NCBI GenBank assembly: GCA_965649825.1
Contig: OZ287701.1
Location: forward strand, 1,043,101 to 1,107,100
Length of the DNA: 64,000 nt
Reading direction: 5' to 3'
Source: Penicillus capitatus
Lineage: Eukaryota > Plantae > Chlorophyta
The stretch's first letter is position 1; every line of letters starts with the position of its first letter. The notes beneath the pieces were generated by a model. The model was given only the letters and a program-made list of their open reading frames with translations, ran no database searches and had not been told where the DNA came from. Positions 1-64,000 of this stretch are shown one piece after another. The translations under genes were made by a program, and so were the position numbers.

Positions 1-100
1 CCTGGCTGATCTCATCGCTGATCTCATCGCTGATCTCATCGCTGATCTCCTGGATGATCTCCTGGCTGATCTCATCGCTGATCTCCTGGCTGATCTCATC
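1..100 (-). repeat. 12-bp coding tandem repeat (EISD/EISQ tetrapeptides)
   Basis: Units ctgatctcatcg and ctgatctcctgg alternate and lie in frame with the acidic protein on the minus strand. Confidence 0.9.
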
Positions 101-2136
101 GTCGTCGAGTTCGTCGTCCGTCGATTCTGGCTTGGCTTGAGGGACTTCGTCTGTTTGGTCTTCTTCCTTTTCCAATTTCATTTTGGCTTCGTCTTGACTG
201 CTGTCGTCTTCTGTCACCGTTTCGCCTCCGTTTGAACCCCATATCGAGGAATGCGATTCTAAGGATCCCATCACTGGCTGCAGTCCTGCTGCTTCTTCCT
301 CGTCTGTCTCACTTCTTGGCTCGATGTGAGGCATGGCTGCCTCCTCTGTCTCGATCGCCGCGGCATCTTCCATGAGAACACTATCTGGTTGTTGAGGTGC
401 CAATTCAGCAAGCTCGTCGACAATGCCATCATCCACCGAATCATCCATTCTATTCATTTCTGCCTTGTCCTCTTCCATAAAAGAGAACGAAATCTCCTCG
501 AGTGCATCGCCAATATCCATATCTGTGTCGATCACTGCATCTGTCAGCTTTGATGTGACAGGTTCATATTCTGGGATTTTCTCATCAGATGCATCATCAA
601 CCTCTGTGTCGATCACCGCATCTGATAACTTTGATGTGACAGGTTCAGACTCTGAGACTTCATCCTCCTCGGGTACATCACCAACTTCCACCTCTGTGTT
701 GGAAAGTGTATCTGCCAGTTCTGACGCGACTGGCTCAGACTCTGGGACTTCGTCCTCCTCGGGTACATCACCAACTTCCACCTCTGTGTCGGTCACCATA
801 TCATCCAGCTTTGTTGCCGTGAAAGTCTCGTTCTCCTCAATTTTCTCCTCGGGTGCATCACTAACATTCTCCTCTGTATCGGTCATCGTGTCTGCCAGCG
901 TTGACATGACAGGCTCATATTCTTTCTGTATATGGGACGAGGTCGATTCGGATATGGCCTCCTCTTCTTCTTTGTTTACTTCTGGTTCTGCCTCTTTGTC
1001 TGCGTCAATTCCTGTCTCCGTTTCCATAACTTCTTCCAACACAGGCGCTGCACTCTCGGCAATCGTCATAACCACCTCAGCTGCTGCAGTTTCTTCCACG
1101 TCATCTGTGTTGACAGCGACAGCTGGTTGCTCTTCTTCCGCTTCGGACGACAACTCCTCATCATCTCCAGCATCTTCCGGCAATTCCGATTCTTGCTCCG
1201 GCATAATAGACATCTCCACTTCCTCCTCTTCCCTGTCCGCTTCCAAAATCCCAAGAGGAGACTTCGTCGCAGTCGCCTCTTCGTCATCCGATGCACCAAC
1301 GGACACATCATCCAGAGAGAACGATGACAGGACTGCTGGGTCCTTCTCTGGCAGGCCATCATCCGCAGAGATCTCGATCGGATCTGTCGACGCAACTGAC
1401 GGTTCTTCCAGCACTTCCATCTTCGTTTCTTCTGACGGCTGTGGTAATTTCTCTGCTTTTAGCATTTCTTCGGTAAACTCTTTTGGCGTCTCATACATGC
1501 TCACACTTTCTATGTCCTGTTGATCTTTAGCAACATCCACTTCATTCATCGTTTCGTCAAAATCATTTGCACTGTCTTCGCCGATCTCTTCCTCTGTGGC
1601 CACGATTTCTGACGCGACGGCGGGAGCAATCCCCTCTTCGATCAGCCCTTCCTCTTCCTCTTCTTCTTCAAGCTCCGTTTCCGTCACATCCTGCTTCGGC
1701 TCTTCCTTTTCGATCTTCTCTTGCTCTTTGGGTTTTTGAGAACCACCTTGAACAATCTATCCGCCATCCGTACTCGATCAAGATCCCTGCTGGATGATAG
1801 ACGTCTTACCGTTTGAAGAAGTTGAGCTCCGGCAATGAAAGCGGTGATGCCCACCAGGCCAACACTGTACTGTTGTTTCAACAGTGACGAAAAGTACTTT
1901 CGATTCGCCGCGCTGCGTCTCTTGAGCTCTCGACGGTCAGGTATCGCATCGTCACTGCTCGACTGCGTTTTCAGAATACGTCGACTGCGCGTTCGCGTCG
2001 ATATCGTCGCTGCCCAGGCCGGCTGCAGCGTCTGATGAGAGGCTCGAGTGAACGACTGTCGTCTTGCATGACTTGGCGTCGGTGCAAAACAGCACAGGAC
2101 GGACTGAGATCCAGTGCGCAATACTTCGACCGTCAT
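1..2136 (-). CDS. Long acidic (E/D-rich) low-complexity protein with a predicted organellar transit peptide and one TM helix; 3' end runs off the left edge of the window
   Basis: ATG at 2136 gives MTVEVLRTGSQ... (S/T/R-rich), then hydrophobic YSVGLVGITAFIAGAQLLQT. A GT-AG intron at 1757-1809 (53 nt) joins this to an open frame IVQGGSQKPKEQEKIEKEEPK...EISQEISDEISQ that has no stop down to base 1. About five imperfect ~29-aa repeats (TEVEVGDVPEEDEV.ESEPV.S.L.D) lie at roughly 520-900. Confidence 0.7.
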
Positions 2137-2216
2137 AACGTGACAATCCGTGGCGCAAAAAACGGATCGTAATCTTATCCTTACATGCCCATTCGACGGC
2201 AACCGACCGAGAGCTG

Positions 2217-3066
2217 TCACATCACTATGGCATGACGCTTCCAGTAGTCAACAGCTTCTTGATACTTGACAGCATCCAGGGCGACGCCACTCCCGCCCTG
2301 ATCTCGACCCAATGCGTTACGCATCATCGTGATCGGCTGCATCGGCGTTTCTGTGTCCTGCGACACGGAGATCGTGATCGAGAACGCCACGGAGGAACTG
2401 ACCTCCATCTGCGGTTTGATCGAGATGATCCCCCAAGGAACGTCTGGAACTGTGTAGGGCGCTGCGCCTGCGATGGACTGCGTTTCCTTAACAATCTGTT
2501 CGCGTGAATAGACGATGATGTCCAAGAATCGTGCGATGGGTGGCTGCACGTCCTCCCTGGCAAACCATCTGGCTCTCTGGCCGATGAGGCATCCATCAAC
2601 GACCGCAGAGATTCGACCTTGTCAGCACGGCGAGTTCTTCGGGGCGTCGTTGGATGTAGTCCGATCTCAGTAGCCGGACATTGTGCTCGGTGATCTCCAC
2701 GGCTCCCGAACGAGTGCCGACGAAGTTTTCCACGAAGAGATGTTTGCAGAAAGGAGCATAGCCGTCGTGCAAAGGACACGAGTCTTTGGCATAGAGCTCG
2801 TGAATCTTCTCCACAAACTGAACCTATGCAACGGCAATCCGTGTGTCCGATCGGCGTCGCCGAATCGATATCGTTCACACTTTGTCGTAGTCAATCGCCA
2901 TTCCCATGTCCTTCTTGTTATCACTCCACTGCCGTTGCAGCGCAAAGACGTCGAGAAAAAACGTCGGTCCTGCCGTGATGCACTGCGCCATGCTCCGAGC
3001 AGAACGTCGACGGCGATGCGCTGCGCAACGACTCCGAGAAACGGATCGCGTCAGGGGCGTGATCAT
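2217..3066 (-). CDS. DUF3228 family protein, 3 exons
   Basis: Recognised family motifs GYAPFCKHLFVENF, LLRSDYIQRRPEELAVLTRWF, VYSREQI, WGIISIK, ETPMQPITMMRNALGRDQGGSGV. Two ~50-nt GT-AG introns near 2820-2880 and 2570-2620 restore a single frame. Start could be 3066 or the downstream MAQC. Confidence 0.88.
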
Positions 3067-3107
3067 AAAGGCGGCGGCGTCTGGATGTAGCGTTTCCCTC
3101 AGTCTAT

Positions 3108-5086
3108 CTACAGTTCGGTCGAGGCATCGTGCGCCATGACATCCAACCGTCCACGATAACGCTTATGGGGACTGTAGAATACCAAGTTGCTAACATGACT
3201 GGAGTAGAGACAGGCAAAACGGTCAATCTGGTGTGCCAGGAGAGAACTCTGATGTCCCGTCTTCAGCAGTCTACACGACACACCCTGTCGAGCCACACAT
3301 CGCTGTCGTCAATCGCACCTGCCCCAGACAGGATGAAATCGCTCGTGATACACTTTGAGGCCCGTTCTATGTTCCCTAGCCACGATCTGCCACTCTTCTT
3401 CCAATTGCTGGATGAGCTCGTGGGCCTCGGAGGGAGACAGTTTTGAATTGTAGACGCCATTGTGAGGGCTAGAAAACTCGAGAAACCATTTTGCGTGCTG
3501 CAGTTTGTCTTCCAGTGCATTCCGCTCTTGTCGGAGCTTCAGAAGACGCATCAGCTCATCTCGGCAACTACCATCAAACATCAAGCTCGTACAAACAGAC
3601 CCGGCAGCCTACTTCGAGAGGATATGGAGTTCTGGCTCGAGTTCCGGCACCACGAGCATGGTTCGCCATCCCAATGTCTTTTTGCTTTTGAGAATATCGC
3701 CGTAGATATGATCGCCCACGTACAAGACTTCAGTACCCGACTTCACACCAAGCATGCGATGCAGATCGAGATAGGTGCCGCCCTGGTAGACTTTCCAGTT
3801 GCCTTGCCGCGTCGTCGGGCCGTTGTCCATGGTATCCGATCCGTAGAGACAGGCAGTGGGTGCGCCGTTGTCGGTATTCACTAGATGCCCCGTGTGGGGA
3901 TCGACGATGAAGAGGCTGTTGTTGGAGTTGAAAAAACGTGGCTTGCCGCATCCGGTAATCACTACATCAAAAAGCTTAAGCCATTCCCCGTCGCAATCTT
4001 TTCCCTATACACACCACTCTACATTTCTCACACTTTTGACGCGGGTCACACTTGTTTATTATGTATGAGATAGTTCATTGCAATATTGGTGTAATCCCAT
4101 AAGGAATTGGTCGCCAAGAAAATGCGTTTCCCCGATTGTCGCAGCATTTCGAAGAGCGGAACCAGCAGAGAATCTTCGTGGATGTACTTTCCTGGATTCT
4201 CCGCCACTCTCTTTTTCAGCGTCCCATCACGGTGACAATAATCCACAGAATAACGGACATCGGTGTAGATGTCCATAAAGCTCTTCTCTTTCAGCAGTTC
4301 TGGTCGTCTTTCCTTGAGATCGACCAGACTGGCAAAGAGATACGCTTCGGAAATGGAGAAGAGGGTGTCGATCATGGTGTAATCGGGTTCATCAAAAGCA
4401 TCTCTGCGCTCAGTTCGGCCATAGACGCTATGGCGTTCCTCCACCGAGAGCTTATCAAACCCATGATATGCAATTTTGGCATACTTATGCCGATCCACCT
4501 TCAGCACGTTCCCCCGCCTCTTATCGATCACCAATCCGCGCATGATATACGTACAGTCAAACTCAAAATCCATCACGATGGAAGGGTATCCCAGCAGGGA
4601 CACTAGTTTCTTTTTTGTCTCCTCAAAGGCCAGGAGTTCAAAAGTGTCCGCCTTGTATTGGGCCAAGGTGTAATCCATGTCAAATCCTACTGCTTTGATG
4701 GAGTCCATTGTCAGGGAACGATTACAGAAGATTCGACGACGGATGTCTAAATCGGCATTTCCCGACGGGTCTGTCCAGATGGGCTGTGACGAATGCGATA
4801 CGGGTGGTGGAGAGGTTTCCGTCACAGAGATGCGTCTTTCGATGGAGCAGCAGATCGACAACTTATGCATGGACCACCAGTCGCTCGGGCGTAGTTGTCG
4901 GCAATACCGTGCACGTAATGGACCACCTAAGCAACAGGCTTTGAACCTGGTAGAAGGCAAAAAGCGACTAACGAGGCCACGTGTTGAAGTGACGTGTAGG
5001 AGAAGGCGTGTAGCGACTTGCCGCTCGGTGCCAGACGTGAAGTAAGGCCCGCGTAGGAACCGCAATTCGGCGATGCATCGCGCCAC
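3108..5086 (-). CDS. Cytosolic purine 5'-nucleotidase family (HAD IG, 5_nucleotid) protein, multi-exon, with N-terminal targeting-like extension; start uncertain (first in-frame ATG at 4870)
   Basis: HAD motif I IKAVGFDMDYTLAQY; also GLVIDKRRGNVLKVDRH, FLATNSLWDYT, motif IV YVGDHIYGDILKSKKTLGWRTMLVVPELE, and the C-terminal QIDRFACLYSSHVSNL. Stop at 3108. Confidence 0.92.
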
Positions 5087-5503
5087 TTAATCGATACATT
5101 TTGAGACGCGCGATAGAAACGGGCCATTCGCGCGGATCGAACCATTTGCACCGAGGTGCCATTTCTTATTCGCTGACCAGAAGTGCCGGCCATACGCACA
5201 TACGCACGTTTGCCGAAAACTGTGTCACTTCCGCCGTGCATTCGGTGAGACAACGACGAGGAAAAGAAGGTAAAGACGACAGCGACGATGCCGCTACCCG
5301 CGCCAACGACGGACCCTCATCTTCGCGAAAACGACCTATCTATGCAAATGGAGACGGTCGTCGTGGGACGACAGCGTTTGAAATATCGTCGTTCTATCGA
5401 CGATAGTCTCCGACAAAATAAGATGCGCGAACGTACATCGCTACAGCACGCGACGACATCGGTTGAAACATGACGCTGGCGGTTTTAGGTTGCTTTCACT
5501 GAC

Positions 5504-8500
5504 ATGAGGCGTTTTCTCATATTCGTGGGGCTTTGCCTCACGTGCTTCGCCTTGACATTTGGACAATATGAAAACGGCGACGATATGTTGAGCAATGAAA
5601 TTCGAGAGATGGTGAGGAACGCTGCTTCGCTTGAAGAGATCACAGCGCAGTTTGACGCTGACCGTCAAAAGAAGTCTGCTGCGAAAGAGACGTGCACGAT
5701 CTCCATCAAAGGCAACGAAACGCGCATCGGGCGCGACATCACGCACACACGATGTCATCTCTTTAGGTTCGGAAACGGCCCATATCGAAGAGGACCCTCT
5801 CATCTCCGCCCGCGTCGAGTGCGGAGGCATAGAGATCTACAACGAAGAGAAGAAACGCTCAGAACTCAAGCGTGTCATTGTCAGAGATGTAAGCATCTAT
5901 CTGAGCTCTCTTGTGTGAGAATTCGACGCCTGTGCTGTCAGGGGTGGTTGTATCTCTTCAAGAAGTTGTCCGACGGGATGATGACTTATGTTTATCTCAA
6001 GGATGCTGATAACATCGAGTTGAAGGATGTGGTGATCGAGAATCTGCCAAAGCTCGATCCGCTGAAGGTATGGGCTGCATGAACATGATGGACAGAGTAT
6101 AGAGATTCGATGCGTTTGGTCTGTAGAAATATGCTGCTCCGTTCGTCGCAGACAGTGGACGTTTCGACTGCAACAACTGCAACTTCACAAATAATGCAGA
6201 TGGCCAAATGGCCGGAGCTCTTGTCTTGACCGGTAGTGCAAATGTCGATATGAAAGACGTAAGAACTCAGTCACTTATTCTACGTTAATAATGGAATGAA
6301 TGCAGGGTACTTTCTATGGAAATAGAGGTACAAAGGCCGGAGCCGTGTTATTATCTGGCTCGGCCAAACTCGATATAGAACATTCGATTATCGCCGTGAA
6401 CAACGGCACCGTTGTCGGTGGCATCATGGTCGATGGAAGCGCCATGATCATTGCGAAGAATATACATCTCCAAGAGAACGAAGCAAAGGAGCAAGCCACA
6501 TCGATATACATTCAAGAGAAGGGGATAAGTGTGTTGGACGAAATGAAGTTGGTCGGACAGGGATACGACGAGAGCTATGAGGATTATCTCCTAGCTGCAG
6601 ACCAATCCAACTACGCTATCAATGAAGACGACTTTTTAAAAGCCAGTGCTTTCAAGATGGCAGGGAAGTCGAGTGTTATCGTCAGAGACACCGTGTTCGC
6701 CAACAATGCCGCTAAGTACGGGGCCGTCTTGGTGGCCGAACAAGCTGTGTTGACCATGAATGCCTGTCACTTCACGAAGAACGCCGCCACGAATGGTGCC
6801 GGTGTCTACATCGAAGGAGGAAGGGGTGGTTATGCTCGTGTGATGGGCTCTACCTTCGTATCCAATGTCGCACGCAACGGTGGTGCCTTGGTCTCCGCAG
6901 GTCTGTTCCTGTTCTGATCCTTTCAGCTGACGAAGGGGCTGTCCATCAGGAAATGGCAGCTTTGTCGTCGACGAATGCCATTTCGAATCGAACATGGCAT
7001 TCAGAGGCGGCGTTCTCTATGGAGATTACTCTAATGAAGATTCGCTTGTCGCCAACGGCACATGCAGCAGAACTTCCTCTGGAAACAGAATGACGATCCA
7101 ACAGAGCACGTATGGACACGATTCGGTGTACAGCTGATGGAAACACGGGATCCTTCTGTGCTATTAGTTTCACAGGTAACATGGCAGTGCACAGTGGAGG
7201 AGCGTTCTTTGTCAAGTGTACAGAGATCTTCGCAAACGAATCGGCATTCACAGGAAATATGGCTCAGTCCAACGGCGGCGCAATGTATGTTGCAGAAGCC
7301 CACTCTCTTGATTTCTTGAACTGTGTCTTCAAAGAGAACTCGGCCGGTACGTCAACAAAGTGCACAGCACTGCCTGAATCTGTTTGATTATGGTCTTGTG
7401 CAGGAGACAACGGCGGATCTCTCTACGTCAAGAATGCTCAGGATATCATGTCCACAGATACTGTGTTCGCCAACAACAGTGCCAATCTGAATAGCGACGC
7501 CTTTGCTTCGCTGACAGGGGACGACTCTCACGTAAGTCCATGCATTGTCTGTGCACTGTGATCTCAGTTGAGTGAATTTGTGGTGTTTTAGTCGAACAAC
7601 ATCAACATCACGCATGATGACACCAGGAACGGCGGCGCACTGTATGCTGAAGATGTCAATGATCTAATATTCCAGAATACCATCTTTAGAAAGAACTCGG
7701 CTGGTATGTTAACCAGCACGTATGGTACTTTAAGAATGTGTACAACTGCTTCTTTGCAGGCGGAATCGGCGGGTCTATGTTCGTCAACAAGTCGAACGAT
7801 ATCATGATCACTGACACTGTATTCCTACAGAATACCGCAGATTTGGAAGGTGGTGCCATTGCTTCGATGTCAGGGAACAGCATCTCTGTGAGTCCATCGC
7901 CTGCGCATTGCGATCTCCTCGAGTAGAGTGTGTTGTTCTCAGTTGACCGAGGTCATCATCACGCGCAACAGTGCTAAGGACGGCGGCGCAGTCTTTTCGT
8001 TCGACACCAAAAAGATTCAGTCGCAGCAATGCGACCTGAGACGCAATGTTGCCGTCAAAGGGGGAGCCCTGTCGATGCACAACCTTGATGAGGTGTGTGC
8101 TCTATTTGTCATACCGCCTGTTCGGACATGCGGTCTTTCTTTGGGCAGTTGTACTTGGAGGATGTCGATTTGTCCAGTAACGTAGCCGAGAAAGCTGGCG
8201 GCGCTGTGAGAGCATACAATGGCAAGAAGGCGACGATCAAGAACGTGATTGTGACGGATATCAAGTCTGGATCAGGGTCACTTGCTCTGGAGAAGATAGA
8301 CACCGTTTTGGTGTCCGACATAGATTTCCACGATAACATAGCTGAAGGGGCATGCGGTCAGAAGCATTACGACTTCGTCACTGTTCCCATGGTCTGTTCG
8401 TTTCAGGTGCTTTGGAGATAGACAGAGCGTTGGATGCAACACTTCGCAACGTTCTAGTCCGAAGGAACGTGGCCAATTTTCAAGGAGGCGGTGTTTGCCT

Positions 8501-10613
8501 TACAAACTCGGAGACTGCTAAGATTCAAGATGTGACGTTTCTTAAGAATACAGCAGGAAAGGGTGGTGGCGCTCTTTTGCTTGACGGCAGCACGGAGGTT
8601 TTCCTGAATAGCACAGACTTCGTGAACAACGTCGGCGTTTTCCAAGGAGGTGCCATAAAAGGTCAGTTCATCGAAAAGTGCTCGGCAGCTCTGTGTAAAG
8701 GGCTGTTTTGTGAATTGTAGGAAAGGGTGTGAAATCCCTGCTCATTACATTTTCAAACTTTAAAAAGAATGAGGCACAACTGAGAGGTGGGGCAATCTAC
8801 TTGGAGAATTCCTCCCTAGACATCGAGGTTAACACACACTTCACTGCATCGGTGAAGATGTCACATCGGTTGTGATGCTTGCAGGATTGTAAGGTTACCA
8901 AGAACTACGTCGGTCCGCCAAAACCGAAGAAGACTAAAGAAATAGAGGCAGAGGCAGAAACAGTAGAAACTGAAGAAACTACATCTGAAGAGACAGCAAA
9001 GAGCACAGAAACGGCAGATGTTCCAGCGACTGAGGAGACAGCAAAGAGCACAGAAACGGCAGAGGTTGCTGCAAAAGAACAGCCAGAAACAGATGATCCG
9101 AACGAGCCAATTGTTTTTGCCAATCGTGTGCTGGCAACAGGTCAATCAAGTCTTCTCTGATTGTGTCATTCATTCCTTTTGCAGATGCTGGTGGCATCAT
9201 CTACCTATCGAAGGGCGAGTATTTCAAGAGTGTGGGTACAAACTACACCTACAACGAAGCGCAGTCCGTCGGTGGCGCTGTCATGATCGAAAGCGTGAAG
9301 CTTGTAGACATTCAGTTCGATAAGTACCTCAACGGAACGGCTGCTATGAGCGGTATGCCCTCCACGAAACATCTGCACCCGACTCACGTGTGGTCTGTCT
9401 GATCTGGCAAGGTGGCTGCATCTATGGATCCGGCATTGCCAACTTCTCAATGTGGGACACGACGATGAAGTACTGCGAGGCATCGAATGGAGGTGGATTC
9501 ATTCTGGAAGGCAATTCGCACTTTACTGGAGGTTACAACAAGTTCATCAACAACACAGCGACGAATGGAGGGGCCTTCCTCTGCAAAGGTCCTGTACGGT
9601 CTTCTCATAACACTCTTTAGGCAACGGACGTCTTTTCAGGCGATAGTCATGTGACGATAGGAGACACCGCTTTCCGATACAACGCAGCCAAAGAAGGGGC
9701 CACTCTCTCTGTCGACTGTCGCTGCGACGTAGATGTCGACAATTCTGCTTTCTTCCGTGACAAGAAACTCAAAGGCAATGGCGACTTCTTCCACGTGACC
9801 AGGGGATGCGGCTCTGTCAACCACAATGGCTGCGAATTCCATGGAAAGATGCCGAGCAATGGAGTGAACGCTCTATGGGCAGGAGTCGGTGGAGGATTCC
9901 TGGCATTGGTCGTTGTGTTCTTCATCGTTATCGTGTTGGCCAGAAGACGCTCGAAGAGAAAAGCTGCTGCTGCCGCAGGAGACGTCGAGACGGGCACATC
10001 TGCTCCTCTGCTTGCCGGCAGACGAACCGCCACTGCCCATTCCACCGAAAGCGGTTCATCCTATGAGACAGAAACCGAAGAAGACGATTCCGTCGAGTAC
10101 GAAGAAGTCTCAGATGTGGATAGGAAGCCACGCAAACGTTCAGTGGCACGCTCCATCGTGGATAGCGAAGAAGAAGATATCTCTAGTGTAGAGACAGAAA
10201 ACGATACAGATGAAGAAGAGATCACAGTCGCCAAGCGCAAAGTGCATGAGATTCCAACCGTCCCCGTCGTTTCTTCAGAGCCCATTGGTCTTCGTACCCC
10301 TAAGGAAGTGCGTGCAGCGACCAGGCATCGCAAAGTAATGCTCATATAAAGTCTTATCGTCGTTGATAGATATTTGGCAAATCTCTAGGCATCTATGGAT
10401 GCGTTGAATGATGGAGCAGGTCCCTCTTTGGCTACGAATCTGTCCTTTGTTCTGCCCCCAAGCCTTCCGCCCAAACTCAAACTGAATCTGTCCATGAGCT
10501 CAGAGAATACACCTTCGCCGCCTGAGGCGACTGTGGGAGAAACGGGAGGGGAAGGGGAGATTCAGTCAGACAACGTCGACCGCCAACCGACGATTCCGGA
10601 AGACACCGTGTGA
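5504..10613 (+). pseudogene. Type I membrane protein with a Pmp-like / pectin-lyase-fold beta-helix ectodomain (paralog 1); carries a +4 frameshift in exon 1
   Basis: Signal peptide MRRFLIFVGLCLTCFALTFG; many F..N.A...GGA(L/I/V) repeats over roughly 20 short introns; TM ALWAGVGGGFLALVVVFFIVIVLARRR; acidic tail. The last exon is joined by a GT-AG intron at 10335-10388 to a stop at 10613. Alignment with the paralog shows four extra bases in the CACACAC run at 5744-5750. Confidence 0.75.
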
Positions 10614-11109
10614 AGAAGAGCTGTCATTCCTCAACGACATTCCAATCATTTCGTTTTGCAATGACGCCGTTAGTATTCGTTTGCTTTAGTGTTTGTCAGA
10701 ATTGGCAATTCAATATCAATATGAAAAACCATTTAGTGTTCAGAGTCTGGTTAGTGAGTGTTTTTTGTGTGAAGAGATCCCACCAATACATCTCTTCTCG
10801 GTACGTTTCACGTACATTCTGCTTGTTTCGATGGCGATGAAAGAATCTCTGTTTCGATCCGTTTGAGTAAATCGAAACGGTCAATGAGCCACTTTGCGGT
10901 GACACCTTAGCCAAGGATGCCATTTAGAAAATGGTTTCAGTGATGCATGTTGCTCTTGGTTGTGGAGATTACGATTTCGACGACTGTGTGCTCAATTACA
11001 CGACGTCTATGAGTCAAAAAGGAATTGCTTAAGTTGTTCATAAGGCAATTATTATTGGAGTGTGTGAGAAAGTGAGGATCTTAAATCAGCACCATGATTG
11101 TTACGCATG

Positions 11110-12081
11110 TCACCAATGCTTGTTTGTCACGGTACGAGATTTGTAGGGCTCGACATTATTAAACTTGGACAGATCCATGATGCGCACATTGCCTTCGCGT
11201 TTCAGCACATCCGAAAAACGCACGTCCGTCAGGCAGTCTGTCTCGCCAGTGTAGTACTTTGCGACATAGAGTGTCTGAAAAGTGTGATTATCAGTTGCCG
11301 TTAAGGAAATGGAGTAGTCCATCTTCAGCAACTCTTCATCGGTGTGCGGAAAGAGAGGTGACGATTCATCGATCTTGTGCACCACATTAAACGCCGGAGC
11401 CATGACTGGCGGCTCGACGACTTCCAGTGGCTGCGCTACCCAGATGTTCTCGCCTTCTTCAGTCTCCACATGTGCGAAACTGCTCAGACGAACGTCGGGA
11501 GCGACGAGGAGGTTGCCTCTGGTGTTTCCCACTCGGAACATGAAATGCCGGACACCATTGCGACGCATCAGGAGACACTTCTTGCTGAAGACGAGCTTGA
11601 CAGAAGGCAAACTGGCTTTGGACACGACAGCTCCCAAGAGCATGGCAGACAGTAAGATCCCGAGGAGGAATTCTGCTGTGACCAGAATGTTTGCTGCACA
11701 GCTGATCGGCTGCAGATGGCCAAATCCAACGGATATGAGATGTCCCATCGATAGCCAAAATGCCTGTTCAAAAAGGGACATAGTTGGCAGGAGTTCCCCT
11801 GAAAAGTGCTCATCCTCGGCGTGCAGCAATCGAATCGTCAGGACAGCGAAGAAAAGGGCAAAGCCGAAGTAGACACCCAATACCAATCCCCACAAACGCA
11901 GCCAGTCCAGTCTCAGACAACCGTACTGAAAGTCATCCGCCAGCGTGTGGCACACCCCCTGCACGCGCCACTCGTAACGCCGACCATAGAGATCTTCTCT
12001 CTTCAGCATGTTACAAGACGAACGGAGTCGCTTGAACGACTGCACGGAGTTTTGTAGTATGCGAGGCAGTGTCTGCGCCAT
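11110..12081 (-). CDS. Inward-rectifier K+ channel (Kir/KirBac-like), intronless, 323 aa, with an atypical pore sequence
   Basis: M1 helix WLRLWGLVLGVYFGFALFFAVL; pore AFWLSMGHLISVGFGHLQP; M2 helix ILVTAEFLLGILLSAMLLGAVVSK; Kir cytoplasmic motifs FMFRVGNTRGNLL and VVHKIDESSPLF. Confidence 0.9.
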   Translation of the reverse strand: MAQTLPRILQNSVQSFKRLRSSCNMLKREDLYGRRYEWRVQGVCHTLADDFQYGCLRLDWLRLWGLVLGVYFGFALFFAVLTIRLLHAEDEHFSGELLPTMSLFEQAFWLSMGHLISVGFGHLQPISCAANILVTAEFLLGILLSAMLLGAVVSKASLPSVKLVFSKKCLLMRRNGVRHFMFRVGNTRGNLLVAPDVRLSSFAHVETEEGENIWVAQPLEVVEPPVMAPAFNVVHKIDESSPLFPHTDEELLKMDYSISLTATDNHTFQTLYVAKYYTGETDCLTDVRFSDVLKREGNVRIMDLSKFNNVEPYKSRTVTNKHW

Positions 12082-12602
12082 TGTGCAAACATTAGTAAGA
12101 CACGCGTCTGTTCAGTTGCGTCATGATGTGACATGTTTCGAATGACAAGACGCGGCATAAAGCGTCCTTTCTGCACCTTGTGTGTAGGAAATCTGCCTCT
12201 GTCGACTTTGTGCCGATTCCATATCGTGTAGTCTTGTGCCTTAAACGGTTTTGCTGTTGGGTGGGTATTGTCTAAAGTACTGAGGGACTGAAAGTCGTTC
12301 TCGCTGCAAACTTTGTCATCGTCGTTACCTTAAAACATAGGTGTCGCACGCGAATCATGATAGCGCGACTTGCGGAAAATTGAATGGGGGTTTTTGTGAT
12401 ACAGGATTCTGAAGGAATAGGTTCTTCGATCATAATCAAATTTATCGTTGACATCTGCGCCATGCTTTTATTCTGCCGATGTGTCCGTGGCCGGTCGGAT
12501 CGAGTGGAAACGATTCACAGCGGAAGACTTGTTTTGTTTACAGAGCAAGGTCATACAAGGTTTAGACCGTCCCTCGAATACATGCTTGGTGACTTGACAT
12601 CC

Positions 12603-12729
12603 CTAGGCAGATGAGTCACCACGCTGCCAGAGCCAGAGAAAAGGGCTCTTTGGTAGCCAATGCGCCCATGTGACAAGACAAGCAGCACCCAAGAGAACAT
12701 AAGCCCCTTCCCAGCAAGGCAGTCCCATC
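12603..12729. repeat. Diverged 127-bp copy (A) of a motif also present at 13989-14116 and 39603-39730
   Basis: Shared blocks CTAGGCAGATGAGTCA, GAGCCAGAGAA, TGACAAGAC and CAGCAAGRCAGTCCCATC at near-identical spacing, with unrelated spacer sequences. Confidence 0.8.
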
Positions 12730-12732
12730 GCC

Positions 12733-14116
12733 AAGAAAATCTTGGCTACAGCGTCCACAAAATCGACACTTTTGTATCTTTGTCAATCTCAAATTAGGGG
12801 ATGGTCCTGTCGTAGGGGACAGTTGTTAGCTTCGCTGTCGTACTACTTGGACAGATGTCCCCTTCCGGGTCATATCATCATTAAGATGCTTGAACGCGTC
12901 CCCTGTATGAACTCTGCCTCCTCTGTAATCCCCTGTGTTGTAGCTTATTCCTAACGGATTCTATCAAGAAGGTGACATTCTTGACCACTGTCATTTGGTC
13001 GAGCGCGTTTGGCATCGGCCATTGGTTCCGCGTCGTGAATTCTTCAAAAGACCAAACGTTTTTTACACCTAATTCATCATGGAGTCTGTATTTATCGCTT
13101 CGATCGCAGCATCCCATCAGTTTTGCCTGTCGCATCGGACTGTCATCTTTCTGATCCCTCGTCACCAATGTGACATCATGCTTCCGTCCGTACCATGAGG
13201 AGTTCACACCACCAAACCATCTCCGGCGCAATAGTGGCCGTGGGAAAACTTGCAACCACCTTCCTCGACCTAGTCGGAAGCTCCTTGAAGAGCGTCTTCA
13301 TCTGTGTCTCTCGCGGAAGCCCAGATTGAGCAGCCAGAACCCTAAACTTTCGGCAAACTATGGCAACTGTTGCGCGCCCGGCCATCTCCGGCCGCTGACG
13401 ACAAGAGGCGGCGGGCTGCCTACTCTGAGTGATGCAGGTCAAGTGACGTTCGCGCAGAGGAAGTCGTGTCGTTCGCGTTCCTGGCCTCCCTACGGTCGAG
13501 GGCCTCGTATGCGTTGCTACGCATACGGCGTCCTCGGCCATATCTCCTTCCCACGTGTCGGCCTCGTCTTCCTGGACTTAGTGGCTGGTCGTTCTCAGGC
13601 GTTCCCCTACGGGATTCCTCCACGTCACGTCCCACTCCTGATGGTCCTACTTCTGCGAGATCCACAGGACGATCGTCCTGGATGGAGCTGCGCCTGGAGT
13701 CAAAGAGACCGGTGTTGTGAACCACCCGGTCAGCACCTCGCTGAAATAAATCTGTAGCGTCAGTGCTCCTGCGCTCCGCCTCCCTGAAGTGGCCGAGCGC
13801 GGCAAGGAACGGAGGGTTCTGGTATAACGGCGGATACGGCACAGTCGCACGCGGAATATGTGGTGCTTCGTCGTCGGCCAGAGTGAACGTACGGACGTAA
13901 ACACGAACTGAGTAAATTCCTTACAAACGCAAAAGGGCAAAGCACCAACGTTTCTCCTCCTCTTATCCCGCTCAGGTGATGCGACCCTCTAGGCAGATGA
14001 GTCATCCCTCGCCCGGAGCCAGAGAATAAGGATCCCTCGTGGTCCGGGGTCCCCTCTGACAAGACCCGGAGTGTCCCTTGTACGCGTAGGCCCGTCGTCA
14101 GCAAGACAGTCCCATC
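12733..14116 (-). mobile_element. Putative small non-autonomous element (X), copy 1, decayed, with a gag-like ORF remnant
   Basis: Near-identical to 38007-39730 but lacks 343 bp, and a 4-bp CCGT duplication near 13184-13191 splits the ORF. VAIVCRKFRVLAAQSGLPRETQMKTLFKELP loosely resembles a retrotransposon gag capsid helix. Bounded by motif A and motif B. The element call is an inference. Confidence 0.3.
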
Positions 14117-15638
14117 AACCGTTTTCCTCCCATATGCTCAGTCATCGTCATCTTACCGACACCACGCATACGCGTTACACTTAAATCTGCGCACCATGCG
14201 ACTTCGTGGTTCTTAGCGACGGGGCCGTCGTTCGGGGCACTGTCTTTGGCGTTGGATAGCGCGTCTATGCTGTGAATGTCCCATCAGATGCGATGGGATT
14301 CGAGTGAGATTTATGAGGATGTCTGTGGCAGAGCGAGAATCACAGTATAGTCAAGTGACTGTGAGATAACATAATGATGAGTCAATACACAGAACGTAGT
14401 GTAACGTCACATCATTGTACTGTTATGTGTGAATGTGTTTCTTAAAAGCAAACAGACGTTTCTCGCAAAAAGATATCGAGTGTTTGAAACCCCCCTTTTT
14501 ATATGATTTCTCAGCATGACGTTATGATTGCGTCATGCTTCTTGTCATGATATCATCTTCTCCTTCAGTTCTTCCTCCTTCTTCAACTTCTTGATAGTGA
14601 CAGTACACAAGGTGCTTCGCGGATTCGCCGTCGTTTCACGCGTCGCGTCGTCGTTACAGTAAGGCACTGAGTTCTCATTTCCCAAGTGCGTAACAGCAAC
14701 GTTTCCCCCTTTTCTCTTTGAATCTGCAAGAACCCTTTCGCCAAAAGTTTCCTTTACGTTCAAACATAGGCAGAGGAGGTTCATCTTGAAAAATTGCCAC
14801 TTGCCCGTCTCTGGCCTGGTATTCTACCGTTTGCACTCGATATGCTCTGAGACACCAAGCATCTCAACCCCATTAAGGTCTATGTCAACCGTAATCATTA
14901 TCCTCGGCAAGTCTTCCAAGGAGTCAGTCGTTTTGCATTCGGCCGTAGGAAGGAGCTCCGTTATTTTTGGTTCCTTGAAATGGAGATGGAATGATTCCAC
15001 ATCAGTTTGTTTTTAGGCTGTCTATCAGAAAGACCGAACGGACTTGTTTCAGTAAGGATCTTCAAGAGGGGAAAAGACAGCGAAAATTCTGAATCACGAT
15101 TCTTTCTCCTTTCTTCGGCATCTCTAGCTAGCAGTTATTTCATTGGCACGCATTTCCAGCGATTGGCAACCTTGGCGAAATGCAGCCATCGCATAAGCAT
15201 CTTATATGAAACAACTCATTGACACCTGCATTCAGTCCGGCCTGGCAAGATTTTCTGTTTGGCCGAAGGTAACATTTTGTTGACGCGGCGTTAGTCTGGT
15301 AACTTTGCTGAATGTTTAGGAGTACATTGCCGTGCTTGTTTTGCGTGTTTTTTCTTTTCACTTACCCAAGTCAGCGTTTGGAATATCCACTGATGCTCTA
15401 TGTTCTGTCGTTGCCAACGTGCTGTACGTTACGACATTATCTTCGCAGATGTGTGTCTGGCCTTTTCCAAATATGAGTGAAAAGCGAAGTCCCTTTCTTG
15501 TTTTGGACAAATCTGACGTTATTGACAAGAGGATAGCAGTCATTTCAGATTTGCTGCAAACGCGTCATCACCATCGACCGACAAAGGACACAAAGATTCT
15601 TTCTCTAAACAAGAATTATTTCTCGTAATAACACTTTC

Positions 15639-15978
15639 TGTAGGATACGAACCTCTAACTGTCATCTGTGTAACCACCGGAAGCGGTGGAGCCGTCACAC
15701 AACCATCCAGGCGCGCCGACCATCGGTCGCGACGGATGTCGGCTCCCGACCTAACTTCCCCATAACGTAAGGGGTGTGGTTATGCTACCTGCACTAGGAG
15801 TTCGCAGCTGTTAGGACGTAAGGTTAGGAAGTCCATAACCACCCTGGGTATATAAGGTCGACAATTTACCTTGTAAACACTCCTATTCGTATCGCACAAA
15901 ATCTGATTGCGTTTCTGTCGTGACGTTGCGCAAAGGCTCGACTATCTTTGGAACACGTCGTTACATCGATTCCCAATA
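15639..15978. mobile_element. 340-bp insertion with target-site duplication, solo-LTR-like
   Basis: Absent from the duplicate copy, where the empty site ACACTTTCCCTTC is near 41058. Flanked by CTTTC at 15634-15638 and 15979-15983 (or 6-bp ACTTTC). Begins TGTAGG and contains a TATATAA box near 15849. Confidence 0.7.
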
Positions 15979-16433
15979 CTTTCCCTTCGCGATATGACAC
16001 GAATGTGGCAACCTTTCAATTGCTTCGTCCGCAGCACTGTAAAATGTCGAGAATCTTGCCAATTTGTGAAACATTCCTCAACGGCAAAGAACTCTCCTCT
16101 TACAACTCTAGCCCGTTTTTTAGCCACTTTCATCGATACCCATACATACTTGAGTGACATGGGTTGTACTTTAATGCACTTAATAAAGCGCCTAAATCAC
16201 ATATCCACCAAATGAAAGCACACACTAGACGAGCCAGAACATCTGGTTATCATATGTGGAAGATAAGACGCCCAAAGACAAGTAAATCTTCTTCAACAGA
16301 CCGGAACATTGAGGAAGTCGTTTTCTCCATCATCGAAACACTTGTGACGGAAAATGCGCAAAAAACATATAAGTGGTGACGTGTCTCGATCGCTCGAGTT
16401 CTGTGAACGTTTATTCTGAAAGTGCCCTTTCAT

Positions 16434-19400
16434 TCATTCTTTCGTCACAAGGTTCTCCAACAAGCCCGGAAACTTCTCTTCAAAACCTTTCTTCAAATAC
16501 TCAAGTTGCTTGTCGAGAGCTTTCCCTTCCCAGCTCCCAATCTCATGCGATGATAATGCATGCAACACGAAGGGAACTTTCTTATCTTTTGTAGGAAGAG
16601 CCAGTGTGAACGAATTTTGAACAAAGATGAGCAAGAGGTTGCTCTTTAAGGCAGAGATACTTGATTTATGAATCCAATCAAGTCTTGATTCGCTTGGTGT
16701 TGTTTCTGGAGTTTGCTGACTGGAAAAGAGTTCGCTGCCACGCAGTTTCTGAATCATCGGAATATGATCGCCCACGAGGGTAAGAGCCGTCTTAACGACT
16801 CCCCTGAGAGCCTTCAACGCATTCGAATGCACATCGCTGTGTTTTTCGATGGATCCTCTATCGAGCATTGGCATAAATTTACCGACAAGATGCGCAGCTG
16901 CCTCCAGGGCCTGAAACGCTGCCGAACACACATCGCGGTGTTCGTCGATGCACCCTCTTTCGAGCATCGGCATAAATTCATCCACAAGTTGCGGTGCTGC
17001 CTCGATGACCAAGCCGAGGGTCTCTATTGCTGTCAGACGCACGAAAAAATCTTCGTCGCTTTGAACTTTCTCGATAATCGGCAAGAGGATATTCGAGAGG
17101 TGTGGCGTTGCCCCGATGACCTTGCCGACGACCTCGGATGTGGTCGAACGCACGAAATATACTTCGTCGGTACACCCTCCATAAAAAAGCATAAGCAATT
17201 TGCCTGCGAGGTCTGGCGCCGCGTTCACGACATCGGATACAGCCTCTATTGCTTTTTGACGCACGAAGAAGTTTTTGTCGGTGCATCCTGCCTCCAACAA
17301 CGAGAATAGTTTGCTCAGGATGTCCGATGAGTCAGCGACGACACTTCCAATCGCCGTGACCGCTGCATGACGCACGTGCCAGTCTGCGTCGTCGCACCCT
17401 TCAGCCAACGTCAGCAAAGCCTCGCCGGCGTGTTGAGGGGCCGCCGCGACGACACTTCCGATCGCCGTCACAGTTGCTTTACGCACGGCCGAGTCTTTGT
17501 CGCCACACAACTTAGACAACGTCGGCAGAGACCCGCCGGCGTGTTGAGGGGCCGCCGCGAAGACACGTTCAATCGCCGTCACGGCTGATATGCGCACGTC
17601 CGAGTTTCGGTCGCCGCACAATATAGACAACGTCGGCAGAGACCCGCTGGCGTGTTGAGGGGCCGCCGCGACGACACTTCCAATTGCCGTCACAGCTGAT
17701 ATGCGCACGTCCGAGTTTCGGTCGCCGCACAACATAGACAACATCGGCAGAGACCCGCCGGCGTGTTGAGGGGCCGCCGCGACGACACTTCCGATCGCCG
17801 TCACAGTTGCTTTACGCACGGCCGAGTCTTTGTCGCCACACAACTTAGCCAGCGTCGGCAGGACCTCGCCAGCTTGTTGAGGCGCCGCTTCGACAACACT
17901 TTCGATCGCCGTCACAGTTGCTTTACGCACGTCCGAGTCTTTGTCGCCATACAACTTAGCTAGCTTCAGCAGAGCATCGCTGGCGTGTCGAGGCGCCGCC
18001 GCAACGGCTCTTTCAATAGCCGTCATCGCTGCTTGACTTACGTACGGGCTTTCGCCCAAGTACAACATAGCCAACGTCGGCAAAGCCACGCCGGCGTGTT
18101 TAGGCGACGCCGCGACAACACTTCCGATCGCCGTCGCCGCTGATATGCGAACGTCCGAGTTTCCGTCGTTGCACAATATAGACAACGTCGACAGAGACCA
18201 GCCGGCGTGTTGAGGTGCCGCCGCGACGACACTTCCGATCGCCGTCGCCGCTGATATGCGAACGTCCGAGTTTCCGTCGTCGCGCAACTTAGACAACGTC
18301 GGCAGGACCTCGCTGGCCTGTAGAGGTGCCGCCGCGACGACAATTCCGATCGCCGTCGCCGCTGATATGCGAACGTCCGACTTTCTGTCGCCGCACAACA
18401 TAGACAACGTCGGCAGGACCTCGCTGGCGTGTTGAGGCGCCGCCGCAACGACACTTCCAATGGCCGTCACCGCTGTATGACGCACGTGCCAGTCTGCGTC
18501 ACGGCACCCTTTAACCAGCGTCGGCAGGACCTCGCCGGCGTATTTAGGCGACGCCGCAGCGACACTTCCAATCGCTGTCATCGATGCTTGACCCACAAAC
18601 CATTCCTTGTCGCCACACCATTTAGCCAGCGTCAGTAGAGCATCGCCAGCGTATTTAGGCGCAACCGCGGCCACACTGCCAATCGCTGTCACCGCTGCTT
18701 GACACACGTTTGAATCTCTGTCGCCGCACCCCTTAGCCAGCGTCGGAAGGACCTCCTCGGCATATTGAGGTGCCGCCGTAGCGACACTTCCAATCGCCGT
18801 TATCGCTCCTCGACGCACGTGCAAGTCTGTGTCGTCGCACCCTTCAGCCAGCGTCAGCAAAGCCTCGCCGGCGTGTTGAGGCGCCGCCGCGACGACACTT
18901 CCAATAGCTGTTGTTGCGTCTCGACGTACAAACCTGTTTTCGCCGCCGCACCCTTCAGCCAGCGTCAGTAGAGCATCTCTGGCGTGTTGAGGCGCCGCCG
19001 CAACGGCTCTTTCAATCGCCGTCATCGCTGCTTGTCGTTCATACGGGCTTTCGCTCAAGCACATCATAGCCAACGTCAGCAGAGCCTCGCCGGCGTGTTT
19101 AGACGACGCCACAGCGACACTGCCAATAGCCGTCGCCGCTGATATGCGAACGTCCGAGTTTCCGTCGCCGCACAACATAGACAATGTCGGCAGGACCTCG
19201 CTGGCGTGTTGAGGCGCCGCCGCAACGACACTTCCAATCGCCGTGGCCGCTGTATGACGCACGTGCCAGTCTGTATCGTCGCACCCTTCAGCCAGCGTCA
19301 GCAGAGCATCGCCGGCGTGTTGAGGCGCCGCCGCAACGACGTTTCCAAGTGCGATCATCGCTGCTTTACGCACGTCCGACTTTCCATCGCCGCACAACAT

Positions 19401-22400
19401 AGACAACGTCGGCAGGACCTCGCTGGCGTGTTGAGGCGCCGCCGCAACGACACTTCCAATCGCCGTGACCGCTGCATGACGCATGTGCCAGTCTGCGTCG
19501 TCGCACCCTTCAGCCAACGTCAGCAAAGCCTCGCCGGCGTGTTGAGGGGCCGCCGCGACGACACTTCCGATCGCCGTCACAGTTGCTTTACGCACGTCCG
19601 AGTCTTCGTCGCCACACAACTTAGCCAACGTCGGCAAAGCCTCGCCGGCGTGTTTAGGCGCCGCTGCGACAACACTTCCAATCGCCGTCAAAGCTACTTG
19701 ACGCATGTCTGGGCTTTTGTCGTTGAACCACTTAGTCGATCTTGGCGGAGTCCCGTAGGCGTGATGATATGCCGCCAGACCGATCCTTCCGATAGCCGTT
19801 GTCGCCGCTTGACGCACGTGCCAGTCTGTGTCATCCTGCTTTTCAGCCAGCGTGGGCAAAGCGTCGCAGGCGTGTTGAGGCGCCGCCGCAACGACGTTTC
19901 CAAGTGCGATCATCGCTGCTTTACGCACGTCCGACTTTCCATCGCCGCACAACGTAGACAACGTCGGCAGGACCTCGCTGGCGTGTTGAGGCGCCGCCGT
20001 AACGACACTTCCAATCGCCGTGACCGCTGCATGACGCATGTGCCAGTCTGCGTCGTCGCACCCTTCAGCCAACGTCAGCAAAGCCTCGCCGGCGTGTTGA
20101 GGGGCCGCCGCGACGACACTTCCGATCGCCGTCACAGTTGCTTTACGCACGTCCGAGTCTTCGTCGCCACACAACTTAGCCAACGTCGGCAAAGCCTCGC
20201 CGGCGTGTTTAGGCGCCGCTGCGACAACACTTCCAATCGCCGTCAAAGCTACTTGACGCATGTCTGGGCTTTTGTCGTTGAACCACTTAGCCAACTTCGG
20301 CAAAGCCTCGCTGGCGTGTTGAGGGGCCGCCGCGACGACACTTCCGATCGCCGTCACAGTTGCTTTACGCACGTCCGAGTCTTCGTCGCCACACAACTTA
20401 GCCAACGTCGGCAAAGCCTCGCCGGCGTGTTTAGGCGCCGCTGCGACAACACTTCCAATCGCCGTCAAAGCTACTTGACGCATGTCTGGGCTTTTGTCGT
20501 TGAACCACTTAGCCAACTTCGGCAAAGCCTCGCTGGCGTGTTGAGGGGCCGCCGCGACGACACTTCCGATCGCCGTCACAGTTGCTTTACGCACGTCCGA
20601 GTCTTCGTCGCCACACAACTTAGCCAACGTCGGCAAAGCCTCGCCGGCGTGTTTAGGCGCCGCTGCGACAACACTTCCAATCGCCGTCAAAGCTACTTGA
20701 CGCATGTCTGGGCTTTTGTCGTTGAACCACTTAGCCAACTTCGGCAAAGCCTCGCTGGCGTGTTGAGGGGCCGCCGCGACGACACTTCCGATCGCCGTCA
20801 CAGTTGCTTTACGCACGGCCGAGTCTTTGTCGCCACACAACTTAGCCAACGTCGGCAAAGCCTCGCCGGCGTGTTGAGGGGCCGATACGACGACACTTCC
20901 AATTGTCAATACCGCTGTTTTACGCACGTCCGAGTCTTCGTCGCCACACAACTTAGCCAACGTCGGCAAAGCCTCGCCGGCGTGTTTAGGCGCCGCCTCG
21001 ACGACACTTCCGAGTGCGGTCGTTGCCGCTTGACGCACGTACCGGTCTCCGTGGCCGCACATCTTAACCATCGTGGGCAGAACCTCGCTGGCTTGTTGGG
21101 GCAATTGTTCTGCGATGAAACCTGACCTTTCTATGCTCTGCTTTTTAGTGCGCCGACCGTCCGGTTTTTCCACTTTTTGCAATACGAATTGAATTATCAT
21201 TTCACTTTGCTTCAGATGATGGTTTGTGAGCTGTAAGACATCTGCGATCTTCGCCATTTCTTCACGTGTTAAGTCATGCACAGAAGTCAGCGTCTTCTTT
21301 GCTTCTTCGATGGTGTTATTGAGAACTTGAGGTAATTCTTCCAAAATGTGAGGCAGTTGTTGTAACTCTTGGACAACGATTTTACGAATCGGAAGATCGT
21401 CTATAGTGCGCTCGAGCAGTTGACGGGCACTTTTTACGAGTTTGACAACTTCTCTGGCCTTCAAAAGTTCTTTCAAATCGTCCTCATCAGTTCCTTCCAG
21501 TGTTGCCTCGAGTACTCGCATCCTAAGGAAAAAGTGCTGTATCCCCAGAACTTCGATGGGTGCTTTGTCGACAAGCGAAAGCATCTCTTGCATTGCAGTC
21601 TTGCTTCTCCCTTGTGCTAAGGCGTGCATAGCGAAGGAAAGTGTCAGTGCGTGCTCTCGATTGTATTTTTCTTGTCGAATGAAGTCCATCACTCTCTCTT
21701 TGTCCGATCCTTTTGTTCTTAGGGTTTTTGCAATATATCTTGCGGCAAAGTATTGCTGAAACGATTCGTGAGGGAACTGATATTTTTGGCACTCTGACAC
21801 GGGCAAGAGGAGTCCGCTCTCTTTGAATGTTCGAGTTGCATTCTTTGACGTTGCATGGCTGTCGACATAGCTTTCGTGGATGAGAACTGCTTTATGGCGA
21901 AGCGATTCAAAGGCGATTCTTTCCAGAGTCTGAAAGAGTTCCGCTTTCTGAATGTTTTCTCTGGTTGGCTTTCCTTCAAACTTTTTCCAGACAAAGTTCG
22001 TTATGTCGTTGTATATCTGGAACATGCTCGCTCTCTTTCTTCGTTCTTCCGTTGTGGTTCCGTGCTTTTTCGACAAGGAACAGAGAACGCTTGCCGTCGC
22101 TGGAATGTGCGCCACCTCCCATAAAGCATCAGAGTCTTCGATGAAGCGGATAAGCCTCGGAGCCTCGTCTCCGGACAACTCGTTCTTTATATAATCTCGC
22201 AATTGTTGGTCGTCGAATCCGAGACACTCCACTTGAATGTCGACGCGTTTTTCCACTCCTCTCGTGTTGTACGGACGAAAAAGAAACAGCACTTTGCAGG
22301 AGCGCTCCCAAATGGTGGATAAGAGGTCTATCGCATGGTCACTCGCCTCATCCAATCCATCAACCATGACCAGTGTTGAAGGGTCGTCGAGATCAAGTTC

Positions 22401-24486
22401 CACTCGAGCCACTAGGTCTTCGCAGTCGAAAGTGTGCTTGCTTTCGGGGAAGCATATCTGCGATACCGCTTCTTCGAGTCTTGTCCACTTCTGTCCGTTG
22501 TGCCATGCACTGTTGAGATGACTCGCAGCCACAGCGTAAACGGCGTTGAAATCCTGTGCCATTGCTCCCAATGCCCATCTGTGTGCAATGACTCTTGCGA
22601 CGCACGTCTTTCCCGAGCCGGGGTTTCCGTAGAGAAGCACTCTCTGAACTTCGCTTTCCGGGTCTACGGGTTTGAGAGCTCTTCGTTTGAACAGGTCGTC
22701 TAGAGCAATAGGGTTCTTGACTCCTGTCTTCTCCTCGCGGTGTTCCTTCGCTCGGTTCCCTCCGCGGTTTGAAGATTCTCCCTTCTTTTCTTCCACTCCT
22801 TGGACAGCTCCTTCTGATCCACGTCTCGATTCAGTTTCCCGTACTTCCACGGTTTCGCCAGAAAGGACGACGTGGTGCTTCATGTCCTTGACATGTAGGG
22901 GAGATCCTTCTTCGGTCAAAGAAGTCACCTGCAGGAACAAGACGATCTTATCGACTTGGGTGCGCTTCTCGTTGTAGTACCGTCGCAAAATCATTGTGCA
23001 AGTATCTCTGCCTCAACTCTTCTTGATGTGCATTCATGACAGCAAGTGGAATGTACCCCACGTCTCTGCCAATCCGAGTCAACAATTCTTCGTGTTCCGG
23101 CACGATCCCCTGTAACCTCGCAACTCGAAGCTTGTCTTCTATGCTGTTTCCGTCCAACCATTCCATGAGCGCGTCTCTAGTGGACCCCTCGCAAGATTGA
23201 TGTAATGCTTCGAGTGCTTCCTTGGTCGTTTCGTTGCCTTGGCCAGTATAGCGGTGCACGTCGTATATGACATCAAAGAGTGCCATCAAGATGTCGTCAT
23301 CGTCGATCCATCCTTCACTGACGGCTTGCTGCGTTGCCAGATCCGACAACATGATCGTTGCTTCTCTGCGAGTGCTCTCCGATGATCCTTCGATTGCTAG
23401 CATGCCCAACTCGTCAATGATTCCAAATCTCAGCGCCTTTAACTCTTCGCCATTTTCTATCTTTCGTTGATTCTCTATTGCGCTACTGTGCGCAGACTCG
23501 AAGGCAGCAAGGTTAATTTCGTCCTTCGTTGCTTTCAGCCTTGCCGCCATCAGATCCCATAGCGAGTCGAACCAAGGTCTCTTCGACATTTTCGACATTT
23601 CGACAAAAGAGACCTGATTTCTTTCGCTGGAATCCTCAGGGGTCGTCGGATCGATGTCGCCTCTTGCCCGATTTCTAAGAGGATGAAAAACACGCACGAG
23701 TCCACGAACGACATATTGTTTTGTTTGTGAAACTATTCGTGGAGTAGTGTCGCCTTTAAGGCGTTTGACTGCTTGACGAAGAACTCGGAAATGCATGTCC
23801 ACAGAGTACAACTCGCAGGAGAGTTTCATGGTTCTCTCTTTCTCTGCAATGGTTCTACTCAACGCTTGCTTCTCTTCTTTGCGAATCTCGTTTTGATTAA
23901 CGGTATTGAGCAGAAAAAACGTTTGTTGAAGTGTGACAAAGGTCCCTCTGTGCTCCGAGAAGTTCTCTCTGTTAAGGTTCGGTGTCGCAGATAGACTTCC
24001 CAAAAGCTTCTTTGCTACGACTATCAGCTGCTTAGCGCCACCGTACACAGACGGATTGGTGTGCACAAGTGCCCTGTGGAGGGCGGCGGCGAAGTTCGGT
24101 TTCAGGAATTCCTCTTCGGATATGGAGGAACAAAGGTCGTGAATCAGATTTTGTATAATGGCTTTCTCGTTTTCGGAACTTGGGGCGATGTCGGCCAGTT
24201 CTGCGTACTCGAGGACAGCCTGCGGCACGAGACAATCTTCCCTTCGTTCGTGATACTTGCGCAACCATCCCAGGATGACTGCGCGTTCGTCTTCATCCGT
24301 GACCGCGTTGCACGCTGCAACCAACGACTCGGTGCTGTCGATGCTGTATCTCCTCACGACAGCACGCAGAAGGATTCGATTATAACGTTCTTCAGTCTTC
24401 ACATCTTGGGTTGTGAGCTGACCACCAGTTTCCGACGCGGATGGCCGAACGCCACTGGGTCCTTCGTCAGGAGCTCGGGCTTGCAT
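16434..24486 (-). CDS. NLR-like STAND protein: helical N-terminal domain, NACHT, 34 HEAT-type repeats plus capping repeats (about 2666 aa, one coding intron)
   Basis: Exon 24486-22981, 52-nt GT-AG intron 22980-22929, exon 22928-16434. Walker A LLYGNPGSGKT, Walker B LVMVDGLDE, ECLGF, HIPATASVLC, winged-helix YQFPHESFQQYFAARY, then D.DVR.AA..AIG repeats. Confidence 0.92.
17278..21051 (-). repeat. Array of 34 x 111-bp HEAT-coding units, including exact 222-bp higher-order repeats
   Basis: Units counted from the translation. The same sequence CCGATCGCCGTCACAGTTGC recurs at 20122, 20344, 20566 and 20788 (period 222). Confidence 0.95.
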
Positions 24487-24999
24487 GTTTGCTTGCGTTC
24501 TACAAGACAAAACGTCTTCGCTTGTCGTTCAGCGAAACGGACAAATTCACTTACCGTCGTAAACAGTTCGCAACAAAGTTCGCAGTAGAGAAAGATGCGC
24601 TCGACGTTGTCGTTGACGTTAGAACCAAGTGAATAGATTGATTTGACCGACGCATCTGCCAGAAGAACAGATCCCATCCACAGATGCGGTATCGAGGGGG
24701 ACAGAACTTGTTATTACTGCCGAACGTCCTTGTCTGTGACTGCAACGTTTCTGCAGAAAATCTCCGAAGACGTCACAGAGAGACAGACATCTCAGCACAC
24801 GAGCGTGCTTAGTGCTTAGTAGGCTGAACTTAAGTTAGCATAGTCAAGCAGCAGCCGACTGTATTTCATCAACACTGCCACGATCATTTAGAGTCGTGCG
24901 AAAGGTAATGATCGGCACAGCATACCAGTCAAGGCGATTAAGGCAATGAAGAATCATTGCAGTTGAGAGATAGGGGACGGGAAGGAAAAATCAATGCTC

Positions 25000-27900
25000 C
25001 AAACCGTGATTATCCGAGATCCTTCAGTATGCTAATCTCACACCGTCAACCAGGACCTTCATCTAGGATCCTCGCCGGCATCGACCCGCGTATTCACTCA
25101 GTGTTCTGGTTCTCGATATCTTCGAACTCTTCGTCAGCTGCAGAGTGGGTCTTCCGAAGTCCAATGAATCCGGCGTGCCGAAGATGGAATCCAATCCAAC
25201 AGCATCCTGCCGCGCCTGCGACAGACGGGCTCCAGTCCAAGGCACACAGCAATTCAGTGAAGCAGACTCCGAATCCAAGCAGCATCTCTGCTGATCGAGC
25301 AAGACATCTTCACTTCTCTTCCGTCTTCAATCCTCTGTACAGGCACATTGTTCCGAATAGGTCAGTGCTGCGTCGTGCTGCGCATACAGGAATCGTGAAG
25401 CAGTTTGATGAGAAGACGACGACCCTTCGCCTCCACGACGACCTCGCGTCCTCCTTCAGCTCCTCGGCGGGAGCATCATTCGAATAATGGGCGAATGTGG
25501 AAGAAGTATCGTATGGCTTCCGTATCTGCGAATCCTCGGTCACAGATGAAAGCCGTCGTCAATCTCAGGTGGCCTTTTGCTAGTCTACGAGCTCTCCATG
25601 TCGGCAGGGTGCCGTTATGAAGGCCAGAGACGTCGATAGATTCTTCTCGTCCTTCGAACGAATCACCACCCGGCCACTGAAGTTCACTCCTTTGGACGCA
25701 TTTGTGCGGTCGATGCACGCGATCCCGCTTTCTGCTGTGCACTTAGTCATTGCAGAGATGTGTGGAGATTCGAGCGACACGGAGAGATCTGCAAGGCGCA
25801 CGTGATGTGCAAGACAGGGCACTGCAGCATTATCGCACTGCTGTTCTTGTTCGGACGTTTTAAGATTCTGTCGAGGAAGTCTCTGACAGAATCTCCGATT
25901 GCCTAGACAGAAGAGCAATCTGATGTCTCACTGTCTTCGGAAAAACCGCCAAGTCGCTCTCCGTAAGTCAAACCATCACTGTTCCGTCGACGTTTTCTGT
26001 CTCTAGAGAAACAGCGTCTGTCCCAATGTCCTGTGATCTGTCTTCGCTGGCAGACTAGAGTGGCGACAGTGGTGGCGATGTGGGATGTGCAGAAATGGGC
26101 TCACATATACGATGTTGTTCGTTACGGTAAGACAGAAATGGTCTTGGGAATTCCTTCTGGCGATGTCTTTTGTCTCTATCTCGCTGTAAACACCCGCGAA
26201 GGTTGATGGAAGCCACACACAAACCGCCGCCGCAGGTTCCGGCCGAGTTCTAGGTTACGTTAACACCACGCAACCTTATATGACGACAGGCACGATTTGG
26301 GGGCACTGTAGAAAGACAACGAGATTCCAGCAAGTACACTCAGACTCTCTGGCTGTCTTCGAGGTAGATACTGTCCAGTGAACTCTGTCAGTAAACGTCA
26401 TGTCCACAAGAACAGTTTCTCCAACGAGCGGCACGTCTATCGAGATCTTGATCTCATTCGGATCTGTTCACACAATCCACGTCTGCTATTCTTCAATGCA
26501 AGTAAGAGGCCACCTCCCTTTCGCTGGCGGCGATCCTCGATGTGCACCAGGTAGCCATCGCTTCGCCTTCTCATGTCCAGGCACTCACGAACGAGAGGAT
26601 CGTCGTCCTGTTTCGATCTTCCAGACTGAGTGCTCGGTTGTGCTTCAGCTCCCAACACTTGATCTGAAAAGTCCAGAAGAATGCTGCAAGAGACGCGATA
26701 GTATGGCACGTACAAGAATGGATTAAGACAACTCGCGTTCGGAGCTGCTATGGACAGCACCACCGACAAGAACCGTGCGTGTTGTCTGCATAGCGGAAAC
26801 AAAATTCCAAGGTCTCCTGGATATCGTGCAACAGCGGCTTTCGATTCCTCCACCGTTCCTGAAGGACACCGCGCCTCCAATGGGCGCGATGGTACGTTGA
26901 AAGCAGATGCTACAATTCCATCCGGCGGACAGAACTCTTTTGAAGGACATGGCACCGCCGGTACTCGATGCCAAATTCTCGGCTAAACTGATTCCAGAAG
27001 AGTCGAGAACCCGCAGGCTACCTGTCATACAGCAGATGTATGTTGTACGATGTCAGCATACACAACAGACACATCTCACCACATTGAAGACAGGCGATCG
27101 CGCCTGCCGTCATGAGAGCGATGTTGGATCAAAAATGGACAATGTTTGGAGAGATCTCGGATGTCTCAAAGTGGCTCCCTTTTTCGAGTGCCAGCAACCA
27201 CTAATGCGAGAACGATTGATTTGGAAGAGGATATTCTCTATGGTCACACGTGCTCTTCGAAACGCCCCTGCTCCGCCGATGTTCTCTCTACATTTGTCAA
27301 CAAATTGACTGTCGCTGAAACCACGAGGCTCTCTTCCGCCGAAATGCACCACTCGTTCGCGCTTGGTCGTAACGCAGGGAACCACTGTTGAGCTTCACTC
27401 TCTGGCTGGTCGAGAGTATGCCCCTCCCTTTTCGCCAGCTCTGTTGTCCGTGAATCGGCAATCATTCAAGGTCACTCCTCCGATGTTGTAGAGAGCACCT
27501 CCGTCTCCATCAGCGCTGTTGTTTGCAAAGAGGCAATGTTCGAACAAGCAATCGATCACTTGGATTGCGCCTACCCTCTCCGTGGCCTTGTTGTTTACCG
27601 TACTGCAGTTCATGAAGACCGCCCTGTTGTAGGCATAAAAAGACTCTCGCCCTGTTGTTCGCAAGGTGACAGTTGCTGAAAGTGACGTCTTCCTTCACTT
27701 TTCCTGCTCCGTTCTCGGCCGTCGATCGCGTTACTCTCCAGCTGACAATCGCCGAGATTAGTGAGCCCCTTCACGAAAATGCCTCCTTCTTCGTGGTCTG
27801 CGCGATTCTCAGCAACGCAGCAGTATCTGAAGGTCACGTTCCCTTCCACTATGACAACTCGATCCCATTCGGCGGGGTTCTTCGTGATGCTGCCGTCTAC

Positions 27901-28640
27901 GAAGATCGTCTTTCCTTCCACATGAACAGTCAGTGCCTTTTTGCCAGGCAATGTTGTCGCCGATGCCGCAGTCAAGGAACGCCACGTGTTCGTTGACGAA
28001 GGCACCGCCGTTATCCATTGCAGCCTTGTTCTTCCTGACACTGCAGTCTTAGAGGATAGCGGTCCCACTGACAAAAAACGCACCGCCCATGAACCCAACG
28101 ACGACGTCCTTCAGCGCAATTCCCGGGAAGAATGTCGATACGGAGCATCCGGTACTTAACCAGCGGAGCCCGACAGACGAACAAACTCCGGAGCGATCAT
28201 CCAAACTTGTTGTCTTCTCCATTCGAGGATGCATATAGAAAACCCTAAACACCGACAGGAAGGAAATGTTATCAATCAAGCATCACAGATAATGCGAATA
28301 TGAGTACCGTCCACGATTGTATGTACAGTTTTAATCTGTGTGTCCAAGACAGCTCTTCGTCAAAATGGGGCCATACTACACAACAGGTTTCGACGTTGCC
28401 CAGGTGAACCGTTAGCTCTTCGCAGAATGCATAAAGCGGCAGAGATAGATGTCGATCATAGGGATCCTTGTACGATCTACCTGAGTGTCAGGCGATATCC
28501 TTCTATAACGAACGCTCTCCTCGAGTAGACACAATAGACCTGTGGATCTCAACAGATTCGGACAGAGACGGACTGAGGAAGTGCAAGACGAGAACGGGAA
28601 TGTATAGCAACAGCAGCTCGATTTCCATGACTTCAGTAAC
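25000..28640 (-). pseudogene. Decayed secreted/surface gene with Pmp-like beta-helix repeats (different subfamily); 25831-28374 is absent from copy 2
   Basis: Signal-like MEIELLLLYIPVLVLHFLSPSLS near 28630. Fragments FANNSADGDGGALY, FTDNRAGEKGGAY, DNGGAFV and ENLASSTGGAMSF lie in several frames with stops and frameshifts. Boundaries are approximate. Confidence 0.55.
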
Positions 28641-29299
28641 GCTCAAACTCCTTCCAACGCTCAGGTCGCTGCAAAAGTGAGATCTATAAGTCCATCTCCA
28701 CGAGGTGCTTGAATGGCAAAACTGTTCAGAAATGACATGGCCCATTTTTCTTCCTTGTCACGGATAGAAGGATATTGAAAATTCTTTCTACGTTTTCATC
28801 TGCAAGAAGACTGGGAGTGATGCGCTATCTCCGACACTCCCAGTCCATGCAATGTACAGTTTGATCTTCTTCGTTCTAACGCATTTCTAGCATTTCCATC
28901 CAGGATATTTTTCCACGACTCCATGCCCTTCTGTTTGTTATTTTATGCAAGGAAAAGAACGCCGCTTATTCACATAGATTCTAAAAATCCCAAAGATCTG
29001 TGAAAGAATCATGAACTTCTTTTAGAGATCAGCCTCAAAGACACACATGGTCGCTACCACGGCAAATAGATTCCACGATATCAAACTTCGTCGAAACACT
29101 CGTGAGGTTGTAACGTCGAACACGGTGAACAGCTTGATACAAGAAGAAAAAGCGGAATGTCCTCTCTCTGCAAAGAACAGCAGCAGTCTGCGGATGAGAA
29201 CCATTCATAAGAGCTCGCCAATCAGCAAGACTGCCATCTCTAGTCTGCAAAAAGACATGGCCATTGATCGCATCGGCAAAAAGGTAAGCATATCCACTC

Positions 29300-31398
29300 T
29301 CAGAAGATCTTGGCAATCAGTCCTGTGCATTGCTCTAGGCAGATCGGGCATCGACGGCGCATTTGATGGTAAATCTTACGAGCACATTCCTCACAAGCAC
29401 AGATATGCGCCCTAGATGCACAACCCTGATGCCGAATGAAGACAACAGGCAAAAACTGACGTCTCTCCGTGATAGAAACCAGATGTCTGTGGTTTATCTC
29501 TGCACACGACACAGACGGCACCTCGATGAACAAACTGAACACACGCCTAAGTACAACAGTACTGGACGGATGGACATCGCACGCACATTGTCGTCAGTCT
29601 GCGGTGTTCTGAGTGACGGTCGGTGAGCAGGAGGATTGAGGCGCAGTCGTTCAAGCTCCCGACACATCCCGTCAGCACTGACATCTCCGCGATCCAACGG
29701 CCGCACGACGATGGTGCTTCCGGAAACCAGTCCAAACTGTTCACATCCATCTGTCAAATGCCTGTCGATAAGAGACACGGATGTACTTCTGCCACTGTCG
29801 AATTGACAGACAATATCTCCCTTGACGAAGTCTCGGAATCCACGACAAAGAAGGCATAGCCCCGATCTTCCAATTCTTCGCGAAGTTCGTCGACATGAAT
29901 GACACAGAACGAAAAGAGTCGGTCGTCTTCGCCCGCCGAGGCGCTTCCCAGATGTTCCAGCTGATCGAGTCGGGGATCCAGCAGCAAGAAAAAGAGGAGA
30001 ACCGAAGTGCGACGTTGCCCCGACGGCATGTCACCCTCACCGGATTGCAGGTAGAACGTCATGGCACTGTCATCCGGTGCACTGTCTTGGCGACAGAGCT
30101 CACAAAGACGGAAATCGAACTCCTTCAAGTCATCCACATGTACAGCCTTGGGGAGGAAGCCACGTCCGTGAGAACAACGAAACCACATCGTCGATTGCGT
30201 CGGATCCCATCGCGTATCCCTCTCGATCTACATCTGATCATCTCACTGAACATAGAGTGCGATTTCACTGCACCATCTCTTTGATCTTCTTCAACGGCCA
30301 GTGCGGTGGAGAGAGGGCCACTTGGCTTTTCGGTGCATCGAAGATACTGATGGATGCTTTCCCTGCCACGTGTCTCTCGATGTCTTCGTCTGTGAGCACT
30401 TCGATGGCGATCCTCTGTCTATCCACCGAATAGTAATCCACCGTCAGTCTCGTTGATGGCTGCCTGATCGACAGCAGCCGCAGTCCGATGGTCAGACGGC
30501 CGCCGCGGTGATGGGGATCCTCCAAAGCCTTGTAGAATTTGCGGGGCGGAGTAAACAGAAACATAGCTGATCGGTCTCCCATCACTTGCTTGCCTGCAGG
30601 CACAACAACAGATCGACAGAGACTTCCCGGTCACACAGCGCTGTCTTCCGTAATGTTTTTTTTTTCTCCCCCTCGACGATTCAGAGATCGAACAGATACT
30701 CACTTTGCACGCAGCTCGCATTGGGTAGGGATTGAGCGATGAGGAGTGCCTGACATTCCATGTGAACAGGATTCGTGACAGACAGATCCGTGACGGTGAT
30801 CGCGAAGTGAGTGCCAAAGAAGGCACGCAGGTGAACACCCCTAGACAATAACAATCAGACCGCCGCATGAAGGGAGAGATCTCAGCACCATTCTTTTCGA
30901 TGCAAGACGAATCGCTCTGTCCTCACGAACTCGTCCAGCGCTACTGGCATCACGTTCCACTGCGGAGAATCGAGAAACCAATAAGTATCCGAGTCGTGCA
31001 GTGCCAAATCGCACCACGCAGCATGCCTCCGCTTCGCCCTCGTAGACATTGAATGCCTCTTGATGTGACGTGTACACTTGCAGCTGAAACTCGATCTCGA
31101 TGTATCTGCTGTCGTTCAGGTGACCCACAGGTACAGTGTCCCCATAGCGGCCGTTGTACTCAAGAGCACGTGGTCGACCTGCGGGAATCGATGACGGTAA
31201 GGAGAGCCCTTCTGGGGGAGGTGCAAAACCAGGAAGGTGCACGGGAGAGACGATCATCCAGCAGCATTGACGCGAGTCTCCGCTGCCGACAGGACTGCGC
31301 AAGCGCCAGACCGCATGTATGCGTCCGTCTGTCCGGGCCGTTAAACAGGCCGTCCTTCAAAGCATGTCACATCATTCAATGTGTGACATGTCTATGTC
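29300..31398 (-). pseudogene. 5'-truncated copy of the MDM2-type RING gene
   Basis: Spliced C-terminus CVVCRDKPQTSGFYHGETAHICACEECARKIYHQMRRRCPICLEQCTGLIAKIF*. Homology with the complete copy stops at 31398, where LINE-side sequence begins. Confidence 0.75.
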
Positions 31399-31493
31399 AC
31401 AATATATCATCGATTGCATCAATCGCGTTTCCTTTTTCAAAAAGCGCGGTTGACGCATATCTCTCAGCACTCACGTACCACTTCTAAAACTCA

Positions 31494-32045
31494 ATGTCAG
31501 CAAAGCCCCCCGACCAAACCCGACCTGGCGAAGACTCCCTCGGTCGATTTGCGAACAACGCCGACCACTCGTCGCAGTATCGAGTATACCTCCGAGCACG
31601 CCTTCACTATCTGCCCTTTCTCAGCAACGTCGCGCTAGCCAATGTCCTGGAAAAGACCTGCCAGATTGATCCGAGCACTCTTTCCCGTGGTGCACAAGAA
31701 GAATCCGTCCGCGCCTACGCTAATGAGACACACCTACGCTTAATTGACGAAGATTGGCAATTACGCCTGAGTCGAGCGCAATCAGACCAAGAGAAGGCAG
31801 TGATTCTACACGAAACAACTTCCGCTCCGCCGTTCCAAAACGAAGAAGTTCTAAAACGCAAAACGCCAGTAGAATGGGGTGACGAGACGCTAGAATCCTT
31901 GGTTACGCACCCGACACGCAGGCAGCCCTCAATGTTGCGCCCGGCGACGCCACCAGTCTGTGAACGTCGACCCGAGGGCCGAGTCCGGACCGGATGGCGA
32001 GCCGCGCAGGGAAACTCTGTCGGCAATGGCTATTTACATAGCTAG
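31494..32045 (+). CDS. 183-aa ORF of unknown function at the 5' end of the LINE
   Basis: ATG-initiated open frame upstream of ORF1; no recognisable motif. Confidence 0.4.
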   Translation: MSAKPPDQTRPGEDSLGRFANNADHSSQYRVYLRARLHYLPFLSNVALANVLEKTCQIDPSTLSRGAQEESVRAYANETHLRLIDEDWQLRLSRAQSDQEKAVILHETTSAPPFQNEEVLKRKTPVEWGDETLESLVTHPTRRQPSMLRPATPPVCERRPEGRVRTGWRAAQGNSVGNGYLHS

Positions 32046-32234
32046 ACAGATACAGCACGGTAGCTCCGTTTAAATACCCCGGATTAGGAGGGTCACATCA
32101 TTACGTAAGGCATATCGTCACACCTCTGTCACACGTCTCGTCCTGCGCTCCAATGATGTTCTGCTAGCGTGGCGCCACAGGGACGGTTGGCGCGCCAGCA
32201 GCGACTCCTCGACAGATGACTCGAGGCAGAACCA

Positions 32235-33574
32235 GTGACCCTTCACACAGTCACGAAGACTGACCTTCCAGTGAAAGGCTTTCCCGCGGTCCTTCAACAA
32301 ATCAGTAACGAGCTGGAAAAAGACGACACGCTAAAGACTCAATTAGTGGGTCTCCTTCAGAACCTATTATCCGGAGTCCAACCACCGAAAAAACTGTTGC
32401 AGGAAACCTTGAACGTGCTCACCTCATCGAAGAACAGTATGAATGGTCTTAAACTGGGGCTCGATCTTAGTATCGAGACCATGAAAGCACACGGCACTCC
32501 AAGCGTCCAGAGTTCTCTACCTCCGAGAGCACGCGAAAACCCCAGACCATCTTACGCCAGTATTGCAAGAGCACATGTTCCCGAACCAGTTCGAGCTCCT
32601 CCTCGACGACCGACTGCGAGAAATGAACTGGCTGCCATGCGTCATGCAATCAGAGACGACGCCAGATCAGTGAAACTGCGATCAGTTAAAGCGGACGGCG
32701 CCCGTCCACCTGGAATAATTGCCAACGCAATCGCGAAGCTTATAGATGTCAGCATACCCACGAATAAGATAGTGGAGGATGTGCGATGCGATTCGCGAGG
32801 TACCACATATGTCCAACTATTCACAGAGGGTTTTGAGACAAGACTGAAGGCACTGCTTAATAAAACCGACTCAAACCAGGTAATCGACCTTGGTGACGCA
32901 GGGTACTATACTATGAGCGAACCTACTAAATGCGAAGTAGCGGGTATGGCTCCTATTGTCCTATCAGGAGTCAAGTCGTCGCACAGCCCAGCCCAGCCCA
33001 GATAGCAACAGAAATCTGGGAAATGAACGCGACGAGATGGGGCCTTAGCAACGAACGGTGCGCACAGCACATCGCTGGTATCTCCCGCCTATATCGTCGA
33101 GTCAGACCACGAGACGGAGAAGACAAATCACCTAATCCAACCTGGGTACCTTCAAAGAGCATCAAAATGTTTGTTTCTAGAGACCTCCTTCGAGCCATGG
33201 CCACCCCCGAAGAAAGATACCTGATTCGCTACGAGTATGAATTCCTAGAGGGCCGCCCGTTCAACAAACCACTTCGAGTCTGCGAAAACTGCGGTACCTT
33301 GGCGGAACACGACGCCAGAGCATGTCGCCGGCCTCCACGGTGCAACATTTGTCACGGAAACCACCGATCAGCTGACTGCAAGAGGAACATTCCCTTTGCC
33401 CCTCCTATGCCCTCTGGATCTGTTCGAGATACTCCCAGGAGCAAAGCTAGATCCCCCCTACTGACCAAGACCTCGGATGAGAGAAGAGAAGCCTTGGTAC
33501 ATGACACGCCCTCCGACTACGGCAGACATAACACAGATGATATGTGCATTGACTCGAAGCCCCAAGATGAATGA
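32235..33574 (+). pseudogene. LINE ORF1 (gag-like nucleic-acid-binding protein), frameshifted
   Basis: Two overlapping ORFs join into one frame (HSPAQIATEIW) if one 5-nt unit is removed from the (CCCAG) tandem near 32985-33001. Two CCHC knuckles follow. Confidence 0.8.
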
Positions 33575-36500
33575 GTTTCAGACCGACACGAGCCATTGTC
33601 CAGTCCCCTCAGATTTACACCCTCTCTACTCTTCCATCAGTAACCTCTCTCTGCACGAAGCTCGATCTCGATCAACTGTTAGCTCCAACTCTACGCTTAC
33701 CCTTGATTCACTTTTGATACTACAACAAAATGTCAGAGCAAATAAACTGCTTACAGAACTGACCTTACTCAAACATTCTCCGGATCTTTTCCTTATTTCA
33801 GACCCTCCTAAATGTATTAGAGAAGGCTGGTGCCCCCAGGCTTTCGATGCGTCTTGCCTCACGGCCACTGTGGGACCGGCCACTGTTGTATCGTTATCAA
33901 AGATTACATAGCTTATAACGAAGTTTTCACTTCCAGTAACAGAGTTTGCGCACTAACCATTAAAGTTAACTCTCGTTCCATTGGTTTTGTTTGCTGCTAT
34001 ATTTAGCACACAAGTGCTGCAGGTCTTCAGCACGTTAAAGACACTCACCTTTCTCTTGAGTCCCAAGGAGTATCCTCGGTTATTGGCGGAGACTTTAACT
34101 CCCATAGCAGCTTATGGGGCCCGATCTCAACACCTACGTGCAATTCTGGACGACAAGTAGAGAATTGGCTCGAACCCTCGACACTCAGCCTCCACAATCA
34201 TTACCCCTGCATCGAAACATTCCGCAACTCAAGAAATGAACGAAGCTGGATAGATCTCACATGCACATCGGATAGAATTGCCAACTGGATCCAAAACTGG
34301 ATAGTGACCCGTTGCGATGAAGACCTCTCCGATCACAACCTGATCAGCTTCAGAATAGTCACAGAGGAAAACGTTAAACTCTCCGATCGCATTCAAGACT
34401 GGAGAAACTGCAACTGGGACTCCCTCAGTCTTTATCTGGAGAGAGACCTTAAAAATGAAGGATGGCTCGACTTCGAATGGGACAAGATAACCACGGGCGA
34501 AGAATTGGATACCCGTATCTTGGAACTCGAAGATGCAATCAGACGTTCAACCAGAAAACTAATCCCCATGAGAAGGAAGACTTCGATGAGGAAACACTGG
34601 TGGAATCCGGAACTTACTCGTTTGCACAGAGACCTCAAAAGAAAACAACGAAGACTCTGGAAACTCACATCAAAAGGCCGCCCTCCAGATGTCCTCAAAT
34701 CAGCACGAATCGATAGAGATGAGGCGAAAAAGAATTTTCAAAAAGAGGCCAACGCTGCAAAAACCAAGTCTTGGAGAATTTTTCTCGAAAACACAGATAA
34801 AACGAACATGTGGTCCAATTTCAAGCGCATCACCAAGCAAAAGAAGAGAGTCGATCTGTCGTATGTCACGGACTTGGAAGACCAAGTCCGGTCTTCCCCC
34901 CTGGAGGTGGCCAATGCCCTGGCCGCGAAATTCATCCCGGACATTCCAGGAACTTGCTCCCCGGCTGAAGCCATGAATGATGACGATCCGATGGTCGCCT
35001 CAGACACACTTCTCACAGATCTGTCAACCGCATTAACGGATTTTCCTGAAGTCACTGAGAGTGAAATAGTCAGAGGTGTATTCGGCAACAAGCCTTATGG
35101 CGCTGTTGGAGTCGACAGAATCCCCAATCAACTCTACAGGACAGCATTTCCCTTCCTAAAAAGAATGCTATTGGGTATTGTGAACTGCGTACTGAGAACC
35201 TCACACCACTGTCATCATTGGAAAACTGCTGCCGTCGTCGCAGTACCCAAGACCACCCAACATCTTAACTCGGTAAAATCTCTCCGTCCGATCAGTCTGT
35301 TGTGTGCCTTAGGAAAAATAGTTGAAAAAATCATCACGGACCGTCTGGCACACTGGGCAGAATCTAACAAGGTCTTGTCTGACAAGCAGTTCGGTTTCAG
35401 GAAGCAAAAGTCTTGCGAGACTGCATTGGCCAACCTCATTGACAGAGCTGAATCATGCTTCGATCAAGGACAAGACATGCTAGTAGCCTCCCTGGACCTG
35501 TCATCAGCTTTTGACACTATTAATGGCTCCAAATTACTTTCGAGACTGAGGGACCTGGAAGTCCCGCCGTACCTGCTATCTTGGCTGCAGAACTATGTGA
35601 ACGATCGCCACTGTGTCATCAAGGTTGCTGACCAAGAGTTCAGCTACCCAGTTCTCTCGGCCTGCCCACAAGGCAGTCCACTGAGCCCTTTACTGTTCAA
35701 TCTTTACGTTAACCAAGTTCTGGAGCAGCACGAAACTCCCCCCTCTAATACTCCAAGACTCCCTCCCCTCGACGCTCATTCTTCGCAATCCGGCATACAG
35801 GCTTATGCTGATGATCTACTGGTGTGGACTACAGGTCCCCTGGACACAGAAAACCAGTCTAACCTCCAATCACATCTAGATAAAATCCACCTCTGGACCA
35901 AAGAAGCCGGTCTGATGCTAAACCCAACAAAGTGTGTCACCATCCGACTATCTCGAAAGCGGGGCGGAAGGCCTCCTCTCAAGATGTCGATCGACGGGAC
36001 GGAACTAGTAGAAAACTCAGTCATCAAGTACCTTGGACTCCAGATCGACAGGAAACTCCAATGGCGAGAACACGTCAAATTCGCAGTGCAAAAAGCTAAC
36101 AAACGACTGCTCACTCTCAGGAAGATTTCTGGCCATCGCTGGGGGATTGACTCGACGATCATGGCAAAGCTAGTAAAGATGGGAGTTCTCCCAACCCTTT
36201 ACTATGCTGCTCCAATCTGGGCCTCCGCTCGAGCCAATCCTCAAACCCTGCGATCACTGGAAGTGATTACAAGACAACTGGCTCTGATTGTGACAGGATG
36301 TCTAAAGACTACAGCCTACGCACCGTGCTATGCACTATCTGGACTATATGAACCAGATCTGGAAATCTCTCGCCGCTTAATAGTGTTTGGAAGACGCTCA
36401 CACTCAATCGAGCGATCCTGCATACAAAGAACCACAAGGTCACAATTTCGCCTCAACACCGAAGCAAAAAGAATCGCACGACAACAAGTAACCCCTGACA

Positions 36501-37735
36501 TTCTCCTCTCGCCCAGTCAAATCGCTTGGGGCATCGCACCTTACGAGTCGAACCTCTGTATTCGACCAGGTAATTCCAAACTTCCATCCTCCCCAAGCGA
36601 CGGCAAATTCTACTGCATCCTTAAGAAATTGCCAGACTCCCTCTGTTTCGCATGGTCCTGGCGCCATGCTTGTGTCTCACAGGAAGGTTCCTTTGCTCTA
36701 CCTCTTAGCCTTGAAGAAGATCAAGCTGAAGCGATCGGCATCCTACTATCGCTGCCTCGCATCTACGCACAAGAAGCCCAGGAATGCAGACATCGATCAC
36801 CTGACCGGACTCTACAACGCCTCATTCTGCACTCCAAGAACTCAGGACTTCGGAAATATCTGCTCAAGCTGCAAAACATCCCACATCTCGCTTACCTGCT
36901 GCAGCTATGGATTCGAAATATCCAACTCAATGGCATTAAAGTCAGCTGGCTTCGCCCGGATGAATTCTGCGATCTCAGTGCGTGGCGCCGCACCAAGATC
37001 ATTGCTAAGCAGTGCAACTCGCGCCTCCCGCCTCAAAGATGTGAAGACCCGTCCTCTAGCGAGGGCACTTTGAGTCTTGAGTACCTCTTATCGCTCGCTG
37101 GCCTGTGCAACAAGAAGATGAAGAAGATCATGAAAGACTACTCGAATGCCTACATGAATGCCACTCTCCTTGCCTCTGACGTCGGTCTTGCCACCACTGA
37201 CCTGATCAGGATCTGCCCCGACTTCAAGTTTACTGGAAACTCTTTCCCTGCCCGCGGACTTGATCGAACAACTGGCTCCGCCCTGAATCAATTCCTAACT
37301 GCCCACATGCCAGCAAACACGTATCTCGAAAGATTCCAACTGCCTTCCTTTCATAAGATCTGCTGCCACGACCACTGGAATGAACTGGATAACACGACCC
37401 ATGACTTCAGAGATCATATCCTCATGAAGTGCGACGACCAGCAAATCCAAGCGCTCCGTGTGGCGACCTTCCAAGGAGTCATTCCTCCGTACTCCAGATG
37501 TATTACATGGCCAACAGCAATGTCAAACATCAACTCTCTGGCAAATTTCGCAAAGGCCATCCTGAAGATTCCATGGTTTTACCGCCTCAAACAAAACAAC
37601 ACGACCTGGTCGGCTGAAACATCCCAATCTTGCCTCTCGCTTGATCCGAATGCCGCTTCTGCCAGTTGCATGGAGCATCCATCTACCTCACTGGGTAATA
37701 GATCGGCGATGAACTGGCTACTGAGCATAAGCTAA
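33570..37735 (+). pseudogene. LINE ORF2 (EN-RT-RNH-CCHC); EN part disrupted, 34304-37735 open
   Basis: Frame change near 33900 and an in-frame TAG at 34004-34006 in the endonuclease region. The RT, RNH-like segment (SDGKF...QAEAIGI...VSWL) and C-terminal C/H motif are intact in the 1143-aa ORF. Confidence 0.88.
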
Positions 37736-38006
37736 AAGCCGCCCTGCCCCACCATCAATGCCCTCGGCCATAACCTCCGTCTGAGCCAGATTTACTCGTC
37801 ATGCTGTCAAGGATCGCCCTGCCTGGGGTAGCTCGTGAGGTAGTCTGGTCTCCATTCGCAACTGACCAGGCTGATTCGGATTCCAAAGATGTGATCTGTC
37901 CTTCTTTCATTGTGAAACGAGTCATTTACAACACGTGGCCCTTGTTCAAGTGGCTGATATGCGTTATGCACTGCCACTATAATCCCTTTAAATGATGATG
38001 ATGATG

Positions 38007-39730
38007 AAGAAAATCTTGGCTACAGCGTCCACAAAAGCGACACTTTTGTATCTTTGTCAATCTCAAATTAGGAGATGGTCCTGTCGTAGGGGACAGTTGT
38101 TAGCTTCGCTGTCGTACTACTTGGACAGATGTCCCCTTCCGGGTCATATCATCATTAAGATGCTTGAACGCGTCCCCTGTATGAACTCTGCCTCCTCTGT
38201 AATCCCCTGTGTTGTAGCTTATTCCTAACGGATTCTATCAAGAAGGTGACATTCTTGACCACTGTCATTTGGTCGAGCGCGTTTGGCATCGGCCATTGGT
38301 TCCGCGTCGTGAATTCTTCAAAAGACCAAACGTTTTTTACACCTAATTCATCATGGAGTCTGTATTTATCGCTTCGATCGCAGCATCCCATCAGTTTTGC
38401 CTGTCGCATCGGACTGTCATCTTTCTGATCCCTCGTCACCAATGTGACATCATGCTTCCGTACCATGAGGAGTTCACACCACCAAACCATCTCCGGCGCA
38501 ATAGTGGCCGTGGGAAAACTTGCAACCACCTTCCTCGACCTAGTCGGAAGCTCCTTGAAGAGCGTCTTCATCTGTGTCTCTCGCGGAAGCCCAGATTGAG
38601 CAGCCAGAACCCTAAACTTTCGGCAAACTATGGCAACTGTTGCGCGCCCGGCCATCTCCGGCCGCTGACGACAAGAGGCGGCGGGCTGCCTACTCTGAGT
38701 GATGCAGGTCAAGTGACGTTCGCGCAGAGGAAGTCGTGTCGTTCGCGTTCCTGGCCTCCCTACGGTCGAGGGCCTCGTATGCGTTGCTACGCATACGGCG
38801 TCCTCGGCCATATCTCCTTCCCACGTGTCGGCCTCGTCTTCCTGGACTTAGTGGATGGTCGTTCTCAGGCGTTCCCCTACGGGGTTCCTCCACGTCACGT
38901 CCCACTCCTGATGGTCCTGCTTCTGCGAGATCCACAGGACGATCGTCCTGGATGGAGCTGCGCCTGGAGTCAAAGAGACCGGTGTTGTGAACCACCCGGT
39001 CAGCACCTCGCTGAAATAAATCTGTAGCGTCAGTGCTCCTGCGCTCCGCCTCCCTGAAGTGGCCGAGCGCGGCAAGGAACGGAGGGTTCTGGTATAACGG
39101 CGGATACGGCACAGTCGCACGCGGAATGTGTTGGAAATGTAGCATCCTATCCACTGTTCGTAGCCGTCTGAAGCGGTTCGTTCCATGGTAACCACCTTTG
39201 GCGCGCTGTCCGTCAGATGCGACGGGTGCTAGCCTCCGAACCGAATTCTTCATAACAGTCGGGCGATGGTTTTCGAACATGCCCTGAAGTTCGCGACTGA
39301 TAGCTGTTGGGGTTAGGAAATCCACAACCATCGTGGGTATTTAAAGACCGACAATCCTCTTGTAATAATCTCGATTTCCTGTGCTATCGTTTGAGTGTTC
39401 ATTCGCGTCGTCGTTCGTGCGTCTTCGACTCGGTACTTCTGTGAATTCGTTACAACGATCCCGATAGAATGTGTGGTGCTTCGTCGTCGGCCAGAGTGAA
39501 CGTACGGACGTAAACACGAACTGAGTAAAATTCCTTACAAACGCAAAAGGGCAAAGCACCAACGTTTCTCCACCTCTTATCCCGCTCAGGTGATGCGACC
39601 CTCTAGGCAGATGAGTCATCCCTCGCCCGGAGCCAGAGAATAAGGATCCCTCGTGGTCCGGGGTCCCCTCTGACAAGACCCGGAGTGTCCCTTGTACGCG
39701 TGGGCCCGTCGTCAGCAAGACAGTCCCATC
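38007..39730 (-). mobile_element. Putative element X, copy 2 (more complete), with ORFs 38690-39331 and 38155-38811
   Basis: Retains the 343-bp segment missing in copy 1 and an unbroken gag-like ORF; motif B at 39603-39730. Identity as a mobile element is an inference. Confidence 0.3.
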
Positions 39731-41515
39731 AACCGTTTTCCTCCCATATGCTCAGTCATCGTCATCTTACCGACACCACGCATACGCGTTACACTTAAAT
39801 CTGCGCACCATGCGACTTCGTGGTTCTTAGCGACGGGGCCGTCGTTCGGGGCACTGTCTTTGGCGTTGGATAGCGCGTCTATGCTGTGAATGTCCCATCA
39901 GATGCGATGGGATTCGAGTGAGATTTATGAGGATGGCTGTGGCAGAGCGAGAATCACAGTTTAGTCAAGTGACTGTGAGATAACATAATGATGAGTCAAT
40001 ACACAGAACGTAGTGTAACGTCACATCATTGTACACAAGGTGCTTCGCGGATTCGCCGTCGTTTCACGCGTCGCGTCGTCGCCACAGTAAAGCACTGAGT
40101 TCTCATTTCCCAAGTGCGTAACAGCAACGTTTCCCCTTTTCTCTTTGAATCTGCAAGAACCCTTTCGCCAAAAGTTTCCTTTACGTTCAAACATAGGCAG
40201 AGGAGGTTCATCTTGAAAAATTGCCACTCGCCCGTCTCTGACCTGGTATTCTACCGTCTGCATTCGATATGCTCTGAGACACCAAGCATCTCAACCCCAT
40301 TAAGGTCTATGTCAACCGTAATCATTATCCTCGGCAAGTCTTCCAAGGAGTCAGTCGTTTTGCATTCGGCCGTAGGAAGGAGCTCCGTTATTTTTGGTTC
40401 CTTGAAATGGAGATGGAATGATTCCACATCAGTTTGTTTTTAGGCTGTCTATCGGAAAGACCGAGCGGACTTGTTTCAGTAAGGATCTTCAAGAGGGGAT
40501 AGGACAGCGAAAATTCTGAATCGCGATTCTTCCTCCTTTCTTCGGCATCTCTAGCTAGCAGTTATTTCATTGGCACGCATTTCCAGCGATTGGCAACCTT
40601 GGCGAAATGCAGCCATCGCATAAGCATCTTATATGAAACAACTCATTGACACCTGCATTCAGTCCGGCCTAGCAAGATTTTCTGTTTAGCCGAAGGTAAC
40701 ATTTTGTTGACGCGGCGTTAGTCTGGTAACTTTGCTAAATGTTTTGGAGTACATTGCCGTGCTTGTTTTGCGTGTTTTTTCTTTTCACTTACCCAAGTCA
40801 GCGTTTGGAATATCCACTGATGCTCTATGTTCTGTCGTTGCCAACGTACTGTACGTTACGACATCATCTGCGCAGATGTGTGTCTGGCCTTTTTCAAGTA
40901 CGAGTAAAAAGCGAAGTCTTTTTCTTGTTTTGGACAAATCTGACGTTATTGACAAGAGGATAGCAGTCATTTCAGATTTGCTGCAAACGCGTCATCACCA
41001 TCGACCGACAAAGGACACAAAGATTCTTTCTCTAAACAAGAATTATTTCTCGTAATAACACTTTCCCTTCGCGATATGACACGAATGTGGCAACCGTTCA
41101 ATTGCTTCGTCCGCAGCACTGTAAAATGTCGAGAATCTTGCCAATTTGTGAAACATTCCTCAACGGCAAAGAACTCTCCTCTTACAGCTCTAGCCCGTTT
41201 TTTAGCCACTTTCATCGATACCCATACATACTTGAGTGACATGGGTTGTACTTTAATGCACTTAATAAAGCGCTTAAATCACATATCCACCAAATGAAAG
41301 CACACACTAGACGAGCCAGAACATCTGGTTATCATATGTGGAACATAAGACGCCCAAAGACAAGTAAATCTTCTTCAACATACCGGAACATTAAGGAAAG
41401 TCGTTTTCTCCACCATCGAAACACTTGTGACGGAAAATGGGCAAAAAACATATAAGTGGTGACGTGTCTCGATTGCTTGAGTTCTGTGAACGTTTATTCA
41501 GAAAGTCTCTTTCAT

Positions 41516-44500
41516 TCATTCTTTCGTCACAAGGTTCTCCAACAAGCCCGGAAACTTCTCTTCAAAACCTTTCTTCAAATACTCAAGTTGCTTGTCGAGA
41601 GCTTCTCCTTCCCAGCTCCCAATCTCATGCGATGATAATGCATGCAACACGAAGGGAACTTTCTTATCTTTTGTAGAAAGAGCCAGTGTGAACGAATTTT
41701 GAACAAAGATGAGCAAGAGGTTGCTCTTTAAGGCAGAGATACTTGATTTATGAATCCAATCAAGTCTTGATTCGCTCGGTGTTGTTTCTGGAGTTTGCTG
41801 ACTGGAAAAATGTTCGCTGCCACGCAGTTTCTGAATCATCGGATTATGATCGTCCACGAGGGTAAGAGCCGTCTTAACGACTCTCCTGATAGCCTTCAAC
41901 GCATTCGAACGCACATCGCTGTGTTTTCCGATGGATCCTCTATCGAGCATTGGCATAAATTTGCCGACAAGATGCGCCGCTGCCTCCAGGGCCTGAAACG
42001 CTGCCGAACACACATCGCGGTGTTCGTCGATGCACCCTCTCTCGAGCATCGGCATAAATTTATCCACAAGTTTCGGCGCTGCCTCGATGACCAAGCCGAG
42101 GGTCTCTATTACTGTCAGACGCACGAAAAAATCTTCGTCGCTTTGAACTTTCTCGATAATCGGCAAGAGGATATTCGAGAGGTGTGGCGTTGCCCCGATG
42201 ACCTTGCCGACGACCTCGGATGTGGTCGAACGCACGAAATATACTTCGTCGGTACACCCTCCATAAAAAAGCATAAGCAATTTGCCTGCGAGGTTTGGCG
42301 CCGCGTTCACGACATCGGATACAGCCTCTATTGCATTTTGACGCACGAAGAAGTTTTTGTCGGCGCATCCCGCCTCCAACAACGAGAATAGTTTGCTCAG
42401 GATGTCCGATGAGTCAGCGACGACACTTCCAATTGCCATCATCATCGCTGCTTTACGCACGTCCGAGTCTTTGTCGCCACACAACTTAGCTAGCGTCAGC
42501 AGAGCATCGCCGGCGTGTTGAGGCGCCGCTGTGACGACACTTTCGATCGCCGTCACAGTTGCTTTACGCACGTCCGAGTCTTTGTCGCCACACAACTTAG
42601 CTAGCGTCAGCAGAGCATCGCCGGCGTGTTGAGGCGCCGCTGTGACGACACTTTCGATCGCCGTCACAGTTGCTTTACGCACGTCCGAGTCTTTGTCGCC
42701 ACACAACTTAGCTAGCGTCAGCAGAGCATCGCCGGCGTGTTGAGGCGCCGCTGTGACGACACTTTCGATCGCCGTCACAGTTGCTTTACGCACGTCCGAG
42801 TATTTGTCGCCACACAACTTAGCTAGCGTCAGCAGAGCATCGCCGGCGTGTTGAGGCGCCGCCGCAACGGCTCTTTGAATAGCCGTCATCGCTGCTTGAC
42901 TTACGTACGGGCTTTCGCCCAAGTACAACATAGCCAACGTCGGCAAAGCCACGCCGGCGTGTTGAGGCGACGCCGCGACGACACTTCCGATCTCCGTGAC
43001 CGCTGCACGACGCACGTGCCAGTCTGTGTCGTTGCACAATATAGACAACGTCGACAGAGACCAGCCGGCGTGTTGAGGTGCCGCCGCGACGACACTTCCG
43101 ATCGCCGTCGCCGCTGATATGCGAACGTCCGAGTTTCCGTCGTCGCGCAACTTAGACAACGTCGGCAGAACCTCGCCGGCGTGTTGAGGGGCCGCCGCGA
43201 CGACACTTCCGATCGCCGCCACCGCTGCTTTACGCACGGCCGACTTTATGTCGTCGCTCAACTTAGACAACGTCGGCAAAGCCACGCCGGCGTGTTGAGG
43301 CGACGCCGCAACGACACTTCCAATTGCCGTGACCGCTGCACGACGCACGTGCCAGTCTGTGTCACGGCACCCTTTAACCAGCGTCGGCAGGACCTCGCTG
43401 GCGTATTTAGGCGGCGCCGCAGCGATACTTCCAATGGCCGTGACCGCTGCATGACGCATGTGCCAGTCTGCGTTGTCGCACCATTTAGCCAGCGTCGGCA
43501 GAGCCTCGCCGGCGTGTTGAGGCGCCGCCGCGACGACACTTCCAATAGCTGTTGTTGCGTCTCGACGTACAAACATGTTTTCGCCGCCGCACCCTTCAGC
43601 CAGCGTCAGTAGAGCATCTCTGGCGTGTTGAGGCGCCGCCGCAACGGCTCTTTCAATCGCCGTCATCGCTGCTTGTCGTACATACGGGCTTTCGCTCAAG
43701 CACAACATAGACAACGTCAGCAGAGCCTCGCCGGCGTGTTGAGGTGCCGCCGCGACGACACCTCCGATCGCCGTCGCCGCTGATATGCGAACGTCCGAGT
43801 TTCCGTCGCCGCACAACATAGACAACGTCGGCAGGACCTCGCTCGCGTGTTGAGGCGCCGCCGCGACGACACTTCCAATGGCCGTGACAGCTGCATGACG
43901 CATGTGCCAGTCTGCGTCGTCGCACCTTTCAGCCAGCGTCAGCAGAGCCTCGCCGGCGTGTTTAGACGACGTCACTGCGACACTTCCGATCGCCGTCACC
44001 GCTGATATGCGAACGTCCGAGTTTCCGTCGCCGCACAACATAGACAACGTCGGCAGGACCTCGCTCGCGTGTTGAGGCGCCGCCGCGACGACACTTCCAA
44101 TGGCCGTGACAGCTGCATGACGCATGTGCCAGTCTGCGTCGTCGCACCCTTCAGCCAGCGTCAGCAGAGCCTCGCCGGCGTGTTTAGACGACGCCACTGC
44201 GACACTTCCGATCGCCGTCACCGCTGATATGCGAACGTCCGAGTTTCCGTCGCCGCACAACATAGACAACGTCGGCAGGACCTCGCTCGCGTGTTGAGGC
44301 GCCGCCGCGACGACACTTTTAATCGCCGCGACCGCTGCATGACGCACGTTCCAGTCTGTGTCATCGTGCTTATCAGCCAACGTCAACAGAGCCTCGCCGG
44401 CGTGTTTAGACGACGCCACTGCGACACTTCCGATCGCCGTCACCGCTGCTTTACGCACGTCCGAGTCTTCGTCGCCACACAACTTAGCCAACGTCGGCAA

Positions 44501-47500
44501 AGCCTCGCTGGCGTGTTGAGGCGCCGCTGCGACAACACTTCCAATCGCCGTCAAAGCTACTTGACGCATGTCTGGGCTTTTGTCGCTGAACCACTTAGTC
44601 GATCTCGGCGGAGTCCCACAGGCGTGAAGATATGCCGCCAGACCGACCCTTCCGATAGCCGTTGTCGCTGCTTGACGCACGTGCCAGTCTGTGTCATCGC
44701 GCTTTTTAGCCAACGTCAACAAAGCCTCGCCGGCGTGTTGAGGCGCCGCCGCAACGACATTTCCAAGTGCGATCATCGCTGCTTTACGCGCGTCCTTGTT
44801 TCCGTCGCCACACATCTTAGCCAGCGTCGGCAGCGCCTCGCTGGCGTGTTGAGGGGACGATGCGACGACACTTCCAATTGCCATTACCGCTGTTTTACGC
44901 ACGTCCGAGTCTTGGTCGCCACACAACTTAGATAACGTCGGCAGAGACCAGCCGGCGTGTTGAGGGGCCGTTGCGACGACTCTCCCTATCACCGTCACCG
45001 CTGCTTTACGCACGTCCGACTTTCCGTCGCCGCACAACATAGACAACGTCGGCAGGACCTCGCTGGCGTGTTGAGGCGCCGCCGCAACGACACTTCCAAT
45101 CGCCGTGACCGCTGCATGACGCACGTTCCAGTCTGTGTCATCGTGCTTATCAGCCAACGTCAACAAAGCCTCGCCGGCGTGTTGAGGCGCCGCCGCAACG
45201 ACATTTCCAAGTGCGATCATCGCCGCTTGACGTGCGTCCTTGTTTCCGTCGCCGCACAACTTAGCCAGTGTCGTCAGCGTCTCGCCGGCGTGTTTAGGCG
45301 CCGCCTCGACGACATTTCCGAGTGCGGTCATTGCCGCTTGACGCACGTACCGGTCTCCGTGGCCGCACATCTTAACCATCGTGGGCAGAACCTCGCTGGC
45401 TTGTTTGGGCAATTGTTCTGCGATGAAACCTAACCTTTCTATGCACTGCTTTTTAGTGCGGCGACCGTCCGGTTTTTCCACTTTTTGCAATACGAATTGA
45501 ATTATCATTTCACTTTGCTTCAGATGATTGCTTGTGAGCTGTAAGACATCTGCGATCTTCGCCATTTCTTCACGTGTTAAGTCATGCACAGAAGTCAGCG
45601 TTTTCTTTGCTTCTTCGATGGTGTTGTTGAGAACTTGAGGTAATTCTTCCAAAATGTGAGGCAGTTGTTGTAACTCTTGGATAACGATTTTACGAATCGG
45701 AAGATCGTCTATAGTGCGCTCGAGCAGTTGACGAGCACTTTTTACGAGTTTGACCACTTCTCTGGCCTTCAAAAGTTCTTTCAAATCATCCTCATCAGTT
45801 CCTTCCAGTGTTGCCTCGAGTACTCGCATCCTAAGGAAAAAGTGCTGTATCCCCAGAACTTCGATGGGTGCTTCGTCGACAAGCGAAAGCATCTCTTGCA
45901 TTACAGTCTTGCTTCTCCCTTGTGCTAAGGAGTTCATAGCGAAGGAAAGTGTCAGTGCATGCTTTCGATTGTATTTTTCTTGTCGAATGAACTCCACCAC
46001 TCTTCCCTCGTCCGATCCTTTTGTTCTTAGGGTTTTTGCAATATATCTTGCGGCAAAGTATTGCTGAAACGATTCGTGAGGGAACTGATACTTTTGGCAC
46101 TCCGACACGGGCAAGAGGAGTCCGCTCTCTTTGAATGTTCGAGTTGCATTCTTTGACGTTGCATGGCTGTCGACATAGCTTTCGTGGATGAGAACTGCTT
46201 TATGGCGAAGCGATTCAAAGGCGATCTTTTCCAGAGTCTGAAAGAGTTCCGCTTTCTGAGTGTTTTCTCTGGTTGGCTTTCCTTCAAACTTTTCCCAGAC
46301 AAAGTTCGTTATGTCGTTGTATATCTGGAACATGCTCGCTCTCTTTCTTCGTTCTTCCGTTGTGCTTCCGTGCTTCTTCGACAAGGAACAGAGAACGCTT
46401 GCCGTCGCTGGAATGTGCGCCACCTCCCATAAGGCTTTTTTGGGTTTTTCGAGATACTGGATGAGCCTCTGAGCTTCGTATTCGGACAACTCGCTCTCTA
46501 TGTAGTCGCGCAATTGTCCGTCGTCGAATCCGAGGCACTCAACTTGAATGTCAACGAGTGTTTCCACGTCTCTCGTGTTGTACGGACGAGAAAGAAACAG
46601 CACCTTGCAGGATCGCTCCCATATGGTTGACAAGAGGTCGATCGCATGGTCATCTGTCTCTTCCAGTCCATCGAAAATGAGCAGTGTTGAAGGGTCGTCG
46701 AGATCGAGTTCCACTCGAGCGACTAGGTCTTCGTAGTCAGAAGTGTGCTTGCTTTCGGGGAAGCATATCTGCGATACAGCTTCTTCGAGTCTTGTCCACC
46801 TCTGTCCGTCGTGCCCTCCACTGTTGAGATGACTCGCCGGCACAACGTAAACGGCGTTGAAATCCTGTGCCATTTCTTCCATTGCCCATCTGTGTGCAAT
46901 GACTCTTGCGATGCACGTCTTTCCCGAGCCGGGGTTTCCGTAGAGAAGCACTCTCTGAACTTCGATTTCCGGGTCTCCGGGTTTGAGAGCTCTTCGTTTG
47001 AACAGGTCGTCTAGAGCAATACGGTTTCTGAATCTTGTCTTCTCCTCATAGTATTCCTTCGCTTGGTTCTCTCCGCGGTTTAAAGATACTCTTGATTCAG
47101 TCTCCCGTACTTCTACGATATCGTCAGGAATGACGACGTGGTGCCTCATGTCCTTGACATGTTTGAGAGATCCTTCTTCGGTCAAAGAAGTCACCTGCAT
47201 GAACAAGACGCTCTTATCGACTTGGGTGTGCTTCTCGCTGTGATACCGTCGCAAAATCGCTGTGCAAGTATCTCTGCCTCAACTCTTCTTGATGTGCATT
47301 CATGACAGCAAGTGGAATGTACCCCACGTCTCTGCCAATCTTAGTCAACAATTCTTCGTGTTCCGGCACGATCCCTTGCAAACTTCCAGCTCGAAGCTTG
47401 TCTTCTAGGCTGTTTCCGTCCAACCATTCCATGAGCGCGTCTCTAGTGGAGCCCTCGCAAGATTGATGTAACGCTTCGAGTGCTTCTCTGGTCGTTTCGT

Positions 47501-48785
47501 TGCCTTGGCCAGTATAGCGGTGCACGTCGTATATGACATCCAAGAGTGCCATCAAGATGTCGTCATCGTCGATCCATCCTTCGCCGACGGCTTGCTGCGT
47601 TGCCAGATCCGACAACATGATCGTTGCTTCTCTGCGAGTTCTCTCCGACGATCCTTCGATTGCGAGCATGCCCAACTCGTCAATGATTCCAAATCTCAGC
47701 GCCTTCAACTCTTCGCCGTTTTCTATCTTTTGTTGATTCGCTATTGTGCTACTGTACGCGGACTCGAAGGCAACAAGGTTAATTTCGTCCTTCGTTGCTT
47801 TCAGCCTTGCCGCCATCAGATCCCAAAGCGAGTCGAACCAAGGTCTCTTCGACATTTTCGACATTTCGACAACGGAGACCTGATTTCTTTCGCTTGAGTC
47901 CTCATGGACCGTCGGATCGATGTCGCCCCTTGCCCGATTTCTAAAAGAATGAAAAACGCGCACGAATCCACGTAATCCATCCAACACATGTTGTCTCGTC
48001 TGGGCATCTCGTGTACTAGTGTCTTCACATGCAACTTGTGAAGAAGCGTCTTCTTTAAGGCGTTCCACCTCGTGACGAAGAACTTGGAAATGCAAATCCA
48101 CAGAGTACAGCTTGCAGGAGAGTTTCATAGTTCTCTCTTTCTCTGCAATGGTTCTACTCAACGCTTGCTTCTCTTCTTTGCGGATCTTGTTTTGATTGAC
48201 GGCATTAAGCAGAAAAAGGGTTTGTTGAAGTGTGAGAAAGGTCCATTTGTGCTCCGAGAAGTTCTCTCTGTCAAGGTTCGGTGTCGCAGATAGACTTCCC
48301 AAAAGCTTCCTTGCCACGACCACCAGCTGCTTGGCGCCATCGTACACAGATGGATTAATGCACACAAGTGCCCTGTGAATGGCGGCGGCGAATTTAGGTT
48401 TTAGGAATTCTCCCTCGGATATACTGGAACAAAGGTCGCGGATCAATTTCTTCAGAATATTAGCCTCGCTTGTGGAGCGTGGGACGACGTTGGCCAGTTC
48501 CGCATACTCAAGGACGGCCTCCGGCGCGAGACAATCTTCGCTTCGTTCGTGATAGTTGCGCAGCCATCCGACGAGAACGGCGCGTTCGGCTTCGTCCGTG
48601 GTCGCGTTGTAAGCCGCAACAAGTGACTTTGTGCTGTCGATGTTGTGTTTCTTCACGACAGTACGCAGAAGGATTCGTCCGTAACGTTCTTCGGTCTCCA
48701 CGTTTCGTGATGTGAGCTCATTGCCAGATTCCGACGCAGATGGCCGAACGCCACTGGGTCCTTCGTCAGGAGCTCGGGCTTGCAT
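41516..48785 (-). CDS. NLR-like STAND protein paralog 2: helical N-domain, NACHT, 27 HEAT-type repeats plus caps (about 2405 aa)
   Basis: Exon 48785-47247, 52-nt GT-AG intron 47246-47195, exon 47194-41516. GNPGSGKT, LLIFDGLEE, FLSRPY, FPHESFQQYFAARY. Confidence 0.92.
42359..45358 (-). repeat. Array of 27 x 111-bp HEAT-coding units
   Basis: Units counted from the translation. Near-exact 111-bp triplication at about 42460-42840 and 222-bp repeats at about 43760-44300. Confidence 0.95.
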
Positions 48786-51053
48786 GTTTGCTTGTGGTCT
48801 GCAGGATAAAACGTATTCGCTTGTCGTTCAGCTAAAGGGACAAATCAACTTACCGTCGGATAGAGTTCGCAACAGAGTTCGCAGTAGAGAAAGATGCGCC
48901 GACGTTGTCGTTGACGTTAAATGCAAGTAAATAGATTGATTTGACTGACGCATCTGTCAGAAGAACAGATCCCATCCACAGATGCAGCTATCGAGAAGGA
49001 CAGAGGTGGTTATCACTACTGAACGTCTTTTGTCTGTGACCATGGACGGGTCCTGCATAAAATCTCTGAAGACATCGCAGAGAGACACAGATATCTCAGA
49101 ACAGGAGAGAACTCAGAGCATAGTAAGATGAACTTCGGTTGGCATAGTCAATTAGCAACAGGCAGTATCCATGAACACTGCCATGATCGTCCAGAATCAT
49201 ACAAAAGGTAATACTCGTCATAGCATGCCAGTCAATACGATTGAGGTAATGAAGAATAGCTGCAGTTGAGAGGCAAAGGTCGAGAACAAATCATCAATGC
49301 TCCAAAAAATGATCATCCGAGATGCTTCACTCCGTTAATCTCACATCGTCAACCAGTACCTTCCTTCGTCGAGAATACTCCTCGGCATCGACCCGCGTAT
49401 TTACTCAGCGCTCTGTTTCTACAATCTTCATCAGCTGCAAAACGCGTCATCCAGTGTCCATTGAATTCGGCCTGCCGAAGATGGAATCCAATCTAACGAT
49501 GTCCAGTCGCGCCTACCGCAAACAGACGGCCGTCCAACGCACAGAGCTATTCAGTGAGACAAACTCCTAATCCAAACAGCTTTGTCGTCGACCGAACAAG
49601 ACATCTCCACTTCTCTTCCGTTTTCAATCCGCCGAACAGGCAGTTTGTTCCGAACAGCTTCGAACATTTCACTGCTGCATTGTGCTACTTATTCAAAAAC
49701 GCGAAGCAGTTTGACGAGAAGACGACCTTCGTCTCCGCGACGACCTCGCGTCCTCCTTCAGCTCCTCAACTGGAGCATCACTTGAATAATGGGCGAATGT
49801 GGAAGAAGTATCGTACGGCTTCCGTATACGTGAGTCTTCGGTCACAGATGAAAGCCGTCGTCGAGATCAGGTAGCCTTATGCTCGTCCACGAGCTCTCCA
49901 TGTCGGCAGGTGCCGTTGTGAAGGCCAGATACGTCGATAGATCCCTTTCGTCCTTGGACCGAATCACCATTCAACCACTAAAATTCACTCCAACCACATT
50001 TGTGTCATTGATGCACGCGATCCCTTCTCTGCTGTGAACTTAATCATTGCACACACAGACGTGTGGAGATTCGAACGGCACAGAGAAATCTGAAAGGCGC
50101 ACGTAATGTGCAAGACAGGGCACTGCAGCATACTACAAAACAGGTTTCGACGTTGCCCATGAGAACCGTTAGCTCTTCGCTGAATGCATGAAGCGGCAGA
50201 GATACATGTCGATCATAGGGATCCTTGTACGATCCACCTGAATGGTAGGCGATATCCTTCTCTAACGAACGCTCTCCTCGAGTAGACACAATAGACCAGT
50301 GGATCTCAACAGATTCAGACAGAGACGGACTGAGGAAGTGCAAGACGAGAACGGGAATGTATAGCAACAGCAGCTCGATTTCCATGACTTCAGTAACGCT
50401 CAAACTCCTTCCAACGCTCAGGTCGCTGCAAAAGTGAGATCTATAAGTCCATCTCCACAAGGTGCTTGAATGGCAAAACTGTTCAGAAATGACATGACCC
50501 ATTCTTCTTCCTTGTCACGGAAGAAGGATATTGAAAATTCTTTCTACGTTTTCATCGGCAAGAAGACTGGGAGTGATGCGCTATATCCGACACTCCCAGT
50601 CCATGCAATGTACAGTTTGATCTTCTTCGTTCTAACGCATTTCTAGCAGTTCCATCCAGGATATTTTCCACGACTCCATGCCCTTCTGTCTGTTACTTTA
50701 TGCAAAGAAAAGAACGCCGCTTATTCACATAGATTCTAAAACCCCAACGATCTGTGCACGAATCGGGAAATTCTTTTAGAGATCAGCCTCAAAGCCACAC
50801 ATGGTCGCTGCCACGGCAAAGAGATTCCACGATATCAAACTACGTTGAAACACTCGTGAGCTTGTAACGTCGAACAAGGTGAACAGCTTGATACAACAAT
50901 AAAAAGCGAAATGTCCTCTCTCTGCAAAGAACAGCAGCAGTCTGCGGATGAGAACCATTCATAAGAGCTCGCCAATCAGCAAGACTGCCATCTCTAGTCT
51001 GCAAAAAGACATGGCCGTTGATCGCATCGGCAAAAACGAAAGCATATCCACTG

Positions 51054-53500
51054 TCAGAAGATCTTGGCAATCAGTCCTGTGCATTGCTCCAGGCAGATCG
51101 GGCATCGGCGGTGCGGTTGATGGTAAACCTTGCGAGCACATTCCTCGCAAGCACAGATATGCGCCCTAGATGCACAACCCTGATGCCGAATGAAGACGAC
51201 AGGCAAAAACTGACGTCTCTCCGTGATAGAAACCAGATGTCTGTGGTTTATCTCTGCACACGACACAGACGGCACCTCGATGAACAAACTGAACACACGC
51301 CTAAGTACAACAGTACTGGACGGATGGACATCGCACACACATTGTCGTCAGTCTGTGGTGTTCTGAGTGACGGTCGGTGAGCAGGAGGATTGAAGCGCAG
51401 TCGTTCAAGCTCCCGACGCATCCCGTCAGCACTGACATCTCCGCGATCCAACGGCCGCACGACGATGGTGCTTCCGGAAACCAGTCCAAACTGTTCGCAT
51501 CCATCTGTCAAATGCCTGTCGATAAGAGACACGGATGTACTTCTGCCACTGTCGAATTGACAGACAATATCTCCCTTGACGAAATCTCGGAATCCACGAC
51601 AAAGAAGGCATAGTCCCGATCTTCCAATTCTTCGCGAAGTTCGTCGACATGAATGACACAGAACGAAAAGAGTCGATCGTCTTCGCCCGCCGAGGCGCTT
51701 CCCAGATATTCCAGCTGATCGAGTCGGGGATCCAGCAGCAAGAAAAAGAGGAGAACCGAAGTGCGACGTTGTCCCGACGGCATGTCACCCTCACCGGATT
51801 GCAGGTAGAACGTCATGGTACCGTCATCCGGTGCACTGTCTTGGCGACAGAGCTCGCAAAGACGGAAATCGAACTCCTCCAAGTCATCCACATGTACAGC
51901 CTTGGGGAGGAAGCCACGTCCGTGCGAACAACGAAACCACATCGTCGATTGCGTCGGATCCCATCGCGTATCCCTCTCGATCTACATCTGATCATCTCAC
52001 TGAACATAGAGTGCGATTTCACTGCACCATCTCTTTGATCTTCTTCAACGGCCAGTGCGGTGGAGAGAGGGCCACTTGGCTTTTCGGTGCATCGAAGATA
52101 CTGATGGATGCTTTCCCTGCCACGTGTCTCTCGATGTCTTCGTCTGTGAGCACTTCGATGGCGATCCTCTGTCTATCCACCGAATAGTAATCCACCGTCA
52201 GTCTCGTTGATGGCTGCCTGATCGACAGCAGCCGCAGTCCGATGGTCAGACGGCCGCCGCGGTGATGGGGATCCTCCAAAGCCTTGTAGAATTTGCGGGG
52301 CGGAGTAAACAGAAACATAGCTGATCGGTCTCCCATCACTTGCTTGCCTGCAGGCACAACAACAGATCGACAGAGACTTCCCGGTCACACAGCGCTGTCT
52401 TCCGTAATGTTTTTTTTTTTCTCCCCCTCGACGATTCAGAGATCGAACAGATACTCACTTTGCACGCAGCTCGCATTGGGTAGGGATTGAGCGATGAGGA
52501 GTGCCTGACATTCCATGTGAACAGGATTCGTGACAGACAGATCCGTGACGGTGATCGCGAAGTGAGTGCCAAAGAAGGCACGCAGGTGAACACCCCTAGA
52601 CAATAACAATCAGACCGCCGCATGAAGGGAGAGATCTCAGCACCATTCTTTTCGATGCAAGACGAATCGCTCTGTCCTCACGAACTCGTCCAGCGCTACT
52701 GGCATCACGTTCCACTGCGGAGAATCGAGAAACCAATAAGTATCCGAGTCGTGCAGTGCCAAATCGCACCACGCAGCATGCCTCCGCTTCGCCCTCGTAG
52801 ACATTGAATGCCTCTTGATGTGACGTGTACACTTGCAGCTGAAACTCGATCTCGATGTATCTGCTGTCGTTCAGGTGACCCACAGGTACAGTGTCCCCAT
52901 AGCGGCCGTTGTACTCAAGAGCACGTGGTCGACCTGCGGGAATCGATGACGGTAAGGAGAGCCCTTCTGGGGGAGGTGCAAAACCAGGAAGGTGCACGGG
53001 AGAGACGATCATCCAGCAGCATTGACGCGAGTCTCCGCTGCCGACAGGACTGCGCAAGCGCCAGACCGCATGTATGCGTCCGTCTGTCCGGGCCGTTAAA
53101 CAGGCCGTCCTTCAAAGCATGTCACATCATTCAATGTGTGACATGTCTATGTCGCACCAATCGCAGCCCGAGAAAGCGAGATCCATCGTCTCCAGTTCTT
53201 CGCCAGGTCTTTCGAAGATGTCTGTCTCCACGCGAACCTGCAGCGGAGATGGGAGAGGGGTGAGCGCCGACAATGGGTATACGGTGAGGCTCGTGAGTCC
53301 AAAGTCGAAGGTCTGTCCGCTGATGATGTACTCCACTCCACTCCACTGGCCTCGTTCGTCTGGAAGGTTCTTTGTCTCGCGACGCGCTGTGCGTTGTTCC
53401 GAGCGACTTACTGAAGCAGTTGTTTCCTGCCATGTTTGCGCACAGTATGTCAACTGCGAAATGAAGAAACGTTGAGGAAACGGACGTGTTCGCCATCGCC
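51054..53500 (-). CDS. Multi-exon protein of unknown N-terminal domain(s) with a C-terminal MDM2/MDM4-type C2H2C4 RING (probable E3 ligase); start approximate
   Basis: Spliced C-terminus CVVCRDKPQTSGFYHGETAHICACEECARKVYHQPHRRCPICLEQCTGLIAKIF matches the MDM2 RING pattern C-x2-C...HG.T.H..AC..CA...CP.C ending in an aromatic residue. Coding-like exons continue beyond the duplication end to about 53500. Confidence 0.72.
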
Positions 53501-55148
53501 CGAACGGTTCGGTTCGCCGAAGAACGATGGGACGTCTGGATGTCAAGAACGAAGAACGGGATTCGACGTTTTCTCTTCTTTACTCGTTCGAAGTGGGATC
53601 GCATTAGGAATCCAAGAAGAAGAAGACTTATCTTCCTCGCCCAATCATTGTTTTCGTCTTCGTGTAGCGTTTTAACCGGCAAAGTTCTGTGGAGCGATGA
53701 GAACGGATCTGCTGCGTTCTGCAAAAGGAAGGTATTATGTAATTGTATTCTTTGTTTTTATGAATCATAGAACCCGAGATAACATAGAATCTCAGGTCCT
53801 TACCCTGTCCTTCAGCGCGACTGACAAATCTCGACGTCTTTGGTGTGACATGGGGTCCAATGATTTGACTGTAATCATCAGCCAGCGAATAATTGAAAGA
53901 ATAAACCAAAACCTCTCGATGGAATCACGTAAAACTGTCCACGCTAATTGCAAGAAAAGCAACAAGGACTCTATGGTCGCAACTTAGGTCACCCTGATGT
54001 GCAGCAGAATAACGAAAACTGGGCAAACAGCGTGATCGAATGACGGAATGTTCCCTATGTCTTCGCAGAACAAGAACAGTCTGTGAATGTTTCTCATTGT
54101 TTCAGAACTCACCAACTTGCACACGGACAGCTCTGCTTGTGAAAAGACAATGGCGATATAGGCGACTGTTACCAAGGTGGCGATCAAAAGCTCCGATGTC
54201 TGAACGGCGAACGCCATTTTACACGGAGCTAGCGCGATTCGACGTCAATGTACGATTAGATGCTATGGCCATGTATGACGACTGCATGCACGGTCGCAGT
54301 CGAAGGTGACGAATCTTCGATAGTGCTCTTCTTTCTTCGACGTACGGTCACCGATGCAATGTGAGCCACAAGAATAGTTTGTCATCTTATCCGCTGTAGT
54401 CGAAACTGGCAGGGTAAGTTAGATTCCGTCCATGTCCATTTCGTGCATTGCGACGTCGGAAAGCACAAGGCCTAGCAGAATACTAAGGCCACTCATAACT
54501 GATCAGAAAGCGAGGAAAACGATCCTCGCAGCTCTCGTAAACCAAAATGGTATTGATTTCACAAGCTGAACAATAATCCTTTCTAGCAGTTGTACCAAAC
54601 CGCCCTATAGGTTGAAAGCGAAGATGCCTTTGAATCAGGATTCGCACACGTCAAGGAGCAAAACATGACAATCTGGCTGTGAGATTGCCACGAACAATCG
54701 TTGAAACAATGAGAATATCTTGCTCGTTTCTTCGCTTAACCGTTTTCTATCAATCAGACACAATGTGTTATAGTTATCGATGATGGTTGATCCATTTGCA
54801 CGAACGAAGGTGCCATCTCTTGTTCGCTGACCAGAACTGACGCCTGCACGGACGTACGCGGGTTTGACGAAAAGTGCATCACTGTCGCTGTGCATTGGGT
54901 GAGACGCCGACGAGGAAAGGAAGGTAGATACGACACAGTCGATGACGCGACCCGCGCCGACGACGGAGCCTTATCATGGAGATGACGTGCGGGTGACGAC
55001 CACCGTCGTGGAACTGTTGCGTTCGAAAGATCGTCGTTTCACTGGCGGAAGTCTCCAACGACATGCGATGCGTGGACATACATCTCGACAGCACTTTACG
55101 ACACCGGTCTAAAAATGACCCTGGCTGGTTCAGGTCACGTTCGCCTAC

Positions 55149-58100
55149 ATGAGGCGTTTTCTCGTGTTTGTGGGGTTCTACCTCACGTGCTTGGCGTTGA
55201 CATTGGGTCAAGAAGAAATCGAAGATGTGTTGAGCAATGAGTTGCGGGAAATGGTGAGGAACGATGCCGCACTGGAAGAGATCCAAGCACGATGGGCCGC
55301 TAGTCGAAAAGGGACGTCTACCACGAGAGAGACGTGCACGATCTCCGTCAAAGGCAACGAAACGCGCATCGGGGACAGTGTCACATACAAGATCATCGGT
55401 TTAGGTTCGGAAACGGCCCACATCGAAGAGGACCCCCTGATCTCCGCCCGCGTCAAATGCGGAGGCGTAGAGATCTACAACGAAGAGAAGAAACGCTCAG
55501 AACTCAAGAATGTCACTGTCAAAGATGTAAGCATCTGTCTGAGATCTCTTGTGTGAGAATTCAACGTCCGTGATGTCAGGGGCGGTTGTATCTGTTTGAG
55601 AAGTTGCCCAACGGGATGATGACTTATGTTTATCTCAAGGATGCTGATAACATCGTGTTGGAAGATGTGCTAATGGAGAATTTGCCAACGTTCGATCCGG
55701 AACAGGTATGGGCCGAACATAACGAACGTAGATATAGAAATTCTGATCGTTCGGTTTACAGAAATATGCTGCACCGTTTGTCGCTGACAGCGGAAATTTT
55801 GACTGCAATAACTGCCAGTTCCTAAACAATACAGGTGGCGAAATGGCCGGAGCTCTTGTCTTGAGTGGCAGTGCAAACGTCGATATAAAAGAGGTGCGGC
55901 AATTAGTTATATTTGTTTAGCTTTAATGAAGAAATGCATGCAGGGAGATTTCTATGGAAATCAAGGTACAACAATCGGTGCCGTGCATTTGCTTGACAGA
56001 GCCAAACTCGACATAAAAAGATCATATGTCGAAGAAAATGTCGGCAACGTTGTCGGTGGCATCATGGTCGATGGAAGAGCCATGATCATTGCGAAGAATA
56101 TACTTCTCCAAGAGAATGAAGCAAAGGAGCAGGCCACATCAATATACGTCGCGGAAAAAGCAATAGCTGTGTTGGACGAAATACAGTTGGTCGGACGAGG
56201 ATACGATGAGAAGTATCGGGACTATCTCCTATCTCCAGATCCATCGAACCATGCCATCAATGAAGACGACTTGGCGAGAACCAGCGCCCTAAAGATGGCA
56301 GGGAAGTCAATTGTTATCGTCAAAGACGCTAACTTCTCTGAAAATGCGGCTAAGTACGGGGCCGTCTTGGTGGCTGAAGAAGCTGTGTTGTCCATGCGTA
56401 CCTGCCATTTCGAGAAGAACGCCGCCATCAACGGTGCCGGTGTCTACATCGAAGGAGGAAGAGGTGGTTATGCTCGTGTGATGAACTCCGCCTTTGTGTC
56501 CAATGTTGCACGCTACGGTGGCGCCTTGGTCTCCGCAGGTCTGTTCCTGTTTGATCCTTTCAGCTGACGAAGGGATTGTCCATCAGGAAATGGCAGCTTT
56601 GTCGTCGACGAATGCCATTTCGAATCAAACGTAGCATTCAGAGGCGGCGTTCTCTATGGAGATTACTCCAATGAAGATTCGCTTGTCGCCAACGGCACAT
56701 GCAGCAGAACTTCCATTGGAAGCAGAATGACGATCCAACAGAGCACGTATGGACACGATCCTGTGTGCAGCTGATGGAAACACGGGATCCTTCTGTGCTA
56801 TTAGTTTCACAGGTAACATGGCAGTGCACAGTGGAGGAGCGTTCTTTGTCAAGTGTACAGAGATCTTCGCAAACGAATCGACATTCACAGGAAATATGGC
56901 TCAGTCCAATGGCGGTGCAATGTACGTCGCAGAAGCCCACTCTCTTGATTTCTTGAACTGTGTCTTCAAAGAGAACTCGGCCGGTGCGTCATACAGAATG
57001 CACAGCACTGTCTGTATCTGTGTGGTTATGGTCTTGTGCAGGAGACAACGGCGGATCTCTCTACGTCAAGAATGCTCATGATATCATGTCCACAAACACC
57101 GTGTTCATCGACAACAGTGCCAATCTGAATAGCGATGCCTTTGCTTCGCTGACAGGGGACGACTCTCACGTAAGTCCATGCATTGTCTGTGCACTGTGAT
57201 CTCAGTTGAGCGCGTCTGTGGTGTTTTAGTCGAACAACATCAACATCACGCATGATGACACCAGGAACGGCGGCGCATTGTATGCTGAAGATGTCAGTGA
57301 TCTAATATTCCGGAGGTGCATCTTTAGAAAGAACTCGGCTGGTATGTTAACCAGCACGTATGGTACTTTAAGAATGTGTACAACTGCTTCTTTGCAGGCG
57401 GAATCGGCGGATCTGTGTTCGTCAACAAGTCGAACGATATCATGATCACAGACACTGTATTCCTAAAGAACACCGCAGATTTGGAAGGTGGTGCCATTGC
57501 TTCGATGTCAGGGAACAGCATCTCTGTGAGTCAATCGCCTGCGCATTGCGATCTCCTCGAGTAGAGTGTGCTGTTCCTAGTTGACCGACGTCAGCATCAC
57601 GCGCAACAGTGCTAAGGACGGCGGCGCAGTCTTTTCGTTCGACACCAAAAAGATTCAGTCGCAGCAATGCGACCTGAGACGCAATGTTGCCGTCAAAGGG
57701 GGAGCACTGTCGATGCACAACCTTGATGAGGTGTGTGCTCTATTTATCATACCGCCTGTTTGAACACGCTGTCTTTCTTTGGGCAGTTGTACTTGGAGGA
57801 TGTCGATTTGTCCAGTAACGTAGCCGAGAAAGCTGGCGGCGCTGTGAGAGCATACAATGGCAAGAAGGCGACGATCAAGAACGTGATTGTGACGGATATC
57901 AAGTCCGGGTCCGGATCACTTGCTCTGGAGAAGATCGACACCGTTTTGGTGTCCGACATAGATTTCCACGATAACATAGCTGAAGGGGCATGCGGTCAGA
58001 AGCATTACGACTTCGTCACTGTTCCCATGGTCTGTGCGCGTTTCAGGTGCTCTGGAGGTCGACAGAGCGTTGGATGCAACACTTCGCAATCTCATAGTCC

Positions 58101-59769
58101 GAAGGAATGTGGCCGCGTTTCAAGGAGGCGGTGTTTGCCTCACAAACTCGGAGACTGCTAAGATTCAAAATGTGGAGTTTTACGACAATACAGCTGGAAA
58201 TGGTGGCGGTGCTCTTTTGCTCGATGGTAGCACGGAGGTCTTCCTGAATAATACATACTTCGCAGACAACGTCGGTGCCCTCCAAGGAGGCGCCATCAAA
58301 GGTCAGTCCATCGAAAAGTGCTCGTGGCGCTGTGTACAGGGCCGTTTTGCTAATTGAAGGAAAGGGCGTGAAATCTCTCCTCATTATATTTTCAATCCTT
58401 GAAAGGAATGAGGCACAATTGAGGGGTGGGGCAATCTACTTGGAGAATTCCTCCTTGGACATCGAGGTCAATACACGCTTCACTGCATCGGTTAGGATGT
58501 CGAATCGGTTCTGATGCTTGCAGGACTGCAGAGTTACCAAAAACTATGTGGGTCCACCAAGATTGAAAAAGAACAAAGAGGCAGAGACAGTGGAGACTCT
58601 AAAAACTGAATCTGAAAAGACAGAAAAGGGCAAGGAGACGGCAGATGTCGCCGCAAAGGAACAGCCAGAAACGGATGATCCGAACGAGCGTATTGTTTCT
58701 GCCAATCGTGTGCTGGCGACAGGTCAATCAAGTCTCCTCTGATCTAAATGTCATCTCCTTTTGCAGATGCTGGTGGCGTCATCTGTGTATCAAAGGGTGA
58801 CTATTTCAAGAGTGTGGGTACAAAGTACACCTACAACGAAGCGCAGTCCGTCGGTGGCGCTGTCATGATCGAAAGCGTGAAGCTTGTAGACATTCAGTTC
58901 GACAAGTACCTCAACGGAACGGCTGCCATGAGCGGTATGCCCTCCACGAAACACCTGCATTCGACTCACGTGTGGTCTGTCTGATCTGGCAAGGTGGCTG
59001 CATCTATGGATCCGGCATTGGCAACTTCTCAATGTGGGACACGACGATGACGTACTGTGAGGCATCGAATGGAGGTGGATTCATTCTGGAAGGCAATTCG
59101 CACTTCACTGGAGGCTACAACAAGTTCATCAACAACACAGCGACGAATGGAGGAGCCTTCCTCTGCAAAGGTCCTGTCTTATCTTCGCATAACACTCTTT
59201 AGGCAACGGACGTCTTTTCAGGCGATAGTCATGTGACGATAGGAGACACCGCTTTCCGATACAACGCAGCCAAAGAAGGGGCCACTCTCTCTGTCGACTG
59301 TCGCTGCGACGTGGATGTCGACAATTCTGCTTTCTTCCGCGACAAGAAGCTCAAAGGCAATGGCGACTTCTTTCATGTGACCAGGGGATGCGGCTCTGTC
59401 AACCACAATGGCTGCGAATTCCATGGAAAGATGCCGAGCAATGGAGTGAACGCTCTATGGGCCGAAGTTGGTGGAGGATTCCTGGCACTGATCGTTGTGT
59501 TCGTCGTCGTTATCGTGCTGGCCAGAAGATGTTCGAAGAGAAGAGGTCCTCCTGCAGGAGTCGCTGGGACGGGCACATCTGATCCTTTGCTTGCCGGCAA
59601 CCGACGTGCTGCTGCACATTCCTCCGAAAGCGGTTCATTCGAGGAGACAGAATCTGAGGAAGGCGACTCTGCTCGGTCTGATAAAGAAGCCCCAGTTCTG
59701 GATCTGTATCCAAGCAAACGTTATTCGCCGGAGCGATACGGACCCCTGACGGACAGCGACAGTTATTGA
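55149..59769 (+). CDS. Type I membrane protein with a Pmp-like beta-helix ectodomain (paralog 2), apparently intact
   Basis: Signal peptide MRRFLVFVGFYLTCLALTLG; same exon series as 5504-10613; TM ALWAEVGGGFLALIVVFVVVIVLARR; short cytoplasmic tail. Homology includes upstream DNA (about 5140 vs 54795). Confidence 0.82.
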
Positions 59770-60080
59770 AGTTCAAAACTCTTCGGGACGTATAACCGTG
59801 TCGAATCTCAGACGCTGTTCACTCATTAAGAATCACATAAAACCTCCTTTCGTAGTTTCCAATCATTTACTCACAGGGTCAAAGTTCTTTCGATCATTGT
59901 TGCTATAAATGTCATTATCAAAAGGAACGATGGACTCGATAGTGTAAATGAATTATGCCCTTTCCTAGGGCTTACATGTGATGCCATCATGTCTCTAATA
60001 TTCCATCCGCATTGAACGCCGTTGCAATCTGTATAAGAGATGCTATCTGCGAGGAATCAGCCTCGGTTCACTTCGTATTC

Positions 60081-62486
60081 TCACCACCAGGACGTGTCGT
60101 CTCTTGCTCTCCTCAAAGATTCTTCCAGTAGCGGTCCATGGATAGATAACCATACCTTGATCAATTCTCGCATCTCCTCTTCTTCCGTGATGCAACGCAT
60201 CATCCGCGCTCCCAATGGAAATCCGCGTTGTCTAGAGGAGGGTGTGATGCTCAAAGCGAGACACGTCCTTTGAGAAATGGGAGTACAGAAATTGTTGTAA
60301 CGATCATCCGGAAAGAAGGTAAGACAGAAGGATGGATCACGAACTCCTGTCGCGGATCCGCGTATCGACAAACCTTCTCTTGAGAGCTGTGTTTTCTTCG
60401 GAGCTTCGAGAACCCGATCTCGACGCTGGATGGCTTTCTGGACCGATCCCCGACTTCTCCCACTCCTGTCTGTTTCTCAAATCCGCTGAACTCGAAATGT
60501 CGTACAATCGCGTACGTCCCATCGTTTCTGCACGTTCGATAGTGATGTGACGTTCTTATCGTTGCCCGGAGTTTTCCCTATGCCATTAGCCGACATCCAC
60601 ACACGGCAAGGAGATCGGTTTCGCACACAATCGTCCGTCAGGAACGCTGTCGTGCCAGCAAGTGCGAGATATGCCAAAGGCTGTGTGACCTGTCTGGCAC
60701 ACATCTTGGATATCCATATTAAACGGTCAGGTTTGTCGGTGCGACGAGCGCAGCGTCTGTTTAATAAGATGCGTCATCTTCCTCTTCGGAGTGGGTAGTC
60801 GATGCCATAAGCGACTCACAAAGATGTTCGCTGTCACTCAGATGCAGTTCCCATCTCTCCAGCATCCGTTCGATGTGATCGGACTTGCGCTTCTTCATGA
60901 AATCCGAACAGAGATGCTGCACCTGTTGATCAAGATCAGTAGATGACATGGTTCTCGTCAGCAGGGGGATGCGCTCGATGGGAGAGCTGGATGCGAGAGG
61001 CAGGGCATACGGGAAAACACACAATCGACACATCCGACGTATGCCTTCTGCCGACAACCGATGCACAAGAGCACGTTCTGCATCAACCAAGGATCCACAG
61101 AACTTCGAAGGGAGCCCTGGTCGAGAAGACTGTCGAGGGTACGTTAGATTCTGTGTATGAGTGACCGACCTCTCAGAGTAACATGTTCTGCTTGAAGGGT
61201 GGGATCCCAGGCACTTGGTCTCCAATGACAGCAAGACATCCAGTCACCAGACGCCTTCTGTGCTTGACCATTGCTCTCCCCTTCTCGCTGATCCGAGAAG
61301 AAATGTCGCAGCAAAGATCCAGACATGGCAGACACCTGAGTGATGCCACACGCTCGTGCTACATGTCAACAAAGACAGCGTGCCACACTGCCGTCCTTTG
61401 TGAGTTCTCACTGGCAGAGTAGAGATGACAGAACGTGTGCATGTCTGGAGACGCTGTAGAGCATGACAGTCCAGTTCTGTAAGGCAGTGAGACGTTGTCC
61501 ATGCAATGGGCATAGAACAATGGCTTCTCCTGTGCATCCAATTCCGTACAGCGTGCGAGATCTGACGTTTTTGATAAAGGAAGGATGAGACTGCTGGCAT
61601 CGAACGTGCAGGTCAGGCTCAGCACATCGGTCACCCGCTGCCTGTCAACATCACCCTCCACATCATCAACCCCTCACATACGATGCAGCAGCTTACCGAG
61701 CTCTATCCAAGACGACTTCTGGCGTCAAGAGAAAGGTCAGGACGCTGTTCTTGGGATACAGATCTTGCAGAGCGAGTGTACATTCTCTCAGAATGCCACC
61801 CCATGTACCAGACTGATCAAACACAACATGAAACCCTGTAGTAAGGGATTTCTCGCGATAGGATCGTATGCCACTGTGTGACCTTGAAACTGATCGCAGG
61901 CTTCAGTGAAGTATCGAATGCTCTCCATAGCATCGTCCGGTTTGGGAAGCACCAAGGCACTACGAGACGCCAGTAGAGCACTCCGTTCATGGTATCTCAC
62001 TCTCGACAGCTGCTTCCAATTCCGCAAAGAATCTTGCGCGACTGAGACGGGTCGCTGTCGTTGATGCACATCCAGTTTTCCACTCCACGTCTGCACCGTC
62101 GGCATCTCCACATCACTCTCTGCATTGCATTACCATCACCAGCCCAGAAGAAACCTTCAGACCTGACCTTGAGGCGAAAGATGCCGTCCCATCAACACCA
62201 TTCTCGGAACATAGCCTTCCTCCTATCACACCATCAGCAGAACAGCATCACGTCACATCACCGTCTCTCACTTTCTCGCCATGGACACAGTGATGGAGAC
62301 GTTCTCTTGGCAGTAACGCTCCTATGTCGTCTCCTTCGCGCTGTTCTCCGTAGACATCTGCCTAAAGACACTCGGCACGCCGTCGGCGGTTCTCATCGCA
62401 CGTGTTGTCTTTGCTTGAGTGTTCCAAAAATGTGCTCCCGTTAGATGAGAGGTCTCCCCGACCTGAAACGTCACAATTTCGCGCAT
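60081..62486 (-). CDS. MSTO1: Misato / DML1 tubulin-like protein, multi-exon
   Basis: N-terminus MREIVTFQVGETSHLTGAHFWNTQ; YVPRMVLMG; LSRVRYHERS; IRYFTEACDQFQG spliced to FHVVFDQSGTWGGILRECTLALQDLY. 3' end taken from the ORF ending at 60081. Confidence 0.88.
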
Positions 62487-62541
62487 TGCATTACGCGCTT
62501 GGAATATTCATCGGCGCGGCATTTCTGGCTCGTTTCTCTCC

Positions 62542-63835
62542 ATGGCACCGCCTCATCGACATCAAGCCGAAGCTTCGGCGACCGTTTTCGATGCCTTTCC
62601 CGAAGAGGAGCTGCATCCCGGACCATTAACGCCAGCCAATGCCCCGCGTCAAACTCAGACTCAGATCGCGCTCAAAATGTTTGCGTCTGGAGGCATCGCT
62701 GGCGCCTTCTCTAAGACCTTTACCGCTCCCTTTGCCAGACTGACAATTCTCTATCAAGTCAGAAACATGAGATGACCCGCGATGACCAAGTCGGCTGTCA
62801 TGATAGACACAGGGATTCAAATCTCTCGGTCATACACCGAGAGTCGACGCGGCTCTGCTTCACGTTGTGCGTCATGAAGGTGTCCGAGCACTATGGAAAG
62901 GAAATCTGGCCACCATCATACATCGGTGCGTCATACGCATGACCTTCACTCATGAGTAACAAGATATCGAAGCAGGATTCCGTACTCCTCTGCGAGTTTT
63001 TTGGCATACGAACAGACGCTGTCGTTTCTGAATGTCGTTCTGCCGAAGCAAGAGGGTGTGATTTCGGGCAAAGTCGATCTCCTTCGGAGATTTCTGGCCG
63101 GAGCAACGGCAGGGAGTATCTCGACAGTCGTGGCCTATCCCATTGACCTGGTTCGCACACGTCTAGCAGCGCAGACCTATCCAGATTACAAAGGTCATCG
63201 TCATCTGCTGCATCACACAAGAGTGATGATGTGACGGATGTGACGTGCAGGGATCTTTGATGTGTTGAGACGGACGTATATGGAGGAGCGTGCGACAGGT
63301 CTGTACAAAGGACTGGGAGGTTCCTTAGTACAGGTCGTACCAAACGTCGCTCTTAACCTTTGTGCTTACGAAACACTTCGTAGTTACTGGATGGCACATC
63401 ACGCCGATACCACATCTCCTGGTTTGGCCCACCCACCTCTGGTAACAGGACGTTCTGAAAAAAGAGTGAGATTTTAGGTTTGGTTGGGAGTGTGGTGTGT
63501 GGAGGAGCGTCAGGAATTCTTTCTTCCAGTCTGACCTATCCCGTTGATCTCATTCGCAGACGTATGCAGCTCCAAGGGTTGCATGGAGCTCCACGTACTT
63601 ACGTGTCTTACGCCGATGCCATCCAAAAAGCGTGGCAGTCTGGAGGGCTACGCGCTTTCTACACCGGCATTGCTGCCGAGTATCTCAAAGTACGTGTGCT
63701 AAAGTATGAGAGTGAAAGAGTGAGAAACGATGGATGATGATGTAGGTCGTCCCAGGAGTGGCGATCATCTACAGCGTGTATGAATTTTCGAAAAAGTCTT
63801 TGGGCGTCGAGGACTACAACGCCAAGGGGCGTTAG
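62542..63835 (+). CDS. Mitochondrial carrier family (SLC25) protein, multi-exon
   Basis: GGIAGAFSKTFTAPFARLTILYQ, FLAGATAG...YPIDLVRTRLAAQ, GLYKGLG, YPVDLIRRRMQLQG, GGLRAFYTG. Stop TAG at 63833-63835. Confidence 0.92.
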
Positions 63836-64000
63836 TCTCTTCATCGTGTGTCCTTACTGGCCACCACCAACGACAACGCCGAGTATGTTCGTTCCTTCCA
63901 TCTGCACTCGATGACGATCGTTCGAATGATTTTCGCGTGGACCGGCTCTTTTAAACGAAGCGAACGTACATACGTGTCAAATTCCGTGTCCACGATTTCC

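What the first reader, a model, noticed from the sequence alone, without database searches (positions are those of the whole stretch)
16434..48785. Pair of NLR-like NACHT-HEAT receptors diversified by shuffling near-identical 111-bp repeat modules
Seen: the two paralogs have very similar NACHT and C-terminal cap regions but 34 vs 27 core 37-aa HEAT units. The 259-aa array length difference is exactly 7 units. The same unit types (DSDVRKATV, SPDMRQVAL, DWHMRHAAV, NSDVRISAA, SPYVRQAAM) occur in different order, with fresh exact 111-bp and 222-bp duplications at different places in each gene. One oddball unit (AIGRIGLAAY..GTPPRSTKWF) is unit 12 in one gene and unit 7 in the other. Established: fungal NLRs such as Podospora HET-D/HET-E generate new specificities by unequal crossing-over among highly conserved WD40 repeats. 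Inference: this is an analogous HEAT-based variable receptor system in an apparent green alga, which I do not recognise as described.
Basis: partly seen in the sequence, partly recalled or inferred. Interest (0 to 1): 0.88.

Follow-up and report, generated by a model that had tools for sequence, protein, structure and literature searches.

The report
Green-algal NACHT-HEAT receptor gene pair
Two neighbouring genes of an unidentified green alga encode giant NLR-like proteins whose long HEAT-repeat arrays gain, lose and replace whole 37-residue units much faster than the DNA around them changes, as in the variable-repeat immune-type receptors of fungi, but in a lineage where this had not been reported.

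Summary
The core observation holds. Two intact minus-strand genes, A (16434-24486, 2666 aa) and B (41516-48785, 2405 aa), each have one 52-nt intron. Each encodes an unknown 500-aa helical N-domain, a NACHT module, a helical linker, 34 or 27 HEAT units in perfect 37-aa register, and a conserved cap.

Two points are overstated. The units are not generally near-identical: mean nucleotide identity is 74.5%, and only some recent copies are exact. The order is not shuffled: 17 unit pairs form a collinear backbone, with independent local duplications and losses.

The genes sit in a recent tandem segmental duplication whose flanks are 96-100% identical, so the arrays have changed much faster than their surroundings.

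They belong to a family of at least 50-80 paralogues in related algal assemblies. Two close relatives carry 28 and 21 units, and their units cluster by array (concerted evolution). Three paralogues at 90% identity or more carry 2, 5 and 8 units.

Variability concentrates in the intra-repeat loop and the start of helix B. Evidence for positive selection is suggestive, not conclusive.

The closest relatives outside the family are bacterial NACHT-HEAT proteins. NLRs with internally conserved repeats, including one HEAT case, are known in fungi. I therefore rate this a new variant of a known kind. An immune function is inferred, not shown.

The parts
16434..24486 (-). Gene A: 2666-aa NACHT-HEAT protein. 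Exon 1 is 22981-24486, the intron 22929-22980, and exon 2 16434-22928 including the stop codon.
   Evidence: ORFs; GT..AG intron that restores the frame; no internal stop codon.
22981..24486 (-). Gene A N-terminal domain (aa 1-502). All-alpha, in two helical halves joined by a disordered linker. No known family.
   Evidence: No hit in Pfam, PADLOC or NCBIfam. AF2 model pLDDT 78.9, pTM 0.76. Best PDB fold match has TM <= 0.27. 80 homologues, all upstream of the same family's NACHT ORFs, plus one partial STAND protein from a bacterial MAG.
21747..22649 (-). Gene A NACHT NOD module. Contains Walker A GNPGSGKT, Walker B DGLDE, and the winged-helix motif YQFPHESFQQYFAA.
   Evidence: Pfam NACHT aa 598-753, 34.5 bits against a cut-off of 26.7. 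Aligns to NLRP3 residues 209-536 with E 4e-10.
21087..21746 (-). Gene A helical linker after the NACHT module (about 220 aa).
   Evidence: Translation. 93% aa identity to B with dS 0.065.
17334..21086 (-). Gene A HEAT array: 34 units of 111 nt (37 aa), the last one partial.
   Evidence: TRF; unit table; identity matrix; AF2 model of units 14-21 with pLDDT 92.8.
16434..17333 (-). Gene A constant C-terminal cap: about 5 degenerate HEAT repeats and a tail of about 110 aa ending FPGLLENLVTKE.
   Evidence: HEAT hits (protein 2). 95% aa identity to B with dS 0.04. The tail motif is conserved across the family. The tail has no Pfam hit.
41516..48785 (-). Gene B: 2405-aa paralogue. Exon 1 is 47247-48785, the intron 47195-47246, and exon 2 41516-47194.
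46055..46960 (-). Gene B NACHT NOD module (Walker B DGLEE).
   Evidence: Translation. 87% aa identity to A.
42416..45394 (-). Gene B HEAT array: 27 units of 111 nt.
41516..42415 (-). Gene B constant C-terminal cap.
   Evidence: TRF finds a 99-nt period at 41906-42085.
12733..31401 (.). Copy 1 of the tandem segmental duplication that carries gene A. It includes a 2.5-kb insertion at 25830-28372 that copy 2 lacks.
   Evidence: Self-BLAST; identity profile.
38007..53156 (.). Copy 2 of the segmental duplication, carrying gene B.
   Evidence: Flanks are 96-100% identical, while the NACHT + N-domain + promoter block is only 77-95% identical.

Best explanation
A and B are two recently duplicated members of a large, lineage-specific family of STAND NTPases in a green alga. 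The architecture is NLR-like: an unknown 500-aa helical N-domain, a NACHT module, a helical linker, a HEAT solenoid and a constant cap.

**Shown**
- The HEAT arrays evolve by in-register duplication, deletion and replacement of whole 111-nt units or 2-5-unit blocks. Unequal crossing-over, replication slippage and gene conversion are all consistent with this pattern.
- Homogenisation occurs within an array and between the two arrays of one genome.
- This turnover is much faster than point substitution in the flanking DNA.
- A separate 5' block (promoter, N-domain, NACHT) has been exchanged with other paralogues.

**Inferred**
- The array is the sensor. Its variable residues lie at the end of helix A, in the intra-repeat loop and in the first turns of helix B. 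Together they would form one continuous ridge that binds a ligand, probably a pathogen-derived, symbiont-derived or non-self protein.
- Binding would release NACHT-driven oligomerisation.
- The N-domain would be the output module.
- The NOD + HEAT module probably shares ancestry with bacterial NACHT-HEAT proteins. The direction of any transfer is unknown.
For: - **Architecture:**. The D[GAS]hDE Walker B signature (DGLDE in A, DGLEE in B) is read directly.
- **Open frame:** all 61 units stay in register across 3.0-3.8 kb with no stop codon.
- **Recent unit duplications:** exact copies at different places in each gene, on a collinear backbone.
- **Internal clock:** duplication flanks are 96-100% identical and array-adjacent coding dS is 0.04-0.065. 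Yet only 5 inter-gene unit pairs reach 97% identity, and unit counts are 34 vs 27.
- **Family:** 53 NACHT hits and 80 N-domain hits at 40-88% identity in long contigs of related assemblies.
- **Relatives C and D:** they have 28 and 21 units. Nearest-neighbour units fall in the same array for 27/27 units of C and 17/20 of D, and within the A+B pool for all 59 A and B units.
- **Repeat number varies among close paralogues:** three loci at >= 90% identity carry 2, 5 and 8 units.
- **Mosaic history:** the N-domain of A is closer to C (88%) than to B (82%), whereas from NACHT to the C-terminus A is closest to B.
- **Position of variability:** entropy peaks at unit positions 7-16, 19, 20 and 22. The model places helix A at 33..9, the loop at 10-14 and helix B at 15-31. 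The best fold matches are the PP2A A subunit and CAND1, TM 0.73-0.77.
- **Selection:** at positions chosen from C/D, A/B show pN/pS 1.87, or 2.77 for close pairs, against about 0.5 elsewhere. Tree-based counting gives omega 1.98, p 0.002.
- **Bacterial relatives:** NOD + linker is 27-34% identical over 430-520 aa to NACHT-HEAT proteins that lie in bacterial gene neighbourhoods.
Against: - No expression, ligand or phenotype data exist, so the immune or receptor role is by analogy only.
- The reciprocal selection test (C/D at positions chosen from A/B) gives omega 0.76. No single codon survives correction for multiple tests. Relaxed constraint on the loop therefore remains possible.
- The N-domain matches no known effector.
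- Synonymous diversity among units is high (pS about 0.3). Homogenisation is therefore weaker than in fungal genes with >= 85% identical repeats.
- PADLOC has no matching NACHT model.
- Allelic and population variation could not be examined.
Confidence: 0.6

Rival explanations
1. The proteins are non-immune STAND or scaffold proteins. The HEAT solenoid is structural or binds an endogenous partner, and changes in unit number and loop sequence are nearly neutral by-products of tandem-repeat instability.
For: - Omega at variable positions is only 0.76 in arrays C and D, and no site passes correction for multiple tests.
- Unit order is largely conserved between A and B.
- No known effector or death domain is present.
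Against: - The family has expanded to dozens of paralogues with extreme length variation, from 2 to 34 units.
- Framework positions are under strong purifying selection (omega 0.07-0.5), while change concentrates on one structural ridge.
- Omega is 1.98 (p 0.002) in A/B.
- The frame is kept perfectly over 3.8 kb.
- The architecture is the one used for sensing across bacteria, fungi and animals.
Confidence: 0.2
2. The feature is an assembly artefact. Either the exact repeats are expansions created by the assembler, or A and B are two haplotypes of one locus wrongly placed in tandem.
For: - The flanks of the two copies are 96-100% identical.
- Exact 111-333-bp repeats are the kind of sequence assemblers mishandle.
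- The sequencing technology behind the window is unknown.
Against: - Long in-register arrays of 28 and 21 units occur in another assembly.
- Repeat-number variation occurs at three separate loci of a further assembly.
- All arrays are open and in frame.
- The longest near-exact stretch is about 0.8 kb, far below long-read length.
- The copies are separated by 6.6 kb of unique DNA containing a LINE.
- The 5' 3.8-kb block differs by 5-23%, far more than the flanks.
Confidence: 0.07
3. The arrays are diversified somatically, within one individual or between nuclei, as a regulated process that generates a repertoire. On this view the variation is not only germ-line evolution.
For: Only the repeat architecture and the speed of change relative to the flanks. 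This idea has been raised for brown-algal and Podospora receptors (PMC3341825, PMC13449251).
Against: - No evidence for it is available here.
- The contig carries a single consistent sequence for each gene.
- No recombinase or cassette donor array lies nearby.
- The A/B backbone is collinear.
Confidence: 0.03

Closest known systems
Fungal NLRs with highly internally conserved repeats: Podospora anserina HNWD genes het-d, het-e and het-r, and related ANK, TPR and HEAT genes (Paoletti 2007, PMC1805685; Dyrka 2014, PMC4986451; PMC12222747; PMC13449251)
   Same: - Three-part STAND architecture with a NACHT module.
- A single-exon tandem array of solenoid repeats.
- Repeat number differs between close copies.
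- Concerted evolution within and between paralogues.
- Variability concentrated at a few surface positions.
- One Podospora NACHT gene of this kind has HEAT repeats.
   Different: - Green-algal host.
- 37-aa HEAT units (33 aa in Podospora), with up to 34 per gene.
- Lower internal identity: Psim 0.72-0.77 and mean unit aa identity about 0.6, so Dyrka's 85% criterion is met only locally.
- Unknown N-domain instead of HET, HeLo, PNP_UDP and similar domains.
- The NACHT module is closer to bacterial NACHT-HEAT proteins.
- No allorecognition phenotype is known.
Bacterial NACHT (bNACHT) and STAND antiphage proteins with C-terminal HEAT repeats (Kibby et al., bioRxiv 10.1101/2022.07.19.500537)
   Same: - Same order of NACHT followed by a HEAT array.
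- The best matches outside the family (27-34% identity over NOD + linker) lie in bacterial gene neighbourhoods.
- The HEAT units resemble prokaryotic HEAT repeats of the PBS-lyase type.
   Different: - Eukaryotic gene with a spliceosomal intron.
- Expanded to dozens of paralogues.
- Different N-domain: the bacterial examples seen here carry a phospholipase-like domain or ANK repeats.
- No PADLOC NACHT model matches.
Brown-algal NB-ARC-TPR and LRR-ROCO candidate receptors (Zambounis 2012, PMC3341825)
   Same: Algal STAND-type candidate receptors in which the repeat region is the fast-evolving part and repeats are exchanged among paralogues.
   Different: In brown algae each repeat is a separate exon and shuffling involves exons and splicing. 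Here the whole array is one exon. The NTPase is NACHT rather than NB-ARC, and the repeats are HEAT rather than TPR or LRR.
Plant NB-ARC-LRR receptors, including those reported in some green algae (PMC7145615; Feng 2024, cited in PMC13315243)
   Same: Intracellular STAND receptors of the green lineage, clustered and duplicated in tandem.
   Different: A different NTPase clade (NACHT scores above NB-ARC), a different repeat type, and no TIR, CC or RPW8 domain.
Natural and designed HEAT-like repeat binders (alphaRep, based on PBS-lyase HEAT-like repeats; from my own knowledge, not checked here)
   Same: Near-constant framework residues, with a handful of variable positions that build a binding surface.
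   Different: Here the variable positions centre on the intra-repeat loop and the helix B N-terminus, and the array is attached to a NACHT switch.

Membership tests
NACHT-clade STAND NTPase (NLR-like) | Walker A P-loop GxxxxGK[ST] | tested here: met
   GNPGSGKT is present in both A and B.
NACHT-clade STAND NTPase (NLR-like) | Walker B with the NACHT signature D[GAS]hDE | tested here: met
   VMVDGLDEA in A and LIFDGLEET in B. The signature is as defined in bioRxiv 10.1101/2022.07.19.500537.
NACHT-clade STAND NTPase (NLR-like) | Profile match above the curated threshold, extending through the helical and winged-helix domains | tested here: met
   Pfam NACHT 34.5 bits against a cut-off of 26.7. 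A 317-aa alignment to NLRP3 residues 209-536, E 4e-10.
NACHT-clade STAND NTPase (NLR-like) | Three-part layout: N-terminal output domain, NOD module, C-terminal solenoid repeats | tested here: met
   The role of the N-domain is unknown.
NACHT-clade STAND NTPase (NLR-like) | Ligand-triggered, nucleotide-dependent oligomerisation | not testable with these tools
   Requires biochemistry.
NLRs with highly internally conserved (HIC) repeats, Podospora type | High internal repeat conservation | tested here: inconclusive
   Psim(aa) is 0.72-0.77, which meets the >= 0.7 criterion of PMC13449251. Dyrka's criterion of >= 85% over 100 aa is met only locally, at A3-A9 and B24-B26.
NLRs with highly internally conserved (HIC) repeats, Podospora type | Repeat-number differences between close copies or alleles | tested here: met
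   Unit counts of 34, 27, 28 and 21 in A, B, C and D. Counts of 2, 5 and 8 in three paralogues at >= 90% identity. Allelic variation was not testable.
NLRs with highly internally conserved (HIC) repeats, Podospora type | Concerted evolution of units within and between paralogues | tested here: met
   Nearest-neighbour analysis.
NLRs with highly internally conserved (HIC) repeats, Podospora type | Positive diversifying selection at surface positions | tested here: inconclusive
   Omega is 1.98 (p 0.002) in A/B at sites defined from C/D. The reciprocal test gives 0.76. No single site is robust.
NLRs with highly internally conserved (HIC) repeats, Podospora type | Homology to HET-D/E (HET N-domain, WD40 repeats) | tested here: not met
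   No HET or WD40 hit. The resemblance is in process, not in family membership.
Plant NB-ARC-LRR receptor | NB-ARC NTPase and LRR array | tested here: not met
   Neither NB-ARC nor LRR appears among the 25 best of 32 Pfam matches listed for A (7 further matches were not shown). Some family members carry weak precomputed NB-ARC hits alongside NACHT.
Bacterial NACHT-HEAT STAND proteins | Sequence relatedness of NOD + HEAT to proteins encoded in bacterial genomes | tested here: met
   P0346 is 33.6% identical over 429 aa and P0278 26.6% over 526 aa. Both have bacterial gene neighbours such as rpoC, sufBD, ftsH, yajC and nusB.
Bacterial NACHT-HEAT STAND proteins | Antiphage or antiviral activity | not testable with these tools
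   PADLOC gives HEAT and generic AAA hits only.
Brown-algal exon-shuffled receptors | One repeat per exon | tested here: not met
   Each array is one uninterrupted ORF of 3.0-3.8 kb.

The most novel reading that the evidence does not exclude
A green-algal lineage has built a large intracellular recognition repertoire of at least 50 genes. It is based not on the plant NB-ARC-LRR design but on a NACHT-HEAT module shared with bacteria, fused to a new 500-aa output domain. New specificities arise by rapid turnover of HEAT units and by swapping of 5' modules among paralogues. This would be an independent, HEAT-based origin of a hypervariable immune or non-self receptor system within Viridiplantae. 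A less likely extension is that the arrays also vary somatically.
Probability: 0.35. Interest if true: 0.75.

Novelty: new variant of a known kind. Interest (0 to 1): 0.55.

Why it matters
Green algae are thought to have few intracellular immune receptors, and the discussion so far centres on NB-ARC-LRR genes (PMC13315243, PMC7145615).

A large family of NACHT-type genes with fast-changing HEAT arrays would show the evolutionary strategy known from fungal HET-D/E genes operating in the plant lineage. That strategy combines internally similar repeats, unit turnover and concerted evolution. Here it uses a different repeat and an unknown output domain.

It would also add a probable bacterium-eukaryote link for NACHT-HEAT proteins.

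The pair in this window is a convenient natural experiment. Flanks that are 96-100% identical give an internal clock against which array turnover can be measured.

Practically, the family offers candidates for algal defence or partner recognition, for example against viruses, fungi or symbionts. It also offers a natural HEAT scaffold with defined variable positions.

Tried and rejected
- **Oddball junction as a frameshifted stretch: rejected.** A12-13 and B7-8 have the same length as normal units, and no alternative frame reproduces the normal sequence. Relative D has an ordinary sequence at the equivalent place (D9-10). It is local point divergence shared by A and B.
- **Identifying the N-domain: nothing found.** There were no significant matches in Pfam, PADLOC or NCBIfam (at E <= 1 Pfam lists only three chance-level matches, 12-13 bits), no PDB sequence match with a 74-sequence profile, and only generic helical-repeat fold matches with TM <= 0.27.
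- **Identifying the C-terminal tail:** no Pfam, PADLOC or NCBIfam hit.
- **Naming the organism: failed.** Cluster look-ups returned no names. Ribosomal protein uS8 of the related genome scores equally well against fungal and plant ribosomes in the PDB.
- **My error in the representative-library search.** I gave coordinates covering the post-NACHT linker plus units 1-13 instead of the NACHT module.
- **Alignment A2** of overlapping 8-unit windows came out staggered and was discarded. A3 was used instead.
- **Per-site selection tests** were not significant after correction.
- **No tRNA or Rfam feature** is present in the window.


Full report
**Gene models**

The window holds two long minus-strand reading frames, each split into two ORFs. 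In both, the upstream ORF ends in ...DFAT followed by GT. Fifty-two bases later an AG precedes GTG ACT TCT (VTS...), and removing these 52 nt joins the frames. Gene A is 16434-24486 (2666 aa) and gene B is 41516-48785 (2405 aa), with no internal stop codon.

Pfam finds a NACHT domain (aa 598-753, 34.5 bits, cut-off 26.7) and many HEAT matches (E 5e-36). It finds nothing in the first 500 residues.

The NOD region aligns to NLRP3 residues 209-536 (E 4e-10) through the winged-helix motif. It carries GNPGSGKT and the NACHT-type Walker B DGLDE in A and DGLEE in B. These are therefore NLR-like STAND proteins of the NACHT clade.

**The arrays**

TRF reports period-111 arrays at 17335-21102 and 42417-45405. 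Cutting the proteins every 37 residues from EVLPTMVKMC gives 34 and 27 units without a single frame slip.

The following exact or near-exact repeats exist:
- A4=A6=A8 and A5=A7, giving an exact 222-bp period.
- A9=A14, with A10/A15 and A11/A16 at 98-99%.
- B25=B26.
- B11-12 and B13-14 at 99.1%.

The units as a whole are not near-identical. Mean pairwise identity is 74.5% at nucleotide level and about 59% at amino-acid level, with Psim 0.72-0.73.

The order is not scrambled either. The best inter-gene matches form a collinear chain of 17 pairs: A1-B1, A12/13-B7/8, A14-B9, A19-B16, A20-B17, A24-B19, A26-B21, A28-B23, A29-B24 and others. The collinear score is 22.6, against 12.6 +/- 1.4 for shuffled order. 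The differences are local expansions, losses and replaced units. Some units are chimeras: B22 has the 5' end of A27 and the variable core and 3' end of B19.

**An internal clock**

Self-comparison shows that the two genes lie in a tandem segmental duplication, 12733-31401 against 38007-53156. Identity varies along the duplicated unit as follows:

| Region | Identity between copies |
|---|---|
| Non-coding flanks | 96-100% |
| Cap and post-NACHT linker | 96-98% |
| NACHT + N-domain + about 1.3 kb upstream | 77-95% |

Coding dS falls along the gene: 0.25 in the N-domain, 0.17 in NACHT, 0.065 in the linker and 0.04 in the cap.

Between linker and cap, which differ by 2-4%, the arrays differ by seven units. 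Only five unit pairs reach 97% identity or more. The array has therefore changed much faster than its surroundings.

The 5' block has a different history. The N-domain of A is 88% identical to a gene of another genome (C) but only 82% identical to B. This points to exchange of 5' modules among paralogues.

**The family**

The NACHT region finds 53 proteins, and the N-domain finds 80 proteins, at 40-88% identity. All are unnamed and come from long contigs of ENA metagenome assemblies. Every locus inspected has the same two-ORF layout. Most members have 2-12 units and end in the same FPGLLE tail.

Three paralogues that cluster at 90% identity or more sit at three loci of one assembly and carry 2, 5 and 8 units.

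The closest relatives are genes C (L008) and D (L009), on one contig of another assembly. They have 28 and 21 units in the same 37-aa register, and D has the same Kir-channel neighbour as A.

The nearest neighbour of each unit lies in its own array for 27/27 units of C and 17/20 of D. For all 59 units of A and B it lies within the A+B pool. This is concerted evolution, with exchange between the two arrays of one genome.

**Where the variation sits**

Entropy peaks at unit positions 7-16, 19, 20 and 22, plus 1, 2 and 37. An AlphaFold model of units A14-A21 (pLDDT 92.8) places helix A at positions 33 to 9, the intra-repeat loop at 10-14 and helix B at 15-31. It superposes best on the PP2A A subunit and CAND1 (TM 0.73-0.77).

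The variable residues therefore line the loop edge and the first turns of helix B. From my own knowledge, this ridge is the one PR65/A uses to bind its partners.

The selection tests gave the following results:
- **Pairwise, in-sample.** Nei-Gojobori counts give pN/pS of about 1.4 at the variable positions and about 0.5 elsewhere. That choice of sites is circular.
- **Pairwise, out-of-sample.** With sites chosen from C/D and tested in A/B, pN/pS is 1.87, or 2.77 for unit pairs at 90% identity or more.
- **Tree-based, A/B.** Counting on a tree gives omega 1.98 (p 0.002) at sites chosen from C/D.
- **Tree-based, reciprocal.** The test in C/D gives omega 0.76.
- **Per site.** No site is robust, while framework sites are strongly conserved.

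Diversifying selection is therefore suggested but not established.

**Other parts**

The N-domain is all-alpha, in two halves joined by a disordered linker (pLDDT 78.9). It has no structural or sequence relative in the PDB. Its only hit outside the family is a partial protein from a Cytophagales MAG, where it also precedes a STAND P-loop. It is therefore a STAND-associated module of unknown activity.

The odd junction is point divergence, not a frameshift.

**Origin and host**

The library search used the wrong query coordinates through my own error. It still showed that 71 of the 144 best HEAT-array representatives carry a related NACHT module.

Beyond the algal family, identity over NOD plus linker falls to 27-36%. 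Two of these proteins lie among typical bacterial genes. A third, at 36%, is from the same alga. This is far closer than animal NLRs, which reach 22%.

Several lines of evidence point to a flagellate green alga, but the species is unknown:
- The best named hits of a flanking 5'-nucleotidase are Trebouxia (59%) and land plants.
- The syntenic relative, about 80% identical in DNA, carries DUF3228 on the syntenic contig, CCDC61_N on that same contig, and LPA1_N (a photosystem II assembly factor) on another contig of the same assembly.

**Comparison with what is known**

Repeat arrays with high internal conservation, repeat-number polymorphism and concerted evolution are well described for fungal NLRs. 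Those include one Podospora NACHT-HEAT gene (PMC1805685, PMC4986451, PMC13449251).

HEAT is also listed among the C-terminal repeats of bacterial NACHT proteins. Brown algae shuffle repeat exons instead (PMC3341825).

Searches for NACHT together with green-algal terms found no description of such a family.

I therefore rate this a new variant of a known kind. The process is shown. The receptor role is inferred.

Noticed in passing
window 21986-25825 vs 46290-50131: Inside a duplication whose flanks are 96-100% identical, the block holding NACHT, the N-domain and about 1.3 kb upstream is only 77-95% identical. The N-domain of A is closer to gene C of another genome (88%) than to B (82%). This suggests a 5' module swap among paralogues by ectopic recombination.
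   Followed up: partly
P0263 (Cytophagales MAG, 2085-bp contig): This is the only hit to the N-domain outside the family, at 27% identity over 86% of the query. The domain is again followed by a STAND P-loop (AAA_16/NB-ARC-like) before the contig ends. Either the domain is shared with bacteria or the short contig is mis-binned.
   Followed up: partly
window 31494-37735 (+): A non-LTR retrotransposon lies between the two genes. It has an ORF with a CCHC-type zinc knuckle (32930-33574) and a 1143-aa ORF with RVT_1 (34304-37735). A LINE carrying Exo_endo_phos_2 and RVT_1 also lies downstream of relative C in L008.
   Followed up: partly
window 5139-10140 and 54789-59722: An older duplication, 86% identical, of a multi-exon gene. 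The gene encodes a beta-helix protein with Chlamydia-PMP-like repeats and a C-terminal transmembrane segment. The two copies bracket the NLR pair.
   Followed up: no
window 12733-13861 and 38007-39131; L003 10822-11009: A repeat element, 99% identical downstream of both genes, also occurs at 85.6% identity in the related genome. There it abuts the truncated HEAT array of another family member, so it may be a transposon that interrupts NLR genes.
   Followed up: no
window 25830-28372: A 2.5-kb insertion upstream of gene A that is absent from the copy upstream of gene B. Its content was not characterised.
   Followed up: no
window 110-12463 vs L004 (ERZ26696514 ctg303710): Synteny of about 80% DNA identity (5'-nucleotidase, PMP-like gene, Kir channel) with a related genome ends exactly where the repeat element and gene A begin. 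The NLR cluster may therefore be a presence/absence difference between the two genomes. Only 2.5 kb beyond the breakpoint could be seen.
   Followed up: partly
window 11110-12081 (-): An inward-rectifier-type potassium channel gene (IRK_C plus Ion_trans_2) lies in an apparent green alga. The same gene neighbours relative D.
   Followed up: no
window 19206-21125 (+) and 44291-44935 (+): Long antisense ORFs lie inside the arrays. They are most likely a by-product of the G+C-rich repeat, not genes.
   Followed up: no
window 5-101 and 423-1523: A 12-nt microsatellite (8 copies) lies next to a serine-rich low-complexity ORF.
   Followed up: no
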